Below, in pieces: positions 1 to 64,000 of a DNA stretch of 64,000 bases. Numbering within the stretch: the stretch's first letter is position 1; every line of letters begins with the position of its first letter. The notes under the pieces were generated by a model, which saw only the letters and a list, made by a program, of their open reading frames with translations, was not told where the DNA came from and did not search any database. The translations under genes were made by a program, and so were the position numbers. The DNA comes from Cyanidioschyzon merolae (taxonomy: Eukaryota). The DNA lies in NCBI GenBank assembly GCA_000091205.1, contig AP006483.2; one strand, written 5' to 3'.

Positions 1-311
1 CGGAGTTTCGCGCACTTGATGTTTCCCATGATTACATTGGTACTGGATGAGCAATCCAGACTGGAGACCAAGTTGCGCGATTTTGATTTTTCTACGACCC
101 CTCATGTGAAGCGGTGACGCACATTGCGTGGTGAAGCGATTGGTGCGGTGACTGAAGTTCTAGACCAAGACTGTCTTCCATCGAACCAGAAGATATGAGC
201 GCGCCTGGGAGCATGCCCTGTGGGAAGTATCAAGTCGGCGCTGAATACTGGTGCATGGATGTCCGCCAAAAGAAGAGGACTAGTCTCTCAAATGGAACTG
301 CTTATTTGACA
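1..311 (+). repeat. R1 direct repeat, copy 1 (about 305 bp). It is cut by the window edge, so it may extend upstream.
   Basis: Bases 1–311 match 9737–10046 almost exactly, in the same orientation, with only a few mismatches (e.g. gatttttctac vs gatttgtctac; cagaagatatg vs cagaggatatg). The alignment ends at ...aatggaactgc. Confidence 0.9.
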
Positions 312-2511
312 AGTTCCGTGAACGCTCGGCATGGGCCTGTAAAACAGTCTTCAGTCTAGCGACTTGAAAGCAGTCTTCACAAGTAGCCTTAAATGTGCAA
401 GATCCAAAACCTGACGTATACATTATTTCAGCGTGCTACACGCAAGTAGAGGAGAAGTACAGATTGTTGTACATAAGAAGTCGATAGTTATTTTGAGTGT
501 GTTACCCAATCTTTTCCGAGAAAGTCGCGAGTCATCATGATTCGAACGATGTAACGAGTTCGGAGGCTAACGAGTTGGATGAGCCACTGCAAAAAAAAGA
601 CCGAAAAAAGTAAACCTATGCACGAGTCCGTAAGCCCTAGTTGCTGCATTTTGGATGCCGAGGCTGTATATCTCACAAAAAGTTTGGAGAATTATCGAAA
701 TGCAGGAACAGATAGAGCTGTCCATTGTACAATTTTTATTTGGCATGGGTGTACCAGTAGTTGGCGTAAAGACGAGATTTCCCGTCCTACTGGACGACGT
801 TGGCTGCGTCTGAGATGGAAGGTTTCGGAGTCTGGCTTTAAGAATGAATGCACGAGAATCTGGCGCTTCTTGAGCGAGAGTGTCTTAAGGCGCAACGAGT
901 CCACAATGAACTCGAATCGTATGCCCATTCGCACGCATGCAAGCAATGAAACGTCCGTCATTGGCACGACTTCAGCATCCATTAGCATTCCTAAGGCGTT
1001 TCAGGTTGTCGATGATCAGTGTAGCATCTCCGATATTGAGAACCTCTCAGAGCGACATTATCCGAAAGATCTCCAGCGGGCGCCCTGTATTATACCGTAG
1101 AGCTGGTCAACCTCCGTGCTGTAACTGCACCGACGCCATGAGTGCTATCGCGGACGCTCAGGGCAAGCTCCATGCACGATAGAACGTGGAAGATAACCAG
1201 TATCTCCGAGAAAAAGAATGTCTATTGGGACATGGCAACAGGTTGAACGATGGATGCTTCACCGCGCCCTGAGATCGAGGGCGTAATCGGAGATTCGTGG
1301 CCTATGTAATCGAGCTGTAAAAATCAGTTGGCAGGTATGATCCAATAATGCACTATTTAGAAGCGGTGTAGGCATTCAACAGAAAAGGTCTCCTCGATGA
1401 CAGTCCACGAGAAGTTCTATAGCTCGACGACGCAAATGCTTCAGAGCCGTGCGAATATGGCTCTCCTTCCACAGGCCTTTCCATGCTGGAATGCCCTATG
1501 CGAGAAAAATTAAGCGAATCTACCGTTGTCGCAGATCCGATGCTTCTTGCACAGCGGACTTTGCTCGATATGTGCATGCGCCTCGCTCCTGGTTTACTTG
1601 AATATACATTGAAACGAGTAATGCACATGGCAAACGATTTTCGCGTGCATGAACAGCACTTTGCACGTCTTGCGAAGCCAATTCTTATTGAGGATCGCTG
1701 AGCGCCGCGAGCAAACCATGTCGAAATCCGTAAAATGATTCCGTACGATTGGACGCTTCCTAACTGCCGAGAGCAATCGCAAAATCGGAGGAATCATATC
1801 AGATTCATCGATGATGTATGATGAAAACGATAGAATGCGTTCGCCAGCATGGGAGCGATTGCCCGGAAGCATGCCATGTCTTTGAGTGATCTCATTGAAC
1901 CGGAGACCTCAGCTTTCTAGGCTCGGGGTTCACGCACATGGTCGCGGTTGAGTTACCTGAACAATTCCAGCAGATAAGTACAATTGTCTCTACTTCCAGT
2001 CCGGAAGGAAAGGATGATTCGAGGCAGGCGTGTAGAATAGAAAATCTCGATTGATTCAGTCAAGGGCTATTGGTACTATTCGTGACAAATCCACAACATC
2101 AGCCAGCACGATAGCTCGAGCGGAGCGATGCTAAGGTCGCTTGTAACAAGTCCGCAAATTTGAGACACTCGATCATTCCAGCTGGAAAAAAACTCGGATT
2201 ATTCCCATGTGACCCGTAGCATAGAGCAGCTCCGTCGTTCCAGTAGGGGAAGCCTTGCAATGCTCGTACGAAGCCCGCAGCATAGAGCCGCTCTGCCCAA
2301 CTTGGTTGTTCTAGCTTTAAACGAAAGAAACGGCGCCCCTGGCTATGCATGCCGTGTTGCAGCGGACAGGATGATGAAAATCCTCTTAATGAAGGCAACA
2401 TATGCTCCACAAGATTGTTCCCCTGAAATTGCACAGCACCTTATGTGCGCCCTACGACTGATGCTACACCTGAACTGCTCGTAGATCTTGCCACCTCTTC
2501 GAGACCGCAGT

Positions 2512-4488
2512 CTATTTGAAGTTGGCGGATCTAAGCCATCGATCGAGAAATGTCGCCGTCGTGGAGCTCCTGCTACTGGGAACCAGAGATGCTGCAGCAT
2601 TTGCATCTGAACAAGGTGCGGGCGCAGGCTTCGCGGAGACCCAGAGGCGAATGTCAAACTGCGCAGGAGCACAGGATCGGCCCCTGGGAAGAAGCGTTGA
2701 CCTCTGGCGTGCTAATTCCGTTGCACTATTCGAGTCGCCCATCAAAGGGTGGCCGCGTACAGGACCACCATCGCCGTCAGCGAGTATCGATGAATCGGTG
2801 TTCAATCGCGTTCGCTTCCCAGACGCATTTTCGTTTCGTATGAAAGCTTGGGCGAGCGGATCATTGTTTCCAAGGAGCATCCCGCATTTACTTGCGCACA
2901 TTGAACACACGTCCGGTCCTACGAGCGCATGCAAGCTTTCTGAGACTCGTCCAGGGGTGCTCCCAGTATTCTCAGGGAACCCAACGGCCTGTGAGCTGCG
3001 CTCATTGCAGACCGTTGCCGACTCTACGACGCTTATCCGTTCCGGTTCAGCAGCGGTTCCGAGGGGCGCAATAGGACCCCTCGGCAGCAGAAAGACAGCC
3101 TCGCACTGCCGCTCTCTCTCCATATCGAGCGCTGATTGAAGTAGCGAAGAAGGCTCGGTATGTCGATAAGAGATAAATTCCGAGAATCCAATGCCGACAA
3201 GCGTGCATCTTTGCTCAGTACAATCGTCCAGATTTTTCTGGAGAAGCTGCAGTGCCTGCGAGAAAAGTAGCCTCTGAGCTTGTTCTATAATGCCAAAGCT
3301 AGAGGTTGATACCAAACGCCTAATTGCAGCTTGCAGCGCTGAATGCATCCGGGTACTGCGAGAGCGTCGGCTTCCCTTACCAAGACGCCAGTATACCGCC
3401 ACTCGGCGTGGCAGCCGACCATACTGTTGGCCATGATGCTTCATTCTCGTTACACAAGCGAGCGCAAGTGCATACAGCTTCTCATGAAATGCCGCAGAGA
3501 AGAGCTCCAGTCCTGGGAAGGAATCCTCTACATGTATACGCTGAAGGGGACCTCGAGAATATACCTCCTCTGGGAAATCCCCTCGCGCTGCCAACCAAAT
3601 GTCTCGTGCTCGCTTCGCAAAGACTGCTGCAAACTTTCCGAATGTTTTTCGTATTGCATGTTCGAGCGTTAATGGAGAATCGAAACGCGTTCGGAGTTCT
3701 TTCACCGTTCGAACATGTAGCTCCTCCGAAAGCAGGCGTTCGAAGCGACGTCCCACGTATGGAAGCGATCGTAGCTCGAGTTCGGAGAGCCATGAGTCGG
3801 CCCTCACAGTGGGCACAAAGGTAGTTTGCCCATTCGGCTTATGCATATTCGCAGCAAACTTGGCGAGCATTTTGTTGAAACCCACCCCACAGGATATCGT
3901 TATTCCTGTTCGTTCGAACGCCGCATCCCGCATATTTTTGGCGATATCAGACCCAAGCGCAAGTCTGAGCTCTTCCTCGGGGCCTACGAGGCAAATATCA
4001 GGTTGCAAACTCTCGGGCATAAAGTCACGAGGAAAGACTGCGCCGACGTATTCGTTCAAAGGGCCTTTCTGGGCGCACTCTGCGTTCATGGAGCGGAGGC
4101 GTCGATCCACTACCGCGGTTAAATCAAAAATATATTCGTCTAAACCTACCGTTTCGCAACGATGCTCCCGACCCACTTCGTCGAGCGACCTCAGCTTTTC
4201 TTCGAGTGCTTCACAAATCCGCTCCTGGGCATCGCGATACGGTGTCAGGTCCTCTCCGCAAAAGAGGACGAGCTCTGGGCAGAGACGCTTCGCCTCGTCT
4301 ACTCTCATTAGTTTGCCAACACCGTATTTCCTAGCCTCATAGTTACAAGTCACCACAAGGTGTTTTTGGAAAACTGCAGCGGGCTTTGAACGGAGAGACT
4401 CGTCGCCAACTGCGTTCAACTCCACCTGACAGTAGAAATAGTCGGCGTCGAACACTGCAACGACTCGCGAGGCGTCAAGGTTAAACAT
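2512..4488 (-). CDS. Y-family DNA polymerase (Pol eta/RAD30-like translesion polymerase), 658 aa
   Basis: The N-terminus RVVAVFDADYFYCQVE matches the catalytic motif at the start of Pol eta (RVVALVDMDCFFVQVE). Also ITISCGVGFNKMLAKFAANMHKPNGQTTF (the SAGIAxNKxLAKxxxxxNKPNGQ motif) and LPYVGRRFERLL (thumb / helix-hairpin-helix). The ORF is uninterrupted. Confidence 0.8.
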   Translation of the reverse strand: MFNLDASRVVAVFDADYFYCQVELNAVGDESLRSKPAAVFQKHLVVTCNYEARKYGVGKLMRVDEAKRLCPELVLFCGEDLTPYRDAQERICEALEEKLRSLDEVGREHRCETVGLDEYIFDLTAVVDRRLRSMNAECAQKGPLNEYVGAVFPRDFMPESLQPDICLVGPEEELRLALGSDIAKNMRDAAFERTGITISCGVGFNKMLAKFAANMHKPNGQTTFVPTVRADSWLSELELRSLPYVGRRFERLLSEELHVRTVKELRTRFDSPLTLEHAIRKTFGKFAAVFAKRARDIWLAARGDFPEEVYSRGPLQRIHVEDSFPGLELFSAAFHEKLYALALACVTRMKHHGQQYGRLPRRVAVYWRLGKGSRRSRSTRMHSALQAAIRRLVSTSSFGIIEQAQRLLFSQALQLLQKNLDDCTEQRCTLVGIGFSEFISYRHTEPSSLLQSALDMERERQCEAVFLLPRGPIAPLGTAAEPERISVVESATVCNERSSQAVGFPENTGSTPGRVSESLHALVGPDVCSMCASKCGMLLGNNDPLAQAFIRNENASGKRTRLNTDSSILADGDGGPVRGHPLMGDSNSATELARQRSTLLPRGRSCAPAQFDIRLWVSAKPAPAPCSDANAAASLVPSSRSSTTATFLDRWLRSANFK

Positions 4489-6517
4489 GTGTACGAAGGT
4501 TCACAAGAAGTGAGAGCAAACAGTGAAGTGCCTCGTTAACGTCATCAAAGAGCTTTAGATAGTGGCCTTTGTCTGCATTTCTGAGCAACACTACAGTCGA
4601 AGGGAGAGCAAAGCTCTAACTGGTCGCAAACTATTCGACTGCAAACAAAGCTCTTCCTGGCCGAAAATTCTGCAGTGCAGAGCCACGGGGGGACGATGAA
4701 TGCAATCTAACATTGAGCTGCTCGCACTAGTCCAGCTTTTCAGTAAATCCGCTGCCTTGTAGGCGTACAGTATCGACGTTCCAACGGCAGCAATAAGACC
4801 TTAGGGATTCATACCAGCCTTTGCGGTTTTGGTCGTCTTTTAAGTGCGGCATCCTTGACTATTATCCGCTGCAACTTGTTACTTCACAGGAATAAAGATT
4901 ATTCGCGAATCCATCTAGTAGTGGTTCATAAAATAACCGATATCATTGCACAATTCACACGCAGAAGTGTCCACTCTTTGCCTCAAGTCACGTGCAGCGT
5001 GTTAATATAACGCGTCTTTCAAGCTGTCGATTTTTCTGCTCTGAGGCAACTCGCGTCCGCTGCACTTCGCGCCGTAGATTGACAGGGAAGAAAACTTGGC
5101 GTCGTCCCCGAGCGACTTCTCTACAAGCTCATGCTAAAAGCTCACTGAACATCTAACTTCAATTAATCGATACCGTCTGAAAGACGAATTCTCCTCGTTT
5201 TGTCACTATCGAAAATTTGGCATTGGATGGCAGCATGAGAACTCTCGCGGGATGTGCTCGCAGAGGCATCCGTCTCTTCAATTTGCATACAAAAACGGAC
5301 TTGGGCGCCGACAGTTCTCACCGCAGCCACCCTTCTCAGTGGAAAGGGCATCATCGCTTTGCAGGGGGGGGGTGCAAGGACGGCTGGAAAATTCTCGGCG
5401 TCTTCTCTAGCTTTGAATATTTTTTCTGGCGCATGATCCATCGCGGACATCAGTGCATTCAGCAAACCCGTTATCGAACAGGGTAGCGTGCGCCTGCATA
5501 TGTAGCGATCAGAGAACTCGCTGAGGAAATCGCTCAGACGAAGCCCGTGAGCGTAGAGCATGGCACGGGGCGTTGAAACGGAGGAGGGTACCGTGGCGGG
5601 GCTTCTGCATATTTCAAGCGCGTGTACCGAGCGTTTTTGCAAGCGTTCATGCCCCGCAGGACGGAGTTCGTCGTGGGATGTGTGGTATACGAATTGGAAC
5701 ACTTGACTAAAGTCTAGCGTTCCAGCTAGGAGGAGCACACCCAGGCTACATACAAATGCGATGAAAATGGCGAGCGAAGTTTAGATCGCAACTGCCGTCT
5801 GTGCGGGAAATGCGCAGACAAGAGCAGGAAACTGCGTTTTTCCGACGTTAATGCTGCCGTCATCATCTTGAGAGTGTTGAAACCGGAGCTGGAAGAGAGG
5901 GTTAAACTGGCGTATTTTACGTCAAATACACGAGAGAGGAAACGGAATTAGAAGCAGAAAAATCCGCAAAGGCTCGCTCTGATGATATTAGGAAGAAACC
6001 GAAACATCAATGAGTATGCGCGATTTAACTGAGTGGACCCACTCCGTTTTAGTCTGACAGGATGCAACTGAAGACTCATCTACACATATCCTCACAACTG
6101 GGTCATTCTGGATGCGCGACAAGGAGCCGAAGCAACGGGGACTACGCTGCACCACCCTCTGCTGCAGGCTTTTGCGTACCAACGAGTCTACGATTAGTGC
6201 TCTTCTGAATATGCAGGCTTGCCGCATGGTTGTGTGACGATGAGCTCCAGAGCGCGAAACTCTGACAGCAACACACTCCAAAACACATTGAAGTGTCGTT
6301 TCTAAGCTGCAGGTCGCTGGGCTGGTTTCCTTTCCTCAGTGACAGGAAGAAGAGCACAAGTATTTGAAAACCTCCCTTGACGAAAGCATCATTTCGCTAC
6401 GTTCCACTCTGACGTTCTAGAAGCTGTCGAACACCTTCCGTGGGCAGTGCTTCTTCATACCTGAGGGGATAAGCTTCCCGGCGGCGGCCGACTGTTGGTG
6501 GTGGCTCGTGGAGAAGC

Positions 6518-7948
6518 TTGACGCACACGGGACAACGAACAATAAGCGGACTTCTGGAAAGATACTCTCCAGTGCCTTTTTGGGAATTTGCGAGTTTCTG
6601 TCTGCACTCTCGCACTGTCTGTGAACCGCAGGTGGAGGCAAGAGGTTGGCACCGGAGACGACGTGCGGCAATGTCTCGTACTGACAACGTCGGCGTTTCC
6701 AGAACCCTGAACGCTGCACCGGTTGGAGCACCCAACGCTGCTATACCATCAATGCCTTTCGGTAACTTACTCCTTGTGGGGAGCTGCACTCTGCTCTTTT
6801 TATGCCAACAAGCGTTGCAAATACCGCTATCAGCAGTATGCATCGATCCGGAGCTGCAGATTTCCAGCAATACGTACCGCTTATTCACCGCTCCTTTTTT
6901 TCATGTGAACCTTGTTCACATCTTTGCGAATATGATTGTGCTGCTGGACATTGGGCCTCCGCTTGAACGCCGCCTTGGCTCCTTTCTCTTCCTATTCATT
7001 GTTTTTCTCATGATTTGCGTCTCTGGTGTTTTTAGAGCGATTTTGGCGATGTCTGTTCGGGTCGCCTTGACACCCTTCGAAATGTCGACTAGAGCGCCCC
7101 TGCTGCCGCTCCTTTCGTACATCCGTCGGCAGACGCACGCCTGTGCGGTGGGATTTTCGGGCGTGCTTTTCGCTTTCTTGGTGATCCACGTCCACCAGTT
7201 CGTCGCGACGGATATCCTATGGATACTGGGAGTCGTTCCATGTCCGTCACGCTTCTATCCTCTGGCATTGTTGGTACTACTTCAACTCATGGTTCCAGCT
7301 GTGGACCTTTGTGGTCATCTAGCAGGTATGCTGGTTGGTTACACTTACGTTCGAGGCTGGCTATGGCCGCTGCTTGTTCAACTCATACCGGGGGGGTTTA
7401 TACGGAACCTTGATGAAATACTTGGCTCCCGGATAACAGTCTGGGCAGCAAAGCCTTCCGATGAGGAAGGCAATATAATGCGGAGCAATAGGTTCCATCC
7501 GAGCACAACGGCAACCTCATTCTCATCTATGTTCGAAAATGGTGCAAGATTCTTCGAGTCGCTTCTCCGAAGAGTATTGCCGTCAAGGCGATCGAGCCAA
7601 ACGCGGATGCAGAACAATCTTGACGAGTCAGTTGAAAGCGGCATTGCAGCAGAGGTTAACACGGACCGTAACCAAGACGTTATTCTTTATGCTGATACGC
7701 ATGAAACGGAAACGCAAGCTCCAGTCGAGCAGCTCGTTCGAGCAGGGTACCAGCCGAATGATGCGTTCGAAGCGCTCGCGGAGGTACAAGGGGACGTAGT
7801 GGCGGCTAGGCTGATCATCGACACTCGGCTTACCGCACAGCTGGTCGAAATCGGGTTTGATTCGACAGATATTGAGCATGCGCTGCACTCAGGCTGCCCC
7901 AAAACCATCACTGCAATCGTTGAATGGATTAGTTCATTAGAGCATTGA
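6518..7948 (+). CDS. Rhomboid-family intramembrane protease with C-terminal UBA domain(s). The likely true start is the Met at 6671.
   Basis: There are multiple TM segments. The rhomboid catalytic Ser is in GFSGVLFAF and the His is in the GHLAGMLVGY helix. Two UBA-like segments (EQLVRAGYQPNDAFEALAEVQGDVVAARLII; QLVEIGFDSTDIEHALHSG...AIVEWI) sit at the C-terminus. Confidence 0.7.
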   Translation: MTHTGQRTISGLLERYSPVPFWEFASFCLHSRTVCEPQVEARGWHRRRRAAMSRTDNVGVSRTLNAAPVGAPNAAIPSMPFGNLLLVGSCTLLFLCQQALQIPLSAVCIDPELQISSNTYRLFTAPFFHVNLVHIFANMIVLLDIGPPLERRLGSFLFLFIVFLMICVSGVFRAILAMSVRVALTPFEMSTRAPLLPLLSYIRRQTHACAVGFSGVLFAFLVIHVHQFVATDILWILGVVPCPSRFYPLALLVLLQLMVPAVDLCGHLAGMLVGYTYVRGWLWPLLVQLIPGGFIRNLDEILGSRITVWAAKPSDEEGNIMRSNRFHPSTTATSFSSMFENGARFFESLLRRVLPSRRSSQTRMQNNLDESVESGIAAEVNTDRNQDVILYADTHETETQAPVEQLVRAGYQPNDAFEALAEVQGDVVAARLIIDTRLTAQLVEIGFDSTDIEHALHSGCPKTITAIVEWISSLEH

Positions 7949-8021
7949 GAGTGCGCTCTTCGTATGGAGAGCGGTGGAAGCCGTCTGCGTAGCTGAATGC
8001 CTCCTCCCTGCGCAGGGTGCT

Positions 8022-9017
8022 TCAAGTGCGAGAACTGGGCTGGACCTGGAAAAACGTACAGGCAGCCCACATTCCGAGTGTGACAAAGGCGCTGACCACA
8101 CTTGCAGGCTGTAACCATTCAGGCACTAGACCGACGGCGACTGCCTGCTCTATGTTGAACCAGCTGACGAGGGCGAACGCAAGGACGAAACCAATGCCTC
8201 CGAACATGAAAACGAGGCCCATCGTTTTCAGTGCTGCAGGTCTGTTAATGGGGCGCACCTCGCCAACGTTTCCAAATTCATCACGTCGAACCTCTGGTTG
8301 GCCTCTGTTGTATAAAAACGCCATGCTGGTGATGAAAGAGATCGGCAGCGAACTGGTCGCAAACCGTGGAATGAAAAATCCCAAAAGGCCAAGAATCGCC
8401 ATGATAATCGAAGTCTTTCGGAGGTACTGCTTCTCTGGCACTTTGAAGATTCCATAAAGAAGACCTCCAGGGCTAGTGAGCTGCCGACCAAGCCAGCTTG
8501 TCTTCCACCAGGGCTGCTTCCGCAGCCGCTTCTCCAGCGGTGACTCGCGCACTATACCCTCTAGTTTTCCTTGAAGACGGCGTCGGAGCTTATCGTCAAA
8601 TATCTTGTCCCGCAGCACCTCAAGCTTCGAAAGCTGCTTAAAATCGTCTGCGTACTTGATTTTCAGTTTCTCGAACGCTTCCTGGATTTCTTCGAAGGTC
8701 GCACTCTCAGAAACACCAAGTTCGCGATACGGATTCGTGCCGTCGCCGAAACCAGTGCCAGTCCGCCTGCGGCTGGAGCTCGAGCTGTCCCGCGTGGAAC
8801 GTCGAAAAAACCAAAATAGAGCTGTTAAAGCGAAAACTCCTTGAGTCGAACCCCCAGGCAGTTGTTTCTGCGGCCAAGCGCGCTGAGTATGAAATTTTCG
8901 CAAGAACCCGGAGCGTCGGCTGCTACCGAAAGTTCCAAGACAAATCCTCCTTTGTAAAAACCCAGGCCACCGTGCTGAGGTAGGAGAATTACTATGTGCA
9001 AAAGAAGCAGAAAACAT
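8022..9017 (-). CDS. Membrane protein with a J-like domain, CPP1/CDF1-like, 331 aa
   Basis: An S/R-rich N-terminal extension is followed by a J-like helix region, NPYRELGVSESATFEEIQEAFEKLKIKYADDF, which lacks HPD. After this come 3–4 hydrophobic TM helices (IIMAILGLLGFFI..., MGLVFMFGGIGFVLAFALVSWF..., VVSAFVTLGMWAACTFF). This architecture matches plant and cyanobacterial CPP1/CDF1 proteins. Confidence 0.5.
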   Translation of the reverse strand: MFSASFAHSNSPTSARWPGFLQRRICLGTFGSSRRSGFLRKFHTQRAWPQKQLPGGSTQGVFALTALFWFFRRSTRDSSSSSRRRTGTGFGDGTNPYRELGVSESATFEEIQEAFEKLKIKYADDFKQLSKLEVLRDKIFDDKLRRRLQGKLEGIVRESPLEKRLRKQPWWKTSWLGRQLTSPGGLLYGIFKVPEKQYLRKTSIIMAILGLLGFFIPRFATSSLPISFITSMAFLYNRGQPEVRRDEFGNVGEVRPINRPAALKTMGLVFMFGGIGFVLAFALVSWFNIEQAVAVGLVPEWLQPASVVSAFVTLGMWAACTFFQVQPSSRT

Positions 9018-9736
9018 TCTTTTTGCAAAAGGCAGTGTTTGGGTACCGAAGTACTCGAAGCACGACTACTGAGCTTCTCAAAATAGCTGCAGACAATCAT
9101 CGCCGTCGTCCGCATGCGCATCGCAGAGTAGTCGCTGGCGGCACCCCCAAATCAGAACGAACTTGAAAGGGTCTACTTGGCTACCTCGGGCGTATACTCT
9201 AAACATTGGGCGTCTCCCCAGTGTCACCAACACAAGCCGTTGTGAGCCTTTTCTGAAACTGCATCGCTTCTCGTTCTCATCTCTCGCTTTAAGCTCGCCG
9301 GCTTCTAAAGTCCCTTCCGCTCTATCGCCAGCATTCGAAGGGTGATGATCGCGGCGTGATAACCCCGATTAACCTGTTTCCTGATGTCTTCTGTGCTTTT
9401 TATGCACAGGCAAAAGTTGCGATCTAAACATCACTGGCAACTACTCCCTTTCGTGCGTTCGGCCTGGATGCGCACTCCGCAATGGTATCACCGGGCTGTG
9501 ACGGGGGTTTCTCAAACGTCCACAACTCTTCCTTTTCAGCGCACCGCCATGTCGAGCGTGAACGCGTGCTTCATGGCTCTATTGCATGCCCTTGACGGGT
9601 ACAGAAGGCTATCGTCGATGCCCTGCTCCGGTTTTGCCCCAATTAGAGTGTCCAACGAGTACGGGCGTCTTTCTAGGCGATAGCCTCGGCGAGTGCATTG
9701 TCTGTTGCACACGCAAGCGCAAGCTGTTCCGTGCGA

Positions 9737-10046
9737 CGGAGTTTCGCGCACTTGATGTTTCCCATGATTACATTGGTACTGGATGAGCAATCCAGACTGG
9801 AGACCAAGTTGCGCGATTTTGATTTGTCTACGACCCCTCATGTGAAGCGGTGACGCACATTGCGTGGTGAAGCGATTGGTGCGGTGACTGAAGTTCTAGA
9901 CCAAGACTGTCTTCCATCGAACCAGAGGATATGAGCGCGCCCGGGAGCATGCCCTGTGGGAAGTATCAAGTCGGCGCTGAATACTGGTGCATGGATGTCC
10001 GCCAAAAGAAGAGGACTAGTCTCTCAAATGGAACTGCCTGTTTGAC
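9737..10046 (+). repeat. R1 direct repeat, copy 2
   Basis: Near-identical to 1–311. It lies 0.7 kb upstream of the start of the minus-strand CPP1-like gene. Confidence 0.9.
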
Positions 10047-11126
10047 GAAAAACCTTGAGTAATCTTTCCGCACACGTTTGCGAACAAGTCGTCAAAGGAT
10101 TTTGTCGCGTTTTTTTCTATCTCAATCCAACTTCTCCAATAATTGAGCCCAATTAGTTGCAGTAAGACAAAATAGATCAAAGCTTAAAGATGGGTTCTTT
10201 TTGCATTCTACACGGAAGAAAAAGGAAGACAACAGATTTTTTATGAGGATGAATAGTATTATGGTATCGGTTGTTTCACGAACTCTCGTTCGAAGGTGTC
10301 GCAAATCAATTTGTTTCCGGTGACGTTACGAATTCCAACTGCAACATATCGAGGGAACCACTCCAAAAAAGCACCTTAAAATCCGAAAACTACCCGCGAA
10401 TTCAATAGCTCTTATTGCTACTGCTTGAATGTCGAGGTCCTCTAACCAAAGAAAGTTTGAGAAGTCGAAAGGCATTAACACTGCAAGCAGTTATATGTAC
10501 AGCGAAGAAAACAACATTCGTTCTACCACCATAGAGGATACATTGATACACACGGATAGACGCCACCCAGACTTTCTTGACTGGCCTCCTCAAATTGTTT
10601 CGGTTCATCCAGGTACAATAATAGCCTGAGAGACTGGTCCACGAAAATAGGTCACCTCAGCTCTTCGAGTATCTTCTTCAGTTCTGCAAACCGTATGATA
10701 ATGATGGCGGTGTTAGAATCATGGTTCACGAATTGCTTGCTTTTAAAGCCTCTGGTGGCGCAGATCTATGCAAGGGTTCCTCGCACTCGCGCCCTCTGGG
10801 CGACTGCAGTCTCGTCATCTTGCCGTCAGGCAAACAACTTTTCTCGCCTATCTCCCCTCGACTTCTTCTTCATTTGCTTTTCTTCTCTCGGTGGGCGATG
10901 AGAGAAGGATTTTTGCTCTTTGTTTCCGAGGGGCATGCGATGACGGCCCTCCAGGATCCCCAGCATTCATGCCGATACCTTTCCCTTAGATTTTTTACTT
11001 TTGAATATGAAAGCACACCGACCTCGTCTGCTATAAACCGCGAGAAAGCATTCCATTACACTCTCCTAGGGTTGGAGCGCAGTCGAAATGAAACACTATT
11101 CACACTATCGCCTTCGATTATAGCCA

Positions 11127-12490
11127 TTCAGCTCATAATTGTTTCACAAGCGCTGCATGCGCTCGAATACCATTTGTCAGTGTGGAGCAGGTGATCCAAA
11201 CCACTCGGTAATCTACCGCATACATCATAGACGAATTGCCTTTGGGACATATATACTCTTTACTGCGCAGAGCAAGGAGGAATACATTCCTTCTTCAGGC
11301 CAATCACACAGCAGTACTCAGATAGTTGAGGAACACTGAAAGAAACAAGTATATGCGCTCTGTGCCAAAAGTCGATATTCGTGAAGCGTGCTTGGGGCCA
11401 ATGGTGGCAAACGACCCATTGATCGTCTTATTGGAAGGAAAAGGGACAACAGTAGCCGACATTGGCGTCTCTGCTTCTCAACAGCTTGTTCTTGTGGTCC
11501 TGGGAACACCCGGATACAATTACAAAGAAATGACAGATTTCATTCACGGCCATCTTGCACCGAAATTGCAACTAGAGCGTACCTGGAACGTCGCGATCGC
11601 TATTAAGCACAGGACAGTCGGTTTGCGTTTCCAGTCGATGAGACGTCATTCGCTCGAAAAAGTCGGAGCTCATATGGGTATTCGGATAGAAAGAGCCCGT
11701 CATATGTGCGACCGAACTCGTTGAGAAATGGGACATCATCTGTTTCGGCTGGAACGGATTCATGTGGCGGCCTCATTTTCGCCCTAAGAGACGGCTTCCA
11801 CAACAGCACCAAATACATCGAATAACTGATGACTCTTGCCTGACGTCTGGTGATGTCGTTCTGTTGCACAATGCGGCATTTCTCTCTTCCCCTAGCGTTC
11901 AAGCTTTTGTCGATTCTATCGAGGGGTAGAGCTGCTGTTCATTCCTGCGTACTCTACGTGGTTGAAACTCATCGGAAGGGTCTTCTCTATCGTGCAAACG
12001 TAGTGATCGCTCCACGAGGCAAATCGCTAAGGCCTTCAGCACACGGTGACACCGGGGCACATTTCGTCTTTCTTCCGCAAACCCTTCTCCGTCAATTACC
12101 GTCCGCATCTGGCGGCATAGTTAAGTGCGCTGTTTCTAAAACATTAAAGGACGGGCTGGGATATCCACTTCATAAGGTCAAGATGGAGCGAAGCGAGCGG
12201 GGCGCTTCGGCGACAGAAAAGCACCCAGAGCTGACAGAGCACCAAATTGCACAGAGGGCTCGAGAGGTCGAGGAATCCCTGATGTGATGCGTTCAATCAG
12301 AGGCAATAAACACGTGGAATTCGTGGATTGAAACTTGGACGCCGCCATAAATACCAGATGATATGTTGTGCTGAAGAAGAGACCCGTGGGGAGAACGTGA
12401 GCGAACTTCATGGGGCAGCCTCTCGGACTCGAATTGTACACGGAGAAACTGAAGCCGATTGCAGGCTGCAGGTCAAAAAGACTGGGAGGC
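11127..12490 (+). mobile_element. R2 dispersed repeat, copy 1 (1364 bp), carrying a degenerate transposase-like remnant. It appears non-autonomous.
   Basis: It is virtually identical to 19981–21344: the same ORF set is reproduced (66, 63, 132, 72, 63, 99, 145 and 69 aa ORFs with identical sequences). It is about 80% similar to about 45850–47275. No terminal inverted repeats are detectable. Confidence 0.8.
11326..11724 (+). pseudogene. Transposase-like relic inside R2, a weak Tc1/mariner-like HTH-region resemblance, 132 aa
   Basis: ...RNKYMRSVPKVDI...VSASQQLVLVVLGTPGYNYK... resembles the second HTH of Tc1-like transposases (VSxSTVxRxLxxxGxxxxxxxKKP). Copy 3 (45936–46685) has VSQHLVHVALKTLGFSCKGNNKF...MRFVSDETV. 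There is no intact DDE domain. Confidence 0.3.
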
Positions 12491-12791
12491 CTCTGCCGAT
12501 TGATATATATATATTGTATGGTTGTGAAAGATGTTCATTTTACTGACAAGCCAGGTGACCTTAGTTATGCCTTTCTTACTCCTGCACCAGGATCGTCACC
12601 AAGGCCGGCGGCGTTTCGTCTGCTCGGCAATAAACCTCACCTGAGTCTGCAGGGCGGTTGCGAGCTGTACGGAAACACGCCTGCGGCGCATGATCCAGAA
12701 CACACCTGCGCGTCAATGTACTGTTACTACAGCGCTCCGCTGATAATTCTCAGAGGGACGTTTACTCGTGCAGAGACTGCTAATGCGGTAA

Positions 12792-13661
12792 ATGAGATAC
12801 CTCTTTGCACCGTCTTGGAGTGTGGGACATGGTTGGACCGTGCAGACGCAGCAGCGCTTTCGAGGGTCTCCTTCAACAAAGAGCGGGACGCGGTGCGTGC
12901 CCGCGCCCCGGCGCTCTGCGAGGTTACGGAAGGCCGGGGAGCAGCGTGTGCGTAGGAAACGGTCCATGGGCCTTAAGTGTTTATTAGCTGGGCCAGACAC
13001 TGGTTTTTTTGGTATCGGGACATCTGAAGTGCTTGTCATTCTTCTCTGCGCTTGGCTCCTACTTGGCCCAAAAGGCACTTACGAAGCAGCCCGAAACCTT
13101 GGGAGTTTCATAGCGAATCTTCGTGAGGCAGCAAATCAAGCGCGGGAGCAGTTTATATCTGCTCTCGGAGAAGACTACGACAGCGCTCGTCGTGAGGTCG
13201 AAGGAATCAGGGACTCTTTCGTCGGGGCGCTATCAGGTGAGGTCGACGATTTTGACGGCGAGGCTGGTAAGAACTTAGCTGCTGCGACCGATGACAAGTC
13301 CACCGGAAAAGAGCGTGTTGGTCAAAGTCCGAGTTCGCCGCTAGATATTGCTACCTTTACGAGTCTGACTGGAGGGAAAGGGCGGTCCGAAGATGAAGCG
13401 AGAAGCTACTTTTTAGATGCTCTTCGAAGAGTGAATGATCCGAACCAGGTGCCACCGACATTCGCGAGCGAGCCTGCCAGTGCTGCGAAGGAAATCGAGT
13501 TGGATGGGCATTCTATCAGGGCCGAGCCTGAGGTTCGTGGACTAGAACGACTCACAACGGAGTCAGGGGCTCTCGATCTGCGAAAGCTTGAGCTACGTGT
13601 AGCTGCTCTAGAAGACGAGATTCTAGAGCTTAAGATGATCATCAGGGAGCGGCGGCAATAG
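12792..13661 (+). CDS. Twin-arginine translocase TatA/B-family protein (Hcf106/TatB-like), organelle-targeted. The ORF is 289 aa; the mature start is probably the Met at 12966 or a processed presequence.
   Basis: FFGIGTSEVLVILLCAWLLLGPKGTYEAARNLGSFIANLREAANQAREQF matches the TatA/B TM helix plus amphipathic helix (FGIGxxELxxIxxVALLVFGPKKLPExxRxLGK). The long acidic coiled-coil tail is typical of TatB/Hcf106. The first 58 codons are basic and hydroxylated, like a targeting peptide. Confidence 0.7.
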   Translation: MRYLFAPSWSVGHGWTVQTQQRFRGSPSTKSGTRCVPAPRRSARLRKAGEQRVRRKRSMGLKCLLAGPDTGFFGIGTSEVLVILLCAWLLLGPKGTYEAARNLGSFIANLREAANQAREQFISALGEDYDSARREVEGIRDSFVGALSGEVDDFDGEAGKNLAAATDDKSTGKERVGQSPSSPLDIATFTSLTGGKGRSEDEARSYFLDALRRVNDPNQVPPTFASEPASAAKEIELDGHSIRAEPEVRGLERLTTESGALDLRKLELRVAALEDEILELKMIIRERRQ

Positions 13662-15476
13662 CCTTGGAATGAACCGTAAAGTTCGTGCTCCGAGCGTCTG
13701 CTTTTCGGGCATCGAGATGAGTTCCGGAGGTGAAGAGCACTATAGGAATATTGCTTATAATATCAGATTGTGTACGCCGCACAGTAGGAAGACGCTTCTT
13801 TTATTCCGGTTGGCAATCATCTGAAAATAAGCCACAATCGGATCATGTCCTACTGAGCCAGAGATCTCGAATCAGAAAACGTAAATTTCCGTGGCGTAAG
13901 CAATTCAAATCCGCAAGAAACCAGACGAAACAACAGAGCGCAAATCTGTTACTCATTGTTAGACACTTACCAAGGGATCTGAGGTGACTGTATCAGAAAC
14001 GGCGCAAGCGGAATAGTATGTAATGGTGGGGACACATCTAAGTATGCGAATTTTAACGAAAACTACAGAATGAGTTCAAATATGATCCAGATCGTTCGAG
14101 CTGAACTACCGCTTCTAGATAAAGCAAAAATTGAAATCTAATTGGTAAATTCAGAATGCGCACCGGCCAATTTTCGATGAATCGATTGGATTTTGCATCC
14201 GCACATCAAAATGTTGGAACTTGTTTTCACTGACACAGGTTCATTCCTCAAAATGTTGCTTAGTATGCAAACACAGCGCTCCATTAATCTTTGTCACCTT
14301 CTGGTTAAGGCTTGCACAATTCTGCTTAAGTATCGTGCTCAAATCCGAGATCCAGTACTCGCGAAGAAGATGTGGGTATTTCACAGCGCAGTTGAATCCT
14401 GGCTGTCTATCCATAGTACAGCAGAGCTTCCGATGCTATGTTTTCTTGTGGCTAACAACTGGTTTGTAATGAATTGCCATATGTGATGTTTTTACGGTGA
14501 TGAAGAAAATTTAAGTTCCCAGTCTTTGCAAACATCATTGTCAACTCTTACTCTTCAAAAATTTCGCGACTGTACTATATGTAGTGCTTTGGGGAAGAAC
14601 TGTGCGAGCCTGCCCTTTCGTTTTTTGTTTTCATCACGAATATGCAACCAAAATGGACGTATCCCGTAGATGGGAGAAAGGTGGCGGGGAGGCTTTCTAC
14701 TATCACTGCTTATTTCGAAAAAACGTCTAAACTTGCTTCAGTCAAGAATCCGAGGCACAGCGGACAAATGCCCTGATCTCCTCCGCGCGCCTACTCTGGA
14801 CGCCATGAAGAAAACATAGAACTCACAGAGCTCCTTCATATAAGACTGTTTCTTCGTAGATTCATTCCACTCAATACCTTCTCTAGAAGGCACTATCATA
14901 GAAGCAACAGGGTTCGAAGAATCAATACCGTCGCTACGAACCGTGATGAAAGGCTATCAGAGGACAAACAGAAAAGCAAGCTTGTATGGACACATACGCG
15001 CTACGAATAATGTTTTATCGACTTCATGCCGAAACGCGAACGCTTATTACAGGATAAAAGGGTGTTCGTCTCACTAGATGAAAATTCTTGATGAAAAAAT
15101 GGTGGGCGAGTCTGTGTGTACTCAAAGAGCGTCAAATGTCTGGTCTTAGAGAATGTATAATCGAACAATGCGAAAACATAAACTCCAGCGGCCGCTCAAT
15201 AGGGTTGTCGCTTACAAAGAATCACATAGACAGGATTGTTCAACACCTCGTCTTTCGTCCGTGCACTATTTGACTTCCCCGCCCAATATTCTCCTATATT
15301 TCTCTAAAATGATGTCGATCTCTGTTACAAAAATGCCGTCTACGAGTGCGCAGCGAAGATGGGCGCTCTTTGCTCTACTAATACTTCCGCTGCCCAGCTA
15401 ACAGCCAGCGCGAGCGGCTTGTGAATAATTTCCCGGTACATGTAGATCGTGGTGCTGCTGGATCGAGCGCGCGTTT

Positions 15477-18400
15477 TTGGCGCGCTGTATGCATTTGCAT
15501 TCATCTAACTGCGGTTTACGCATGGCGAGACTAGGCACTGAGACCACAGGGGGAAGGCCAAGTACTCCAAGTGAGCAGACTGCAACTCAGACAGCGAGTG
15601 CCCGGCGTACTGCAAAGCGTCGGAGGACTAACACCAGTAGTTTGGCTGACTTTCGCTCCAAGCGTGAGCGGGGAGGTACCTCCGGGCGGACACCGTCACA
15701 AGACGAATCAGTGGGTGCAGCCCAGCTCCCCGAGCCTGTTGCGCAGGCGTCATCACAGTTGCAGCTGGGCGAGTTGGCTGTGGAAACTCGGTTCCCTGTG
15801 AGCGTAGCGGTTCAGAGTCGAGCTCGGAGCTTTGCGCAGTACGGAATTCTGGAATGGATCCGATTGGAGAACTTTATGTGCCACCGTTGCTTTGAAGTCA
15901 AGTTTGGCCCGAACGTCAACATCATATCGGGACCAAACGGCTCGGGAAAGTCTGCGATAGTTGCGGCTCTTCAGCTCGTGTTTGGGTCCTCCTCAACGTC
16001 CACGGACCGTGGGCGACGTGCAAGAGACCTCATACGCATCGGTGCAAGCTCGGGGTTGGTTGCAGTTAGGTTGAAGAACCGGCCTGACGAAACGGATGCT
16101 GTCGACGGGCGCTTTCGACCGGACGTGTACGGAGACTCGATAGTCATTCAACGTCGCTTGACGCGTACTGGAGTCTCCAAGTGGAGCTTTCACAACGCTG
16201 AGGGCAGACGTGTCCAGACTGAGCGCTCCGCACGGCTTGAGCTCGAGGCCATCATGGATCACTTTTCGATTCAAGTGAGCAACCCTGTCGCGATTTTAAC
16301 CCAGAAGAAGTCGAAGGAGTTTCTCTCTAGTGGCAAACCATCCGATCTCTACAAATTCTTTATGGAGGCGACGAAGCTCGGTGAAGTTCGTGACGCGCTT
16401 ATGGAAGTTCGCAACCAGGCGGCTGAGATTCGAAGCATGTACGGTCGGAAAGAAGCTGAGATACCCCGTTTGCAGACGGAGCTTAATGCGGCAAAAGCAG
16501 CCTTCGAAGAAGCCCAACGCATCGAACATCTGGAAGAAGAGCTGAAGAGTCTGAGAGAACATTACGCTTGGGCTCTTGTCGCTGAGGCGGAGCACCGTTT
16601 GGCGCATGCTCTAGAGGACAGAAATAAGGCTCAAAATCTAATCGATGAAGGTGAAAGGCGCCTAGGACTTCTTGAAAATGAGATTAGTGCCAAATCTGAT
16701 GAACTTAATAATCGGAATCGAGAGCTGCGAGAGATCAATGAGATGATTAATCGAGATATCTCAGAGGAGACAAACGTCGAGGCGGCGCTACGAGAAGTTC
16801 GCGCAGAGATTCGCCGCCTTGAGCAGCAGCGAGCGCGTTTGAGCTCGATCCAGACGAATCGCAAAGATGAGCGTGATGCTGTGCTCGCCGAACAAGAAAA
16901 ACTTCGGCATCGTAGCATCTCATCAGACTCGCAACTCGTGCAGCACCACCAACAGCTTCAACAATTGATGGACGAGATTGCCCGCCTATCGACGTTGCTG
17001 GAAACGAAACGCTGCTTGTTGAACCAGCTCGAAACGCAACTGGAAACCGCGCGGGCCGATCAAGCTCAGTTACGCACGCGCCTTCAGTTACGGGAAAGTG
17101 CGCTGCGCCAAGCAGAACGCAGCCTGGTTGAACTGCAACAGAGCACTCAGGACCCAAGAGTGATTTTTGGTGGGCCACATGTCACAGCACTTTTGGCGGA
17201 TGTCGAAAGGGCCATGGAACAGAAAATCTTTAGTCGGAAACCGATCGGTCCTCTCGGATCGTTTCTTCGGGTACGCGATCCCAAATGGACGCTTCCTATT
17301 GAGTTCTCTATCTCCGCGGCTGTTCTTTCGGCTTTTGTTGTCCATAATCTCACCGACGCAGAAGCGTTGCGTAGGCTAGCAGAGCAGCGCAAGTATCCTA
17401 TTCCCCGTATTCTGGTACAGGATATGGACGCTCCTTTGTATCGTCCCCGTGCAGAACTGTTGCCACCAGCTGAGCTTATCACTGTCCACTCACAAATACG
17501 AATAGAGGCCCACGAACAGGTTCTGCAGAACGTCTTGATGGACCACGCAGAGACAGAACTGAATCTGCTTTTTGATACGGCAGAGGATGCACGGCGAGCC
17601 GCGTTTGAGCTGCGTCCCCGAAACGCCCGAGTCTGTTGGTCAGCTGGTGGGGATCGTGCGCAAGTTGGTGCTGGAGGCTCGAATCAATTCCGCGCAGGGC
17701 CTGATCCGTCGAGGTACACGCCGAAACTGGCGGGCGATATCGAGCATCAGATAATACTGAAGCAAAGGCTACTCGAAAATGAGCGACGGGAGTACGAACT
17801 GCTGAAAGTCCGCGAAACAGATTGCAAGAATACTGTAGACGACCTTGAGAGGCGGCGTTCGCAAATAGCTCAAGATTTGGTTGGTCTTGAAAACGAGGAG
17901 CGCATGAAGAGACACCGCATCGAGCTCCTGCGAGAGAGCCGAGAGGATGAGACCACTGATGCATTTTTGCCGGACGCCTATCAGGAACGCGTAGCGGCGA
18001 TCGATGCAGAACTCGAGTCGATTTCGAAACAGCTCCAAGTCTACGAAGATGAAATAAAATTGGCTAAGGACAAAGAGAACGAAATCGAGACAAGAGATCG
18101 CGATCGTCGCCGCATGGAAAGAGAGCTCGATGAGCGCCGACGAGAACTCGCGAAAAATTGCCGCACTCTCGCGGCAGAGCACGCACAGCTGCAGGCGGAG
18201 CTCCAGGCTTTGCGCAGCGGCATTGAAAAGGAGCAGGTGAATCTGGGTGCCCTCGAGACGAGGCTGGAGACTTTGCGCAACGAGCTGCGGCGGGAGGAGC
18301 ATAACGCGCTGCAAGTCTGTGCCCGGCTGGAATGCGAAATACGTCCAGTACAAGAACTGCGTATCGAGATCGCTAGCTTGGAATCACGCGTGCAGACAGA

Positions 18401-19073
18401 GCAAAAACGCCTGGACGGCTTTTCGATTTTGCAGTTACAGGAGCGATATGAGCGTGCGCAGCAGTCTTATGATACAATTAAGACGGAGCTTGGCGCCCTA
18501 GAAAGACTTCTGCAGCGCATTGAGGACGGGCTCGTCGAGCGTGTGAAGTCGTTTATTCAGCTCCGGGCTCAGATCCAGAAGCATGTTAGCGCCTATTTCG
18601 GCTACTATATCCACATGCGAGGCCATTATGGAAGCATCAAGTTCGATGACCGATCCCAGGAAATGCGCTTACGAGTCGCAATCAGCCATCACCGAACGCA
18701 CGAGGGCGAATTGTGCTTCGCCCAAGACCTACGCTCGCTCAGCGGCGGAGAACGGTCTTTCACAACACTGGCGCTCATGCTCGCGCTCGGTGAAGCCATG
18801 GAGGCGCCATTTCGCATCATGGATGAATTTGACGTCTTCATGGACGAAGCAAACCGACGAGTCGCGTACAAAACGCTCATCGACATTGCGAAGCGAGAGA
18901 GCAGGCGTCAGTTTGTTTTCATAACACCGCTGACGCTGCCAAACCTGCGCGCTGACCCTGAGTGCGTTCGTGTTGTGCGACTCGTACCGCCAGTGCGTGG
19001 TACAGACAATGTGCAACAGACAATTCTTGACGATTTCGCCCCAAACGCAGGAGATGTCACTGATCCGCAGTAG
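15477..19073 (+). CDS. SMC6: Structural maintenance of chromosomes protein 6 (SMC5/6 complex), 1198 aa
   Basis: The N-terminal Walker A region, GILEWIRLENFMCHRCFEVKFGPNVNIISGPNGSGKSAIVAALQLVFG, matches the SMC6 signature NFMCH...GxNGSGKSA. Long coiled coils with a hinge follow. The C-terminus has LSGGERSFTTLALMLALGEAMEAPFRIMDEFDVFMDEANR (signature motif plus Walker B). Confidence 0.85.
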   Translation: MARCMHLHSSNCGLRMARLGTETTGGRPSTPSEQTATQTASARRTAKRRRTNTSSLADFRSKRERGGTSGRTPSQDESVGAAQLPEPVAQASSQLQLGELAVETRFPVSVAVQSRARSFAQYGILEWIRLENFMCHRCFEVKFGPNVNIISGPNGSGKSAIVAALQLVFGSSSTSTDRGRRARDLIRIGASSGLVAVRLKNRPDETDAVDGRFRPDVYGDSIVIQRRLTRTGVSKWSFHNAEGRRVQTERSARLELEAIMDHFSIQVSNPVAILTQKKSKEFLSSGKPSDLYKFFMEATKLGEVRDALMEVRNQAAEIRSMYGRKEAEIPRLQTELNAAKAAFEEAQRIEHLEEELKSLREHYAWALVAEAEHRLAHALEDRNKAQNLIDEGERRLGLLENEISAKSDELNNRNRELREINEMINRDISEETNVEAALREVRAEIRRLEQQRARLSSIQTNRKDERDAVLAEQEKLRHRSISSDSQLVQHHQQLQQLMDEIARLSTLLETKRCLLNQLETQLETARADQAQLRTRLQLRESALRQAERSLVELQQSTQDPRVIFGGPHVTALLADVERAMEQKIFSRKPIGPLGSFLRVRDPKWTLPIEFSISAAVLSAFVVHNLTDAEALRRLAEQRKYPIPRILVQDMDAPLYRPRAELLPPAELITVHSQIRIEAHEQVLQNVLMDHAETELNLLFDTAEDARRAAFELRPRNARVCWSAGGDRAQVGAGGSNQFRAGPDPSRYTPKLAGDIEHQIILKQRLLENERREYELLKVRETDCKNTVDDLERRRSQIAQDLVGLENEERMKRHRIELLRESREDETTDAFLPDAYQERVAAIDAELESISKQLQVYEDEIKLAKDKENEIETRDRDRRRMERELDERRRELAKNCRTLAAEHAQLQAELQALRSGIEKEQVNLGALETRLETLRNELRREEHNALQVCARLECEIRPVQELRIEIASLESRVQTEQKRLDGFSILQLQERYERAQQSYDTIKTELGALERLLQRIEDGLVERVKSFIQLRAQIQKHVSAYFGYYIHMRGHYGSIKFDDRSQEMRLRVAISHHRTHEGELCFAQDLRSLSGGERSFTTLALMLALGEAMEAPFRIMDEFDVFMDEANRRVAYKTLIDIAKRESRRQFVFITPLTLPNLRADPECVRVVRLVPPVRGTDNVQQTILDDFAPNAGDVTDPQ

Positions 19074-19500
19074 CTGTAGGCGGAAGACGAACGGAATTCC
19101 ATACGGTCAGTGCTCTGGAGCAACAAAGTTCGTCATCTACCGCAGACTACTAGGGCCTCAGCGATAAACGGCGTCTTTCATCCCGCTTGCTTGCATGCGA
19201 ATGCATGTGCGAGCGCTGCCAAGATATGGATACTTTCGACGATGCGCACCACACCCTGAGCATCTCGCTGCATTGTTGTGAGCTCTTTTTCGTTTTGCCC
19301 CACCAGCCGGATGGGATGCGCTTGACTGGTTCCCATTGTAGGTTTTCATCGCTCTTCGGGGGCACCTTGGCGCGGAGCGCACTCGACAGCGGACGAGCGG
19401 AATGCCTTGAGTATTTGCTGTGCCAGTACTTGCGCTCATGACCCTTGACTGTTACGTAAGCGTAACTCCACACCCTCATCGGCTAAACAAACTGTGTGCG

Positions 19501-19902
19501 CTAGCAAGGGTTCATCTGAAAAGCCACCTGCTCCAGGCCTGCGAGGCGGTTCGATCGCTTGACGGGCGCGAAACCGCAGCCGGGGCACAGCCGATGTGGA
19601 AGGTGGAATGTCCCGCAGTTCGGACACTGTTGCACGTTCGGATAGGGTCGCAAGCCCTTCCCGCTGGCGCGCATTCGCTTCCGAGAGTGCGACGTTTTTT
19701 TCTTGGGAACCGCCAGCAGTACGTGCTGGAGAAACGGCCGCTCCGAGCAGACGGAGCCCACCACGACATTCGTTAAACGCTCCCAAGCGAGCAGCGCCCC
19801 AAGTCGAAACGTCTCAAGGCACGGTGCGCTGAAACAAGTCAGGGCCGAGGATATTAACGATCGCATCGGGTGCGGGGGCAAAAACTGTATCCCTAACCAC
19901 AA
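19501..19902 (-). CDS. Bacterial-type, organellar ribosomal protein L32 (bL32), nuclear-encoded with an N-terminal presequence of about 60 aa
   Basis: AVPKKKTSHSRKRMRASGKGLRPYPNVQQCPNCGTFHLPHRLCPGCG matches the L32p core (AVPKxKxSxSRxxxRRxH...CxxCG). An N-terminal extension precedes it. Confidence 0.75.
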   Translation of the reverse strand: MWLGIQFLPPHPMRSLISSALTCFSAPCLETFRLGALLAWERLTNVVVGSVCSERPFLQHVLLAVPKKKTSHSRKRMRASGKGLRPYPNVQQCPNCGTFHLPHRLCPGCGFAPVKRSNRLAGLEQVAFQMNPC

Positions 19903-19980
19903 CCAGCCTTGCGGTTGTAGGCGTAAAGCTATATTCTTTCGTCGAGCAAACCTATTTGGAATGCAGGTACGCGATGATCG

Positions 19981-21344
19981 TTCAGCTCAAAATTGTTTCA
20001 CAAGCGCTGCATGCGCTCGAATACCATTTGTCAGTGTGGAGCAGGTGATCCAAACCACTCGGTAATCTACCGCATACATCATAGACGAATTGCCTTTGGG
20101 ACATATATACTCTTTACTGCGCAGAGCAAGGAGGAATACATTCCTTCTTCAGGCCAATCACACAGCAGTACTCAGATAGTTGAGGAACACTGAAAGAAAC
20201 AAGTATATGCGCTCTGTGCCAAAAGTCGATATTCGTGAAGCGTGCTTGGGGCCAATGGTGGCAAACGACCCATTGATCGTCTTATTGGAAGGAAAAGGGA
20301 CAACAGTAGCCGACATTGGCGTCTCTGCTTCTCAACAGCTTGTTCTTGTGGTCCTGGGAACACCCGGATACAATTACAAAGAAATGACAGATTTCATTCA
20401 CGGCCATCTTGCACCGAAATTGCAACTAGAGCGTACCTGGAACGTCGCGATCGCTATTAAGCACAGGACAGTCGGTTTGCGTTTCCAGTCGATGAGACGT
20501 CATTCGCTCGAAAAAGTCGGAGCTCATATGGGTATTCGGATAGAAAGAGCCCGTCATATGTGCGACCGAACTCGTTGAGAAATGGGACATCATCTGTTTC
20601 GGCTGGAACGGATTCATGTGGCGGCCTCATTTTCGCCCTAAGAGACGGCTTCCACAACAGCACCAAATACATCGAATAACTGATGACTCTTGCCTGACGT
20701 CTGGTGATGTCGTTCTGTTGCACAATGCGGCATTTCTCTCTTCCCCTAGCGTTCAAGCTTTTGTCGATTCTATCGAGGGGTAGAGCTGCTGTTCATTCCT
20801 GCGTACTCTACGTGGTTGAAACTCATCGGAAGGGTCTTCTCTATCGTGCAAACGTAGTGATCGCTCCACGAGGCAAATCGCTAAGGCCTTCAGCACACGG
20901 TGACACCGGGGCACATTTCGTCTTTCTTCCGCAAACCCTTCTCCGTCAATTACCGTCCGCATCTGGCGGCATAGTTAAGTGCGCTGTTTCTAAAACATTA
21001 AAGGACGGGCTGGGATATCCACTTCATAAGGTCAAGATGGAGCGAAGCGAGCGGGGCGCTTCGGCGACAGAAAAGCACCCAGAGCTGACAGAGCACCAAA
21101 TTGCACAGAGGGCTCGAGAGGTCGAGGAATCCCTGATGTGATGCGTTCAATCAGAGGCAATAAACACGTGGAATTCGTGGATTGAAACTTGGACGCCGCC
21201 ATAAATACCAGATGATATGTTGTGCTGAAGAAGAGACCCGTGGGGAGAACGTGAGCGAACTTCATGGGGCAGCCTCTCGGACTCGAATTGTACACGGAGA
21301 AACTGAAGCCGATTGCAGGCTGCAGGTCAAAAAGACTGGGAGGC
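19981..21344 (+). mobile_element. R2 dispersed repeat, copy 2 (1364 bp). It fills the spacer between the divergent L32 and HMG-CoA lyase genes.
   Basis: Near-identical to 11127–12490. It starts 79 bp from the L32 start codon and ends 66 bp before the proposed HMGCL start. Confidence 0.85.
20180..20578 (+). pseudogene. Transposase-like relic in R2 copy 2 (identical to 11326–11724)
   Basis: The same 132-aa ORF as in copy 1. Confidence 0.3.
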
Positions 21345-21410
21345 GTCTGCGCGAGGAGATTAATATACTCTCTGGCTGCGAAACGTTCACGGACCTCTGA
21401 CCGTTCGTCT

Positions 21411-22472
21411 ATGTACAAGCTAACTTGGTGTCTGCGCCACTCGCGTCCAGTTTTTGGACGGAACTCTGTGTCGAATAATCCCGGCTCCCGGCACCAACTC
21501 TCTAACTTTTCTCTCACTGCGAAAAAGCCAGTCCAAATCGTCGAGGTCGGTCCACGCGATGGCTTGCAGACGGAGCGGCCTCTTCCGGTTGAGGACAGGA
21601 CGGAGCTTATACGCCGCCTTGTACTCGACGCTGGATTGCACAAGGTTGAAGTTGGCAGTTTCGTCTCTGAAAAGCGAGTACCGCAAATGGCTCAAACGGA
21701 GCAGGTCATTGCTCGACTACAGGCTACTCTTTCCACCTCCGTGCAGAAGCACGTAACTTTTCCTGTTTTGGTGCCAAACGAGAAGCATCTCGAGCGAGCT
21801 TTGAACGCTGGCTGTCAGGATTTTGCAGTCTTTGTTTCATCCACGGAAGGGTTCAGCCAACGGAACCTAGGCTGCTCTGTAAGCGAGAGCCTCGAGAAGG
21901 TGGACACTATCTTTCGCCGGCTGGAACAGGAACCTAACCGCGACGCCTTTTCAGTTCGAGGGTATGTTTCATGCATTTTCATGTGCCCCTTCGATGGTGA
22001 CGTATCCCCGGCTCATGTACGGCAAGTTGCGAGCGCACTGCTGGAGATGGGTTGCTACGAAGTGTCTCTCGGGGATACGCTCGGCATGGGAACTCCGGCT
22101 CATGTGCGGCGTCTTCTGGATGAACTTTTTGGTCACGAGACTAGAACGGCTGGCAAGTACGCCGTCCATTTCCATGATACATATGGCATGGCCGTTGCTA
22201 ACATTTTATGTGCCATTGAAGAATACGATATTTGTGTAGTGGATAGCTCTGTTGGGGGTCTCGGCGGTTGTCCGTTTGCACCTGGCTCCACGGGAAATGT
22301 TGCCACAGAGGACGTCCTCTACCTATTGCAAGGCCTAGAACGAGCCGAAAGGGGGGTTGATCTAATGAAACTCACTAACATAGGGGCCTGGATTAATGCG
22401 AAATTCGGGCGTGAAACACGATCAAAAGCTGCTCTAGCCCTTTTGCGGAAGCAGCGCAGCGACGAAGGATAG
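21411..22472 (+). CDS. HMGCL: Hydroxymethylglutaryl-CoA lyase (HMGL-like TIM barrel). The longest ORF begins at 21264 inside the R2 repeat, so I chose the first Met after the repeat boundary.
   Basis: VQIVEVGPRDGLQTERPLPVEDRTELIRRL (the EVGPRDGLQNE motif), VHFHDTYGMAVANILCAIEEYDICVVDSSVGGLGGCPFAPGSTGNVATEDVLYLLQGL (the HMG-CoA lyase active-site region with GGCP). The codons of ORF 21264–22472 that lie within the R2 repeat copy (to about 21344) also occur in copy 1 (12410...), where the reading frame diverges after ...KRLGG. Confidence 0.85.
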   Translation: MYKLTWCLRHSRPVFGRNSVSNNPGSRHQLSNFSLTAKKPVQIVEVGPRDGLQTERPLPVEDRTELIRRLVLDAGLHKVEVGSFVSEKRVPQMAQTEQVIARLQATLSTSVQKHVTFPVLVPNEKHLERALNAGCQDFAVFVSSTEGFSQRNLGCSVSESLEKVDTIFRRLEQEPNRDAFSVRGYVSCIFMCPFDGDVSPAHVRQVASALLEMGCYEVSLGDTLGMGTPAHVRRLLDELFGHETRTAGKYAVHFHDTYGMAVANILCAIEEYDICVVDSSVGGLGGCPFAPGSTGNVATEDVLYLLQGLERAERGVDLMKLTNIGAWINAKFGRETRSKAALALLRKQRSDEG

Positions 22473-24461
22473 GTTGCTTCTCTTGCGAATAGCTTCAATA
22501 ATCTCTCTAGAAATTTGCGGTGCGCCAGACAGGCGCAAATAGGGCCTGCCTGATAGCAAGAGCGGTCGAAGTACTAGGACCAAGTTCTTTTACGCATACT
22601 CGCCGCTCAAACGGAAGGCGTCAGGAACCCTCTTCTGCCGAGGCGTCATGGCATCGCTGCCTTTCGAAGCAGTTGATTAGCGCGCAAGCGTTTCTGTATA
22701 GTGGAACGTTTGGGTTTTGAACATACTCTGAAGTATGCCGCATATGCCCGTATAAAGTGAACCATATCCATTTCAGACTAAAATGAAATAGATCCACTAC
22801 GCTAGGTCTGACGTCAAAAGTACTGTTTTGGTTTCGTCTAGATAGCACCAGCACCAGACCTTGCCGGCATTTTCGGCGATTGCTTCCTTTTCCTCTCTCT
22901 CATCCCCAGTGTTGTACACGCAGCTCTCTCCTGGAACTCTGGCTCCATTGCCAGCAGTCGAATGATATTGATGGCTGCAGTAAATTCCAGATTACGCCGT
23001 TTCTAGCTGCTGTCAACTCAACTCCTTCACATGCGGAAGTTGTTACCTGCACTTCGCTCGGCGTTTCTATCTTGTTAGTATAAAGGCTCGGTGTGCCCTG
23101 TACAACGGCGACATGAGAGAGTGGTAAAGTGTTCAAATATGCCCTCCAGACCTCCTCTCCTAACAGTTGCACAGTGGCGCGTTACGCGTGCTTCGCCGCT
23201 TCCTAAATGTCCTTGACGGTCCGAAAGGCTGCCTCAACAACATCCCCGTTTTCCGCACCAGGGCCGAATCATAAGATCATGGGCTTATTCTGAGCGATCC
23301 CAACGGCGAATACTCTGTCCGCTGCACAAGCAAGCGCACGCTATTCAATTCAACAGAGGTTTTTTTAGAACGCGATACAATCTATTACGGAGCATTTTTA
23401 GAAAGGAATGTTAAGGCTGGAGAGCAAGTCGAGAAATATCGATCCGTCAACGCTTCGCTCTTCTAAAGTGGTGACGCACTCTACACTTGAAGTGATCTCT
23501 GGGATGAATCAGGCCCGAGTCCAGAACCAATTTCCATGCATAATTAAGAGAGTGAAGCCTCTGGTAGCATAACCCTCGAGAGTTATCATAGTGCTGTGGA
23601 ATTCGAGTTCGACGATGGCAACAGAGAGACGTGATATCGGCTTTCAAACATGATCGCTAATTCGACGAGAGAAGCTTACTGAATTATTTGTAGTCAGCAT
23701 ATGAATAATTATTCAGTCGCCAACGTCAAATTTATTTTGTATTTAATGCAGAGGCGTGAGTAGTTTGACCCACACGCTGCCTTTTATCAGTGAGATCGAA
23801 AATTGAATAGTGCGCGATGCGCACATGTTACTAGGAAAGAAAGAAACGGTTTGATGCTTGCGCTTATGATTTGGATAAGGAAGAACATTGCTGCTGGAAT
23901 CGCTCTTCAGCGACGTCATCCATTGTCCTGATTCCAGTGCCGTTTTGAATTCGAACGGCGAAGCGTTTAAGGAGTCACTCCGCAACGGCGATTACGAATA
24001 CTGAAATTACGAATGCCCCCGTAGTCCCCAATTGATGCATACGAAATGTTGACTTTGCTCATCCGAAAAATCGGATACAAATCTCAAAGCAGGGACAGAG
24101 CGAGCAGCTCAGCCTTCCATTCTGATATGATACAGGACTAGGGACCGAGTCACGCCGTTCTGCGAGCGGCAACATAGGCAGCGATCTCTTGAGAATCGCA
24201 CACCCCAAAAAGTTCGATACTTCACGAATATGGCTTGTTCGGGTTCAGGGTCACCCATTTCGTGTCGACGAAGATACGCCTTCGATAACGTCTCACAGGT
24301 TGGAGCCACTGGGAAAATTGCACAGTGCTTGCTCCAGTCTGCGTCCAGTTTCCTGATCCGTCCCGAAAAATCTGGCAGTAGGTGCGTGCGCGAAGATGTC
24401 GCTGCCTCATTGATACATCGGACAGGGTTGGACTCCTGGAGGCCAGGCAACGGCAGTAACG

Positions 24462-25211
24462 ATGGGGTCTGTTTTAGGCAAAATAGCGGTAGAAACACCG
24501 CAATTTGAGCTTCTGAAACGCACTGATAGCTACGAGATACGAAAGTACGGTCCTTTGGTGGCTGCGGAGGTTCGTGCCTCAGAAGTTTTCGCGGGTCAAG
24601 AGCACAAAGGCAACAAGCTTGACAGTACCGGGTTCCGGCTACTAGCAAGCTATATTGGTGCGATCGGAAAACCTGCAAATGTTGCTGTGAGCGGCGAGCG
24701 GGCTGAATCCATCGCTATGACTTCACCAGTGGTTAACCAACCAGAGAAAATTGCCATGACGGCGCCTGTTGTGAGCCGCGCTGAAAAGGTTGCAATGACA
24801 GCTCCGGTAGTCACGTCAGACACAACAGAAAGCGGTTCTCGCAGTTCAGCAGGAGGGTTGCGCGGTCAGTCTGGCGCAATGAAGACCGAAGAAGGTGGCG
24901 TCATGGCTTTTTATCTGCCAAGCAAATACAGCTCCGTTGAAAGCGCTCCGAAGCCACTTGACGAGCGTGTCCATCTGGTCCAGATTCCACCGCGAAAGGT
25001 TGCCGTGGCTATTTTTAGCGGAAACACAGACATGCGCCGGTCAAGGACACAGGCAGAGGAACTTTTTGCTGCTCTGAAGGTGGACCAGATTCGGATGAAA
25101 GGAGATCCGGCATCCTTGGATGATGCAGTATGGTGGCTAGCACGGTACAATCCGCCCTGGTCACTTCCCTGGACAAAACGTAATGAAGTTCATATCGAAC
25201 TCGAATCATGA
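24462..25211 (+). CDS. SOUL haem-binding protein family, 249 aa, with an internal 3x 13-aa tandem repeat
   Basis: YEIRKY...FxxLxxYIxGxN..., IAMTAPVV, MAFYLPSKY, VAVAIFSG and WWLARYNPPWSLPWTKRNEV are the SOUL/HBP signature blocks. IAMTSPVVNQPEK, IAMTAPVVSRAEK and VAMTAPVVTSDTT are repeated in frame. Confidence 0.8.
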   Translation: MGSVLGKIAVETPQFELLKRTDSYEIRKYGPLVAAEVRASEVFAGQEHKGNKLDSTGFRLLASYIGAIGKPANVAVSGERAESIAMTSPVVNQPEKIAMTAPVVSRAEKVAMTAPVVTSDTTESGSRSSAGGLRGQSGAMKTEEGGVMAFYLPSKYSSVESAPKPLDERVHLVQIPPRKVAVAIFSGNTDMRRSRTQAEELFAALKVDQIRMKGDPASLDDAVWWLARYNPPWSLPWTKRNEVHIELES

Positions 25212-25258
25212 GCTCAAAGCACTCGGAGCAGTGAACCAGTTTGTGCCTTACGCGGTGT

Positions 25259-25837
25259 TTATGCACTAGTTAGGGCTATGGCTAAGAAGATCGCGACTGC
25301 GGCAGACACGCTGCCAAGGATAGCGGCTGGCATGACTTTCCTCGTTTTGGCATATCTGATCCCGAACACGACAGTCAACACAAGGGAAACGCCAAGCGCA
25401 AGGGCTATTGATGATTGTGAGTATGCCACCCCAAGGAGTACCGCGGCACCTAAGCCGCTAATAATACTAGCCTTTGACTTGGTGCGCGCATAAGCACCCA
25501 CCCCACCTACTGCCATAACGGCCGCATAGACAAGGGTAACAATTTTTACAGTCTCCGTCATCGTGGCGCGCAGCCGGCCGAGCCGGCTTCGTTTGGAGTT
25601 GTAAACTTCAGAGGGCGAAGCATGCAGCACTCTCCCAGCTCGAGACGGAACCAAAGCACGCCCAGGGAGAGCACTGCGCGGGACACCCACGCGAGGAAGC
25701 GTTGAAACCGAACAGTAAAGTTTGCTGCGCTCCTTATGAAAAACCTTCGCCTTATCTGGAACAACTACTGTAAACATAACTAGTCTCACAAACTGGAACT
25801 GGCGGTGGCGAACGCTACTCGAAAAGCTCGACAACAA
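25259..25837 (-). CDS. TMEM14-family membrane protein (FAX-like) with an N-terminal presequence of about 90 aa. The core starts near the Met at 25561.
   Basis: The C-terminal 100 aa has four TM helices with the TMEM14 motifs YAAVMAVGGVGAYARTKSKASIISGLGAAVLLGVAY and ILGSVSAAVAIFLAI. The N-terminus is R/S/P-rich, like a transit or presequence. Confidence 0.65.
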   Translation of the reverse strand: MLSSFSSSVRHRQFQFVRLVMFTVVVPDKAKVFHKERSKLYCSVSTLPRVGVPRSALPGRALVPSRAGRVLHASPSEVYNSKRSRLGRLRATMTETVKIVTLVYAAVMAVGGVGAYARTKSKASIISGLGAAVLLGVAYSQSSIALALGVSLVLTVVFGIRYAKTRKVMPAAILGSVSAAVAIFLAIALTSA

Positions 25838-28540
25838 CAGCGAATTTGTTTGAGCTGGCTGTGCGCAAAGCGTGCACCTCCTGAACGCTTTGCAATCGCG
25901 CGCTGGAAGTCAGGATTGAACTAGATTCTCACGCCACTGGCTTTACAGCAACATGAGAATAAACTGGTACGAGTCCATTCAGCTAGCTTGCGCGTGCACA
26001 TTAGAGTTTGGGTCTCTTTCCATTGCCGCTATGACCCGCCTTTGCTGGCTTTCTCTGCGAATGCTGCCTTTTCCTCGCATATTTCAGGCACTAAGTACGC
26101 GGGTGTCTCCTTTCTCGCAAGCTCCGTTGCCAGCTACCGGAAGAGGATAACGGCAACGTTCAGGCTCTGGTGGCGAAATTTTGGGTTGAAGCCGACGCAT
26201 CTCATGCACAGAGGGAGGTCACGATCTACGCTTCGCTTGATATTCTCATCTTCTTTGTTCAAAGCCGCGGTACGCACGTCGCAGTCGTGGGGTTTGGTCG
26301 TGGTCATACTGTCTTTTTTTGTCCAAAATACCGCCTCTTCTGAAGTCTGCCTGTGGCGCAGGAAGACCGCTTCATCGCTTTGTAGATGTCATTTACTAAT
26401 ACTATAGGCACCGCTCGATGCGCCACTCTGTTTCCAGCACGGTGACGTACATTTTGGTCACGAGCTTCTTATTAGCGATCCCCAATGCTATTATTCTGTC
26501 TGGTGCTCGTTCAAGGGCACGCTGTTCCTTTCCATAGAGGATTTATTGAATGGGATATTGTACATGATGAAAAGAAGACCGAAAGGAAAATCCAAGCTGG
26601 AGAAAATCGAAAAATTCCTTTCGGTGAGGGCTCCATTCGTACAAAAAGATTTCTAAATCTCTACCGGAAGCGATATCTACGACGCCTGAACTGCGAGTCG
26701 AAGAACACATTCATTCAATATAGAAGAGGCAGGAGCCTCTAAGAGCATATTCCGTAAGAGGTACTATGTCAGTGCCGATTCCCGTTTCTTCGATGACTCC
26801 AGAACGAGGGTAATTGGGGTCTGTAACGGAATCGATTATTTTGCATGACGAGTATAATGCAATTTCGGCATGAGCTTGTGAAACAGTCGTCAAGGGACGA
26901 CTCTGGATTCTTTTCCTGTTTCATTTAGCGACGCGAATGGATCCGCCCATGGGTTGCCTTGGACAGAAAGATCAGAACTTCAGAAGTGTGTGATTTGAGC
27001 ATGCCACAAGCAAGGAACGACGGTGAGTGGAGGCTTCTACCTGTGAATTGAATAATGATATCGAATATTTTACGGAAATTTGTTCGAAAGCGTCGCGAAT
27101 AATCGCAATGCTCACGATGTAACAAATTCTGACGGCAAAAAGTCGAATGAGTCACTCCGGAAATGCGGCCAAGAATCTTAAAACTGTGTATGAATCCACA
27201 CGCCCTGGTCGCTGGAGTTCGAATGTCGAGGCTTTCTATGAAAACATAAAGTTTGGCAAAAATCGAAATGTGGGAACACCGCGAAGATTTCGGAGCCCCT
27301 TTTCGTTCTGGCGCTGGTGAAGCAAAACATGCGGACTTGGACATCACACCATGAAACCCTAGACACCCAATAACAAATGATTCCCCGTAGATAAAAAGGG
27401 TTGGGCTTTCCCTTCTGTAGGTTGAAGAAACTGTTTTTCCAAAAATTAAACTTGTTCGATAAAAGTAGGATGCCGCATGTGCCTCGAAAAAAGATAACAG
27501 CTGCTAGGCCCGCTTTCCCTGATTTCTTTCCCAATTCGTCTCCATTCTCCTTGCTTTGGAGGTACGGAGCTATGTTCTTTGATGATATTTAATCGAAAAA
27601 AGGCTCCATTGAAGATCTGAAAAGATGAGCCAGGTGCGATTTATGTATTTCCGCACTTGTGTATAAGGTCTTATATTTCTCTAATGGATGTAGAAGGGCG
27701 TTTTCCTCACCATTCGACCGTGAAATCCTTGTCCCATGCCCCAAGCGATTTGAATAACACTGCGGGATTTGTCTCGGAAGGTTCGGCATTCATTTCTCAC
27801 GCAAAAAGCCAGGATTCAGCCTTCAGGGTCAGGGAATGCGGAGATTTTCCCCCGGATACGGAGAATGTGGGGTGAATAGAATACAGATCATTGCTCGGTA
27901 CTCTCGAATAATGGAGCACCGCGAAGTTTCACCGATTACCCAGCAAAATCTTGCTCGACGTTCATATATCGGGCACCAGCCTTTCTGGATTTCTGACTGG
28001 ATGATCCGCGTGCCCTACTCCAGGCATGCATCCACTGCCATCTCCCCGAGCCACTGATGTTTTGCATCGCTAGGCTCCAGCGTTTCAGCATCGCACCCCA
28101 AATTCGTACCGAAAGATGGCTTCGACATTTCGATAGACACATAGCCGTTTGGCGCTACGGAAGCCCGAGCCGCTTCCCGCGGTTGGTCGATGCGTTCATG
28201 CCTCGGTTTACGAAAGTGCTCGAGCACGTTGCGGGGCAAGCTCACGCCCACCAGAGAAAACCTCTCGCCTTCGATTGCAACGCAGTCGGACACTCCGTCA
28301 GCACATCGAACACCACCTCATGCATCCGTCTATGCTTCACGACAATGTTCTCTATCTGTGTCAGCGAACACCGGTACTCAAGACGCGCGTGTGCGTCGCT
28401 CTCAACATATCGACGTGAATCTTGCAGAATCGATCCCGGGTGTCGTGGTACGCTCTCATGGAAAGCGCAGGCGTGCTGCAAATGCGCGCCGCAGCCCCTT
28501 CAGTACCATACACTGCCACCATCATGCGACGCGACTCGAA

Positions 28541-29655
28541 GGTCATTACCATTCCAACCGGTTGAGCAAGCTGGCGCAAGCGCGCTTCTTGCCTCCCTAC
28601 AGCCGAGGGCTTCGGCGATCCCAGCACGGTCTCATGTACTCCTGCCAGAGGTAGTGCGCATATGACCTTTGCTCGCTCACGTACGCTCTGGAGCGGGGCA
28701 CAGGGCAGCTCATGGCGGGTGCGGGCAGCGATCTATCAGTCGGAGACCTCCGGTTCGACGGCTGGGAACCACTCGTCTTGAGACCCGCGAGCGTAAAATG
28801 GCGTTTGACAAGAGAGCACACGCTTTGTAGTGGATTGAACCAGAGGACAGCCTGGCACGCAGAGCAGCTCGACACCTGTCTCAACTGCGTACGGCTTGAC
28901 CGCGTGTGATTGATGGCGACCGACGTTATCGAAGCGCTGAATAGAAGGATATGCGAAGGAGAAGCCAGTGAGCGTGCGTCGACGGAGGACGCGGTGTTGA
29001 GCGGTGCTGTACTTTTGGGAACGTGTAGGCGACCGCTGGATAACATCGTCGCTCGAGAAGGTGTTGTCGGAATGCTCGCGTGGCTCTTCTTTACGAACAG
29101 CTGTGTGCGCCTCCCTGAGTAGCCCTAGTCAGGTCTGCTAGTTCTCTAGAATAAGGTCGCATCGAGCGAGACGAAGACGCATCCCTGCAGAAGTAAGCTT
29201 TCGCGCCTCACTGCGACGTCGATAGAGCAGCGTTCAGCGCGGGACACTGGAGTCTAAGAGCGTGCTTTGCGCTTTGTCTACCCGCATCTCCTGCTCTCCG
29301 CTCGTGTGACGGGGTAGGGGATCTGCGCGCACTGGTGCCTCTCTGAGTGTACGATTCAGGAAACGTATGGAGTGGCTTTGATTCCCGTGGAGAGAATCTG
29401 CTAGGCAGAGAATGCTATGTTCTCTTTTGGATGTGCGCTGCTCAGGATGAAGGCATCGACACAGGTGGTTCATCGACCAGGTTAACGCGGATGTACTGAC
29501 TCGTAGATTTCAAGGGGTTATTGTCTGGCTCGCTTCAGCGTAGGGAAAAGCGCCTTCTCGACCTTCCCGCAGTCTACAGGAAACCTTCATATTGCAGATT
29601 ACCTACGATAAACAACGGACAAAAGTAGAAAGTTAGAGTAGGTAGAGGCTTTCCA
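28541..29655 (+). repeat. R3 direct repeat, copy A (1115 bp)
   Basis: It reappears at 34080–35194 at about 98% identity. The same ORF set is found in both copies: a 149-aa minus-strand ORF, 65- and 70-aa plus-strand ORFs, and a 79-aa minus-strand ORF, with 1–2 substitutions each. None has a recognisable coding signature. Confidence 0.9.
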
Positions 29656-30534
29656 ACACTTTCTCCATCGAGGTAACTGCGCGCTTAAATTTTTGACAAG
29701 ACATTACCACTGACCACGGATCCCATACAGCGGGATGGATGTTGGCTTTCAAGAAAGTGTCCATAATGGTGTTCCGCATCTTCAAGTATCATGACCCAGA
29801 ATTCGTCTAGGATGCACAGATTGTTTTGAACATTCGATTGTGTACAGAGCCTGTCGTAATCGCCCGCCGCAGCGGATGCAGCATGGAGACAGTACGGCTC
29901 TGCTATACCACTGAGGGCGTCCGCTCGACGCACGGTTCGCTAGTCACAGGATCGGGATTTATCATTATTGTGAGAGCCTGGAATCTGTGCATACGCACTT
30001 TCTGCATGCAGCAGCACGAGGCGATATGCTAAGAGACCACCGCGATCAGGGCGACGCCCGGACACTGCTTTAGCACCCCTAGTCCCGGAATAAAGTGCGT
30101 TGCGGAGTTGCTGTTCAGGTCTCGCAACTGCAGCCAACACTGCAGAGGTGCACCGAGCACGAACCTGGCAGACTCGTCCTTCTCGCGGGACCTTCCGCCG
30201 AGAAGGAACAGTTTTGAAAATGCGGAAGTCTCTACCACCTTTTACAGCCTACCATAGAATACGAAAGCAGTTGTTATCTAGTTGCTAGATAGTGGCTAGT
30301 TTCTGTTCTTTTAGCGCAGTTGCAACTTGTAAGTGGATAGTTTCTTTCAGCGAGCTTTGATGAGCGGCGCATACCTTCTGGAATCATCCGCTCAGTGACG
30401 GAAGTAGCATGGAATTTTGGATAGTTTCTTTTCGAAAGAGTTGCTGCCAACAGTGTTCTATTGCAGACCGCACTACTGCAGCCGATTCCGGTTGATGCCG
30501 TGCTCATCAACGTGAAGCAGCGTTTGTAGCTCCT

Positions 30535-33500
30535 TTACAAGTATAGAGACGCAGCGAAAACTATATCTCGATGAAGTAGTGCACTGCTCTGGGCAAACTT
30601 GGCACTCAGAGCTGCGTCGCCTACTGAATCAACCGCGTTACGAAGCTGCTGGAGGACCTCATCGACCCGGCGCATGCAGCGTATGAGACTTCCCTCAAAA
30701 ACTTTCGCAAGTTTCAAGGCTTCAGAGAATGGCTGGCCTTTGCACCACGCATGAATAGCGGAAATGATGTTGGGGTCCCAGTTTGGTTCCTCACAAACGT
30801 ATTCCCATCGCAGACCGGCGTCTCTTTGGACTCGGGCAATACGGCCCACGACGCGGTGAATATCCTGCTGTACCTTTTGCAAATGTTCTCTGATATCCGC
30901 ATCTTCTGCTACAGCCATTTGGCTGTCTTTGGCTTTCTCATCCAGCACAAAACCGCTCAGAATGGCCGGTATCAGGGGCTCTGGCATGTCCCTGAGGATG
31001 CCTTCGAAGATGCATTCAGTCAAGATGAGTTCGTTTGCTGCGCTGATCTCGCAGCATACGCGGCCCTTGGGAGAGAGCTGTTTGTTTTCGTCGAGGTAAC
31101 CGAGCGCGTGAAGAACCCGATTCATCGCTTCGAGCTCGGCAGCATGAATAAGATGACTTCTGACACGTAAGTCCCTCTGGATTTTCTCCGCTTGTGGAGC
31201 AAGTTGGAGACGCAGCCCATAGAGTTTGATATCCTCATGTAACTCGGGTTTCGATGCAGCGCACTTGCGCATTTCCTGCACTAAGCATCGGCGTTCGTGC
31301 ATCAACGCACGCAAACTTTTTTCCCGAATGCCAAAGTCGTAAATCGGGTCCAAGAGCGGCAAGCCGCCGCCAACCGAGGCGTAATGGCGCTCTGCCGACT
31401 GCACGCGTTCGCTGATGATGGAGCGACTCATTTCTGTATCGACTGTTTCGGGCATTTCGATGCAAACCGCCGATATCAACTGGATCAGTGAGCGTTGCAA
31501 GTTTTGTAGACGCCATACACCGTCGACTTTTCTTCGGAATACGGAAAATCCGTGTGTCTTATTCGGAAGGCCGCAGCATTTTGGATCCATAACGACGGAC
31601 CAGTGCTGGTCATCCCGTAGTTTCAGAAGCCGACCATTCTTCAAAAATAAGTCAACATTCTCGCACCGGTAGTAGCGTGATATGTTCCGGTCTATTTCAG
31701 CTAATCTCTGATTCAATTTGTAGAATTGCTCCACCTCTTCTTCTTCGTGTGTAAAGTGCATTTGCTTCATTTCGGCCTCTAGGTTTTCCAATTCCGCAAC
31801 CGCGTTTTCCGCCCGTTTCACTGCCTGAAATTGGGCGAAGGACCGGACCATAATTTGCTCCGGACGAGACTCCTCTGACCGTTGTAAATTCAGTAGCATA
31901 TTGTAGCCAAGGCGGAAAGCGCTGGTCAACTCGTCCGGACGACCAGAGAGGATTCGACGCAGGCAATCCTCGTTGGTGTCATCTTCCAGTCTCAGAATCA
32001 CAATGCCCCGCTCATCCAGACCTCTGCGCCCAGCACGGCCGGACATTTGGATGTACTCGCCACTCGTGATGTACCGCACATTGCGCCCGTCGAACTTTTT
32101 CAACGCAGTGAAGAAAACCATCCGCGCAGGCATGTTCAGTCCCAGGGAAAATGTTTCTGTAGCCAACAGAACTTTCACGAGACCCTCCTGAAACAGAATC
32201 TCGACGATTTCCTTAACAATGGGAAACAAACCTGAATGATGAACACCAACGCCTCGTTTCAGCATTTCGAGCATCGTGCCGATCTGGTCCAGCTGTTGGT
32301 CTTGCGAGTTCAACGTCGCCATTGCATTCTGGTAGACGTTTTCGACGAGTGCTTTCTCTTCCTCGCCATTCAGGTCCATTCCAGAGATGCAGCGCGCCAG
32401 AGCTTCACAATCCTTGCGGCTGAACGAGAAAACAATCATTGGCTGCAAGTCCTGATCGATTGCAAACCGAATGATTTTCCGAAACTCCGCATTCGAGAGG
32501 GTGCGGCCTCTGCTCGGTCCGCGAAATCGATCAATCCTTAAATCCTTCCGGATTCGTTCGAAATTTTTGCGATAGAATCTGCCGCCCTCGTCTTTTAACA
32601 AAACGAGTCGGTCTTCCTGATTGGAAAGCGCGAAATGGCGAAGCGGCACGGGTCGTTTTTCGGTATAAACTGTATGACAGGGGGCTTGATGGAGTGCCAC
32701 AATCCATTCGGCAAATTCTTCGGCGTTCGGAATTGTTGCCGAAAGGAAGACGAAGCGAACACTGTCTGGAAGCAGAATAATGCTCTCCTCCCAGACGACG
32801 CCACGCTCACGATCGCGCATGTAATGAACTTCGTCGAAGATGACCCAAGCGGCCTCTCGAACAACATCGGAGCCCCTGTACAACATGGATCGCAAAATCT
32901 CAGTGGTCATGATCAAACAGCTCGCATTTGGGTTCAGCGTCACATCACCCGTAATGAGACCAACATCATTGAATTCGCTTTGAAATTCTCGATATTTCTG
33001 GTTGCTTAGAGCCTTAATTGGCGAGGTATAGATGACCCGACGATGCTCACGAAGCGAGAGCGCAATAGCGTATTCTGCAATGGCAGTCTTTCCGGCTGAG
33101 GTATGCGCTGCAACCATGACAGATTCTCCCGCTTCCAAGCATTTGCAAGCTTCAATCTGGAACAAGTCTAAAGCAAACGGGAATTCTTTCGCTGGGGGGC
33201 GTCCTTTCGGTGGCCAAACAGACAGCTTAGAAGAATCATATTCAGAGAGTGACGCTGGAATAGACACAGTATGGACGCACGCGCAACGACTACCTGTGGA
33301 GAGGTCGAGCACGCTCAGATCATCTATCACAGCGTCAGCTTGGGAAGGCTCTGAAAGAGAGGTTTTGCCGGTTTCTGTCAGGGTTTCAAGCGTCAGCGTC
33401 CTCGGCCGCGAGCCACTGAGCAGAGGGTGTTTGAGCCGCAGCTCCGCCGCGCTCTGCCCAATCCAGGGCGGATCAGACTCGACCTTTGAGCCGGTTGGAT

Positions 33501-33675
33501 CCAATGCATGCTGAGCAGCCGGACGAAAGCGCTTCCTATTTCCATCGCGACGAGCACGGTGCGGGACCCACGAGTTGGAGCCGTGCTGTGCTTCGCGACG
33601 CTTGGTCGCTGTCGTTGAGCGCTTCTGTTCAGCTTCTGAGCCTAGCACCTGCTTGGCGTGTACTTTTTTTCTCAT
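30535..33675 (-). CDS. MTR4: DExH-box RNA helicase of the SKI2/MTR4 family (exosome cofactor, MTR4/SKIV2L2-like), 1046 aa
   Basis: [43 protein letters not shown]...[18 protein letters not shown]...[27 protein letters not shown]...[19 protein letters not shown]...FLSATIPNA (motifs I–III, DEVH). Also [21 protein letters not shown]...GRAGRRG (motif VI), then an arch region and a DSHCT-like C-terminus. The length fits MTR4 better than SKI2. Confidence 0.85.
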   Translation of the reverse strand: [1046 protein letters not shown]

Positions 33676-34079
33676 TATTCTGTAAAAGCGCAGAGGACTC
33701 GTAGGTTCGTGCCAACTTTAACACCAAACACAAAGCGAGTTTGAACAGCGCCTGATGAAATCGAGTCTCAAACACAATTCTCTGTGCACGAAGCCCGACG
33801 CTATTACGCCCCAGATTCGCTGCTCATATGCATACGAATAAGTATCTCTGTTTCTGGGAAAGGGCTTGTTATGGCAAAATATCTGAGGACAGCAAGAAAT
33901 CTCCTGCGCGAAACAACGTCACCAGGTGAGAATTATATGGTTGGCTGTTTCTTATATGAGAAGGAAGGCCTCGAAACTCTGTATACAGCGTGAAATATCA
34001 CCTCGGCCCGGACCTGAGAACCTCTGCGGCTTGGGTGCGAGGCAGGTCGTTTCACGCGCTAAGGAAGCGCGAGTGGGAC

Positions 34080-35194
34080 GGTCATTACCATTCCAACCGG
34101 TTGAGCAAGCTGGCGCAAGCGCGCTGCTTGCCTCCCTACAGCCGAGGGCTTCGGCGATCCCAGCACGGTCTCATGTACTCCTGCCAGAGGTAGTGCGCAT
34201 ATGATCTTTGCTCGCTCACGTACGCTCTGGAGCGGGGCACAGGGCAGCTCATGGCGGGTGCGGGCAGCGATCTATCAGTCGGAGACCTCCGGTTCGACGG
34301 CTGGGAACCACTCGTCTTGAGACCCGCGAGCGTAAAATGGCGTTTGACAAGAGAGCACACGCTTTGTAGTGGATTGAACCAGAGGACAGCCTGGCACGCA
34401 GAGCAGCTCGACACCTGCCTCAACTGCGTACGGCTTGACCGCGTGTGATTGATGGCGACCGACGTTATCGAAGCGCTGAATAGAAGGATATGCGAAGGAG
34501 AAGTCAGTGAGCGTGCGTCGACGGAGGACGCAGTGTTGAGCGGTGCTGTACTTTTGGGAACGTGTAGGCGACCGCTGGATAACATCGTCGCTCGAGAAGG
34601 TGTTGTCGGAATGCTCGCGTGGCTCTTCTTTACGAACAGCTGTGTGCGCCTCCCTGAGTAGCCCTAGTCAGGTCTGCCAGTTCTCTAGAATAAGGTCGCA
34701 TCGAGCGAGACGAAGACGTATCCCTGCAGAGGTAAGCTTTCGCGCCTCACTGCGACGTCGATAGTGCAGCGTTCAGCGCGGGACGCTGGAGTCTAAGAGC
34801 GTGCTTTGCGCTTTGTCTACCCGCATCTCCTGCTCTCCGCTCGTGTGACGGGGTAGGGGATCTGCGCGCACTGGTGCCTCTCTGAGTGTACGATTCAGGA
34901 AACGTATGGAGTGGCTTTGATCCCCGTGGAGAGAATCTGCTAGGCAGAGAATGCTATGTTCTCTTTTGGATGTGCGCTGCTCAGGATGAAGGCTTCGACA
35001 CAGGTGGTTCATCGACCAGGTTAACGCGGATGTACTGACTCGTAGATTTCAAGGGGTTATTGTCTGGCGCGCCTCAGCGTAGGGGAAAGCGCCTTCTCGA
35101 CCTTCCCGCAGTCTACAGGAAACCTTCATATTGCAGATTACCTACGATAAACAACGGACAAAAGTAGAAAGGTAGAGTAGGTACAGGCTTTCCA
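34080..35194 (+). repeat. R3 direct repeat, copy B (1115 bp), about 400 bp upstream of the helicase start
   Basis: Near-identical to 28541–29655. Confidence 0.9.
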
Positions 35195-36027
35195 GAATTT
35201 ACTGCTGTGGGCATAACGCCGGTTGGTGTCACGACATGCTGTACCGAGAACCTCAGTTGAGGAAGACGTTCCATCTCAATGTTTTCGGAACGCAAACGTG
35301 CATGGGGAAAAGCTCTATGAGTGTAGCTGCAACAAACCTCGGTGGGTACGCGCACATGCGCAAACTTCACATCTGAAGCAGTGCTGCACTTCGCACATGT
35401 ACACTGGGGAGAGCATCGGGAGACCTGGAATGACATTGCGTGCTCGTTTCTCATCTGGATGCAATAACTGACTTACTTGTGGTATCTGGCGGAAAGAAGC
35501 GAGCATTTTTCCCGCTCAGAAACGGCCTTTATCCGTTTAATATACAGTATGGGTTGCTGATCTTCGAATAAAGCGGAGTTGTGGAGCAAGCTGCATTGAT
35601 TCGCGGGATGGATAGAGCCTCGTCTGATCCAGCTGACAAGTAATGCATATTGTCTCGTTACCGTGCACAACCTGCAATGATGTTCTCTGCTCTGCATGGC
35701 GGATATTTCCATCCTTAGAGGGAACGTTCTCAGCGGATGGCATTGTTTGATATGTCACAAAAGATGGAATACGGGCACAGTTCTTAGTGTTGCAGCCGGA
35801 ACTCGCAACCCTGCCTGCTGACGGTAGCCGGCTCAGACGGTGGGGTCGTAGAGTCAATTTTGCGTTAGGCCCTTTCGCGGTGCAAGCCTCTGATATGCTT
35901 TCATATATTCAACGTTGACGTGGTTCATGGCGAGACTCAGGCACCCTACTCATTCGGAAAACTCTGCATCATAAAAGCTGTTTAGTGCATTTCGTGCAAA
36001 CGAGGCGTCTCTTCCGTCTTATAAAGG

Positions 36028-37143
36028 ATGAAAGGGAAGGAAGAAGGAAAAATTGAGGCGCTGCAGTTCTGGACGAAGGTGCTCGAGCGAGGCCAGTTTC
36101 ACCTTTTTGAGTTTGACTGGAGAAGCAGTTCGACGACTGGTTGCTATTCAGCTCTTACTTATGGACTCGTTCGGCATTTTGCCACCTACCTGTGCACCGA
36201 GCACGCAGCACTCGCGGAGAAAGGCTTTCCTGCAGCAGGTTCGAGCGCGTCGTGCTCCCCGCCGACGCCGGGTGACGCCCGGCTCATCTTCTGGTGCGCT
36301 GACCAATGCGTAGAGTGTTTGGTACCACCCAAGATACGACGGCTTGCAAATGATAGACTTGTATTCACGAAGAGCGTCACCAGAGAGGACCTAAAGGACA
36401 CGGCGCACACCATATTGGTGCTGGTATCCCTGAGTCCAAACTTGTGCAGGCGATCGGAGTTCTTGGACTCGCTCCTGCTTCCGGCTTTACTGTTTGAGAA
36501 ACCACCACAGAACCTGACAATAGTGATGGCTATCCGACCTCTTGAATTTCATGGATGTATATGTGATAGCTTGCGATCGAATGCGACGAGCTGCTGGACT
36601 TTCATATCAAAGTCTTGTTTTGTTGGATGGACTCGGGTGCCGCTGCGTGGCCGATGCGTTCACTACGGTTTCGAATGTAGTACGGAGGGAGAGCATTTAT
36701 GGCGGCTGAGCGGGAAGCAGCTAAGCGTTGTCGAATGGGCCTCGCAGCTGGACACACTGCCCTGTCTGTATGACGCGCGCGGTGTGTTTTCCAAGGCATC
36801 CCCGGGGGCCAGATTGGAGCCATACGCTGCTACCGTCCACACTGAGCCGGTTGAAGTGAACTCGAACGCAAAGATGGGCAGTGTGGCCAATCTTCAACCA
36901 TCCACGGAAACGAAGGCAGAGCCGCTCGAGAGCTTCCTTACATCTTTGCCGTTCCGAGTTTCTCTTTCGGAGCGGGAGGAACGCTCGCGATCGCGCCTAA
37001 AACTGCCATTTGAGCATTTTGATGAGAGCACGGCAGATGCGATTATCAAAAGTCCTGAAGGTTTTGTAATTTTTGAAAATGCCGAAGCGGATGAGCCGGG
37101 TAGTGACCCCGAAATCTCAAGCGACGAGGATCTAGACGTTTGA
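36028..37143 (+). CDS. Hypothetical protein, 371 aa, with an acidic C-terminus (SSDEDLDV)
   Basis: It is the long uninterrupted ORF in an otherwise gene-free stretch, with codon composition like the neighbouring genes. I do not recognise a domain. Confidence 0.4.
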   Translation: MKGKEEGKIEALQFWTKVLERGQFHLFEFDWRSSSTTGCYSALTYGLVRHFATYLCTEHAALAEKGFPAAGSSASCSPPTPGDARLIFWCADQCVECLVPPKIRRLANDRLVFTKSVTREDLKDTAHTILVLVSLSPNLCRRSEFLDSLLLPALLFEKPPQNLTIVMAIRPLEFHGCICDSLRSNATSCWTFISKSCFVGWTRVPLRGRCVHYGFECSTEGEHLWRLSGKQLSVVEWASQLDTLPCLYDARGVFSKASPGARLEPYAATVHTEPVEVNSNAKMGSVANLQPSTETKAEPLESFLTSLPFRVSLSEREERSRSRLKLPFEHFDESTADAIIKSPEGFVIFENAEADEPGSDPEISSDEDLDV

Positions 37144-40100
37144 CTGCAACTGGAAACTCGACATGCCCAGCACGATGAACCAATGTGAACGGGCTACCGC
37201 TGCCAAACGTCTCATGGATTCCGGGATGCATGCTTATCATGTTGCCTTTACGCTCGTTGTTCGAGTCGACAAATCAGCGTTTTCCAGACAACGCCCCGTA
37301 AAGTTGAACGCGGCGCCTGCATGTTTGCTTTGTGACAGGCATAAACATACTGGCTTGTCGCGTTTCCAGTCATAGAGCGTTCCATGCGTGAGAAGGATAG
37401 ATGCATACCGCTAGCGCTATCGTGCGCCATATATGGAAGGCTTTGAAACTTGTTTTCATGCGGGACAAGGGCCACAGTGGACAGGAAATCCGCTGTACCC
37501 ATTTTGGCGTACCTCTGCTGATGATCGTTCAATCATGCGGCACTGTTGTTGCTTGGCGCGTTGCGCTGGAATGGTTTGCAGCACTCTAAATGACTCTTTC
37601 AGAAGCCCGACGAAATACATCTGCAGATTGCGCAACACACATTGCTACGGACGCTCGCCCTTTCTGGATAAGGACAACACGTATATTCCTGGCTCTGAGC
37701 CCCCGGGACCCAGGAACGAGTAACAGCGCATTACCGTACCCGCTGTTCCCTGATCGCATGTGAGATTGAAATGGGATACTGGATTGCGCGCTTTGTTCTT
37801 GCCTTTCGATGTTTTCCGATTTTTCGATGTATAGCTTCGACGTTCGAAGTGCAGAATTAAAGGTCTACGGATTCGCTTGCAGTGTTTGGGTTTCTCGCTC
37901 GTCTTTTCGGTGTCGCTCCTTCGATTCTTTGCGTCAGGGATTCGATTCGCCACTGGAATCAGGATGATTCGCAGCGTCATTGAATAAAAGGTGCGTAAAG
38001 AATCGATGTCATTATCCAATTCACACGAGCAAGCCTCGCCGCTTCTCCATCCCTACGAGAATACTGCTAAAATCACGCATTCGTCAAGTTTTCAATCTTT
38101 ATGTCTCAGGCAACTGGTGGACGTAGCATTTCGCGCCACTGGATAGCCGACGAAAAATACTCGATGTCCGCTCTTGACGACTTCTTCGGACGCTCACGCC
38201 GAATGTTCGCTGATCTTCTCACGTCACATAATAGATTCCGTTCAATGCACGATTCATCATCTCTTTGGTACGAACGAGGAATCGGCATTCCACAGCCGCA
38301 CAATATCTCTCTTGAAATATGTTCCTAGAGTCTCGCATCTCTTCTGTTTGCAGGAGACTGGATCTTGGACTTTGGCTTCAGTCGTCGCTGAAATCATTTA
38401 TACTCTAAAGTACATTACTCCGCTGCACAAAGAGAATGTAGACGGATCAATGTTCCGCGCATTGTTCTCCATCCTGGATTTTCCTTTCGGTACTTGTTTC
38501 ATAATGCGCATCATCGCGTTCCACAAATCCTCTGTCGAATAGAACGTTGCAAACTTGCATGTCCAGCAGCCGGAATGCTCACTGAGAGCATCGCCTAGAA
38601 GATGCTCGTTTGCATAGGGAATGTCGCCGCTCGCGGGAACGACGAAGGGCGTCAATGAGGATCTTCAGTTCCCCTCGAAAGTGTGCACCGAGCAGTGATG
38701 TAAGCGTACACGCGCTACAGAGTAGCATTAGGAGAAGGAGGTGCAATGGAAGTATGAGAACGCTTTATCACAGCCAAAAGTCTTTGCCGTGAAGGACCCA
38801 GCGTGGATGTATTTGAAGAAGATGAAAATGGCTCGCGGAGCGTAGATTGCACTATTCGCCTGTGCATGGAATGTGTTGACAGCGGTCGGGAGCAGCGAAA
38901 TAGTGACTTTAACGCTTACATCAACATCCTTTGACCACAAAAAACGGAGATGGAGTTACAGGAGAGACCGGCAAGTTGAAAGCCAGATATAATAGACAAG
39001 GAACAGAAGTATTAGTAGAAAAAGCCGGCCAAATCTGGTGTCGATTACAAGATGAAGAGACCCAGACTTATGTAAATACGTACACGCTAGATGACTGGTT
39101 CTGCTCCTTTTGATTCTGAAAGGGGTATAGTTAGGGAGCTGCAATAGGCTGGCGATAGCTCTCGAGAATAGACTATTTGGACAAATTTGTAGATCAGAAT
39201 ATTTCACGCCTCAACATGTCTTCTGTGCTCAGTCGGCGCGCAGTCGACTTCTTGTAGCCCGAATATTGCCCAAGTTATCGTAATGCAGAATGATTCGACA
39301 AGTCGATCGGCAGCAGCTGCTGGCAAAGTCTGGTTGGTATCGAGCGCATTCGCTGGTATGCTCAGTGCCCTGTAGCTGAGACGACCTTCGCGTTAGCAGA
39401 AGAGTGGTAAGAAAGGTCCTCTTTTTATCCAATGTGCAGACTTTTGTGATCAGAATCCTAGTTTATCCATCGGAATGAGCATAAAATTGCGTTTCGGAGA
39501 TGCACCGCGTAGGCGCGTAGTTTGGAACGCAGACTACTGCCCACAAACCGATCCGAATACGACAATACTGCGGCAATCTCTGCCAGAAACGCTGCCGACA
39601 AAATTTATACATGGAATGGAAAGAGAACAGTACTGTATGGATCAACGAGCGCTTTCCAAAACCGTTTGGCGGCAAATATTAGAGAGCATTGTCGATGATA
39701 AATTGGCTCTTCTACAGCGTATGGTTGACGCTTCAGACCGGTAGATTTTGGCGACGAAGCACATCGTTCGCAATGACGACATCCCGTGAAGTGGTTCATT
39801 ATTATCTGACTCGATCGCATTATTGGCTGATGATCAGACATTCGCAGAGCACCTGGCAACCGTGCTCCGTACTTCAAAGGAAAAACTGCGGTGCGCTTTC
39901 GCTTTACGAATTTCAAAAGACGGCAATTTGCTCATGAATTCAGACACGTAGGCAGCGAATGCCAGGGAAGCTATTGAGCACCAGCGGTCGACCAGAGCGT
40001 CCATGGCTGTAAAGACTGGTGGGATGAGCGCACCATTTCGCTTGTGCAACGCTAAATTTGTGGTATGCTTGCCAGTTCGAGGACGACATTTAGCTGCTGA

Positions 40101-41261
40101 GCGACAACTGAGAGTCGAACGCCCGCAAGTTTCGATTCGCTCATAGCTCTAGCGCCATAGTGACATCATGTTTTGCTTTGGAACGAGCGATTGACGGCAA
40201 AGCATACGTCTCTGGCAAGAAGCGCTAACTCTTGGCGGCAATCGCCTAGGATTTTCAGGCGTCCGCATACCACTTTGAACGACTCGCAAGTCCTCGACGT
40301 TCGAGTAGACTCCGTCCAACGTTGGGTGGCACCAAACGCTTCAGATTATCCCGACACAGTAACTTCATTTACAAGGTTTATTGCGTTGTGTGTATGCAGT
40401 GGGCGCACATCGAAGAGCTCCAAGCACGGATGCTGGAACCGGAGTGCCACGTTCGGTACGTCGAGTGGTTCTGCAGAGTGAGGTATCGCTGCGAGCGCTT
40501 TGGATACCATTGCAGCTTTTCACGCAAAGAACGGATCACCCGAATTTGCAGTCGAGCTTATCCGGAGCAGTTTGATTCTTTGTCATGGAATCTTGGAGAG
40601 TACCAGGTGGCTCTGCAGAGGCCCCTGCGGGTTTCGGCAACTTGCAGGCACGCACGAGGCCCATGGGTGCCGCGCGTCCGAATCTGTGTCCTCGAGCGCG
40701 AAGGGCCACATTTATGGTCAACAAAGATAAGTGTATGGATGCCCATATAGAATACAAATTTTGTACATTCATTTTGTGCCACTGACAGCTTCATTCTCGC
40801 CTGAGCCTGTCACTGAGCACGGCATCGATTCCGAAGGCCGTTTTCGAACGTGTTTGTTTCGGATGCGATGCACAACGAGCGATCAACCCGGTGCTTTGAA
40901 CAGCAAAAGCAGTCATGGGGGAAAATAAGAGGCCATGCTCCTTGAAAGATGGGACGGCTTCCGTGAAGTCACGTGCCACTTCGCAATAGTGCATCTTCTA
41001 TAAAAAAAGGCCCAGGAAACACCGCTCGGAGCGGCACTAATGCCAGCTTTTTCATCACTCACAGGAGAACACAATCACACAAATTGCAAGAATCCTTTCT
41101 TTCAAGTATGGTTCTCCAAATGGTAAAAGATCCTTGCACCAAATTTTGATCACGTCGACAAAAACATACGATATGCAACCATTCATATTCGCTAGTTCCA
41201 TGTCATTCGGGGATCTGGTTACCCCGACTATGCGATACTTTCTCCTCGAATACGAAATTTG

Positions 41262-43304
41262 TCAACTATTCATATCCGCGAGTCTCATATTACCCAAGGA
41301 ACCGGTCATACCGAATATTCGATACTCGCTGTTTGTCAGGGAAGCTTCAGCGGATGCAGTTGTGATGGTACCTGGTCGCGACCCCGAAAAAGAGCCCCCA
41401 GCTCCAGAGAGCGATCGACGCGATCGCCTGCCTGCCTGAGTACCGGACTGGGCGTCCGAGCCCTGCGTTCCCGCCGAGCCTGACATCGGGCTCGCCCCAG
41501 TTGGTATCTCGTGTTCGGTTGCGGACTGACGCAGCGTCCCATTGAGCATGGCTAGTTCCCGAAGTTGTTCTCGTTTGAGGGTATCCCGGTCTTCCGGGAC
41601 GGGGATCAATAGCAGTTCTACCAGTTCCTTGGCACGCTCGAGGGCGTAATCGGCCTGACTCTCCTCCATCTCTGCCTCCAGAATGACATGGAGAGGCTCA
41701 CTGAAGACGTGTTCCCAGCCAGGCTTGCCGCGCACTTCATTCTCTTTGTCTTTGCGGATAGAACCCTTCCCTCGAATCATAATCTTACAGCCTGTTTCTT
41801 TCTCAAGTTTTTTCAACGTGGCCCCGCGTGGGCCTAACAACCTGCCAACAAAATTGTAGTCTGGATACTGGTCAGCTGGGACGGATACTCGACATCGCTT
41901 TTTCACGATGTTTCGGGCAGACATCTTAGTACCTGTGCCCTGGGGAAGCGCATTTGGAAAAGCCGCAGCATCCGACTGTGGTCCACCAATCGGGCCTGGT
42001 CGGGTCAGCGATCCTCCTTCAGTAGCATCCTTGAGTGTGGGATCAGACGGCAGCCCCGCAGCACTGCCCATAGCATCACCTCTCGCTTGCGTTGCCGCGA
42101 GCGAAGCGTTACCATCGCTGTTGAGGCTTCCACTGCTAGAGCATGCCAAACTGAACTGAGAGTTTCCAGATGAACTCATGCCTTGGCCCTGGCTCGAGAG
42201 TGGGCGCATTCCATCTGGAACACTATTAGCAACGCTTCGGCCGGGTGCGAGGGATTCTTCTGATGTGCTCGTTGCGCAACACTGCCGCAGAATCTCCTGA
42301 ACGCGATGGATTTCTGCACACAGAAGCAGCCAGACTCTTGGCACACGTTCTTTCATGTTCTCCAATAATATTCTCTCTTGTCGCAACTCCTCTAGCACAA
42401 GCCTCGCTGCATTAGCGGACAGAGAAGTTGCCACGGGAGCCGCCCCGTCGCTCGGAAGCGCCGCAAATGAAGCACATCGGCGCGGTGGAAGCGGCGCCAT
42501 TCCGCTCGATGAAGCGCTCTTAAGTGAAGTCAAAAAAGGTCGATGATTCCAAGGTTCTGCCCAACGAGGACCTGAAACACCCAGTGTTAAGTGTGAACCA
42601 ATATCTCTAGTCTCGCTCCAGATATCTCGATTATCTTCCGCGGGCCACAACTCGGGAGCTCTCATTCCATCATCGTCACGGAACAAGTACGAAGGAACGC
42701 TATCCTCGTAGGTCGTTGGCAGCGCGCTAGCTCCCAACGAGCTTCTCGGTACAGGGCCGAAATTGTACGACGAATACGAGGTTACTCTGACGGGTCCGCG
42801 GGCCTCTGGCGGCACGTCCACATGGCGACCAAACCCTGATCCCGGAAAGCACGAGCCAAGGCCGTCTGGATGCGGAGCCATTCCGCCTGCGTTTTGAACA
42901 GAGACCGCTCGCGTCCAGCCGGTTGCAGCACTGCTTTCGCTTTCCGGCCCCTGCGCAGAGGTACTCTGGCCTAGATTAACGCTCGAGTTGCTCAGAGAAA
43001 CCGTCGATCCCCAAGGGGTAGGCGCGGGACTCGTCAGAGACAGCTGACTTTGCAGACTTTCGAGTGACCCGGTACGCCCAGTCAGGAGAGCTTCGGGGTC
43101 CAGCGCACCAGCACCGCCCTCCCGCTTCGAGTTCTCCACTTGCTCCTCTTTCGGGACACTGTTTACCCAGAGTCCATCGACCCGCGAAAAGTGCGTGTCG
43201 TCCATCTGAAAAAGGAGGTTTCTATTTTGCTGCAGCGCGTTCACCGGTAGTGACACAGCGTAGACGCACCTGCTGCTCTCTGCGTCAGGCACGTTGCGCT
43301 GCAT
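41262..43304 (-). CDS. STAR/GSG-family KH-domain RNA-binding protein (Quaking/Sam68/GLD-1-like), 680 aa
   Basis: The C-terminal third has VKKRCRVSVPADQYPDYNFVGRLLGPRGATLKKLEKETGCKIMIRGKGSIRKDKENEVRGKPGWEHVFSEPLHVILEAE...ERAKELVELLLIPVPEDRDTLKREQLRELAMLNG. This matches QUA1, the maxi-KH (GPRG...IxIRGKGS) and QUA2 of STAR proteins. The N-terminal two thirds are S/P/A-rich and low-complexity. Confidence 0.8.
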   Translation of the reverse strand: MQRNVPDAESSRCVYAVSLPVNALQQNRNLLFQMDDTHFSRVDGLWVNSVPKEEQVENSKREGGAGALDPEALLTGRTGSLESLQSQLSLTSPAPTPWGSTVSLSNSSVNLGQSTSAQGPESESSAATGWTRAVSVQNAGGMAPHPDGLGSCFPGSGFGRHVDVPPEARGPVRVTSYSSYNFGPVPRSSLGASALPTTYEDSVPSYLFRDDDGMRAPELWPAEDNRDIWSETRDIGSHLTLGVSGPRWAEPWNHRPFLTSLKSASSSGMAPLPPRRCASFAALPSDGAAPVATSLSANAARLVLEELRQERILLENMKERVPRVWLLLCAEIHRVQEILRQCCATSTSEESLAPGRSVANSVPDGMRPLSSQGQGMSSSGNSQFSLACSSSGSLNSDGNASLAATQARGDAMGSAAGLPSDPTLKDATEGGSLTRPGPIGGPQSDAAAFPNALPQGTGTKMSARNIVKKRCRVSVPADQYPDYNFVGRLLGPRGATLKKLEKETGCKIMIRGKGSIRKDKENEVRGKPGWEHVFSEPLHVILEAEMEESQADYALERAKELVELLLIPVPEDRDTLKREQLRELAMLNGTLRQSATEHEIPTGASPMSGSAGTQGSDAQSGTQAGRRSRRSLSGAGGSFSGSRPGTITTASAEASLTNSEYRIFGMTGSLGNMRLADMNS

Positions 43305-43467
43305 GGATCTGCAACGCGTGGCTGCGGGGCGCCTGCGATGCCTCCGGCGCGTTGTGCGGCGACGATTCGTCGACGCGCGCGGAGCCTAGACGCTCCTGCG
43401 AGGCGCTCTGCTGAAGCGTGCGGATCGCGTACGCAACGGTGCGCGATCGCCCATGCGTGCAGCGAAT

Positions 43468-43488
43468 CCGCCGCCGCCGCCGCCGCCG
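43468..43488. repeat. (CCG)6–7 microsatellite upstream of the STAR gene start
   Basis: ccgccgccgccgccgccgccg. Confidence 0.9.
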
Positions 43489-45849
43489 AGCAGGCCAGAC
43501 GTGTCCGCTTAGGCGGCAAAAACGGCGTTTTGCTGCAGAGCGCACTGTAGGTACAAGCATTCAGTGAGACAATGGAGATGCTGTCGCGTGGCAGACGTGA
43601 ACGTGAGGTAGTCAGTTAGAGCTGTATTCCTAGCAAGTTGTTGCCCAACAACGTATACGTTGCGTGAGGCCGCGGCTCTGTCCGTCACGTTAGCGCTGTC
43701 CGGTAGCTGTGGCTGCTTACGTTCCCGCTCAGACGGAGAGACGGGGTGAGGCTCACGCCAACGCTTTTGTGCTCCGGGGCCTCTGGTTAGGTTGATGAAT
43801 ATGCCGTCATCAAAAATCAGCACTCGCTTTTCTTTCGGACTGGGACCTAGGACGATACGATGAAGCAGGCGGGCGACTCGGGTTAAGGCATCACCAGTGG
43901 GTACCTGTGCGCGAAGGGTGCTGGTCGAGCCGGCGATCCTCGGCGGCAGCAAAGTCGCCTGGAAACACCTGTGCGCCTTCAATAAGCTGATATGGCCCAG
44001 ATCGCGCTCCGTCGCTCTGTTGATCTTTGTTAGAGCTGAATATTGCTTGAGCGTTGGGAGCTCTGCTGCCCGTTATAGACTTGTGTCCACGTCGTTCCTC
44101 CCGAAGGCTTGCGCGCTCTTCGGTTTTGTGAGAACTCTATCACCAAGCCATATGGAGCGGAGACCGTGGTGCATGCAAGAGAACGATTATTTTTAGCAAC
44201 TGCCTCCAAAACCCTGATCGCCGCAAGATATACGCAAAAAGCTCCTGCCTAGGTATCTTTCCATGGGGCGTTTTTGGAAACGGGTACAAGATCGGATCGC
44301 AGCCGTGGAGTCTCGGTGCTGCAGACAGGAAAGCTGCTCTGTGAAGTTCCATGCTTTGAGGTTGCGGGCTACTGCCAATGTGAGATTTCATAGGTAAGAA
44401 TTTGGTTAATGTTCGTCGGGACGTGCAGTGGTTGACCGCACTTTTGCCGCTGCAGCAAGGTCTGAACAATTGAAACAGCGCACCCTCTTTTTCCTTTTTA
44501 TTTATTTTTCTCGCAAGTATTCAATAGATGGAATGTGTTCTCAAGTCTCAAGAAAGGCTGCGGAAAGACTTGATTTTGTCCCTGGTTACTGGCCAGAAAC
44601 GCCTTGGCTTGTACTTCTCAGGTATTCTTCGGTCATAAAGTGGACGAGCCACTCTACCTCGACTCTCTCTTCTGAAACTCGTATATCGAAACAAAGCTTA
44701 TGAAGCGCTATCTACACAAATGCCTCCTCATCTGAACATTGTACTCCAGAGGATTTTTAAGATGAATTTCAGAAGGAGCTACAGGATACGAAGTTTTCGT
44801 ACAGTTCGTTCGAACGGTGATGAAGAGACACGTATCGACGTGCAGAAAAAAAGCACGCTCGTATGGGTGATCGTCTCGCCTTGAGCAACACACTACCAAT
44901 GCCGCCGTGAAACCCGATATCTCATTACGGGATAGAGCGGTGCTTTTCTAAGTCGATGCGACTGGTTCCCGGATAAATGTTAGAGCTATTGAGGGGTCCT
45001 CAGCGAGCGACCAATTGGCTGCACTTACAGAAGAAACCAGCGAGAATGACGAGAACATCAGCACTAGCAGCCATTCAAACGAGTGATCGCCTAGAAACCA
45101 CCAAATGGACGGGATCCTTCAACAACTCATCCTTGGTTAGAGCTTTTCGTGGCTCCTCTTTCCCACATTATTATGACCTCTTCTCAGGAAATGGTGGTGT
45201 GAGTCACTTGGAAACTTTCACGGAGTGTGCAGCTCAGCCTGGTGTTGAGCTGCGCTCTCTGCCATCCTATCCGCCCTGCTTCCTCCTGGTCGAAGGCGTC
45301 TTCCCTGCTGTTCGACGCCATGCTTATAGTCACGACTCAGTAGATGTGTCGTTCACTCCTGTGAAACCGCTCTCCATCTAATAGTTCTATAATTTCACAG
45401 GTCGTGGACAGCTCAATTGCCTCTTTGCTCTAGTGCAGGAAGGAGAGAAGTGACTCGCTTCGTTCAGAGAGCGTGCTCTAGACGGTTCAGTTTGAGAAAT
45501 GGTACTTGTTGAATTGTGAATACGCGTATCGAGTAGGCGAGATTCAGTCACGCCGTCCACACAGTGCGTCTGAATCCCGGCGAAAACGGATGCGGAGTAC
45601 TGGGACCATACGGGAATCATCCCGCCAACTAAATGGAACGGACAAGAAAAATCCAGACAAAGAGCCGAAGGATCTTCTCGAAAAGCGGACGAGGAAGGAC
45701 AGAACCCAAAACTCTCGGAGCCAATTGATCAGTCCTGAATGGCTGTAAACGTCCTACATGAAAACCAATCAACGGATTCAATGTTCCCAAACGTGAGATG
45801 CAGGACGCCATCAGGGAACAGGTAGCTCCATAGAGTCTTTCAACTTTTG

Positions 45850-47275
45850 TTTCTGTTCCAATCAGGTTGCGGTGTTTAGCAGGATATCTACATGACGATG
45901 CGATATACCGTATAGATCGTAGATGAATTCCACGTATGATATATACTTTTCTGATCAGTGCCAGCAGGACTGCATCCTTCCTTCGGGTCAGTCATGCCAC
46001 AGTGCTCAGATGGTTGAGGCACACTGATAGAAACAGGTACATGCGCTCCGTGCCGAAAACCGACATTCTCACAGTGTGTTTGCGGTCAATGGCAGAAAGC
46101 GACCCATCGTTCACGTTATGGAGGGTGAACGTGACAACAGTAGCCACCACGGGCGTCTCTGTTTCTCAACATCTTGTTCATGTTGCCCTGAAAACACTAG
46201 GATTCAGTTGCAAAGGAAATAACAAATTTCACGTACGGTCATCTTCTGTCAAAGTACCTACGACAGCGTTCATGGAACGTCGCAAGCGTTATGAGGCAAA
46301 GGACGTCGATTTGTTTTGTCATTCGATGAGGTTTGTTTCGGACGAAACGGTCGGAGCGTATGCGGGTATTCGTGGAGCGGCGCGCCCGTTCTTCGCACGA
46401 TCCAACTCGAGAAGAACGACGACATCTTTAGCTGTTCTAGGTGCAGTGGATTCATTTGGCGGCCTCGGATTCGCACGTAGTCAAGGCTTGTACAACAGCA
46501 TTCACTTTATCGAATCATTGAAGACTTCCTCGACGTCTGGTGACGTCCTTTGGATTAAGCAACATGGCATTGCACCATTTCTTTTTGCATTCATACTTTT
46601 GCCGATTCTGTCCGAGAAAAGCTGCATTTCATTCCTCCGTTCTATCTTTGTTTCAACCCAATCGAAGGAATGTTTTCTATCGTGAAGCGTAAGGATGGCT
46701 CCACTGGGCGAATCGCTGAAGCGTTCTGCAGACGGTGACACACTGGGAGCATATATCGTATTCCTTCGGCAAGTCTATCCTTTCCGGGAAAATCCTCCAC
46801 TAAGAACATAAAGAAGCGTGTTCATTTCAAGAATTAAAAAATCCAAGGAACAGGCATGCACGTGAAATTCGAGGATCCTGGAGGTCCGGTGTCGTTGGGT
46901 TCGAAAAAACGAAAACCTCCTCTTCTCGCCGACCGTCGAGCAAAGAAGAGAAATTTACGAGGAAGAAGAAGAGGGTACATAGGCGAGAAAAGCTATTTAA
47001 TTTACAGGATGATGACGAGACTCTAATGACACAGAGGGCTCGAGTCCTAGCAATCCTTGCAAAGGTGAGTCCACCAGATGCAATGCACGCTAGTAGTTCG
47101 CAAACTGCGACTTCTACGCCGCCGTCAACATTCGACAATATGCGGTGCTGAAGACGAGGCCCGAGAAGCTTTCGCGACGCGACTTTGTATGGCAGCCTCT
47201 CAGACTCGAAGTTTTCAGGGAGAAGCTGAAGCCGATAACAGGTGGCGGGCAAAAAAGGCTGGGAGGCGTCTGCGG
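45850..47275 (+). mobile_element. R2 family, diverged copy 3 (about 80% identity). It ends about 58 bp upstream of the aminotransferase ORF.
   Basis: 45900–46080 aligns with 11200–11380 (e.g. cagtgctcagatggttgaggcacactgatagaaacaggtacatgcgctccgtgccgaaaaccgacattc vs cagtactcagatagttgaggaacactgaaagaaacaagtatatgcgctctgtgccaaaagtcgatattc). 47130–47275 aligns with 12330–12490 (the ...gaagctgaagccgat...aaaagactgggaggcgtctgcg block). Confidence 0.7.
45936..46685 (+). pseudogene. Transposase-like relic in R2 copy 3 (a 249-aa ORF, the longest version of the R2 ORF)
   Basis: RNRYMRSVPKTDI...VSVSQHLVHVALKTLGFSCKGNNKF...KDVDLFCHSMRFVSDETV resembles the Tc1-like HTH and the W..V.FSDE region. No catalytic triad is recognisable. 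Confidence 0.3.
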
Positions 47276-47332
47276 CTCGGTATTATTTTACCCCACGGTC
47301 GCGGAACAGTCTCGCTCCTTTGAACTTTCTGC

Positions 47333-48772
47333 ATGCGTATCTCTAGACGGGGTACACTTGCTCCCAGAGCACACGTTGATGACCTGGAAGCTGCCTATGG
47401 GCAACGTAAGGATGTGTGTCAGATGTGTGCGGGCAGTGTGGGGTATGGACCCGCCCCAGCTGCCCTGCAGGCGGTTTCAAGGCTTGAGGAACACCTAGGA
47501 GGTGGCTACGGTCCAGTCGCCGGTGAGTCCGCTTTATTGGCGAATCTTAGGGAAAAACTTTTCCTGCACAATGGGATAGACGTTGACGCACAGCGCGCAG
47601 CAGTTCTTGTAACTGCCGGTGCGAACCAGGCGTTTGTGAACGTGCTACTCGCGGTCGCCGATAGCGGCGACGCGGTTATTCTGTTTGCCCCCTACTACTT
47701 CTCACACTACTCGGCTGCATTATTTGCCGGCTTAAGACCGATAGTTCTGAACTCGAATTCCCACGAAAGCGTTGCCGGCGCTCTGCAATATTACTCCGAG
47801 AACTTGCTTCATTCTGAGGTGCCCAGCGTTGAAACGGTGCGAGCTGTGGTTGTTTGCACGCCCTGCAATCCTACAGGCAGCGTCTTAGATAACGCCGAGT
47901 TATGGAAGATTGCTCATATATGCGAAGCTCATGATTGGTGGTTAATCATAGATGAAGCTTATGAGCACTTCGATTTCGAGATGCAACTTTTGGAGCGGGA
48001 CGGAGAACTGACCCTGACCTCGATAGTGAGCCCGTCGTGTCTCACGGGGCTACCGCAGCGAATTCGTCGTCCGTACCTTATGCATAATCGGTCAATTCAT
48101 ATCTTTTCTATGTCGAAGTCATTCGGCATGGCGGGATACAGAGTGGGCTATATCCTTTGTCCGCAAACGGCCCCTATTCAAGATGGAGCGGATCTGTTCG
48201 ATGCACTCGTGCGGGTGAACGACACGATCGTGACCCATGCATCCCGCCAGAGCCAACTTCTGGCTCTCTGTGTGCTTCGGGATCCCGCCTGCATTAGCAC
48301 GCTCCAGTCCAGGCGACTAAGAGTGCTTCTTTACGTACGGGAGCTCTACCAGTTCGCTTTCAAGATGGTCAGAGCCGGACTGATCGAGCTCACACCATCG
48401 ATGATGGAGGTACTCAGAACATGCCAAAGAAACGGGCGCCCCTTTCGCATTGGCGCCTTTTACCTTTTCTGCCGTGCGTTACCGAAGAGGAATGGCTCCA
48501 CGCGTGTTGCTCGAGCTAGTGATCTCGAGTTGTGCCATTTTCTCGCAGATTCATATCGAGTGCTTGTTGCACCGGGGAGCATCTTTGGCACGGATGCGCG
48601 CGAATGTTGGATACGCGTTTCTGTCGGCGCTTGTTGTTGTAATGATATCCATGGTTTGCGAGATGCGCTTCGTCGTTTAGCAGCCGGTATCGCTGCGTTT
48701 CAAGAGCAGAAATTAGCGCGCAAGGTGAGTAGCGTCGATAACGACAACTTGGTGGTATCTACAACGTTTTGA
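47333..48772 (+). CDS. Class I/II PLP-dependent aminotransferase (aspartate/aromatic aminotransferase-like), 479 aa
   Basis: GYGPVAGESALLANLREKL...VLVTAGANQAFVNVLLAVADSGDAVILFAPYYFSH...NPTGSV...SMSKSFGMAGYRVGYI (SxSK with the PLP-binding lysine) and the overall fold-type I order of motifs. Confidence 0.8.
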   Translation: MRISRRGTLAPRAHVDDLEAAYGQRKDVCQMCAGSVGYGPAPAALQAVSRLEEHLGGGYGPVAGESALLANLREKLFLHNGIDVDAQRAAVLVTAGANQAFVNVLLAVADSGDAVILFAPYYFSHYSAALFAGLRPIVLNSNSHESVAGALQYYSENLLHSEVPSVETVRAVVVCTPCNPTGSVLDNAELWKIAHICEAHDWWLIIDEAYEHFDFEMQLLERDGELTLTSIVSPSCLTGLPQRIRRPYLMHNRSIHIFSMSKSFGMAGYRVGYILCPQTAPIQDGADLFDALVRVNDTIVTHASRQSQLLALCVLRDPACISTLQSRRLRVLLYVRELYQFAFKMVRAGLIELTPSMMEVLRTCQRNGRPFRIGAFYLFCRALPKRNGSTRVARASDLELCHFLADSYRVLVAPGSIFGTDARECWIRVSVGACCCNDIHGLRDALRRLAAGIAAFQEQKLARKVSSVDNDNLVVSTTF

Positions 48773-50526
48773 TCGTGTCTGCTGCTAAGACCCGTAGCGG
48801 TAAAGATCTGGTCAAGAGCATGATCGCACAAGACAAGCCTCGCATGACCAATATCCGACTGCGGCTACTCGATCGAAAGAGCAGTAAATAAGCACATTTC
48901 TGAAAAAAAAGCACAGAATGCGCGGGCTCGACGCGAAACCGAGTTAGACGGCAGTGTAACTCGGGACGCAGCCTAATTTACTTCCAAGGTATAGTGCGTA
49001 CGCTTTCAGCCATGATTATTCCGGAGCAAAAATGAAGCATGTGAAATGCGCACAAGCTGAGGCAGCCGCTCTGTTGGCTAAGCGCTTCCAAGCTATCTAG
49101 CTTCGCACAAGATCTGGAATTTTTCTCCATTAAGGCTCGCCTTAGCTCTATGCTCGAGTCTTGTAGCAAGAACTCTGCGCTTCGGACATAGAACGAGCTG
49201 ACGAAACAAACACAACCTGTTGGCATTCAGAACTGAAATGCAAGACACATGTACTCGCTTTGTTCCTGCCTCGAGATTTGCACGGCCTTGCTTTAAATAA
49301 AAAAGCTCGACTTCCGCAAGAAGTAATATGATCTTACGGACACTTATATTGTTTTAAGATTCCGGATGTCTTTTTTGAGTAGCTCTCTTGGCGCTTTTCC
49401 GCTGGAAGTGTAACGTCAATGGAATCAATACCGTTCGCGACGATCTCGGACAAAAAACGTCTATCAAGCAACCGATGTCAATATTCATTGCATACGTACA
49501 AGCACCAAGTTCTCTCGTTTCATTACTTGGAGCATGCTCAATCCAAGCATGCTTGAGGTTTTCGACTTTCTGCATGGGTGGAACTCTTCGGGAACAGCAA
49601 TGCGCGCTGCTGGATTGACAACGAACATAACCCGACGTCATCCCTTGCCGATTTCTGCACACGCCCATGCCAAAAGTTCACTTAATTTGTCATATCATAT
49701 CATAGGTTCCGTTTGAAAGACGAATCCTCCTCTCTCTGTCTATAGAAGCAATAGAATTTGACTTCGGCAGCAGGGTTCCTCCCGTGGGATATGCTTCCAG
49801 TCGCTCTCGTCTCTGTTCTTTGCATTTTCAAGTGCCTTGAAGTCGGACGTGAGTCATTACGGGCATCGTTTCCAGTGGACATGCGTCACCGCCTTGTACG
49901 AAGGAAGCGCGGAAGACTCGAAATATCTCGATTTGTCTCGGGCGTGGATTCTCCTTCTACTATTTGTTTCATGATGGAAGAAATCGCGTTCTAGAAATCC
50001 TCTGTCAAATGCGACAACGTGCGCTCGCATGTGCGGAGGATGGAGTAATGGCTTGGAGATGGTGAAAAAACAAACGCGTGATTGTAGCATATGGCATCGA
50101 GCGCAGAGACGGAGAAGAGCATCGGCGGGGAGAGTTCTGTATTGGTCAAGTGTATGTACCTGGCAATGAAACAAGCGCTGACGCATCACAGGGCAGTTCG
50201 CAACGGACGTGTGATGCACCTGCGGGAGCCCATGACCGAAGTTAAGTGTCAACGTTGCAAACGGGGCAACAAGTCTGTACACGAACAAGATGAAAATGAC
50301 GAGCGATGTGTATATCGCGGCTTCCGCCCGGGCACAAAACGCATCGACAACAGCCTGAAGCCGCAAAAGTGGGACTTGGGCGCTGTTATCAACATCATTC
50401 GAGTGGAGACAACGGAGCTGGAGTGGCAGGAGAGGCCGGCGTGTTGAAAGCGAGACAAAATTGAAAGGAAAAGAGAGCAGCAAGAGAAAAGCTGGCACGC
50501 GCTAGTTTTCATGATAGTGAGAATCA

Positions 50527-51040
50527 AACCAAAAATTCAGAGGGTCCACCGGAATCAATAACTGGACCCCCTCAACTTAATTCTGATATGGGTGCGTTTT
50601 CGTTTAGTTCAAAGAGTGCTTGGCCCCAATCGCTTCGGCCTCGTCGCTCGCACAGCGTGAAGTCGCGAAACATGAAAGCGTTTCCCCCTTTTTTCATGAC
50701 AGTTGGAACCAGACCAAAAAATCTAGAGTGTCCACCGGAATCAATAACTGGACCCCCTCAACTTAATTCTGATATGGGTGCGTTTTCGTTTAGTTCAAAG
50801 AGTGCTTGGCCCAAACGCTTCGGCCTCGTCGCTCGCACAGCGTTAAGTCGCGAAACATAAACGCGTTTCCCCCTTTTTTCATGACAGTGGGAACCAGACC
50901 AAAAAATCTAGAGTGTCCATCGGAATCAATAACTGGACCCTCTCGAATTAATTCTGATATGGGTGCGTTTTCGCTTAGTTCAAAGAGTGCTTAGCCCCAA
51001 ATGCATCAGCTTCGTCGCTCGCACAGCGTGATGACGCGCA
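50527..51040. repeat. Tandem array of about 2.8 copies of a 182–188-bp unit, each carrying T6 runs on both strands
   Basis: The unit ...aaccagaccaaaaaatctagagtgtccaccggaatcaataactggaccccctcaacttaattctgatatgggtgcgttttcgtttagttcaaagagtgcttggcccc...cgcacagcgtgaagtcgcgaaacatgaaagcgtttcccccttttttcatgacag... is repeated head-to-tail at 50527, 50711 and 50893 with a few substitutions and small indels. The third copy is truncated and degenerate. Confidence 0.85.
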
Positions 51041-51077
51041 TTACATTCGGGCTTGCTCATTTCTGCAACGACTTGGT

Positions 51078-51338
51078 ATGTTTTCGAAGGCTGGCGTGCA
51101 GAAGCAGATAGGTGCTGATGCCTTCGCTATCGGAGCTTATAAAACTGGAATTCTTCCGTCAAAGAAAACGGGTTGGAGCAGCATTTTCTTTCTCGTAGTT
51201 GTTGCGGCGACTTCTGGTTGGTACGGTTACGCTCTTGGTCGCGAGCAGGCACGTCGGACGCTCTGTCGGGAAATTTCTGAACTTCGACAGTCGCTGCAAA
51301 CTTTGGAAACCTCTCAGGATCGAAATGCTCAGCGATAA
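51078..51338 (+). CDS. Possible small single-pass membrane protein, 86 aa
   Basis: ORF with one clear TM helix (WSSIFFLVVVAATSGWYGYAL) and a short coiled-coil-like tail. There is no homology I can name. Confidence 0.2.
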   Translation: MFSKAGVQKQIGADAFAIGAYKTGILPSKKTGWSSIFFLVVVAATSGWYGYALGREQARRTLCREISELRQSLQTLETSQDRNAQR

Positions 51339-51953
51339 GCTGCGCGTTAACAGTTCCGTAGCATTGGTAGGCTATTTTCGAATCACGTAGAACATCTGGA
51401 CGACCACTGTCACGTGAGACTGCTGGAGGTGTCGAGCGCTCCTCTGCTCGTGTTGAACTTCGGAAAGGGGTTTAACGCCAAGACCAAGTTTCAGTAGATA
51501 CGAGCAGCTGCATCTTTGAGCGTGTGGCTTCTTTGAAGAAATCACTTCGATTTTTTTACGGGGCCTCCGGTTTGGCAGAAGAAGCTGCAACATACCAACA
51601 GTCTGCAGTGAAGGCACAAGATCTCTGTGTGTACGGATCGCGAGGCTTCTGGAATGGCCCGGGGGAACGCGCTTGATGCTTCTTTGGACAATATTCGGTA
51701 CAAGGAACCACTGCGCCATATAGATCAGACTCGGGCCGACGCCCTGTATGTGTGTTTGTCCGAGTCGTAGCGCTCGTTTTTTTTCTCGAGAATGCTGCTG
51801 CCATGCGTATCGCGGAAGGCTTCGGGCATCAGCGCTATCGCACGTAGGTCTTTTGTATGACGCTGCTCCATACCAAAGCTCAGCTATTCGTCGCCCGAGT
51901 TCGTGACAATTTTCGATTCAGAGCTGCGGATGCGACGCGTCGCGCTGGGGACC

Positions 51954-53714
51954 TCACTGGCCTGCCTTCCGACGCTGGTGCCGCAGACCTGCACGGGCTC
52001 CCCAGAACTCCACTGCATCGTGGGTCGGAGGAGATAAATTCTCCTCCCATGAGGTGCGACCTGCATCTCTCGGGGACACGAGTGCCTCAAATGCATGAAG
52101 CCAGTCGGAAGTCTCTGCTCCTGTGAGGAATATGCAGTTGTTGGCACTAAAGCCCGCGTGGTCATGAAGCTCCCGTACTGTCAGCCTACCGAGCGGCACA
52201 ATCCAACGAATCATGTAGCCTCCTTTTCCGTGCCGTGATGTGTGCGGCTCCACTAGCATGAGCGCGTCGTCGAAGAGCACGAGGCGTCCCTCGCGTGCCT
52301 TCTTATGGCTCAGACGACCTCTCTGTATACCACCAAAATAAGCAACATTTTGCATACGGATGATTCGCCGTCCTGCAGCAATCACGCGTTGATCGCCACC
52401 GCACTCGAGACAAAGGGCGGCAAGCTTCCGGCTGTCATCTGCTAGCTCCTGCCTTTTGTTGGCCAGCTCGGCGATATCGCCAAGTCGGCGCGCTGCCTCA
52501 GTCAGTTCCTGCTCGCATGACCTGCCAGAGCCCTCACTCCTTATCTTGTGTAGCAGAAGGCTATAGCGAGTGAGACGCTGGACCGGTTTGATTAGGAAAG
52601 AACCGAGGCTTTCGCCGCGGCACAATTCCGAGCTTTCGCATCGATGAAGAAAATCTCGTATAACTGGAGCTTGGCGGAGCATTTTTTCCAGTCTTTCGCT
52701 GCGCTCAAAAAAGTCCGAACAGTACTGCGAATACAAGTGGAAGAGGAACGCTTTCGAGAGCAGGACGCGAGCGACACGATCCAGAGGGCAAGTCGCTGAT
52801 GCCTTGGGCTCTGGAGGCGTTCCAAAATTGTACATGGAGGTTTGCTGCCATTCGCGAAAGCAGTCAGAGAGCTCTTGGAGGAGATCCTCATGTACCTTTG
52901 CGAGCACTTGAGTGTTTGAAAACGAATCGATGAGCTGCCGCTCGTACTCGAGAGGCAAAAGCCCCACCTTGTATGCGTCACGAATTGGGTACAGAAAAGC
53001 TCGAAGGATCGTCTGGAGGTCCGCCACATAGAGGGCCTCAGTCGCCACGAGCTCGTAAACAGCGTGCACGTAGCGTTCATTGACTCCGCTGAGTGCTGCC
53101 TTGCTTCGGAGCATCTCGTGCACAAGGGTTCCGAGTATGATACTCCGCTGCTTCTTCTCCGCAAAGATCAGGTTTCCGGTGTCTGTCGAAGAGTCATGCA
53201 TGTTCATCGGCTGCAGCATCGCTAGAGGTGAGGCATCACGTAGCCCCACAAGACCACGTGGACGGTATCGAGGCTTCGAACTACACTGAGTTCCTGCACT
53301 CGCAGAACCGTCGCTATAGTACGTGATACAAAGCGTAGAGGTTCCATCCTGGAACCTCCAGAAACAGTGTCCTACGTCGAGCACTAGCTTCGGCAGCAGC
53401 GTCGATGGCGGATCATAGAAAGCCAAATAGACACCGACAAGATGTTGTTTATTCAAAGGGACATTCTGATCGGAAGACTCCAGCCACAGTGTCTCAATGA
53501 GCTCAACATGTGCGGGCGTCCAGACTGCGGCACACTCCGGCTGCAGCTTTGCGTTCGTTGGGGAGCTGCTGTTCGAATAATCAGCCTGCTTCCGCTGCTT
53601 GGAATGCTCTTGAACACCGACTTTTTCTGAATGGAATTCGTAGTTCGTCTGCTGAAAGCACGCAAGTACCCGAACTCGCTGCACCAAGCGCTGGGAAACA
53701 CCTCGCCATTCCAT
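51954..53714 (-). CDS. Dbl-homology RhoGEF with a PH-like C-terminal region, 586 aa
   Basis: The DH domain is RYVHAVYELVATEALYVADLQTIL...QVLAKVHEDLLQELSDCF...SLGSFLIKPVQRLTRYSLLLHKI (the conserved CR3 motif LxKPxQRxxxYxLLL). The following region, RVIAAGRRIIRMQNV...RLVLFDDALMLV, is PH-like. Confidence 0.8.
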   Translation of the reverse strand: MEWRGVSQRLVQRVRVLACFQQTNYEFHSEKVGVQEHSKQRKQADYSNSSSPTNAKLQPECAAVWTPAHVELIETLWLESSDQNVPLNKQHLVGVYLAFYDPPSTLLPKLVLDVGHCFWRFQDGTSTLCITYYSDGSASAGTQCSSKPRYRPRGLVGLRDASPLAMLQPMNMHDSSTDTGNLIFAEKKQRSIILGTLVHEMLRSKAALSGVNERYVHAVYELVATEALYVADLQTILRAFLYPIRDAYKVGLLPLEYERQLIDSFSNTQVLAKVHEDLLQELSDCFREWQQTSMYNFGTPPEPKASATCPLDRVARVLLSKAFLFHLYSQYCSDFFERSERLEKMLRQAPVIRDFLHRCESSELCRGESLGSFLIKPVQRLTRYSLLLHKIRSEGSGRSCEQELTEAARRLGDIAELANKRQELADDSRKLAALCLECGGDQRVIAAGRRIIRMQNVAYFGGIQRGRLSHKKAREGRLVLFDDALMLVEPHTSRHGKGGYMIRWIVPLGRLTVRELHDHAGFSANNCIFLTGAETSDWLHAFEALVSPRDAGRTSWEENLSPPTHDAVEFWGARAGLRHQRRKAGQ

Positions 53715-55179
53715 AGAATTTTAAAAGTGGAAGAGAAAAATCGTGTTCGCGCCAGCCTACTACGTGTGCGCAAATGCCTTCGCGTTCTGTTGTAGCCGGA
53801 GCGAAGGCGCATGCGGTATCTATTCGCCTTGTGTTCCTAGTCTGCGTCGTGCTCTATTTTGACGGACGATTTGACAAACCTGTGACGCTAGACGGACGCT
53901 CCGAGACAGTCACGACCAAAGCTGAAGCTCAACTTCTTGCTCGTGCGGGTTTGTTGCAAGAAGCGCGCGCTGCAGTGTCGGCTCGGGCGGACACGTTTTT
54001 CCATGGCCAGCAGAGACGCACAGGAACCAAGTCTGCATGCTGCAGACCCAAGTATTGTGCGCCCCTGCGAGCAACACGGCGGAGTGTTAGCCGGCAGTGT
54101 GAGCAGTCACCCGGCTGCTGCGGAGTGCGCGTCGCACACACCAACCCTGGAAACAGGGGCACCTTGTGCTGCCGGAAGCGCACCAAGTGCTCCTATGACC
54201 GACCAGGGCGCTCGGTCCCCTCGTGCTGCCGACAGTATGCCAGCTTCGTCTCTGGAACGCGACGAGCGTGCAAGGCGCATCGCATGTCGCTTGCCGTCGT
54301 CAGCGATACGCCTGCCGGCCTTTGGCGAAGCCGTTTCCCGTCCAAACGCGGGATCCAGCGTCGACGCAACCGCGACCAAAGCAAGCCTACCGTCCGCCGG
54401 CGACGATGGGCTGGGGAACTCCAGAGAAGAACAGGGCACCACTTGTTCTGAACCTGACCTGCACGGAGTGCCGGAAAACGACCAGGTTGAGGTGTGCGTA
54501 GGTGGCAGAGGCATCCTGCGACCTCGTAGTTATCAGAGACAAGCACCTCAGCGCTGCGGACTTCCGGGAATGGCACCTGAAACTGCCGCGCGGCCGGATC
54601 ATACCGCCCGAAATGAGCTTGAGGAGGCGCTCGCTCGCCAAAGAGCCCGACTCGCCGAGCCCGACGCTTCAGGGGATATCCATGGAAGGCACGCAGGGTA
54701 GCGAATGGGAGTAAGCTCGCGAGCTCGCCCTGCAGGGGATGCTGTCGTTCGCTCGCAAACACCAGTGGGCAGGCACTGGCGCAGACATCTGTATGTCGAG
54801 ACTTGATGCGTAGGTGCTGTTCACCATACGCTGCGGTCTCATAGACGAGCAGCTCCGATGTTGCAGCATGTGCTTCTCGCATCGCTGCTGCAAACCAGCG
54901 ACCCGATCCGCAAGAGCCGTGGACGTGAGCCCGGATTCACGAATACAGCATCTGCACCACGGGCAGCGATCGCTCAAAAATACAAACACACACACAAGTG
55001 TAAGTTTAGGGTTGCGTGGCGGATTCCCGCCTTGTCCGTCGATCGAATGCAGCGGGCCGGAGACTGTACATCGCTGCTACTGATGCCCGCGTTTGCACAT
55101 GGACCTCGGGTTTGCCGCATCGCCATCGTCACTCGTACGGAATCACAGCTCTAGCAGATGTGCATAACGTGCCATCGAA

Positions 55180-55215
<36 letters not shown>
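55180..55215. repeat. (CTG)11–12 microsatellite
   Basis: gctgctgctgctgctgctgctgctgctgctgctgcta, immediately 3' of the minus-strand CBM48 gene. Confidence 0.95.
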
Positions 55216-55301
55216 ACCCGAGCACCATTCTGAATGATGTCTATCAAGGCGCGCGTACATGAAGCTTCCGCAGCATCATCCCCAACGCGCTTCGTGTTCG
55301 A

Positions 55302-55318
55302 GCAGCAGCAGCAGCAGT
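55302..55318. repeat. (CAG)6 microsatellite in inverted orientation relative to the (CTG)n run about 85 bp upstream
   Basis: gagcagcagcagcagcagtg. Confidence 0.9.
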
Positions 55319-55409
55319 GTGTGGATGCGGCTATACCGGTGCAGATGCATTCTATAACGCTCGGACGCGGTGACCTCGCACCGCTCTGAAAGTTACGCGG
55401 GAAATCGTG

Positions 55410-55437
55410 AACACGCACACGCACACGCACACGCACA
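55410..55437. repeat. (CACACG)4 hexanucleotide repeat
   Basis: acacgcacacgcacacgcacacgcaca. Confidence 0.9.
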
Positions 55438-55585
55438 ATTGATGCGTGCACTGCATTAGCCGCTGATGGCTGCATGCAAATGCGCTAGGGCCCTCGCGAA
55501 ACGGCTCGCAAAGGGGAATGCATTGTTATAGGAAGCACCATGATGCGTGACAGGTAAAGAGGTGGCGTTCATCGTGCTGAACATT

Positions 55586-58500
55586 TCATTCCGGTGCCGA
55601 AGGCAGCTGCAAATCTACGCTCTCACCGTCCAGACACTGTAGGCTTAGACTGGAGGCGCTATCCGTTGAGGAAGACGAGACAAAACTAGATGCAGCAGTG
55701 GATGCATAACGCAACGCATCGCTGCTGAAAGCTGCGTAAACCCGCGCACTGCCCGCAAACAAGCTGACGATTGGCCTGAAGGTGTCGGATTCAGTGGTTC
55801 TATCACCTGACGGACACAACCACTCGCCGTTGTTAAACACGCTTTCGGTAAGTTCGGACGGCAGCGGCACCACCTCGATGCCATTCACGAAGAATCGCAC
55901 CCCCCGTTTCGAATGCGTTCGCAGGACCCCAATGACTGATTCGGCTTTCGCCAGTACGGATTCCACACTGGAGGCAGGCGCACCAAGAAAGACGACTCGG
56001 TGCCATTCAGGAAGTTTTCGCTCGGCGTTCCATCGTACGACATAGCCTTTTGTGTGGAAACCAATGCTGCCGGGTTGCCCTCCGAGAAGCGCGTTCGTCA
56101 AAGGGCCTTCTGCTTCCGGAGCGATACCGACACATGCTGCAGCTACCTCTGTTCGCTTGGCGGGTGCTCGGCTCGACCCTGACACATTGCGCCTTCGTCC
56201 TTGGACCTTAGAATCAACGATGGAACGAACGGGCTGAGGACCAGTATCAGCGTCCGCGAGTGGCGCAAATAACACCTCGAAATAGGACCCTGGCGGAACC
56301 GGCAGCAGTCCTCGCACGCTGCGATACATGCCACTGTGCTGTGGGCGAAGACTCGCGCACTGGTTTCCTGCCGATAGAACAATATCCGCAGCACAGGATT
56401 GTGGATCGAAGCCGTAACTGGGCGAGCTAAACTCTGCTCGCAAGGCGTACTGGAGCTCAAGTGGAACCCGTTTCGGCCGCATAATCGCGTCAACTGACGA
56501 CGTTCGTGCAAGGAGTCCGGGTTTGGGGACCGCCTCAGTCCGCGGTTGCGTGCTATCCCCAACTCGGCATGGCGCCGCCGCCACTCGTTCCGGTGCTTCT
56601 CGCGATCCGCTCCTGTTGTCTGTACCGGCGATTTGCACGTCTGACTCGCTCATCAATAGCTGCGCATGCTGCATGCGTATTTCATTGAGGGAACTCACAC
56701 GCGACATTGCACCCTCGGGGATAACGTCGCCACCGTCCCGCCCGACGGCGTTACGACGTGGCGGTCGCTGACGCGGTTCCCAGGGGCTGGACTCTGCATC
56801 CGATGCTGGGGTTTCCACTGGGATCTCGAGTTCGGCAGCGCCCTCAGACGACGTATTGTGCTCAAGAGGCAAACTACGTGCTTTTGCAACCCATGAAGAG
56901 TCTTCCCCATGACCGCTCTGGTGCTTCGTCTGCCATGACTGCACGCCGTTTGATTCACTTTCTGCTGCTGCAACTGTTACAAGATGCATGACGCGCATCG
57001 TGCGGTCATGAGACACAGCTTTTGGTGACAAACGCCCCGAAAGAATCTGGCTGGGATCGAGGCCAGACGCGTCCCCCTTACCAGCTGTCTCGCCTGTTGG
57101 GAAGACGCCTTCCACGCCGTCTCTTGTTGGCATTTGTGCGTGATCCCCATTGACAACTTGTGCCGTTGAGATATGCTCAGGGTCTCTATCCTCTTGCTGA
57201 CGTTGTTCCTCGAATTTGAGAACATGCTCCAGGGGAAAAAGCTCCGTCGCCGCGCTAAGAAGGTCTCGCGCGTCGGGAACTACAGTTGCTTCGAACGGCG
57301 CATCATTGATGTCATGGTGCATGAAAGTCTTGGACGGTACTGGAGTTTCACTATCGAGATTCACTGCAGCGCTTGGGTCACAGCCGCTCTGCATTTTGCT
57401 GTCAGCTGCAGTCAACGACGCCCGGTCGCCTGCATCATGGGATGAGACTGGCAGTGCCTCGTCAACGGTTCCGTCGCCCATTCGCTGTGCTGTGTTCTGC
57501 GAAGCCGCCGTACCTTGAACATCATCTGCCCGTCCTAGGCGAGCGTCTCCGCAATCGAGGCGGCCCTGAGCCTGCTCTCGTTGAATCCCTACCAGGCTAG
57601 CTAGCGATCGAGGGCGAAGTTCTGCGACTGCGCGCGACCCCTTTCCAGCTCTTCGTTTTTCTTTGTATTCCAGGGCCACCCCGGTGTGACCTTTAAGTGC
57701 AATGCGCTGGGTGTTAGCGGATGCACTGTCTCTGGATATATTTCTCTCGTCGCCAGCATTGAGGGGCTGGATTGATAGCAAAGAGCGGTTGCCCGCTGGG
57801 CCGGGGAGGTCAGCATGACTGCCGTCAGCCCCGCCGCCGCTATCGGATACTCTCGAATTAATCTTGTTATAAATGCGCGCACAGAAACAACTCTGATCGC
57901 CGCAGAGCTCGACATTGACGATGAGGATATTGTTCACGATCCCGCGCTCATCTACGATGGTCGGCTGATCAGGAGAATGCCGCCAGACGTTGTCCACGAT
58001 GAACTTGTACTGGTGCACCCCAGGAGCCAGCGGCTCCGTGTGCGTCCAAAGGCGTGGATCCTCCGTATCCCGCTGCAGTTGGCGAACTTCACGCCATTTC
58101 AAAAAAGATCCCGTAACAAGCACAGTGTTCGGGGCCGCGCTTGTGTTATGGACCCAGACGAACGTCACGTCAGTCACGAGGTAGTCGATTGCCTCCTGGG
58201 GCAGGTCAGCTTCGAACGATGCCGATATCTCTGAAACCCTTCCATACGCGCCCAGCGCTGATTGACCTGGACTTGAAGTTCCAGCATTAAAGATGTTTCC
58301 TAGTGGCACGCCGGCAGGAATCGGAGTCACGTTCCGTCGCGAGCCGAGCGCTCGACTGGGCTCTACTCCGAACTCACGCGCTCTGCCAGAGCCCGTGTGT
58401 CGCCTCGCTGTCCACGCCTCAACTTCGCGGCGCACGCGTGCATGCGATACTGACCACAGACCTGGAGTCGAGGGAGTACCCGTTGACGCAGCCGAGGAAG

Positions 58501-58591
58501 AGTGTGAATGTGGCGTGCGTGGCGCCTTCGAAGCTGAGGAGCGAAACTCCATGTGGTGAGCCCGTGACAACGACGCCAGCACCAGCTGCAC
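55586..58591 (-). CDS. Large (1001 aa) protein with an N-terminal AMPK-beta-type glycogen/starch-binding domain (CBM48). The rest is mostly disordered.
   Basis: LVTDVTFVWVHNTSAAPNTVLVTGSFLKWREVRQL...LWTHTEPLAPGVHQYKFIVDNVWRHSPDQPTIVDERGIVNNILIV matches the AMPK1_CBM pattern (VxGSFxxW...HxYKFxVDGxWxxDP...GxxNNxI). The remainder is S/A/P/G-rich. Confidence 0.7.
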   Translation of the reverse strand: MQLVLASLSRAHHMEFRSSASKAPRTPHSHSSSAASTGTPSTPGLWSVSHARVRREVEAWTARRHTGSGRAREFGVEPSRALGSRRNVTPIPAGVPLGNIFNAGTSSPGQSALGAYGRVSEISASFEADLPQEAIDYLVTDVTFVWVHNTSAAPNTVLVTGSFLKWREVRQLQRDTEDPRLWTHTEPLAPGVHQYKFIVDNVWRHSPDQPTIVDERGIVNNILIVNVELCGDQSCFCARIYNKINSRVSDSGGGADGSHADLPGPAGNRSLLSIQPLNAGDERNISRDSASANTQRIALKGHTGVALEYKEKRRAGKGSRAVAELRPRSLASLVGIQREQAQGRLDCGDARLGRADDVQGTAASQNTAQRMGDGTVDEALPVSSHDAGDRASLTAADSKMQSGCDPSAAVNLDSETPVPSKTFMHHDINDAPFEATVVPDARDLLSAATELFPLEHVLKFEEQRQQEDRDPEHISTAQVVNGDHAQMPTRDGVEGVFPTGETAGKGDASGLDPSQILSGRLSPKAVSHDRTMRVMHLVTVAAAESESNGVQSWQTKHQSGHGEDSSWVAKARSLPLEHNTSSEGAAELEIPVETPASDAESSPWEPRQRPPRRNAVGRDGGDVIPEGAMSRVSSLNEIRMQHAQLLMSESDVQIAGTDNRSGSREAPERVAAAPCRVGDSTQPRTEAVPKPGLLARTSSVDAIMRPKRVPLELQYALRAEFSSPSYGFDPQSCAADIVLSAGNQCASLRPQHSGMYRSVRGLLPVPPGSYFEVLFAPLADADTGPQPVRSIVDSKVQGRRRNVSGSSRAPAKRTEVAAACVGIAPEAEGPLTNALLGGQPGSIGFHTKGYVVRWNAERKLPEWHRVVFLGAPASSVESVLAKAESVIGVLRTHSKRGVRFFVNGIEVVPLPSELTESVFNNGEWLCPSGDRTTESDTFRPIVSLFAGSARVYAAFSSDALRYASTAASSFVSSSSTDSASSLSLQCLDGESVDLQLPSAPE

Positions 58592-61546
58592 CCCCTACTA
58601 CCAAACCTGACACTTCGTCTCAGCAGCCACGACCTACTGCAGGCACTCAGCGAATAACGTTGTCTGTACTCGAAACAACGACAGGCTTCCTCGTCTTTAC
58701 AGAGAAACGCTCGCAGTCTTTACCGAGATGCGAACGCGTGTCAAAGCGTTGCAGACCAGGAATGTCACGTCAAAGTGGACGCCTCCCGGATCCTGACGAA
58801 ACTGTACTTTATGGTTTATAAAGGCCAACGGTGGAGAGCGGCCCTGCGGGCCCTCGACGTGCCCGCTCGGCGCATGATGTGCGTGACTGATTTCCGCGCT
58901 GGGTTACGCTCGCACTGGAAGCCGGTCATGTTGGTGTTCTATTTGCAGTTCCCAAGTGACAGCTCGAAAGCTCAGGCCCGGTGAAGTCACAGGCAGCAGA
59001 GCCAATTCGTGGGGATTTAAGGAACTACATTCTAGGTGCATGTGTGTCATAATGAAATAAAACGTGACAATTACTTAACTCGGGTGTGAGCACGAAATTT
59101 CGGAGTCCTTCCCGTAACCATGATCACATGCCTTTGCGGGTTTTTTTCTTAAACAGCTTCCTTAGCTTTTCTTCTATCCGGATTTCAATACATTGGTCGA
59201 TAAACTCTCTCCAGCTCCGTTGTCATCAGTTGAAGGATGTTGATGGCAGTGCACAAGTTGCGATTTCGGCGATGACATGTGGCATCAACGCAGCTCATGC
59301 ACAGGCGGAATTTGCGATTGACGCTTCGCTAACCATTTCCATCTCCTTCGTAAATAGAGACTGTGTGTCCTTTGCAGAAGTGATGCTTGGCGGCGGTCAG
59401 GCGTTCGCAAACATCCACGACACTTCCTCCTCTGAGCGCAGGCCTGTGACACGTCAGGGCTTGCTTCATCATTCGGTACACGCCATTGTTGGTTAGAGAG
59501 GGTTCTCGTCGACGCTTTCCTCCGTTCTCGCGCCCAGTATGTACCCTACGTTCAGAGGCGACTCCGCAGGCGACTACATTGTCCGCTGGACACTGAATCG
59601 CATGCTGTTCTATTCAGTGCACCATCGTCCGCGTCCTAGCACACTCGTCGTTTTCTGCGCACCCTTACCAAAAAATACCTCCGTTAGTGTGACCGGCATC
59701 AAGGCACCTTTCAAACTCGTGAGCATTTTTTGTAGCATGTTTCACTCAATGGCAAGAGTGCGTACAGGACTTTTGGGACGCTCTTGTCTTGCGTTCGCAT
59801 GCTCGTCATACAATTCTTTCAAATGTCTCCTTTCGATGGGATGAAGATGACGAGCGTGCGAGAGCAGCATACGAGTGCAGCTGGAAGCCGCAGGGTCCGA
59901 GACTCGTTCTCCACAGCGCCGTCGGCTGCCACAGGGTGGTCGGACTTTACTTCGGATCTCACTGAAGCAAACGGGTACACGTTCACTCTCGCTGGGTCCA
60001 GGCAGATGCAGATCGCACGGGGAAGCAAGTTCGCGAGAGCGTGGATCTGTTTTGATCCTCGTTCATCTTCGTATTTCCCCTTCCGAGCAGATTTGCGTTT
60101 GAGCTCTGAGATCGTCGTGAATCGTGTACGACGTTCGTGGTTGACGACGGTGAATACTGTCGTGCCATCGATGCCGATGGAGAAGAGTATGCCTCGCCTC
60201 CGTCGTGTGAACATCTCCTTCCTTCTTTTTTTTCCTTCTCATTCGCATATTTGTTTGTGTTGCACCGCTTTTCGTTCCTCTCGCGGTGCATGAACGCCTC
60301 CGAATCTCCAGGCGAAAGGAGCATATTTCCCTTCATGAACCTCATGGACAGAATCGGTCCAAATCGTTCTCGATGGATTTCGTTCTGTCCATCGTACGTT
60401 TCTGGGCGGCCTTGTTCGTGGGCATCCTCCATACCGAAACAAAAAAGGCGTGAATCGAAGCGCAGGTGCGAACGATAGATACATGCGTTCGGAAAAGGAG
60501 ATAATCTCATCCGATCTGGCACAATGAGACTGCACTAAAGATGCAGAAGCAGCATCGCGTCCGGAGGCCGGTTCCTAGCAGGCTGCAGAACCAACCTCTT
60601 CTTGTCGTCTCCGACCTCAATAAATATTCGACGTTCGCGCATCAAGCTCTCTATTCTCCGTGTCGATGGATGTCTGTGAAGAACCGGTCATGAAGAGATC
60701 TTTCGAGTTACCAAGGCTGGTGATCGAGTGGTCGAACTTTCGCCTCCACGTCATCGAGTCGTTCATGCATCGGTGAAGATGAACGCTCACATGGCTCAGC
60801 GTCGCCACTATTTTTTTTGACCACGCACTTTTTTGTGAAATCAAAGCCGGTTTGACTCACCAAGCGAGTAAGGGCCTCGACGACCGCAAGATCGCTCCGC
60901 TAGGGAATCGAGTACGCCTGGCGTCGATGAAAGCACTGAAACCAGGAACTGTAACCGGTAAATGCTCGAGAACACTGGGGACACGACAGGCCGCCTATGT
61001 CAACAGCGCCTGTATGAAGATCCCCTCTTTCGGACTGTAGTCGACGCGTTCGAAGCACGCGTTCTGTTTCGTGAGGTGAGCGCGTTGCTGGAGTGTAGAG
61101 AAAAGAACTGCGAATTCACCTACGCGGGCGCGATGTCTCGGCTATTGAAAGTACGTTCCGATGTATCCCATTTGCGGCTGCTCTGTTATAGATCAGCGAT
61201 GAGCGCAGCTTCTCGTCCGGAAGCATACCAAATTGATGAGCTTCGTCCAGGAAAGCACAACGTCGGAGATTAACGGCATTCTCGGGGAGCAGTACACGCC
61301 TCTATTCGTGGTACCAGGATTTGTATGTTGCTCTTATGCTGTTGAATTTCCTGCCAGACCGGGTGGGCAGGGGATGTTTGCCTCTTTAAGTAAACATGCT
61401 ACATATATTCATTCTTTCTGCCTTGTTCATATCTCCTCCTCATGGCTCTTTTGCAATCCACCTTCGGCAAAAGGAAACGAATTGCGCAAATTAAGCGCTG
61501 ACGAGTTATCAACAGATGTATTTGATGTACTGAATCATTCCTTCAC

Positions 61547-62110
61547 GTGTCCGGAGCCATTATCGATCGGGTTGAAACGCGGGAAATGTGCTGGAATGCA
61601 CAAAACGAGTCATCCTCTATACTCTGCTCGTTTCGGAGCAGAAGCGGTTCATGGCACGGCATAGTGTCCCTGATGAAGCAAGGACCAGTAGAAAAATCCA
61701 TGCTAGAGAAATACGCCGAGGAACTGCGATCCGTCTACGCTCCCATCGTGCACACCTCCGGTGATGAACGCTCAGATCCAGGCGATCGCTGCAATGACTC
61801 GACGCCGTGTCCGGTACCTGTTGTCATGCAAGCGGAAGAGACGAGAGCGTCTGGGACCACATTCCTGTCAGAGATAAAATGCTGCAGCCGATTTTTGTTT
61901 CGACGATGCGAACCAAGGGTCGATGATGCGCCACTCAAACGAAATCCATTACCTGATGTGAAACGTTCAGCCAAGCTCCCGCGTGAGGTCTTGAGAGAGT
62001 CGTCAGCGTACGAGGTTGAGTTTTTTCCATCGTCAATGTACCGCCGCGAATTGCTGCGCGTTCCCAAGCTACACTGGCATGGAACGATCGAGAGCTTGAA
62101 GCATGCGTGA
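61547..62110 (+). CDS. Hypothetical ORF, 187 aa, in an otherwise unassigned 4-kb interval
   Basis: Only ORF length and local coding-like composition support it. There is no recognisable domain. Confidence 0.15.
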   Translation: MSGAIIDRVETREMCWNAQNESSSILCSFRSRSGSWHGIVSLMKQGPVEKSMLEKYAEELRSVYAPIVHTSGDERSDPGDRCNDSTPCPVPVVMQAEETRASGTTFLSEIKCCSRFLFRRCEPRVDDAPLKRNPLPDVKRSAKLPREVLRESSAYEVEFFPSSMYRRELLRVPKLHWHGTIESLKHA

Positions 62111-62626
62111 CAAGCGCATGCTACACGTAAGGAAAGCAGGGGGATGGAGGCTTCCATGAATGAATTTTGACACTGGTATCGGCTATTTTACGAACGCGTG
62201 TTCCAGGGCGCCGCGGAACATCTCGATTCGCATGACTTATCGATTACCAGCCGCATAGCGTCGAAGAATCCACCTCGACAAGACGACAGGGAACCCTAAA
62301 ACTGCCTATGAATCCGTGCGCCGTTTCTGCTGCATTTCGAATGTGGATGCTGTATATCTGGAAAAGCTCGGGAAACAAAGTGCAAGGCAGGAGCCAGGCG
62401 CACATCAACGTCCCATTTTAACCTGACATCGGTGCAGATTGCCACGCGAGGAGCTTAGGATACGCGCTCACAACACAGCAGCAAGCATCATCTGTGGATC
62501 TGTGTTGCTTGTATCCCACGCAAATGCGACCAGGTTGAGTTACGCAGACCGAGCCAAATCGCTCTGTGTACAGAAAAGAACGAAATCCTGGCAAAAGGAT
62601 TCATGAACGAGGACATACTTCGTCGT

Positions 62627-63454
62627 TTATGTCGTAGACTTCTCTAGTTTGGAGAGGTATACCGAGAATTGTTCCTGTGGAGGCGGCATCAATTTCGTCT
62701 CTTTCCATAGATCGGGGGTGAGGAAGCTGTATGTCTTTTTCAGTGCATCGTAAGTCGCTTTGGCGAAATTCCCCAGAGTTTTCGAGTGGCCAGTGCACTG
62801 CGTATACACGTCCTGCAAACCTGCAAACTGAAGTATCTTCTTCGGTACCTGCGCTGCCACTATACCGGTACCACGTGGAGCCGGCACTAATCGCAGCGTT
62901 ACTGAGCCGGCTTTCCCACTAACCTTACACGGCACAGTGTGCGGTAGACCGAGCTTGCTGCCCCAGAAGCCGCGTCGCACGGGAACGACTGCAAGCTTCG
63001 CAGCAAGCATAGCTCCGCGAATTGCAGTCGCAACCTCCTTCGCGCTCTTGACTCCGAGACCGACGTGCCCGTTTCCGTCACCAACAACAACAATAGCCTT
63101 AAAGCGCGTTCGCTGACCCGCCTGCGTCTGTTTCTGAATAGGCATGATCTTCAATACCTCATCCTGGAGACGAGGTCCGAGAAAATAGTCGATAATTCCT
63201 GGCTCCTTAATCGGAAGCGAGAACAGGTAAATGTGCTCAAGCGATGGTATTTTGCCGTCTTTCACGAGCCGTCCCAGCTTAGTGGTCGGGATCCACTCCT
63301 CGTGCGCTGCTGTGCCGTCGCGACCGGCTGCTCGAGCCCCACCACGGCCGCCTCTGCCTCCACGCCCACCCCTACCACCTCGTCCACCTCGGGCACTGCG
63401 ACCACCACCACGGCTCTCACCAAAACCGCCAGGGAACCCTCCACGTTCAGCCAT
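62627..63454 (-). CDS. RPS2: Cytosolic 40S ribosomal protein S2 (uS5) with an N-terminal RGG/GGR repeat tail. The start is probably at MAERGG (63454); the ORF extends to 63466.
   Basis: (GGR)n tail, then [42 protein letters not shown]...[64 protein letters not shown]...[30 protein letters not shown]. This is near-identical in pattern to eukaryotic RPS2. Confidence 0.9.
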
Positions 63455-64000
63455 GATCTTATGCACGAGTACTTGCTCGCTTAGAACACAGCAAATCCTT
63501 TGCGAGACGTGTGCCCAGCGCGACGACGAAACGCGCCGTCCTTACTGTCCTTACTGTACTAAAAAGTACATTTAGATACAGTCTCCACGGGATACCTGAT
63601 CGTACGCTGATGGACCGCGACCTGCGCGATCGCTCGTCGCGCTCAGGGCGTCGTTTCGGCAGGCGCGGGGCGCTGGCGACCTGCGCGCGATCACACACGA
63701 AGCAGTGTAGCGGAAATCAGGTCCTTTTTGCAGACTCGAGCGTAAACATCCAAGTTTGCGTCTCTCCCACTGTCATCAATATAAATCTTTAGGAAACTAT
63801 CCTAAGGCTGCTGCTTTTTTTCTCCTTTTTATCTCAGGCTTTTAAAACGCCTGTACCGCCCGTACGTCCAGCTACGTTGGCAGTAATCGCGGGGCGTTGG
63901 GGCAGCGCTAGAGTTGCATTTCGCCGCTTCCGGCTGTTGTCGGTGTATTTCAAGCATGGCCCGACGTAGGGATCTACGCTTGGCTTGCTACTTACCTCTT

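Follow-up and report, generated by a model that had tools for sequence, protein, structure and literature searches.

Interlocus gene conversion is well known from human low-copy repeats, from dispersed repeats of yeast and from paired LTRs. The red alga Cyanidioschyzon merolae, long regarded as asexual, has a haploid and very repeat-poor genome of 16.5 Mb, and its strain 10D is widely used as a minimal model eukaryote that is described as almost repeat-free and capable of efficient homologous recombination. A "novel interspersed repetitive element" has been reported from this genome in 253 copies with a mean size of 3.2 kb, which together make up ~5% of the genome and carry a truncated ORF weakly similar to the WSSV protein WSV486 (Nozaki et al. 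2007, PMC1955436). In the same organism, direct-repeat pop-out by homologous recombination, which is highly efficient there, is used for the recycling of the engineered URA5.3 marker (Takemura et al. 2018/2019, summarised in PMC8504449).

The window analysed here is a 64,000-nucleotide stretch of C. merolae DNA. Three pairs of direct repeats in its first 35.2 kb are, with a probability of roughly 0.7, genuine low-copy repeats that are kept near-identical by non-allelic gene conversion around genes that have not moved. The phenomenon is a well-known and ordinary kind of genome feature, seen here in unusual detail. Similar to described low-copy repeats, the pairs are intrachromosomal, with a length of about 1 kb and an identity of 98% or more; both copies share lineage-private alleles, the conversion tracts are arranged as mosaics, and most of the divergence is found at the block edges. 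The direct orientation makes each pair a potential deletion substrate for non-allelic homologous recombination. Unlike them, the pairs are small (0.9–1.4 kb), wholly non-coding and flank probably essential single-copy genes, and at least one pair appears to consist of homogenised old interspersed copies rather than of a fresh duplication. The URA5.3 pop-out likewise concerns a segment between direct repeats and demonstrates that the recombination machinery of this organism acts on such repeats; however, deletion was selected in that system, whereas only non-crossover conversion and no deletion was seen at this locus.

Three pairs of direct repeats on chromosome 1

Self-BLAST bore out the claim of the earlier note that three near-identical direct pairs are present in 35 kb: exactly three long direct pairs were found within positions 1–35.2 kb of the window, with repeats of 0.9–1.4 kb spaced by 5.5–9.7 kb. 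The sequences of R1, R2 and R3 are unrelated, so that the common orientation ascribed to all pairs holds within each of them but has no meaning across the three. The R1 pair occupies positions 1–310 and 9737–10046 (98.4% identity, 5 mismatches), which is approximately where the earlier note had placed it; the full unit, however, is 877 bp long as read from environmental contigs (in one of them, L017, the two 877-bp copies are 100% identical), and only part of copy a falls inside the window. Copy a (1..310, plus strand) thus represents the 3' 310 bp of the unit, the remaining ~566–567 bp being upstream of the window, and the CGGAG at its 5' terminus is the cut and not the true end of the unit, which closes with TTGAC. 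Copy b (9170..10046, plus strand) comprises all 877 bp and is separated by 153 bp from the start of the CPP1-like gene, upstream of which it lies. Outside the window there is a minus-strand HSP90 gene, and R1 copy a is located ~0.5 kb upstream of it.

The R2 pair (11127–12499 and 19981–21354, plus strand, unit of 1374 bp, termini TTCAG and GCCGA) demonstrates 99.8% identity; its starts are those given in the earlier note, whereas its ends extend 9–10 bp further. The two copies are 100% identical over a core of 1354 bp (11137–12490). Copy a is located upstream of ORF145 and the Hcf106/TatB gene, and copy b occupies the spacer between L32 and HMGL. For the R3 pair (28538–29655 and 34077–35194, plus strand, 1118 bp, 98.4% identity, 18 mismatches, termini GAAGG and TTCCA), the ends proposed before are retained and the start was shifted 3 bp upstream. 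Downstream of MTR4, at 0.9 kb from its 3' end, lies R3 copy a; copy b is on the other side of the gene, in the intergenic DNA that separates MTR4 (minus strand) from the divergently oriented ORF371 (plus strand). The copies of R1 (5/310) and R3 (18/1118) have the same divergence in 10D, 1.6%. All three units are non-coding intergenic segments; the ORFs of R1, R2, R3 and an old R2 copy matched no Pfam domain, and Rfam at the gathering threshold and ARAGORN returned nothing across the whole window.

The arrangement is real. The sequence of the window matches that of chromosome 1 in the finished 10D genome, where the chromosome record has 422,616 bp (PMC1955436 Table 1), and the Pol protein of the window is 100% identical to 10D RAD30 in that chromosome record. 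Collinear environmental contigs of 20–175 kb from at least eight samples, 99.0–99.5% identical to the window, reproduce the full arrangement, and each of the repeat/unique junctions (11/11) is spanned by 5–13 independent contigs from hot-spring metagenomes.

Old interspersed relatives and ancestral gene order

Apart from the pairs, the earlier note had considered the region unique. This is not the case, since ~6.6 kb of the window consists of old repeats with 65–77% identity, and many of its intergenic stretches match other loci at this level. R2 belongs to an old family of dispersed intergenic repeats that are ~70% identical and present at no fewer than 20 sites. The family members end, immediately 5' of genes, in a conserved 22-mer and a TATA-like box. 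The 22-mer, AAAAAGACTGGGAGGCCTCTGC, is located at 12475–12496 in R2 copy a, where the TATA-like box follows it, and at 21329–21350 in copy b, ~60 nt upstream of the HMGL start codon (21411). A third, old member (45903..47274, plus strand), ~70–72% identical in the body and 82% at the 3' end, has 5' and 3' limits equal to those of R2; its 22-mer (47252–47273) precedes the start codon of an aminotransferase gene (47333) by ~60 nt, and a homologue search with its 249-aa ORF returned only this ORF itself. The 22-mer of the R2 3' end was found at 60 metagenome loci, which collapse to 20 distinct contexts in 10D-like populations. Many of these contexts hold R2-like bodies that are 70–75% identical, whereas copies with at least 98.9% identity occur at this locus only.

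The spacer between R1 copy b and R2 copy a (10047..11126) carries an inverted copy of the 3' module of the R2 family (10558–11011, ~66–72% identical). R1 and this spacer have relatives with 65–74% identity at other loci, and R1 copy b sits in a longer copy of an old interspersed repeat whose family homology runs on into the spacer. For R3, by contrast, hardly any relatives were found in the ~0.46 Mb sampled, and its ORF was seen at this locus alone across 93 index blocks, so that R3 can be tied only weakly to interspersed repeats. A search of low power in the ~0.46 Mb of other loci, many of them shorter than 10 kb and too short to contain a pair, found no other young local pairs. R2 is clearly, and R1 partly, built from the old interspersed-repeat material by which the intergenic regions of C. 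merolae have grown after its split from its relatives.

When the DNA bordering the blocks (around R1 and R3, and on the 5' side of R2) was compared by pairwise local alignment against shuffled sequences, no pair showed old homology at a significant level. The one informative comparison was that of the R2 3' side with the rest of the family: there, the identical R2 bodies adjoin different family-type 3' leaders, and family homology reaches past the near-identical block. A shared N-terminal peptide that follows R2 copy a, considered as a possible plastid transit peptide, has homology at one other site only, in a frame different from that of TatB. That these repeats are the element of Nozaki et al. 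is a lead: R2, as well as portions of R1 and of the spacer, fall into diverged intergenic families dispersed over many loci of C. merolae-type genomes, and the stretch from R1 copy b through the spacer to R2 copy a measures 3.3 kb, not far from the mean given for that element; the published description, however, contains neither near-identical local pairs nor gene conversion (PMC1955436).

The gene content that the earlier note had assigned to the three enclosed blocks agrees with Pfam. The R1-enclosed block (311..9169), which retains the ancestral gene order, contains ORF173 (579–1100, without a homologue), an IMS-family polymerase annotated in 10D as Pol iota/RAD30 (2512–4488, minus strand), a rhomboid (6671–7948, plus strand) and the CPP1-like gene (8022–9017, minus strand). 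The R2-enclosed block (12500..19980) contains, downstream of R2 copy a, ORF145 (12518–12955) and the genes for Hcf106/TatB-like (12792–13661, plus strand), SMC (15522–19073, plus strand) and bL32 (19501–19866, minus strand). The R3-enclosed block (29656..34076, minus strand) holds the MTR4 helicase gene (30535–33675, minus strand), and ORF371 (36028–37143, plus strand) is on the far side of R3 copy b from MTR4.

Two outgroup genomes, GCA_041825655.1 and Cyanidiococcus GCA_026122185.1, have the gene order of the window except for one inversion; the earlier note had proposed such a check of cassette order against related genomes. Both outgroups lack the repeats here, any R-like sequence and the R2 motif. 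Since the enclosed genes stand in ancestral order and the outgroups have no repeats here, the lineage-specific novelty is the repeats and not the cassettes, and the recent segmental rearrangement listed in the earlier note is not supported if it means that cassettes moved or were rearranged. With the genes in ancestral positions, the intergenic repeat copies would therefore have arisen or been overwritten around them, and the genes would not have moved in. At the R2 locus, the L32–HMGL spacer is 168 bp in the outgroup and 1545 bp here, i.e., the 1374 bp of R2 copy b plus 171 bp. The sole rearrangement relative to the outgroups is the inversion of SMC-L32-HMGL-SOUL-Tmemb14, which is derived in the C. 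merolae lineage. Its breakpoint intervals are located at 13662–15476 on the left, in the R2 block, and at 25778–30534 on the right, where R3 copy a is found; its ends match the ends of no repeat pair.

This comparison also rejects three other candidate scenarios. Insertion of a cassette into a duplicated target, by Campbell-type integration or at a staggered cut, and tandem duplication followed by loss are both out, since the order is ancestral in two outgroups and the L32–HMGL spacer equals the outgroup spacer once R2 copy b is subtracted. Finally, an inversion mediated by the repeats is rejected, as the breakpoints have no inverted repeats and the pairs are positioned elsewhere.

Probable conversion between the copies and competing explanations

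The concerted evolution that the earlier note had listed among its possible explanations is supported by alleles private to a lineage but shared by both copies, by conversion tracts that differ between lineages and by the R2 core. In 10D, this core has 0 differences in 1354 bp as against ~8 or more expected (Poisson P ~3e-4), an expectation based on the 0.2–0.8% divergence of unique DNA between 10D, as represented by the window, and the environmental populations. The 10D-private R2 alleles G312 and A455 are present in both 10D copies. At R2 sites 1153/1233/1343/1365, the copies in the environmental contig Ga0078972_1000423 read C/T/C/C (a) and T/C/G/G (b), whereas 10D copy b has the alleles of copy a at 1153–1343. 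In the Ga05047xx populations, copy a is fully b-like yet still joined to the a-type flank, and Ga0080006 has the mosaic C-T-G-G in each of its two copies. Other R2 variants private to a population (a deletion at 379, T493, T393 and G390/G461) also occur in both copies. Among the other pairs, the two R1 copies of a genome always match at the polymorphic sites 299/309/854, and R3 sites 1048–1076 read CACC in both 10D copies and AGTA elsewhere.

Taken against what defines interlocus conversion, the pairs are real intrachromosomal copies well above 300 bp and 90% identity (877–1374 bp, 98.4–99.8%), the duplication is older than the lineage split while the copies are more alike within a genome than between genomes, and R2 has mosaic haplotypes with discrete conversion tracts. 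It should be noted that short-read metagenome assembly may collapse a repeat into a single node and run an R-U-R loop through it, which would make the copies identical by construction. Because of this possible collapse, agreement of copies a and b in several environmental contigs is weaker evidence than it seems, and most of the weight of the conversion argument is carried by the finished 10D sequence and by Ga0078972_1000423 with its differing copies. Most of the data on R1 and R3 are accounted for by a simple, fairly recent duplication that needs little conversion in 10D.

Under conversion, homologous recombination would recopy one member of a pair onto the other, in a non-allelic, intrachromosomal manner and without crossover, and the tracts would vary in extent and direction among natural lineages. 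As to how each second copy first arose, we infer that the second copy of R2 was most likely a homology-driven replacement of an older family copy already in place, and that R1 copy a and R3 copy a possibly originated by templated partial duplication.

The competitor that retains the most weight, though we judge it unlikely, is that one or a few recent repair- or replication-based events pasted the 0.9–1.4-kb segments 5–10 kb away, for instance by templated insertion in break repair of the MMBIR/FoSTeS type and possibly in the same complex event as the inversion, so that the copies are near-identical chiefly because they are young, with conversion playing a secondary part. This would account for the equal divergence of R1 and R3 in 10D, for the location of R3 copy a inside a breakpoint interval of an inversion derived in this lineage, for R1 copy a being a truncated partial copy without the family homology that runs past R1 copy b, for the clean 1374-bp gain of R2 copy b over the outgroup spacer and for pair flanks without significant pairwise homology. 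However, the R2 copies of 10D are identical although the pair is older than the split of 10D from the environmental populations, conversion tracts differ between lineages in extent and direction, and R2 bodies on different old family-type leaders fit overwriting better than insertion into naive DNA. The breakpoints of the inversion are moreover off the ends of every pair.

Much less probable is that R1, R2 and R3 are active mobile elements that each made one local hop. R2 is indeed discrete, with the same ends in the three copies of the window, belongs to a dispersed family and looks inserted at copy b relative to the outgroup. Yet the units lack terminal inverted repeats, target-site duplications, TG..CA ends and poly-A tails, and Pfam detected no transposase or reverse transcriptase in their ORFs, where HTH_23 with E = 0.15 was the only match. 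The flanks of the R1, R2 and R3 copies do not match each other. The other sampled family members are ~30% diverged, with no young copies among them, the R3 ORF was seen only at this locus across the 93 index blocks, and the family homology goes beyond the near-identical R2 block; local hopping would also need one such event for each of three unrelated sequences.

Still less can be said for purifying selection on duplicated regulatory modules, rather than recombination, as the force that keeps the copies identical. The 22-mer and TATA-like box at the gene-proximal end of R2-family units, and the position of both R1 copies upstream of minus-strand genes of chaperone type (HSP90 and CPP1-like), would be in line with regulatory function. 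Selection, however, cannot put the same new private substitutions and a 1-bp deletion into both copies, the units change between lineages at an ordinary neutral rate (0.5–1%), and other family members have drifted to ~70% identity.

The geometry of direct ~1-kb repeats 5–10 kb apart also recalls LTRs of retrotransposons or arms of composite transposons with the enclosed genes as cargo, but this is refuted by the synteny with two outgroups: the interiors are ordinary cell genes in ancestral order without gag, pol or integrase, the pairs are mutually unrelated and have neither TG..CA termini nor target-site duplications, and no LTR retrotransposons were reported in the C. merolae genome (PMC1955436). 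False duplication by genome assembly, an issue raised in the earlier note, has equally negligible probability: the exact identity of the R2 core and some short metagenome contigs that stop inside repeats or make one-period loops might suggest it, but it fails because all junctions are spanned by independent contigs at ~99.3% identity, the reference genome is finished telomere to telomere, and the assemblies agree in the position-specific differences that mark the edges of the repeats.

Possible pop-out, putative promoter modules and practical bearing

Pop-out of each cassette, as suggested in the earlier note, makes sense on mechanistic grounds, because direct-repeat pop-out is already used in C. 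merolae (PMC8504449). However, to judge from other organisms the enclosed genes are probably essential, and none of the retrieved contexts of the locus carried a deletion allele. A crossover would loop out MTR4, or SMC with Hcf106 and L32, or CPP1 with the polymerase and rhomboid genes. Such a product would presumably be lethal in a haploid, and conversion products alone would persist; we infer that selection removes the crossover products.

A further, tentative and rather doubtful reading is that R2-type repeats act as portable promoter/5'-leader modules upstream of many unrelated C. merolae genes. Their ends, comprising the 22-mer, the TATA-like box and a short leader, are located 20–150 nt upstream of start codons. 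If this were true, conversion between neighbouring modules, and possibly the excision of repeat-flanked blocks as circles, would change how adjacent genes are regulated or link their regulation, and the repeat family would constitute a sizeable share of promoters in the "simplest" eukaryotic genome.

The significance of the locus is modest, and current understanding is not overturned. Ectopic gene conversion, as we read it, acted both in the 10D lineage and in wild hot-spring populations, which provides a natural read-out of recombination. The pairs define three sites on chromosome 1 where targeting constructs, PCR and short-read mapping could mis-target or collapse, and they point to an unstudied interspersed repeat family immediately 5' of genes. 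They also offer substrates for assaying deletion or circle formation. As a minor observation, the contigs L015 and L016, which have the structure U-R3-U, might hint at repeat-flanked blocks excised as circles.

Three repeat pairs around ordinary cellular genes

Within its first 35 kb, the window compared against itself contains exactly three pairs of long, highly identical direct repeats, designated R1, R2 and R3, each with a left (a) and a right (b) copy. R1 (1-310 and 9737-10046; 5 differences in 310 positions) and R3 (28538-29655 and 34077-35194; 18 mismatches in 1118) are both 98.4% identical, and R2 (11127-12499 and 19981-21354) reaches 99.8%, its 1354-bp core (11137-12490) showing no difference between copies in strain 10D. 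The three near-identical direct pairs described in the earlier note are thus real, at 98.4-99.8% identity, with amended limits: R2 extends to 12499 and 21354, R3 begins at 28538 and 34077, and the full R1 unit measures 877 bp in environmental contigs (hot-spring metagenome assemblies of 10D-like algae). Accordingly, R1b occupies 9170-10046, and R1a, truncated here, begins 566 bp before the window. No sequence relationship links R1, R2, R3 and the 1.08-kb R1b-R2a spacer, so the shared orientation holds within each pair and does not describe a relation among pairs.

The earlier gene calls are borne out by Pfam, with an IMS-family polymerase, a rhomboid and a CPP1-like protein between the R1 copies, Hcf106/TatB-like, SMC and bacterial-type L32 proteins between the R2 copies, and MTR4 between the R3 copies. 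The polymerase matches the 10D protein annotated as "DNA polymerase iota, RAD30" (BAM78772.1) at 100% identity across 658 aa; nine residues differ in environmental relatives. LTR retrotransposons, suggested by the geometry, were rejected, as the interiors hold only ordinary cell genes and the units have neither TG..CA termini nor target-site duplications. ORFs inside the units contain no Pfam domains, and Rfam and tRNA scans gave no matches.

An assembly issue, one of the explanations offered earlier, is excluded. The 10D genome is finished telomere-to-telomere (PMC1955436), the whole layout from HSP90 through R1, R2 and R3 to past ORF371 is reproduced in 20-175 kb contigs from at least eight samples, and 11 of 11 junctions between repeat and unique sequence in the window are spanned, each by 5-13 metagenome loci. 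Short metagenome contigs break off within the repeats, as true repeats predict. The 10D-like populations present in hot-spring metagenomes diverge from the window by about 0.5-0.8%. Cyanidioschyzon similar to 10D has been reported as dominant in Lemonade Creek, Yellowstone (PMC11662350).

Probable exchange of sequence between copies

The same pair junctions occur in 10D and in the environmental lineages; the pairs are therefore older than the split between them. Unique DNA of 10D and the environmental contigs differs by 0.2-0.8%, and the R2 core of 10D has zero differences between copies versus about eight or more expected under independent evolution (Poisson P ~3e-4). An allele table of five same-genome R2 pairs shows how conversion tracts vary. 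In Ga0078972_1000423, position-specific differences are kept (T10, C1153, T1233, C1343 and C1365 in copy a; A10, T1153, C1233, G1343 and G1365 in copy b), whereas R2b of 10D has copy-a alleles at sites 1153-1343, R2a of Ga05047xx is b-like all the way to its own a-type flank, and both copies in Ga0080006 are a C-T-G-G mosaic. Private variants are present in both copies wherever they occur, including G312 and A455 in 10D and a deletion at 379, T493, T393 and G390/G461 elsewhere.

The other pairs behave similarly. At the polymorphic R1 sites 299, 309 and 854 the two copies of one genome always agree, and edge positions 869 and 871 are position-specific in all lineages. The R3 copies differ at 18 sites in 10D versus 1-3 in other genomes, and sites 1048-1076 read CACC in both 10D copies versus AGTA in other genomes. 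Wherever conversion has acted, on R2 in 10D and on R1 and R3 in most environmental contigs, the leftover differences lie at block edges, as expected from variable ends of conversion tracts. Short-read assemblers may thread such a repeat-insert-repeat loop via one collapsed node and force the copies to be identical, which makes the environmental cases of identical copies weaker evidence; the argument is independent of them, since 10D is finished and the copies in Ga0078972_1000423 differ.

Judged from these alleles, non-allelic gene conversion appears to have homogenised these low-copy repeats, a fresh case of something already well known. The concerted evolution proposed earlier gains support from the difference-free R2 core, the private alleles in both copies and the differing tracts. 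The added value lies in conversion tracts resolved at the population level in a model alga, and in the placement of a previously unstudied repeat family directly upstream of genes. The R3 alleles G50/T129 (28587/28666 and 34126/34205) occur in copy b in 10D and in copy a in Ga0078972_1000423, where copy b has T/C (L009/L010); this swap may reflect either an exchange between the copies that looks reciprocal or wrong phasing in the latter assembly.

C. merolae recombines direct repeats efficiently, a reaction used for URA marker recycling (PMC8504449), so the cassette pop-out envisaged in the earlier note is plausible. A crossover would delete MTR4 (R3), SMC, Hcf106 and L32 (R2), or CPP1, polymerase and rhomboid (R1), and would probably be lethal; no deletion allele was seen in the genomic surroundings of the R3 ORF (24 of 93 index blocks examined). 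Two contigs, L015 (JGI 3300057138, 5839 bp) and L016 (JGI 3300050388, 5662 bp), contain one 5539-bp period of R3 plus MTR4 with ends overlapping by 300 and 123 bp, respectively, giving an insert-R3-insert junction. Each is compatible with an excised circle, with a tandem duplication and with an assembly artefact from walking the loop.

Gene order and origin of the second copies

Two outgroups were compared: GCA_041825655.1 (71% amino acid identity in MTR4; 41.7 kb reconstructed) and Cyanidiococcus yangmingshanensis (GCA_026122185.1). Both have the order HSP90-Pol-rhomboid-CPP1-TatB-Tmemb14-SOUL-HMGL, which continues in GCA_041825655.1 with L32-SMC-MTR4-ORF369-KH-aminotransferase. The sole difference in the window is one inversion of the block SMC-L32-HMGL-SOUL-Tmemb14, with breakpoints within 13662-15476 and 25778-30534 (loci L005/L025 and L087 compared); as the outgroups agree, it arose within the C. 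merolae lineage. Cassette order is thus conserved in related genomes apart from this inversion, which refutes a recent segmental rearrangement in the sense of mobile or rearranged cassettes. Neither outgroup contains long repeats, R-like sequence or the R2 motif. Intergenic regions in the window are 2-9 times longer than in the two outgroups, and the L32-HMGL spacer measures 1545 bp, of which R2b contributes 1374 bp and other sequence 171 bp, versus 168 bp in the outgroup. The genes stayed in place, and the repeats are the novelty. Insertion of cassettes into a duplicated target and tandem duplicates that lost genes are both ruled out by the conserved outgroup order and the repeat-free outgroup spacers.

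At both R2 sites, family-type sequence runs past the near-identity boundary and the leaders differ. The likeliest reading of identical bodies on different old flanks is that homology drove the overwriting of two family copies already in place. For R1 and R3, a duplication templated during repair, perhaps connected with the inversion, stays a live alternative. Old family homology crosses R1b into the spacer and ends at the R1a boundary, marking R1a as a truncated partial copy; R3a falls within the right breakpoint interval; and R1 and R3 are equally diverged in 10D (both 1.6%), which hints at two duplications possibly of one age. Outside the R1 and R3 blocks, pairwise tests detected no remaining homology.

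The R2 family and older interspersed repeats

R2a, R2b and a third copy at 45903-47274 (70-72% identical) have common 5' and 3' limits, and all three end in the 22-mer AAAAAGRCTGGGAGGCSTCTGC (12475-12496, 21329-21350 and 47252-47273). This 22-mer occurs in 60 public metagenome loci (L027-L086), which represent 20 distinct genomic contexts, and many of them carry R2-like bodies of 70-75% identity and variable extent; among these loci, copies at least 98.9% identical were found only at the present locus. A TATA-like box and a short conserved leader follow the 22-mer, and verified genes start 22-151 nt downstream of it in at least six contexts, encoding an acyl-CoA synthetase, a DAGAT-like enzyme, an RsmB-type methyltransferase, a TPT transporter, HMGL and an aminotransferase. 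This arrangement looks like a portable promoter/leader module.

A 53-aa N-terminal stretch of ORF145 (12518-12955, just after R2a; out of frame with TatB) is 47% identical, YAF(L/V)TPA motif included, to the N-terminal end of the acyl-CoA synthetase ORF (L051 and four sibling loci), which follows another R2-family copy; the R2b leader has no such match. The stretch may be what is left of a leader, or it may serve as a targeting peptide. Upstream of R2a, an inverted, 66-72% identical R2-family 3' module (10558-11011) points to CPP1, giving the CPP1-TatB intergenic region two outward-facing modules.

Relatives of 65-77% identity exist at other loci for R1, the R1b-R2a spacer and several further intergenic segments of the window; R3 has almost none. 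An uncharacterised 3.2-kb interspersed element with 253 copies makes up ~5% of the C. merolae genome, its diagnostic being a WSV486-like ORF (PMC1955436). The dispersed abundance of the window families fits this element of Nozaki et al. 2007, and the R2 family may be identical with it. An intergenic tandem repeat lies at 50506-51038 (185-nt unit, 2.9 copies, 91% matches), overlapped by no ORF of at least 120 aa. Further old intergenic fragments, 65-77% identical, lie at 524-710, 5062-5288, 23277-23377, 26458-27278, 38465-39007, 49597-50474, 59209-59432 and 62082-62357.

Follow-up and report, generated by a model that had tools for sequence, protein, structure and literature searches.

Near-identical direct repeats flanking the MTR4 gene of Cyanidioschyzon merolae are members of an old non-coding repeat family, probably homogenised between neighbouring copies

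The two 1.1-kb direct repeats that flank the MTR4 helicase gene of Cyanidioschyzon merolae, R3a and R3b, belong to an old, non-coding repeat family that is specific to C. merolae and, with at least two others of this kind, fills the spacers of this region. We consider it probable that these two members of the old, non-coding family C were made near-identical by homology-dependent copying between neighbours. The helicase gene between them is incidental cargo. The DNA analysed (the window) is a 64-kb stretch of chromosome 1 in the finished genome of strain 10D. The central features are:

28541..29655, plus strand: R3a, full-length family C copy, 880 bp past the MTR4 stop codon, in the right breakpoint spacer of a five-gene inversion
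30535..33675, minus strand: MTR4/DOB1 exosome helicase gene, single-copy, intronless, 1046 aa
34080..35194, plus strand: R3b, full-length family C copy, separating the divergent start codons of MTR4 (ATG 33675) and a 371-aa gene (ATG 36028)

The initial annotation had described two 1115-bp direct repeats of ~98% identity, 5.5 kb apart, and both self-BLAST and base-by-base alignment bore this out. Self-BLAST of the window aligned 28538-29655 with 34077-35194 (1118 bp, 18 mismatches, 0 gaps, 98.39%, E = 0) at an offset of 5539 bp. In the base-by-base alignment, certain identity extended from 28541/34080 (GGTCATTACC...) to 29655/35194 (...GGCTTTCCA), resulting in two 1115-bp copies in the same orientation, ungapped and sharp-edged, with an identity of 98.4-98.5%. 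The 18 differences between them in 10D are evenly spread along the element. R3b begins 405 bp upstream of the MTR4 start codon, and this value and the 880 bp between stop codon and R3a agree with the earlier estimates of ~400 bp and ~0.9 kb. The sole long ORF between the repeats is that of MTR4. It matched the Pfam families DSHCT, DEAD, MTR4 beta-barrel, MTR4 stalk and Helicase_C, and the 1046-aa protein is 100% identical to the C. merolae 10D 'probable nuclear exosomal RNA helicase MTR4', in line with the description of the interior as a single MTR4-type helicase gene and not a retroelement. Note that exact protein look-ups with the 371-aa neighbour and the 10D helicase matched no entry, and that no RNA genes were found in the whole window (Rfam at gathering threshold, ARAGORN).

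The R3 pair was recovered in independent assemblies. Four independent metagenome contigs (L001-L004) each extend from the helicase into both repeats, contig L007 spans the left outer junction, and a single 175-kb contig (L008+L010) covers the entire structure at 99.4-99.6% identity. The inner and outer junctions were reproduced with copy-specific bases in six independent contigs, and all four junctions were covered. Because independent contigs reproduce the copies and their junctions, the pair is real. An assembly artefact, in the form of a collapsed or misjoined repeat, had been raised as a concern at the outset; beyond the general risk that repeats pose nothing speaks for it, the 10D genome is finished telomere to telomere (PMC1955436), and in view of the six contigs with copy-specific junctions we regard it as practically inconceivable.

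Both the window and the 175-kb contig contain just one copy of the helicase with its spacers, and no duplicated interior or hybrid junction. Contig L009 joins the left flank, one R3 and the right flank, with the helicase absent. The sample behind L009 also gave L003, a helicase contig with R3 ends, and L009 is therefore most simply read as the collapse of an assembly loop. The two ends of L001 do not overlap, so that nothing here points to circularity or tandem arrangement. No helicase copy-number variant, as anticipated from the repeat geometry, was shown in the metagenome contigs.

The initial annotation had also proposed an LTR-like, helicase-specific cassette. Carried further, this reading would make R3a and R3b the ends of an LTR-like or composite element that moves, excises or amplifies with the helicase. 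A 4.4-kb interior enclosed by direct ~1.1-kb repeats does resemble an LTR retrotransposon or a pair of solo LTRs, and the structure of L009 would fit an excision, were it not for L003 from the same sample and the non-overlapping ends of L001. However, MTR4, encoded on the opposite strand, is all that the interior contains; gag, pol, integrase and transposase are absent. The R3 termini are GG...CA rather than TG...CA, there is no target-site duplication in the flanks (left CTCGAA ...GACTCGAA, right GAATTT GAATTTAC...), the sequence after R3a (ACACTTTCTCC) is unlike a tRNA primer-binding site, and no terminal inverted repeat links the R3 ends. Moreover, the helicase and the 371-aa neighbour are adjacent in relatives without R3, indicating that this adjacency is ancestral and the interior an ancestral cellular gene. 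LTR retrotransposons have not been found in C. merolae (PMC1955436). With termini, flanks, interior and synteny all against it, a mobile helicase cassette is highly improbable. Other element classes fared no better: the ends of R3 support neither a Helitron (TC...CTRR ends, A|T insertion site) nor a SINE or LINE (terminal A tail, target-site duplication), a MITE is unsupported for lack of terminal inverted repeats, and a composite or other DNA transposon for lack both of these and of a transposase ORF, the ORFs of R3 having no Pfam match.

R3 is not confined to the helicase. Two homologues of R3 emerged from an nhmmer search of the window, one at 45436..44487 (E 3e-42) and the other at 15365..14616 (E 1e-34), and a family C HMM recovered four copies in the 64 kb, all intergenic. 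The two copies lying away from the helicase are:

14560..15367, minus strand: copy c, an old family C member with ~53% identity to R3 and in the opposite orientation to R3a, located directly upstream of SMC in the left breakpoint spacer
44440..45445, minus strand: old family C copy d, ~53% identical to R3, between a KH-domain gene and a family B copy

The ungapped identity of R3 to copy c is 167/306, 11.7 SD above background. Pairwise, the old copies are 52.7-55.1% identical, and no conserved blocks stand out. Thus, the idea of a helicase-specific R3 is contradicted by these two further copies; at the family level, and within the window, R3 is a dispersed repeat with no helicase association, the outcome that the initial annotation had itself named as counting against its reading. 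Self-scanning of the spacers revealed ~10 family A, 4 family B and 4 family C copies. Families A and B fill most of the other spacers, and the families jointly make up about one third of the 64-kb window as old repeats at 52-66% identity, a level that ordinary similarity searches miss. One family A copy is split by a 2-kb insert without recognisable ORF.

The lack of coding content in R3 suggested by the initial annotation was confirmed. The ORFs of R3 have no Pfam match and no codon periodicity, and the 149-aa ORF is not conserved: in other strains, 10 nucleotide changes alter 8 of its amino acids, and a premature stop is also present. A TBLASTX match between R3 and 14961-15266 was rejected as a shared ORF, with stops in both sequences and several frames involved; the match therefore reflects homology at the DNA level. 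A 249-aa ORF of family B matched only itself in a protein search.

All three families appear to be specific to C. merolae. Absence was scored at four syntenic or related loci of other Cyanidiophyceae (L005, L011, L012 and L013), in which the family A, B and C HMMs had no match at E up to 10. When R3 and every spacer were compared with the relatives by BLASTN and TBLASTX, no intergenic similarity was detected, so that synteny gives no indication of which R3 copy is ancestral. Repeats account for 12.7% of the C. merolae genome versus 0.59% in its sister genus Cyanidiococcus (Cho et al. 2023, PMC9812998). The dense old repeats in the window and their absence in relatives agree with this published expansion, whose repeats are likewise lineage-specific, unclassified, located in spacers, absent in Cyanidiococcus and responsible for approximately doubling spacer length. 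Published accounts also include a 'novel interspersed repetitive element' or WSV repeat (Nozaki et al. 2007, PMC1955436; 253 copies, ~3.2 kb on average, with a truncated ORF bearing a weak resemblance to WSV486 of white spot syndrome virus). Set against this description, R3 showed no ORF that is conserved, and that of family B matches only itself. The published accounts consulted describe neither the families A, B and C defined here nor the high-identity pairs of neighbours among them.

How did two copies of such an old family come to be near-identical? High-identity tracts in the other two families are informative in this regard:

9737..10046, plus strand: R1, 310-bp patch, 98-100% identical to 1-310, inside the old family A copies 3-752 and 9131-10500
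11127..12499, plus strand: R2a, tract of 1374 bp, 99.8% identical to R2b, inside the old family B copy 11122-12545
19981..21354, plus strand: R2b, partner of R2a, inside the family B copy 19957-21407

At the edge of R1, identity falls from 98-100% to 50-58%, in register, inside both family A copies. The R2a tract stops ~45 bp short of the element end, with in-register homology at the old level beyond it; past the R2 tract all four family B copies align for ~40 bp further at old-level identity. The boundaries of R1 and R2 are thus of the conversion type, being high-identity patches that end inside old elements. Such abrupt tract ends within older homology resemble the concerted evolution of linked low-copy repeats in human segmental duplications and yeast Ty/delta elements. 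In each family, patches of near-identity are found in neighbouring copies, which suggests that dispersed repeats copy from one another by homology in a genome usually regarded as exceptionally simple.

At R3 the high-identity tract spans essentially the whole element, matching the family C ends to within ~30-45 bp, and its boundaries are therefore uninformative. Beyond the edges there are weak signs of in-register old homology of the R3b tail to copy d (p ~0.004) and of the R3a tail to copy c (p ~0.015); the 25-bp tails of R3a and R3b are weakly similar to each other (p ~0.05), and nothing was detected on the left side. Evidence for exchange comes instead from strain comparisons, which rest on short-read metagenome assemblies. 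At sites 50 and 130, the same alleles turn up in R3a and in R3b when 10D, L007, L009, the 175-kb contig and L001-L003 are compared. R3a and R3b differ at 18 sites in 10D versus 3 in the 175-kb contig, a near-identity that may partly be explained by bubble-popping during short-read assembly; in this contig the two copies also have four derived bases in common. Because L001 retains 8 of the 11 b-specific bases, homogenisation in the 175-kb contig is lineage-specific. Polymorphisms common to both copies and an inter-copy distance that varies by strain are features of concerted evolution by conversion. Thus, of the two origins first suggested, recent duplication or gene conversion, the pair of options was well chosen and the evidence favours the latter.

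A possible but less probable explanation is that a whole family C element was copied recently over ~5.5 kb, either by transposition (a 'local hop') or through repair of a break by templated insertion, for which the inversion breakpoint is one candidate site. The 1.5% divergence would then date the event, and later exchange would not be needed. This would account for a high-identity segment whose two ends fall within ~30-45 bp of those of the family C element, for the even distribution of the 18 differences in 10D and for the rearrangement of the R3a spacer relative to relatives. Most copy-specific bases are common to 10D and L001-L004, and the split of the copies consequently predates the divergence of these strains. 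However, no target-site duplication, terminal inverted repeat, conserved terminal motif or ORF was found, and there is thus no sign of a transposition mechanism. A 26-mer scan of the metagenome contigs detected no near-identical R3 copy beyond this locus, and hence no second young copy. Recent local copying also fails for R1 and R2, whose tracts end in register inside old elements, and the common alleles and the strain with 3 differences require later exchange regardless.

Copying between neighbouring old members, the explanation we favour, would proceed as follows. Families A, B and C would have populated the C. merolae spacers after the split from Cyanidiococcus, with two family C copies by chance occupying the spacers on either side of an ancestral single-copy MTR4. 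Nearby copies in the same orientation may then exchange sequence by non-allelic gene conversion or homology-directed repair, and a process of the R1/R2 type could also explain the whole-element identity of R3. R3a and R3b may themselves have begun as a relatively recent local copy. Crossovers between them would lead to loss or duplication of the helicase. As Mtr4 is essential in yeast, selection would be predicted to remove helicase deletions; recombination could delete the gene, with probably lethal consequences. Homologous (pop-out) recombination between direct repeats has been demonstrated experimentally in Cyanidiophyceae (PMC13353863).

Several observations weigh against conversion. The substrates are otherwise only 53-66% identical, far below what is usual for homologous exchange, which would be very inefficient at this level; either the pairs were similar at the outset or the events were rare one-offs. 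The adjacent direct family A copies 22757-24142 and 25933-27322, 3.2 kb apart, remain at 55.6% and are not homogenised. With a tract covering essentially all of R3 and weak signs of homology at its edges, a recent whole-element copy also fits, and the near-identity in the 175-kb contig is subject to the assembly effect mentioned above.

Selection would offer a different route to near-identity, with R3 as a duplicated promoter, terminator or boundary module kept similar around MTR4. R3b occupies the promoter spacer from which MTR4 and the 371-aa gene diverge, and three of the four family C copies have their 5' ends pointing toward the start of a divergently oriented gene. C. merolae repeats have furthermore been reported to be transcribed and H3K27me3-marked (PMC1955436, PMC5405695), which we counted in favour of a regulatory role. 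However, the between-strain divergence of R3a (0.85-1.1%) and R3b (1.5%) is as high as or higher than that of unique spacers (0.17-1.5%), old members are only ~53% identical without conserved blocks, and the relatives do without the element. A regulatory module is therefore unlikely.

Family C copies also occur at both breakpoints of a rearrangement in the window:

15477..25837, no strand assigned: block SMC - bL32 - HMGL-like - SOUL - Tmemb14, in the opposite orientation to that of Cyanidiococcus yangmingshanensis and of a second relative

TatA and SMC flank copy c (minus), and Tmemb14 and the helicase flank R3a (plus), whereas the gene order in relatives is TatA-Tmemb14...SMC-helicase. Homologous family C repeats in inverted orientation thus occupy both bounding spacers, as in inversions by non-allelic homologous recombination; unlike in a typical case, copy c and R3a are now only ~53% identical, and the association is a single one. 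The relative's breakpoint spacers contained no inverted repeats. Cyanidium caldarium, examined as an outgroup for the polarity of the five-gene inversion, showed no synteny at its locus. We tentatively raise the rather doubtful possibility that family C copies are active recombination substrates and have shaped this chromosome, copy c and R3a having mediated the inversion and R3a and R3b still evolving in concert on either side of an essential gene. If so, only non-crossover outcomes would survive in a haploid, and the locus would be a natural reporter of ectopic conversion versus crossover in a simple, tractable eukaryote.

The results remove the tempting interpretation of the locus as a mobile or LTR-like helicase cassette and place it within the known C. 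merolae repeat expansion. They are relevant to gene targeting in this alga, where 1-kb homology arms serve, and bear on the origin of the inversions between Cyanidioschyzon and Cyanidiococcus. R3a-MTR4-R3b is not a new kind of element, and could act as a natural assay of conversion versus crossover. A further small repeat was observed next to R3a:

29691..29928, minus strand: small repeat D, adjoining R3a and resembling 1072-1323 in opposite orientation

The window aligned to itself revealed a direct repeat of 1118 bp (28538-29655 versus 34077-35194; 18 mismatches, no gaps, 98.4% identity). Its edges are sharp, certain identity extending from GGTCATTACC (28541/34080) to GGCTTTCCA (29655/35194), with background similarity in the flanks. 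The main features are:

28541-29655, plus strand: R3a, left copy of the repeat
30535-33675, minus strand: MTR4 helicase ORF, 1046 aa
34080-35194, plus strand: R3b, right copy of the repeat
14560-15367, minus strand: copy c, an old homologue of R3
44440-45445, minus strand: copy d, an old homologue of R3

The single long ORF between R3a and R3b contains DEAD, Helicase_C, MTR4 stalk, MTR4 beta-barrel and DSHCT domains and matches the 'probable nuclear exosomal RNA helicase MTR4' of Cyanidioschyzon merolae 10D at 100% identity. R3b starts 405 bp upstream of the helicase ATG, and R3a ends 880 bp past the stop. The initial annotation, which described two ~98%-identical repeats of 1115 bp in the same orientation, enclosing only the exosome helicase at distances of ~400 bp (start) and ~0.9 kb (stop), is thus accurate in its geometry; the two 1115-bp copies are spaced by 5539 bp.

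An origin of the pair in misassembly, considered in the initial annotation, is excluded. The 10D genome was finished telomere to telomere (PMC1955436), and independent metagenome assemblies agree with it. Four contigs (L001-L004; 99.3-99.5% identical) extend outward from the helicase, covering up to 744 bp of R3b and up to 260 bp of R3a with copy-specific bases, L007 crosses the left outer junction, and one 175-kb contig (L008+L010) spans the whole R3a-helicase-R3b structure.

R3 has no Pfam, Rfam or tRNA match and no codon periodicity. In other strains, its 149-aa ORF carries 10 nucleotide changes resulting in 8 amino-acid changes, as well as a premature stop. Thus, R3 is non-coding, as had been proposed. 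The arrangement had also been called LTR-like with an interior that is not a retroelement. The interior is indeed MTR4, but an LTR-like or mobile cassette carrying the helicase is not supported: the R3 ends lack TG..CA, a target-site duplication and terminal inverted repeats, and the helicase and its 371-aa neighbor are adjacent in relatives without R3. Because of this adjacency, the helicase gene is ancestral cargo and no part of a mobile unit.

Nor is R3 confined to the surroundings of the helicase. Two more homologues emerged from an nhmmer search of the window, both on the opposite strand: 45436..44487 (E 3e-42) and 15365..14616 (E 1e-34), the latter with an ungapped identity to R3 of 167/306, 11.7 SD above window background. 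In a four-way alignment of this family (family C), homology begins at R3 position ~45-330 and reaches the 3' end of R3; pairwise identity of the old copies with R3 and with each other is 52.7-55.1%. These two dispersed homologues contradict the special association with the helicase implied earlier. A 26-mer from the R3 start had no copy beyond the helicase locus in a scan of the metagenome collection, which argues against a recent transposition burst.

Comparison of every 500-bp piece with the whole window, followed by the building of family profiles, revealed two more repeat families. Family A (~1.39 kb; six full-length and four partial copies) has a pairwise identity of 52-58%; family B (~1.45 kb; three full and one partial copy), which includes the pair annotated earlier as R2, has a pairwise identity of 66%.

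Copies of families A and B in the window
Family A: 3-752, 4698-6079, 9131-10500, 22757-24142, 25933-27322
Family A: 37749-39138, 49216-50604, 59046-59615 + 61647-62437 (split), 63719-64000
Family B: 11122-12545, 19957-21407, 45794-47330
Family B, partial: 10519-11009, minus strand

Nearly every spacer in the window contains a member of A, B or C, which jointly cover ~1/3 of it. The profiles had no match in the syntenic loci of a close relative (L005 and L011, the latter sequence-identical to GCA_041825655.1), Cyanidiococcus yangmingshanensis (L012) and Cyanidium caldarium (L013), where spacers are much shorter. The larger C. merolae spacers have been ascribed to repeat expansion (12.7% of the genome versus 0.59% in Cyanidiococcus; Cho et al. 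2023, PMC9812998), which the repeat load of the window matches. The R3 pair belongs to this known, lineage-specific expansion of intergenic repeats. For C. merolae, Nozaki et al. 2007 (PMC1955436) counted 253 copies of an interspersed element left unclassified ('WSV repeat') and reported no LTR retrotransposons; family C and this element may or may not be the same.

Note that the six full-length A copies all measure 1370-1400 bp despite their divergence and show no codon periodicity, a length conservation that is odd for neutral relics. At their 3' ends, family B copies run right up to start codons, as in B2, whose end at 47330 is followed by the aminotransferase ATG at 47333. The ATG of the HMGL-like ORF (21264) lies inside copy B1, and R2a has the same ATG upstream of the TatA-like gene, at 12410.

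In the self-comparison, each of the three families has one high-identity direct pair: R1 (A), R2 (B) and R3 (C). R1 (1-310 versus 9737-10046), truncated on its left by the start of the window, lies inside two A copies and is 98-100% identical over 310 bp; identity then falls suddenly to 50-58%, with the two copies in register for a further 450 bp. R2 (11127-12499 versus 19981-21354) is 99.8% identical over 1374 bp of old B copies and stops ~45 bp short of the B 3' end, past which the four B copies can all still be aligned, with identity at the old level. Random duplication or insertion cannot yield such in-register old homology outside the tract; homology-dependent copying can, and would amount to gene conversion or homology-directed repair with the neighboring copy as template. 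Because the R3 tract takes up nearly all of the element, little can be read from where it ends; the tail similarity past the 3' edge is at most suggestive. The strain data add support for homology-dependent copying between R3a and R3b. At R3 sites 50 and 130, the same alleles turn up in R3a and in R3b when 10D, L007, L009, the 175-kb contig and L001-L003 are compared. Differences between R3a and R3b number 18 in 10D and only 3 in the 175-kb contig, whose two copies share four derived bases. L001 retains 8 of 11 b-specific bases, indicating that copy-specific differences predate the strain split and that homogenization was lineage-specific. A relatively recent copy of the whole element, with some conversion afterwards, is a serious alternative, since the strain sequences come from metagenomes assembled from short reads and exchange between sequences otherwise 53-66% identical should be rare. 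The earlier proposal of 'recent duplication or gene conversion' was sound, and we favor conversion on the basis of the R1 and R2 boundaries and the strain alleles. In a genome generally portrayed as very simple, the locus is a modestly interesting example of dispersed repeats that evolve in concert and may have taken part in an inversion.

C. yangmingshanensis and the GCA_041825655.1 organism share one gene order: HSP90 - IMS polymerase - rhomboid - CPP1 - TatA - Tmemb14 - SOUL - HMGL - (bL32) - SMC - helicase - 369-aa gene - KH - aminotransferase. Relative to L005, L011 and L012, the five-gene block SMC, bL32, HMGL-like, SOUL and Tmemb14 (15477-25837) is inverted in C. merolae. The short bL32 gene (19501-19720, minus strand), between SMC and HMGL-like, shows 83% amino-acid identity and synteny with the relatives. 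The left breakpoint spacer (TatA/SMC) contains copy c on the minus strand, and R3a lies in plus orientation in the right one (Tmemb14/helicase). Recombination-mediated inversion, a possible role for family C, predicts such inverted homologous repeats at both breakpoints, but three points weaken the reading: copy c and R3a are now only ~53% identical, this is a single case, and the Cyanidium locus shows no synteny by which to polarize the inversion.

Direct-repeat intrachromosomal recombination has been used for marker excision in Cyanidiophyceae (PMC13353863). At 1.1 kb and 98% identity, the R3 copies are an adequate substrate for pop-out or unequal exchange, in line with part of the initial annotation, which saw the helicase as a deletable or amplifiable cassette. 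Mtr4 is essential in yeast. Because, in addition, strain 10D is haploid (PMC13353863), deletion of the helicase is probably lethal there. In L009 (Ga0080006_1172602, a 142-kb contig), a single R3 joins the left and right flanks and the helicase is absent. This could possibly be a real deletion haplotype; the same sample also gave the helicase on a separate contig with an R3 end (L003), as expected from an assembly graph loop. Thus, L009 is probably a loop collapse and is not counted as evidence for a deletion. L001 has no overlap between its ends and gives no hint of a circular molecule or tandem array.

Several minor elements accompany the repeats. An imperfect 12-nt hairpin at 29600-29644 (TACCTACGATAA / TTAGAGTAGGTA) stops 11 nt short of the 3' edge of R3; the old family C copies do not clearly conserve it, and its strength does not exceed that of other chance pairs. 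Just right of R3a lies a small repeat, D (29691-29928), similar to 1072-1323 in opposite orientation; both copies are downstream of gene 3' ends. The split A copy is interrupted by a 2031-bp insert (59616-61646) with no recognizable ORF and no second copy in the window. A tandem array at 50506-51038 (period 185 bp, 2.9 copies, 91% matches) overlaps the 5' end of the A copy at 49216-50604, and its later units repeat that end.
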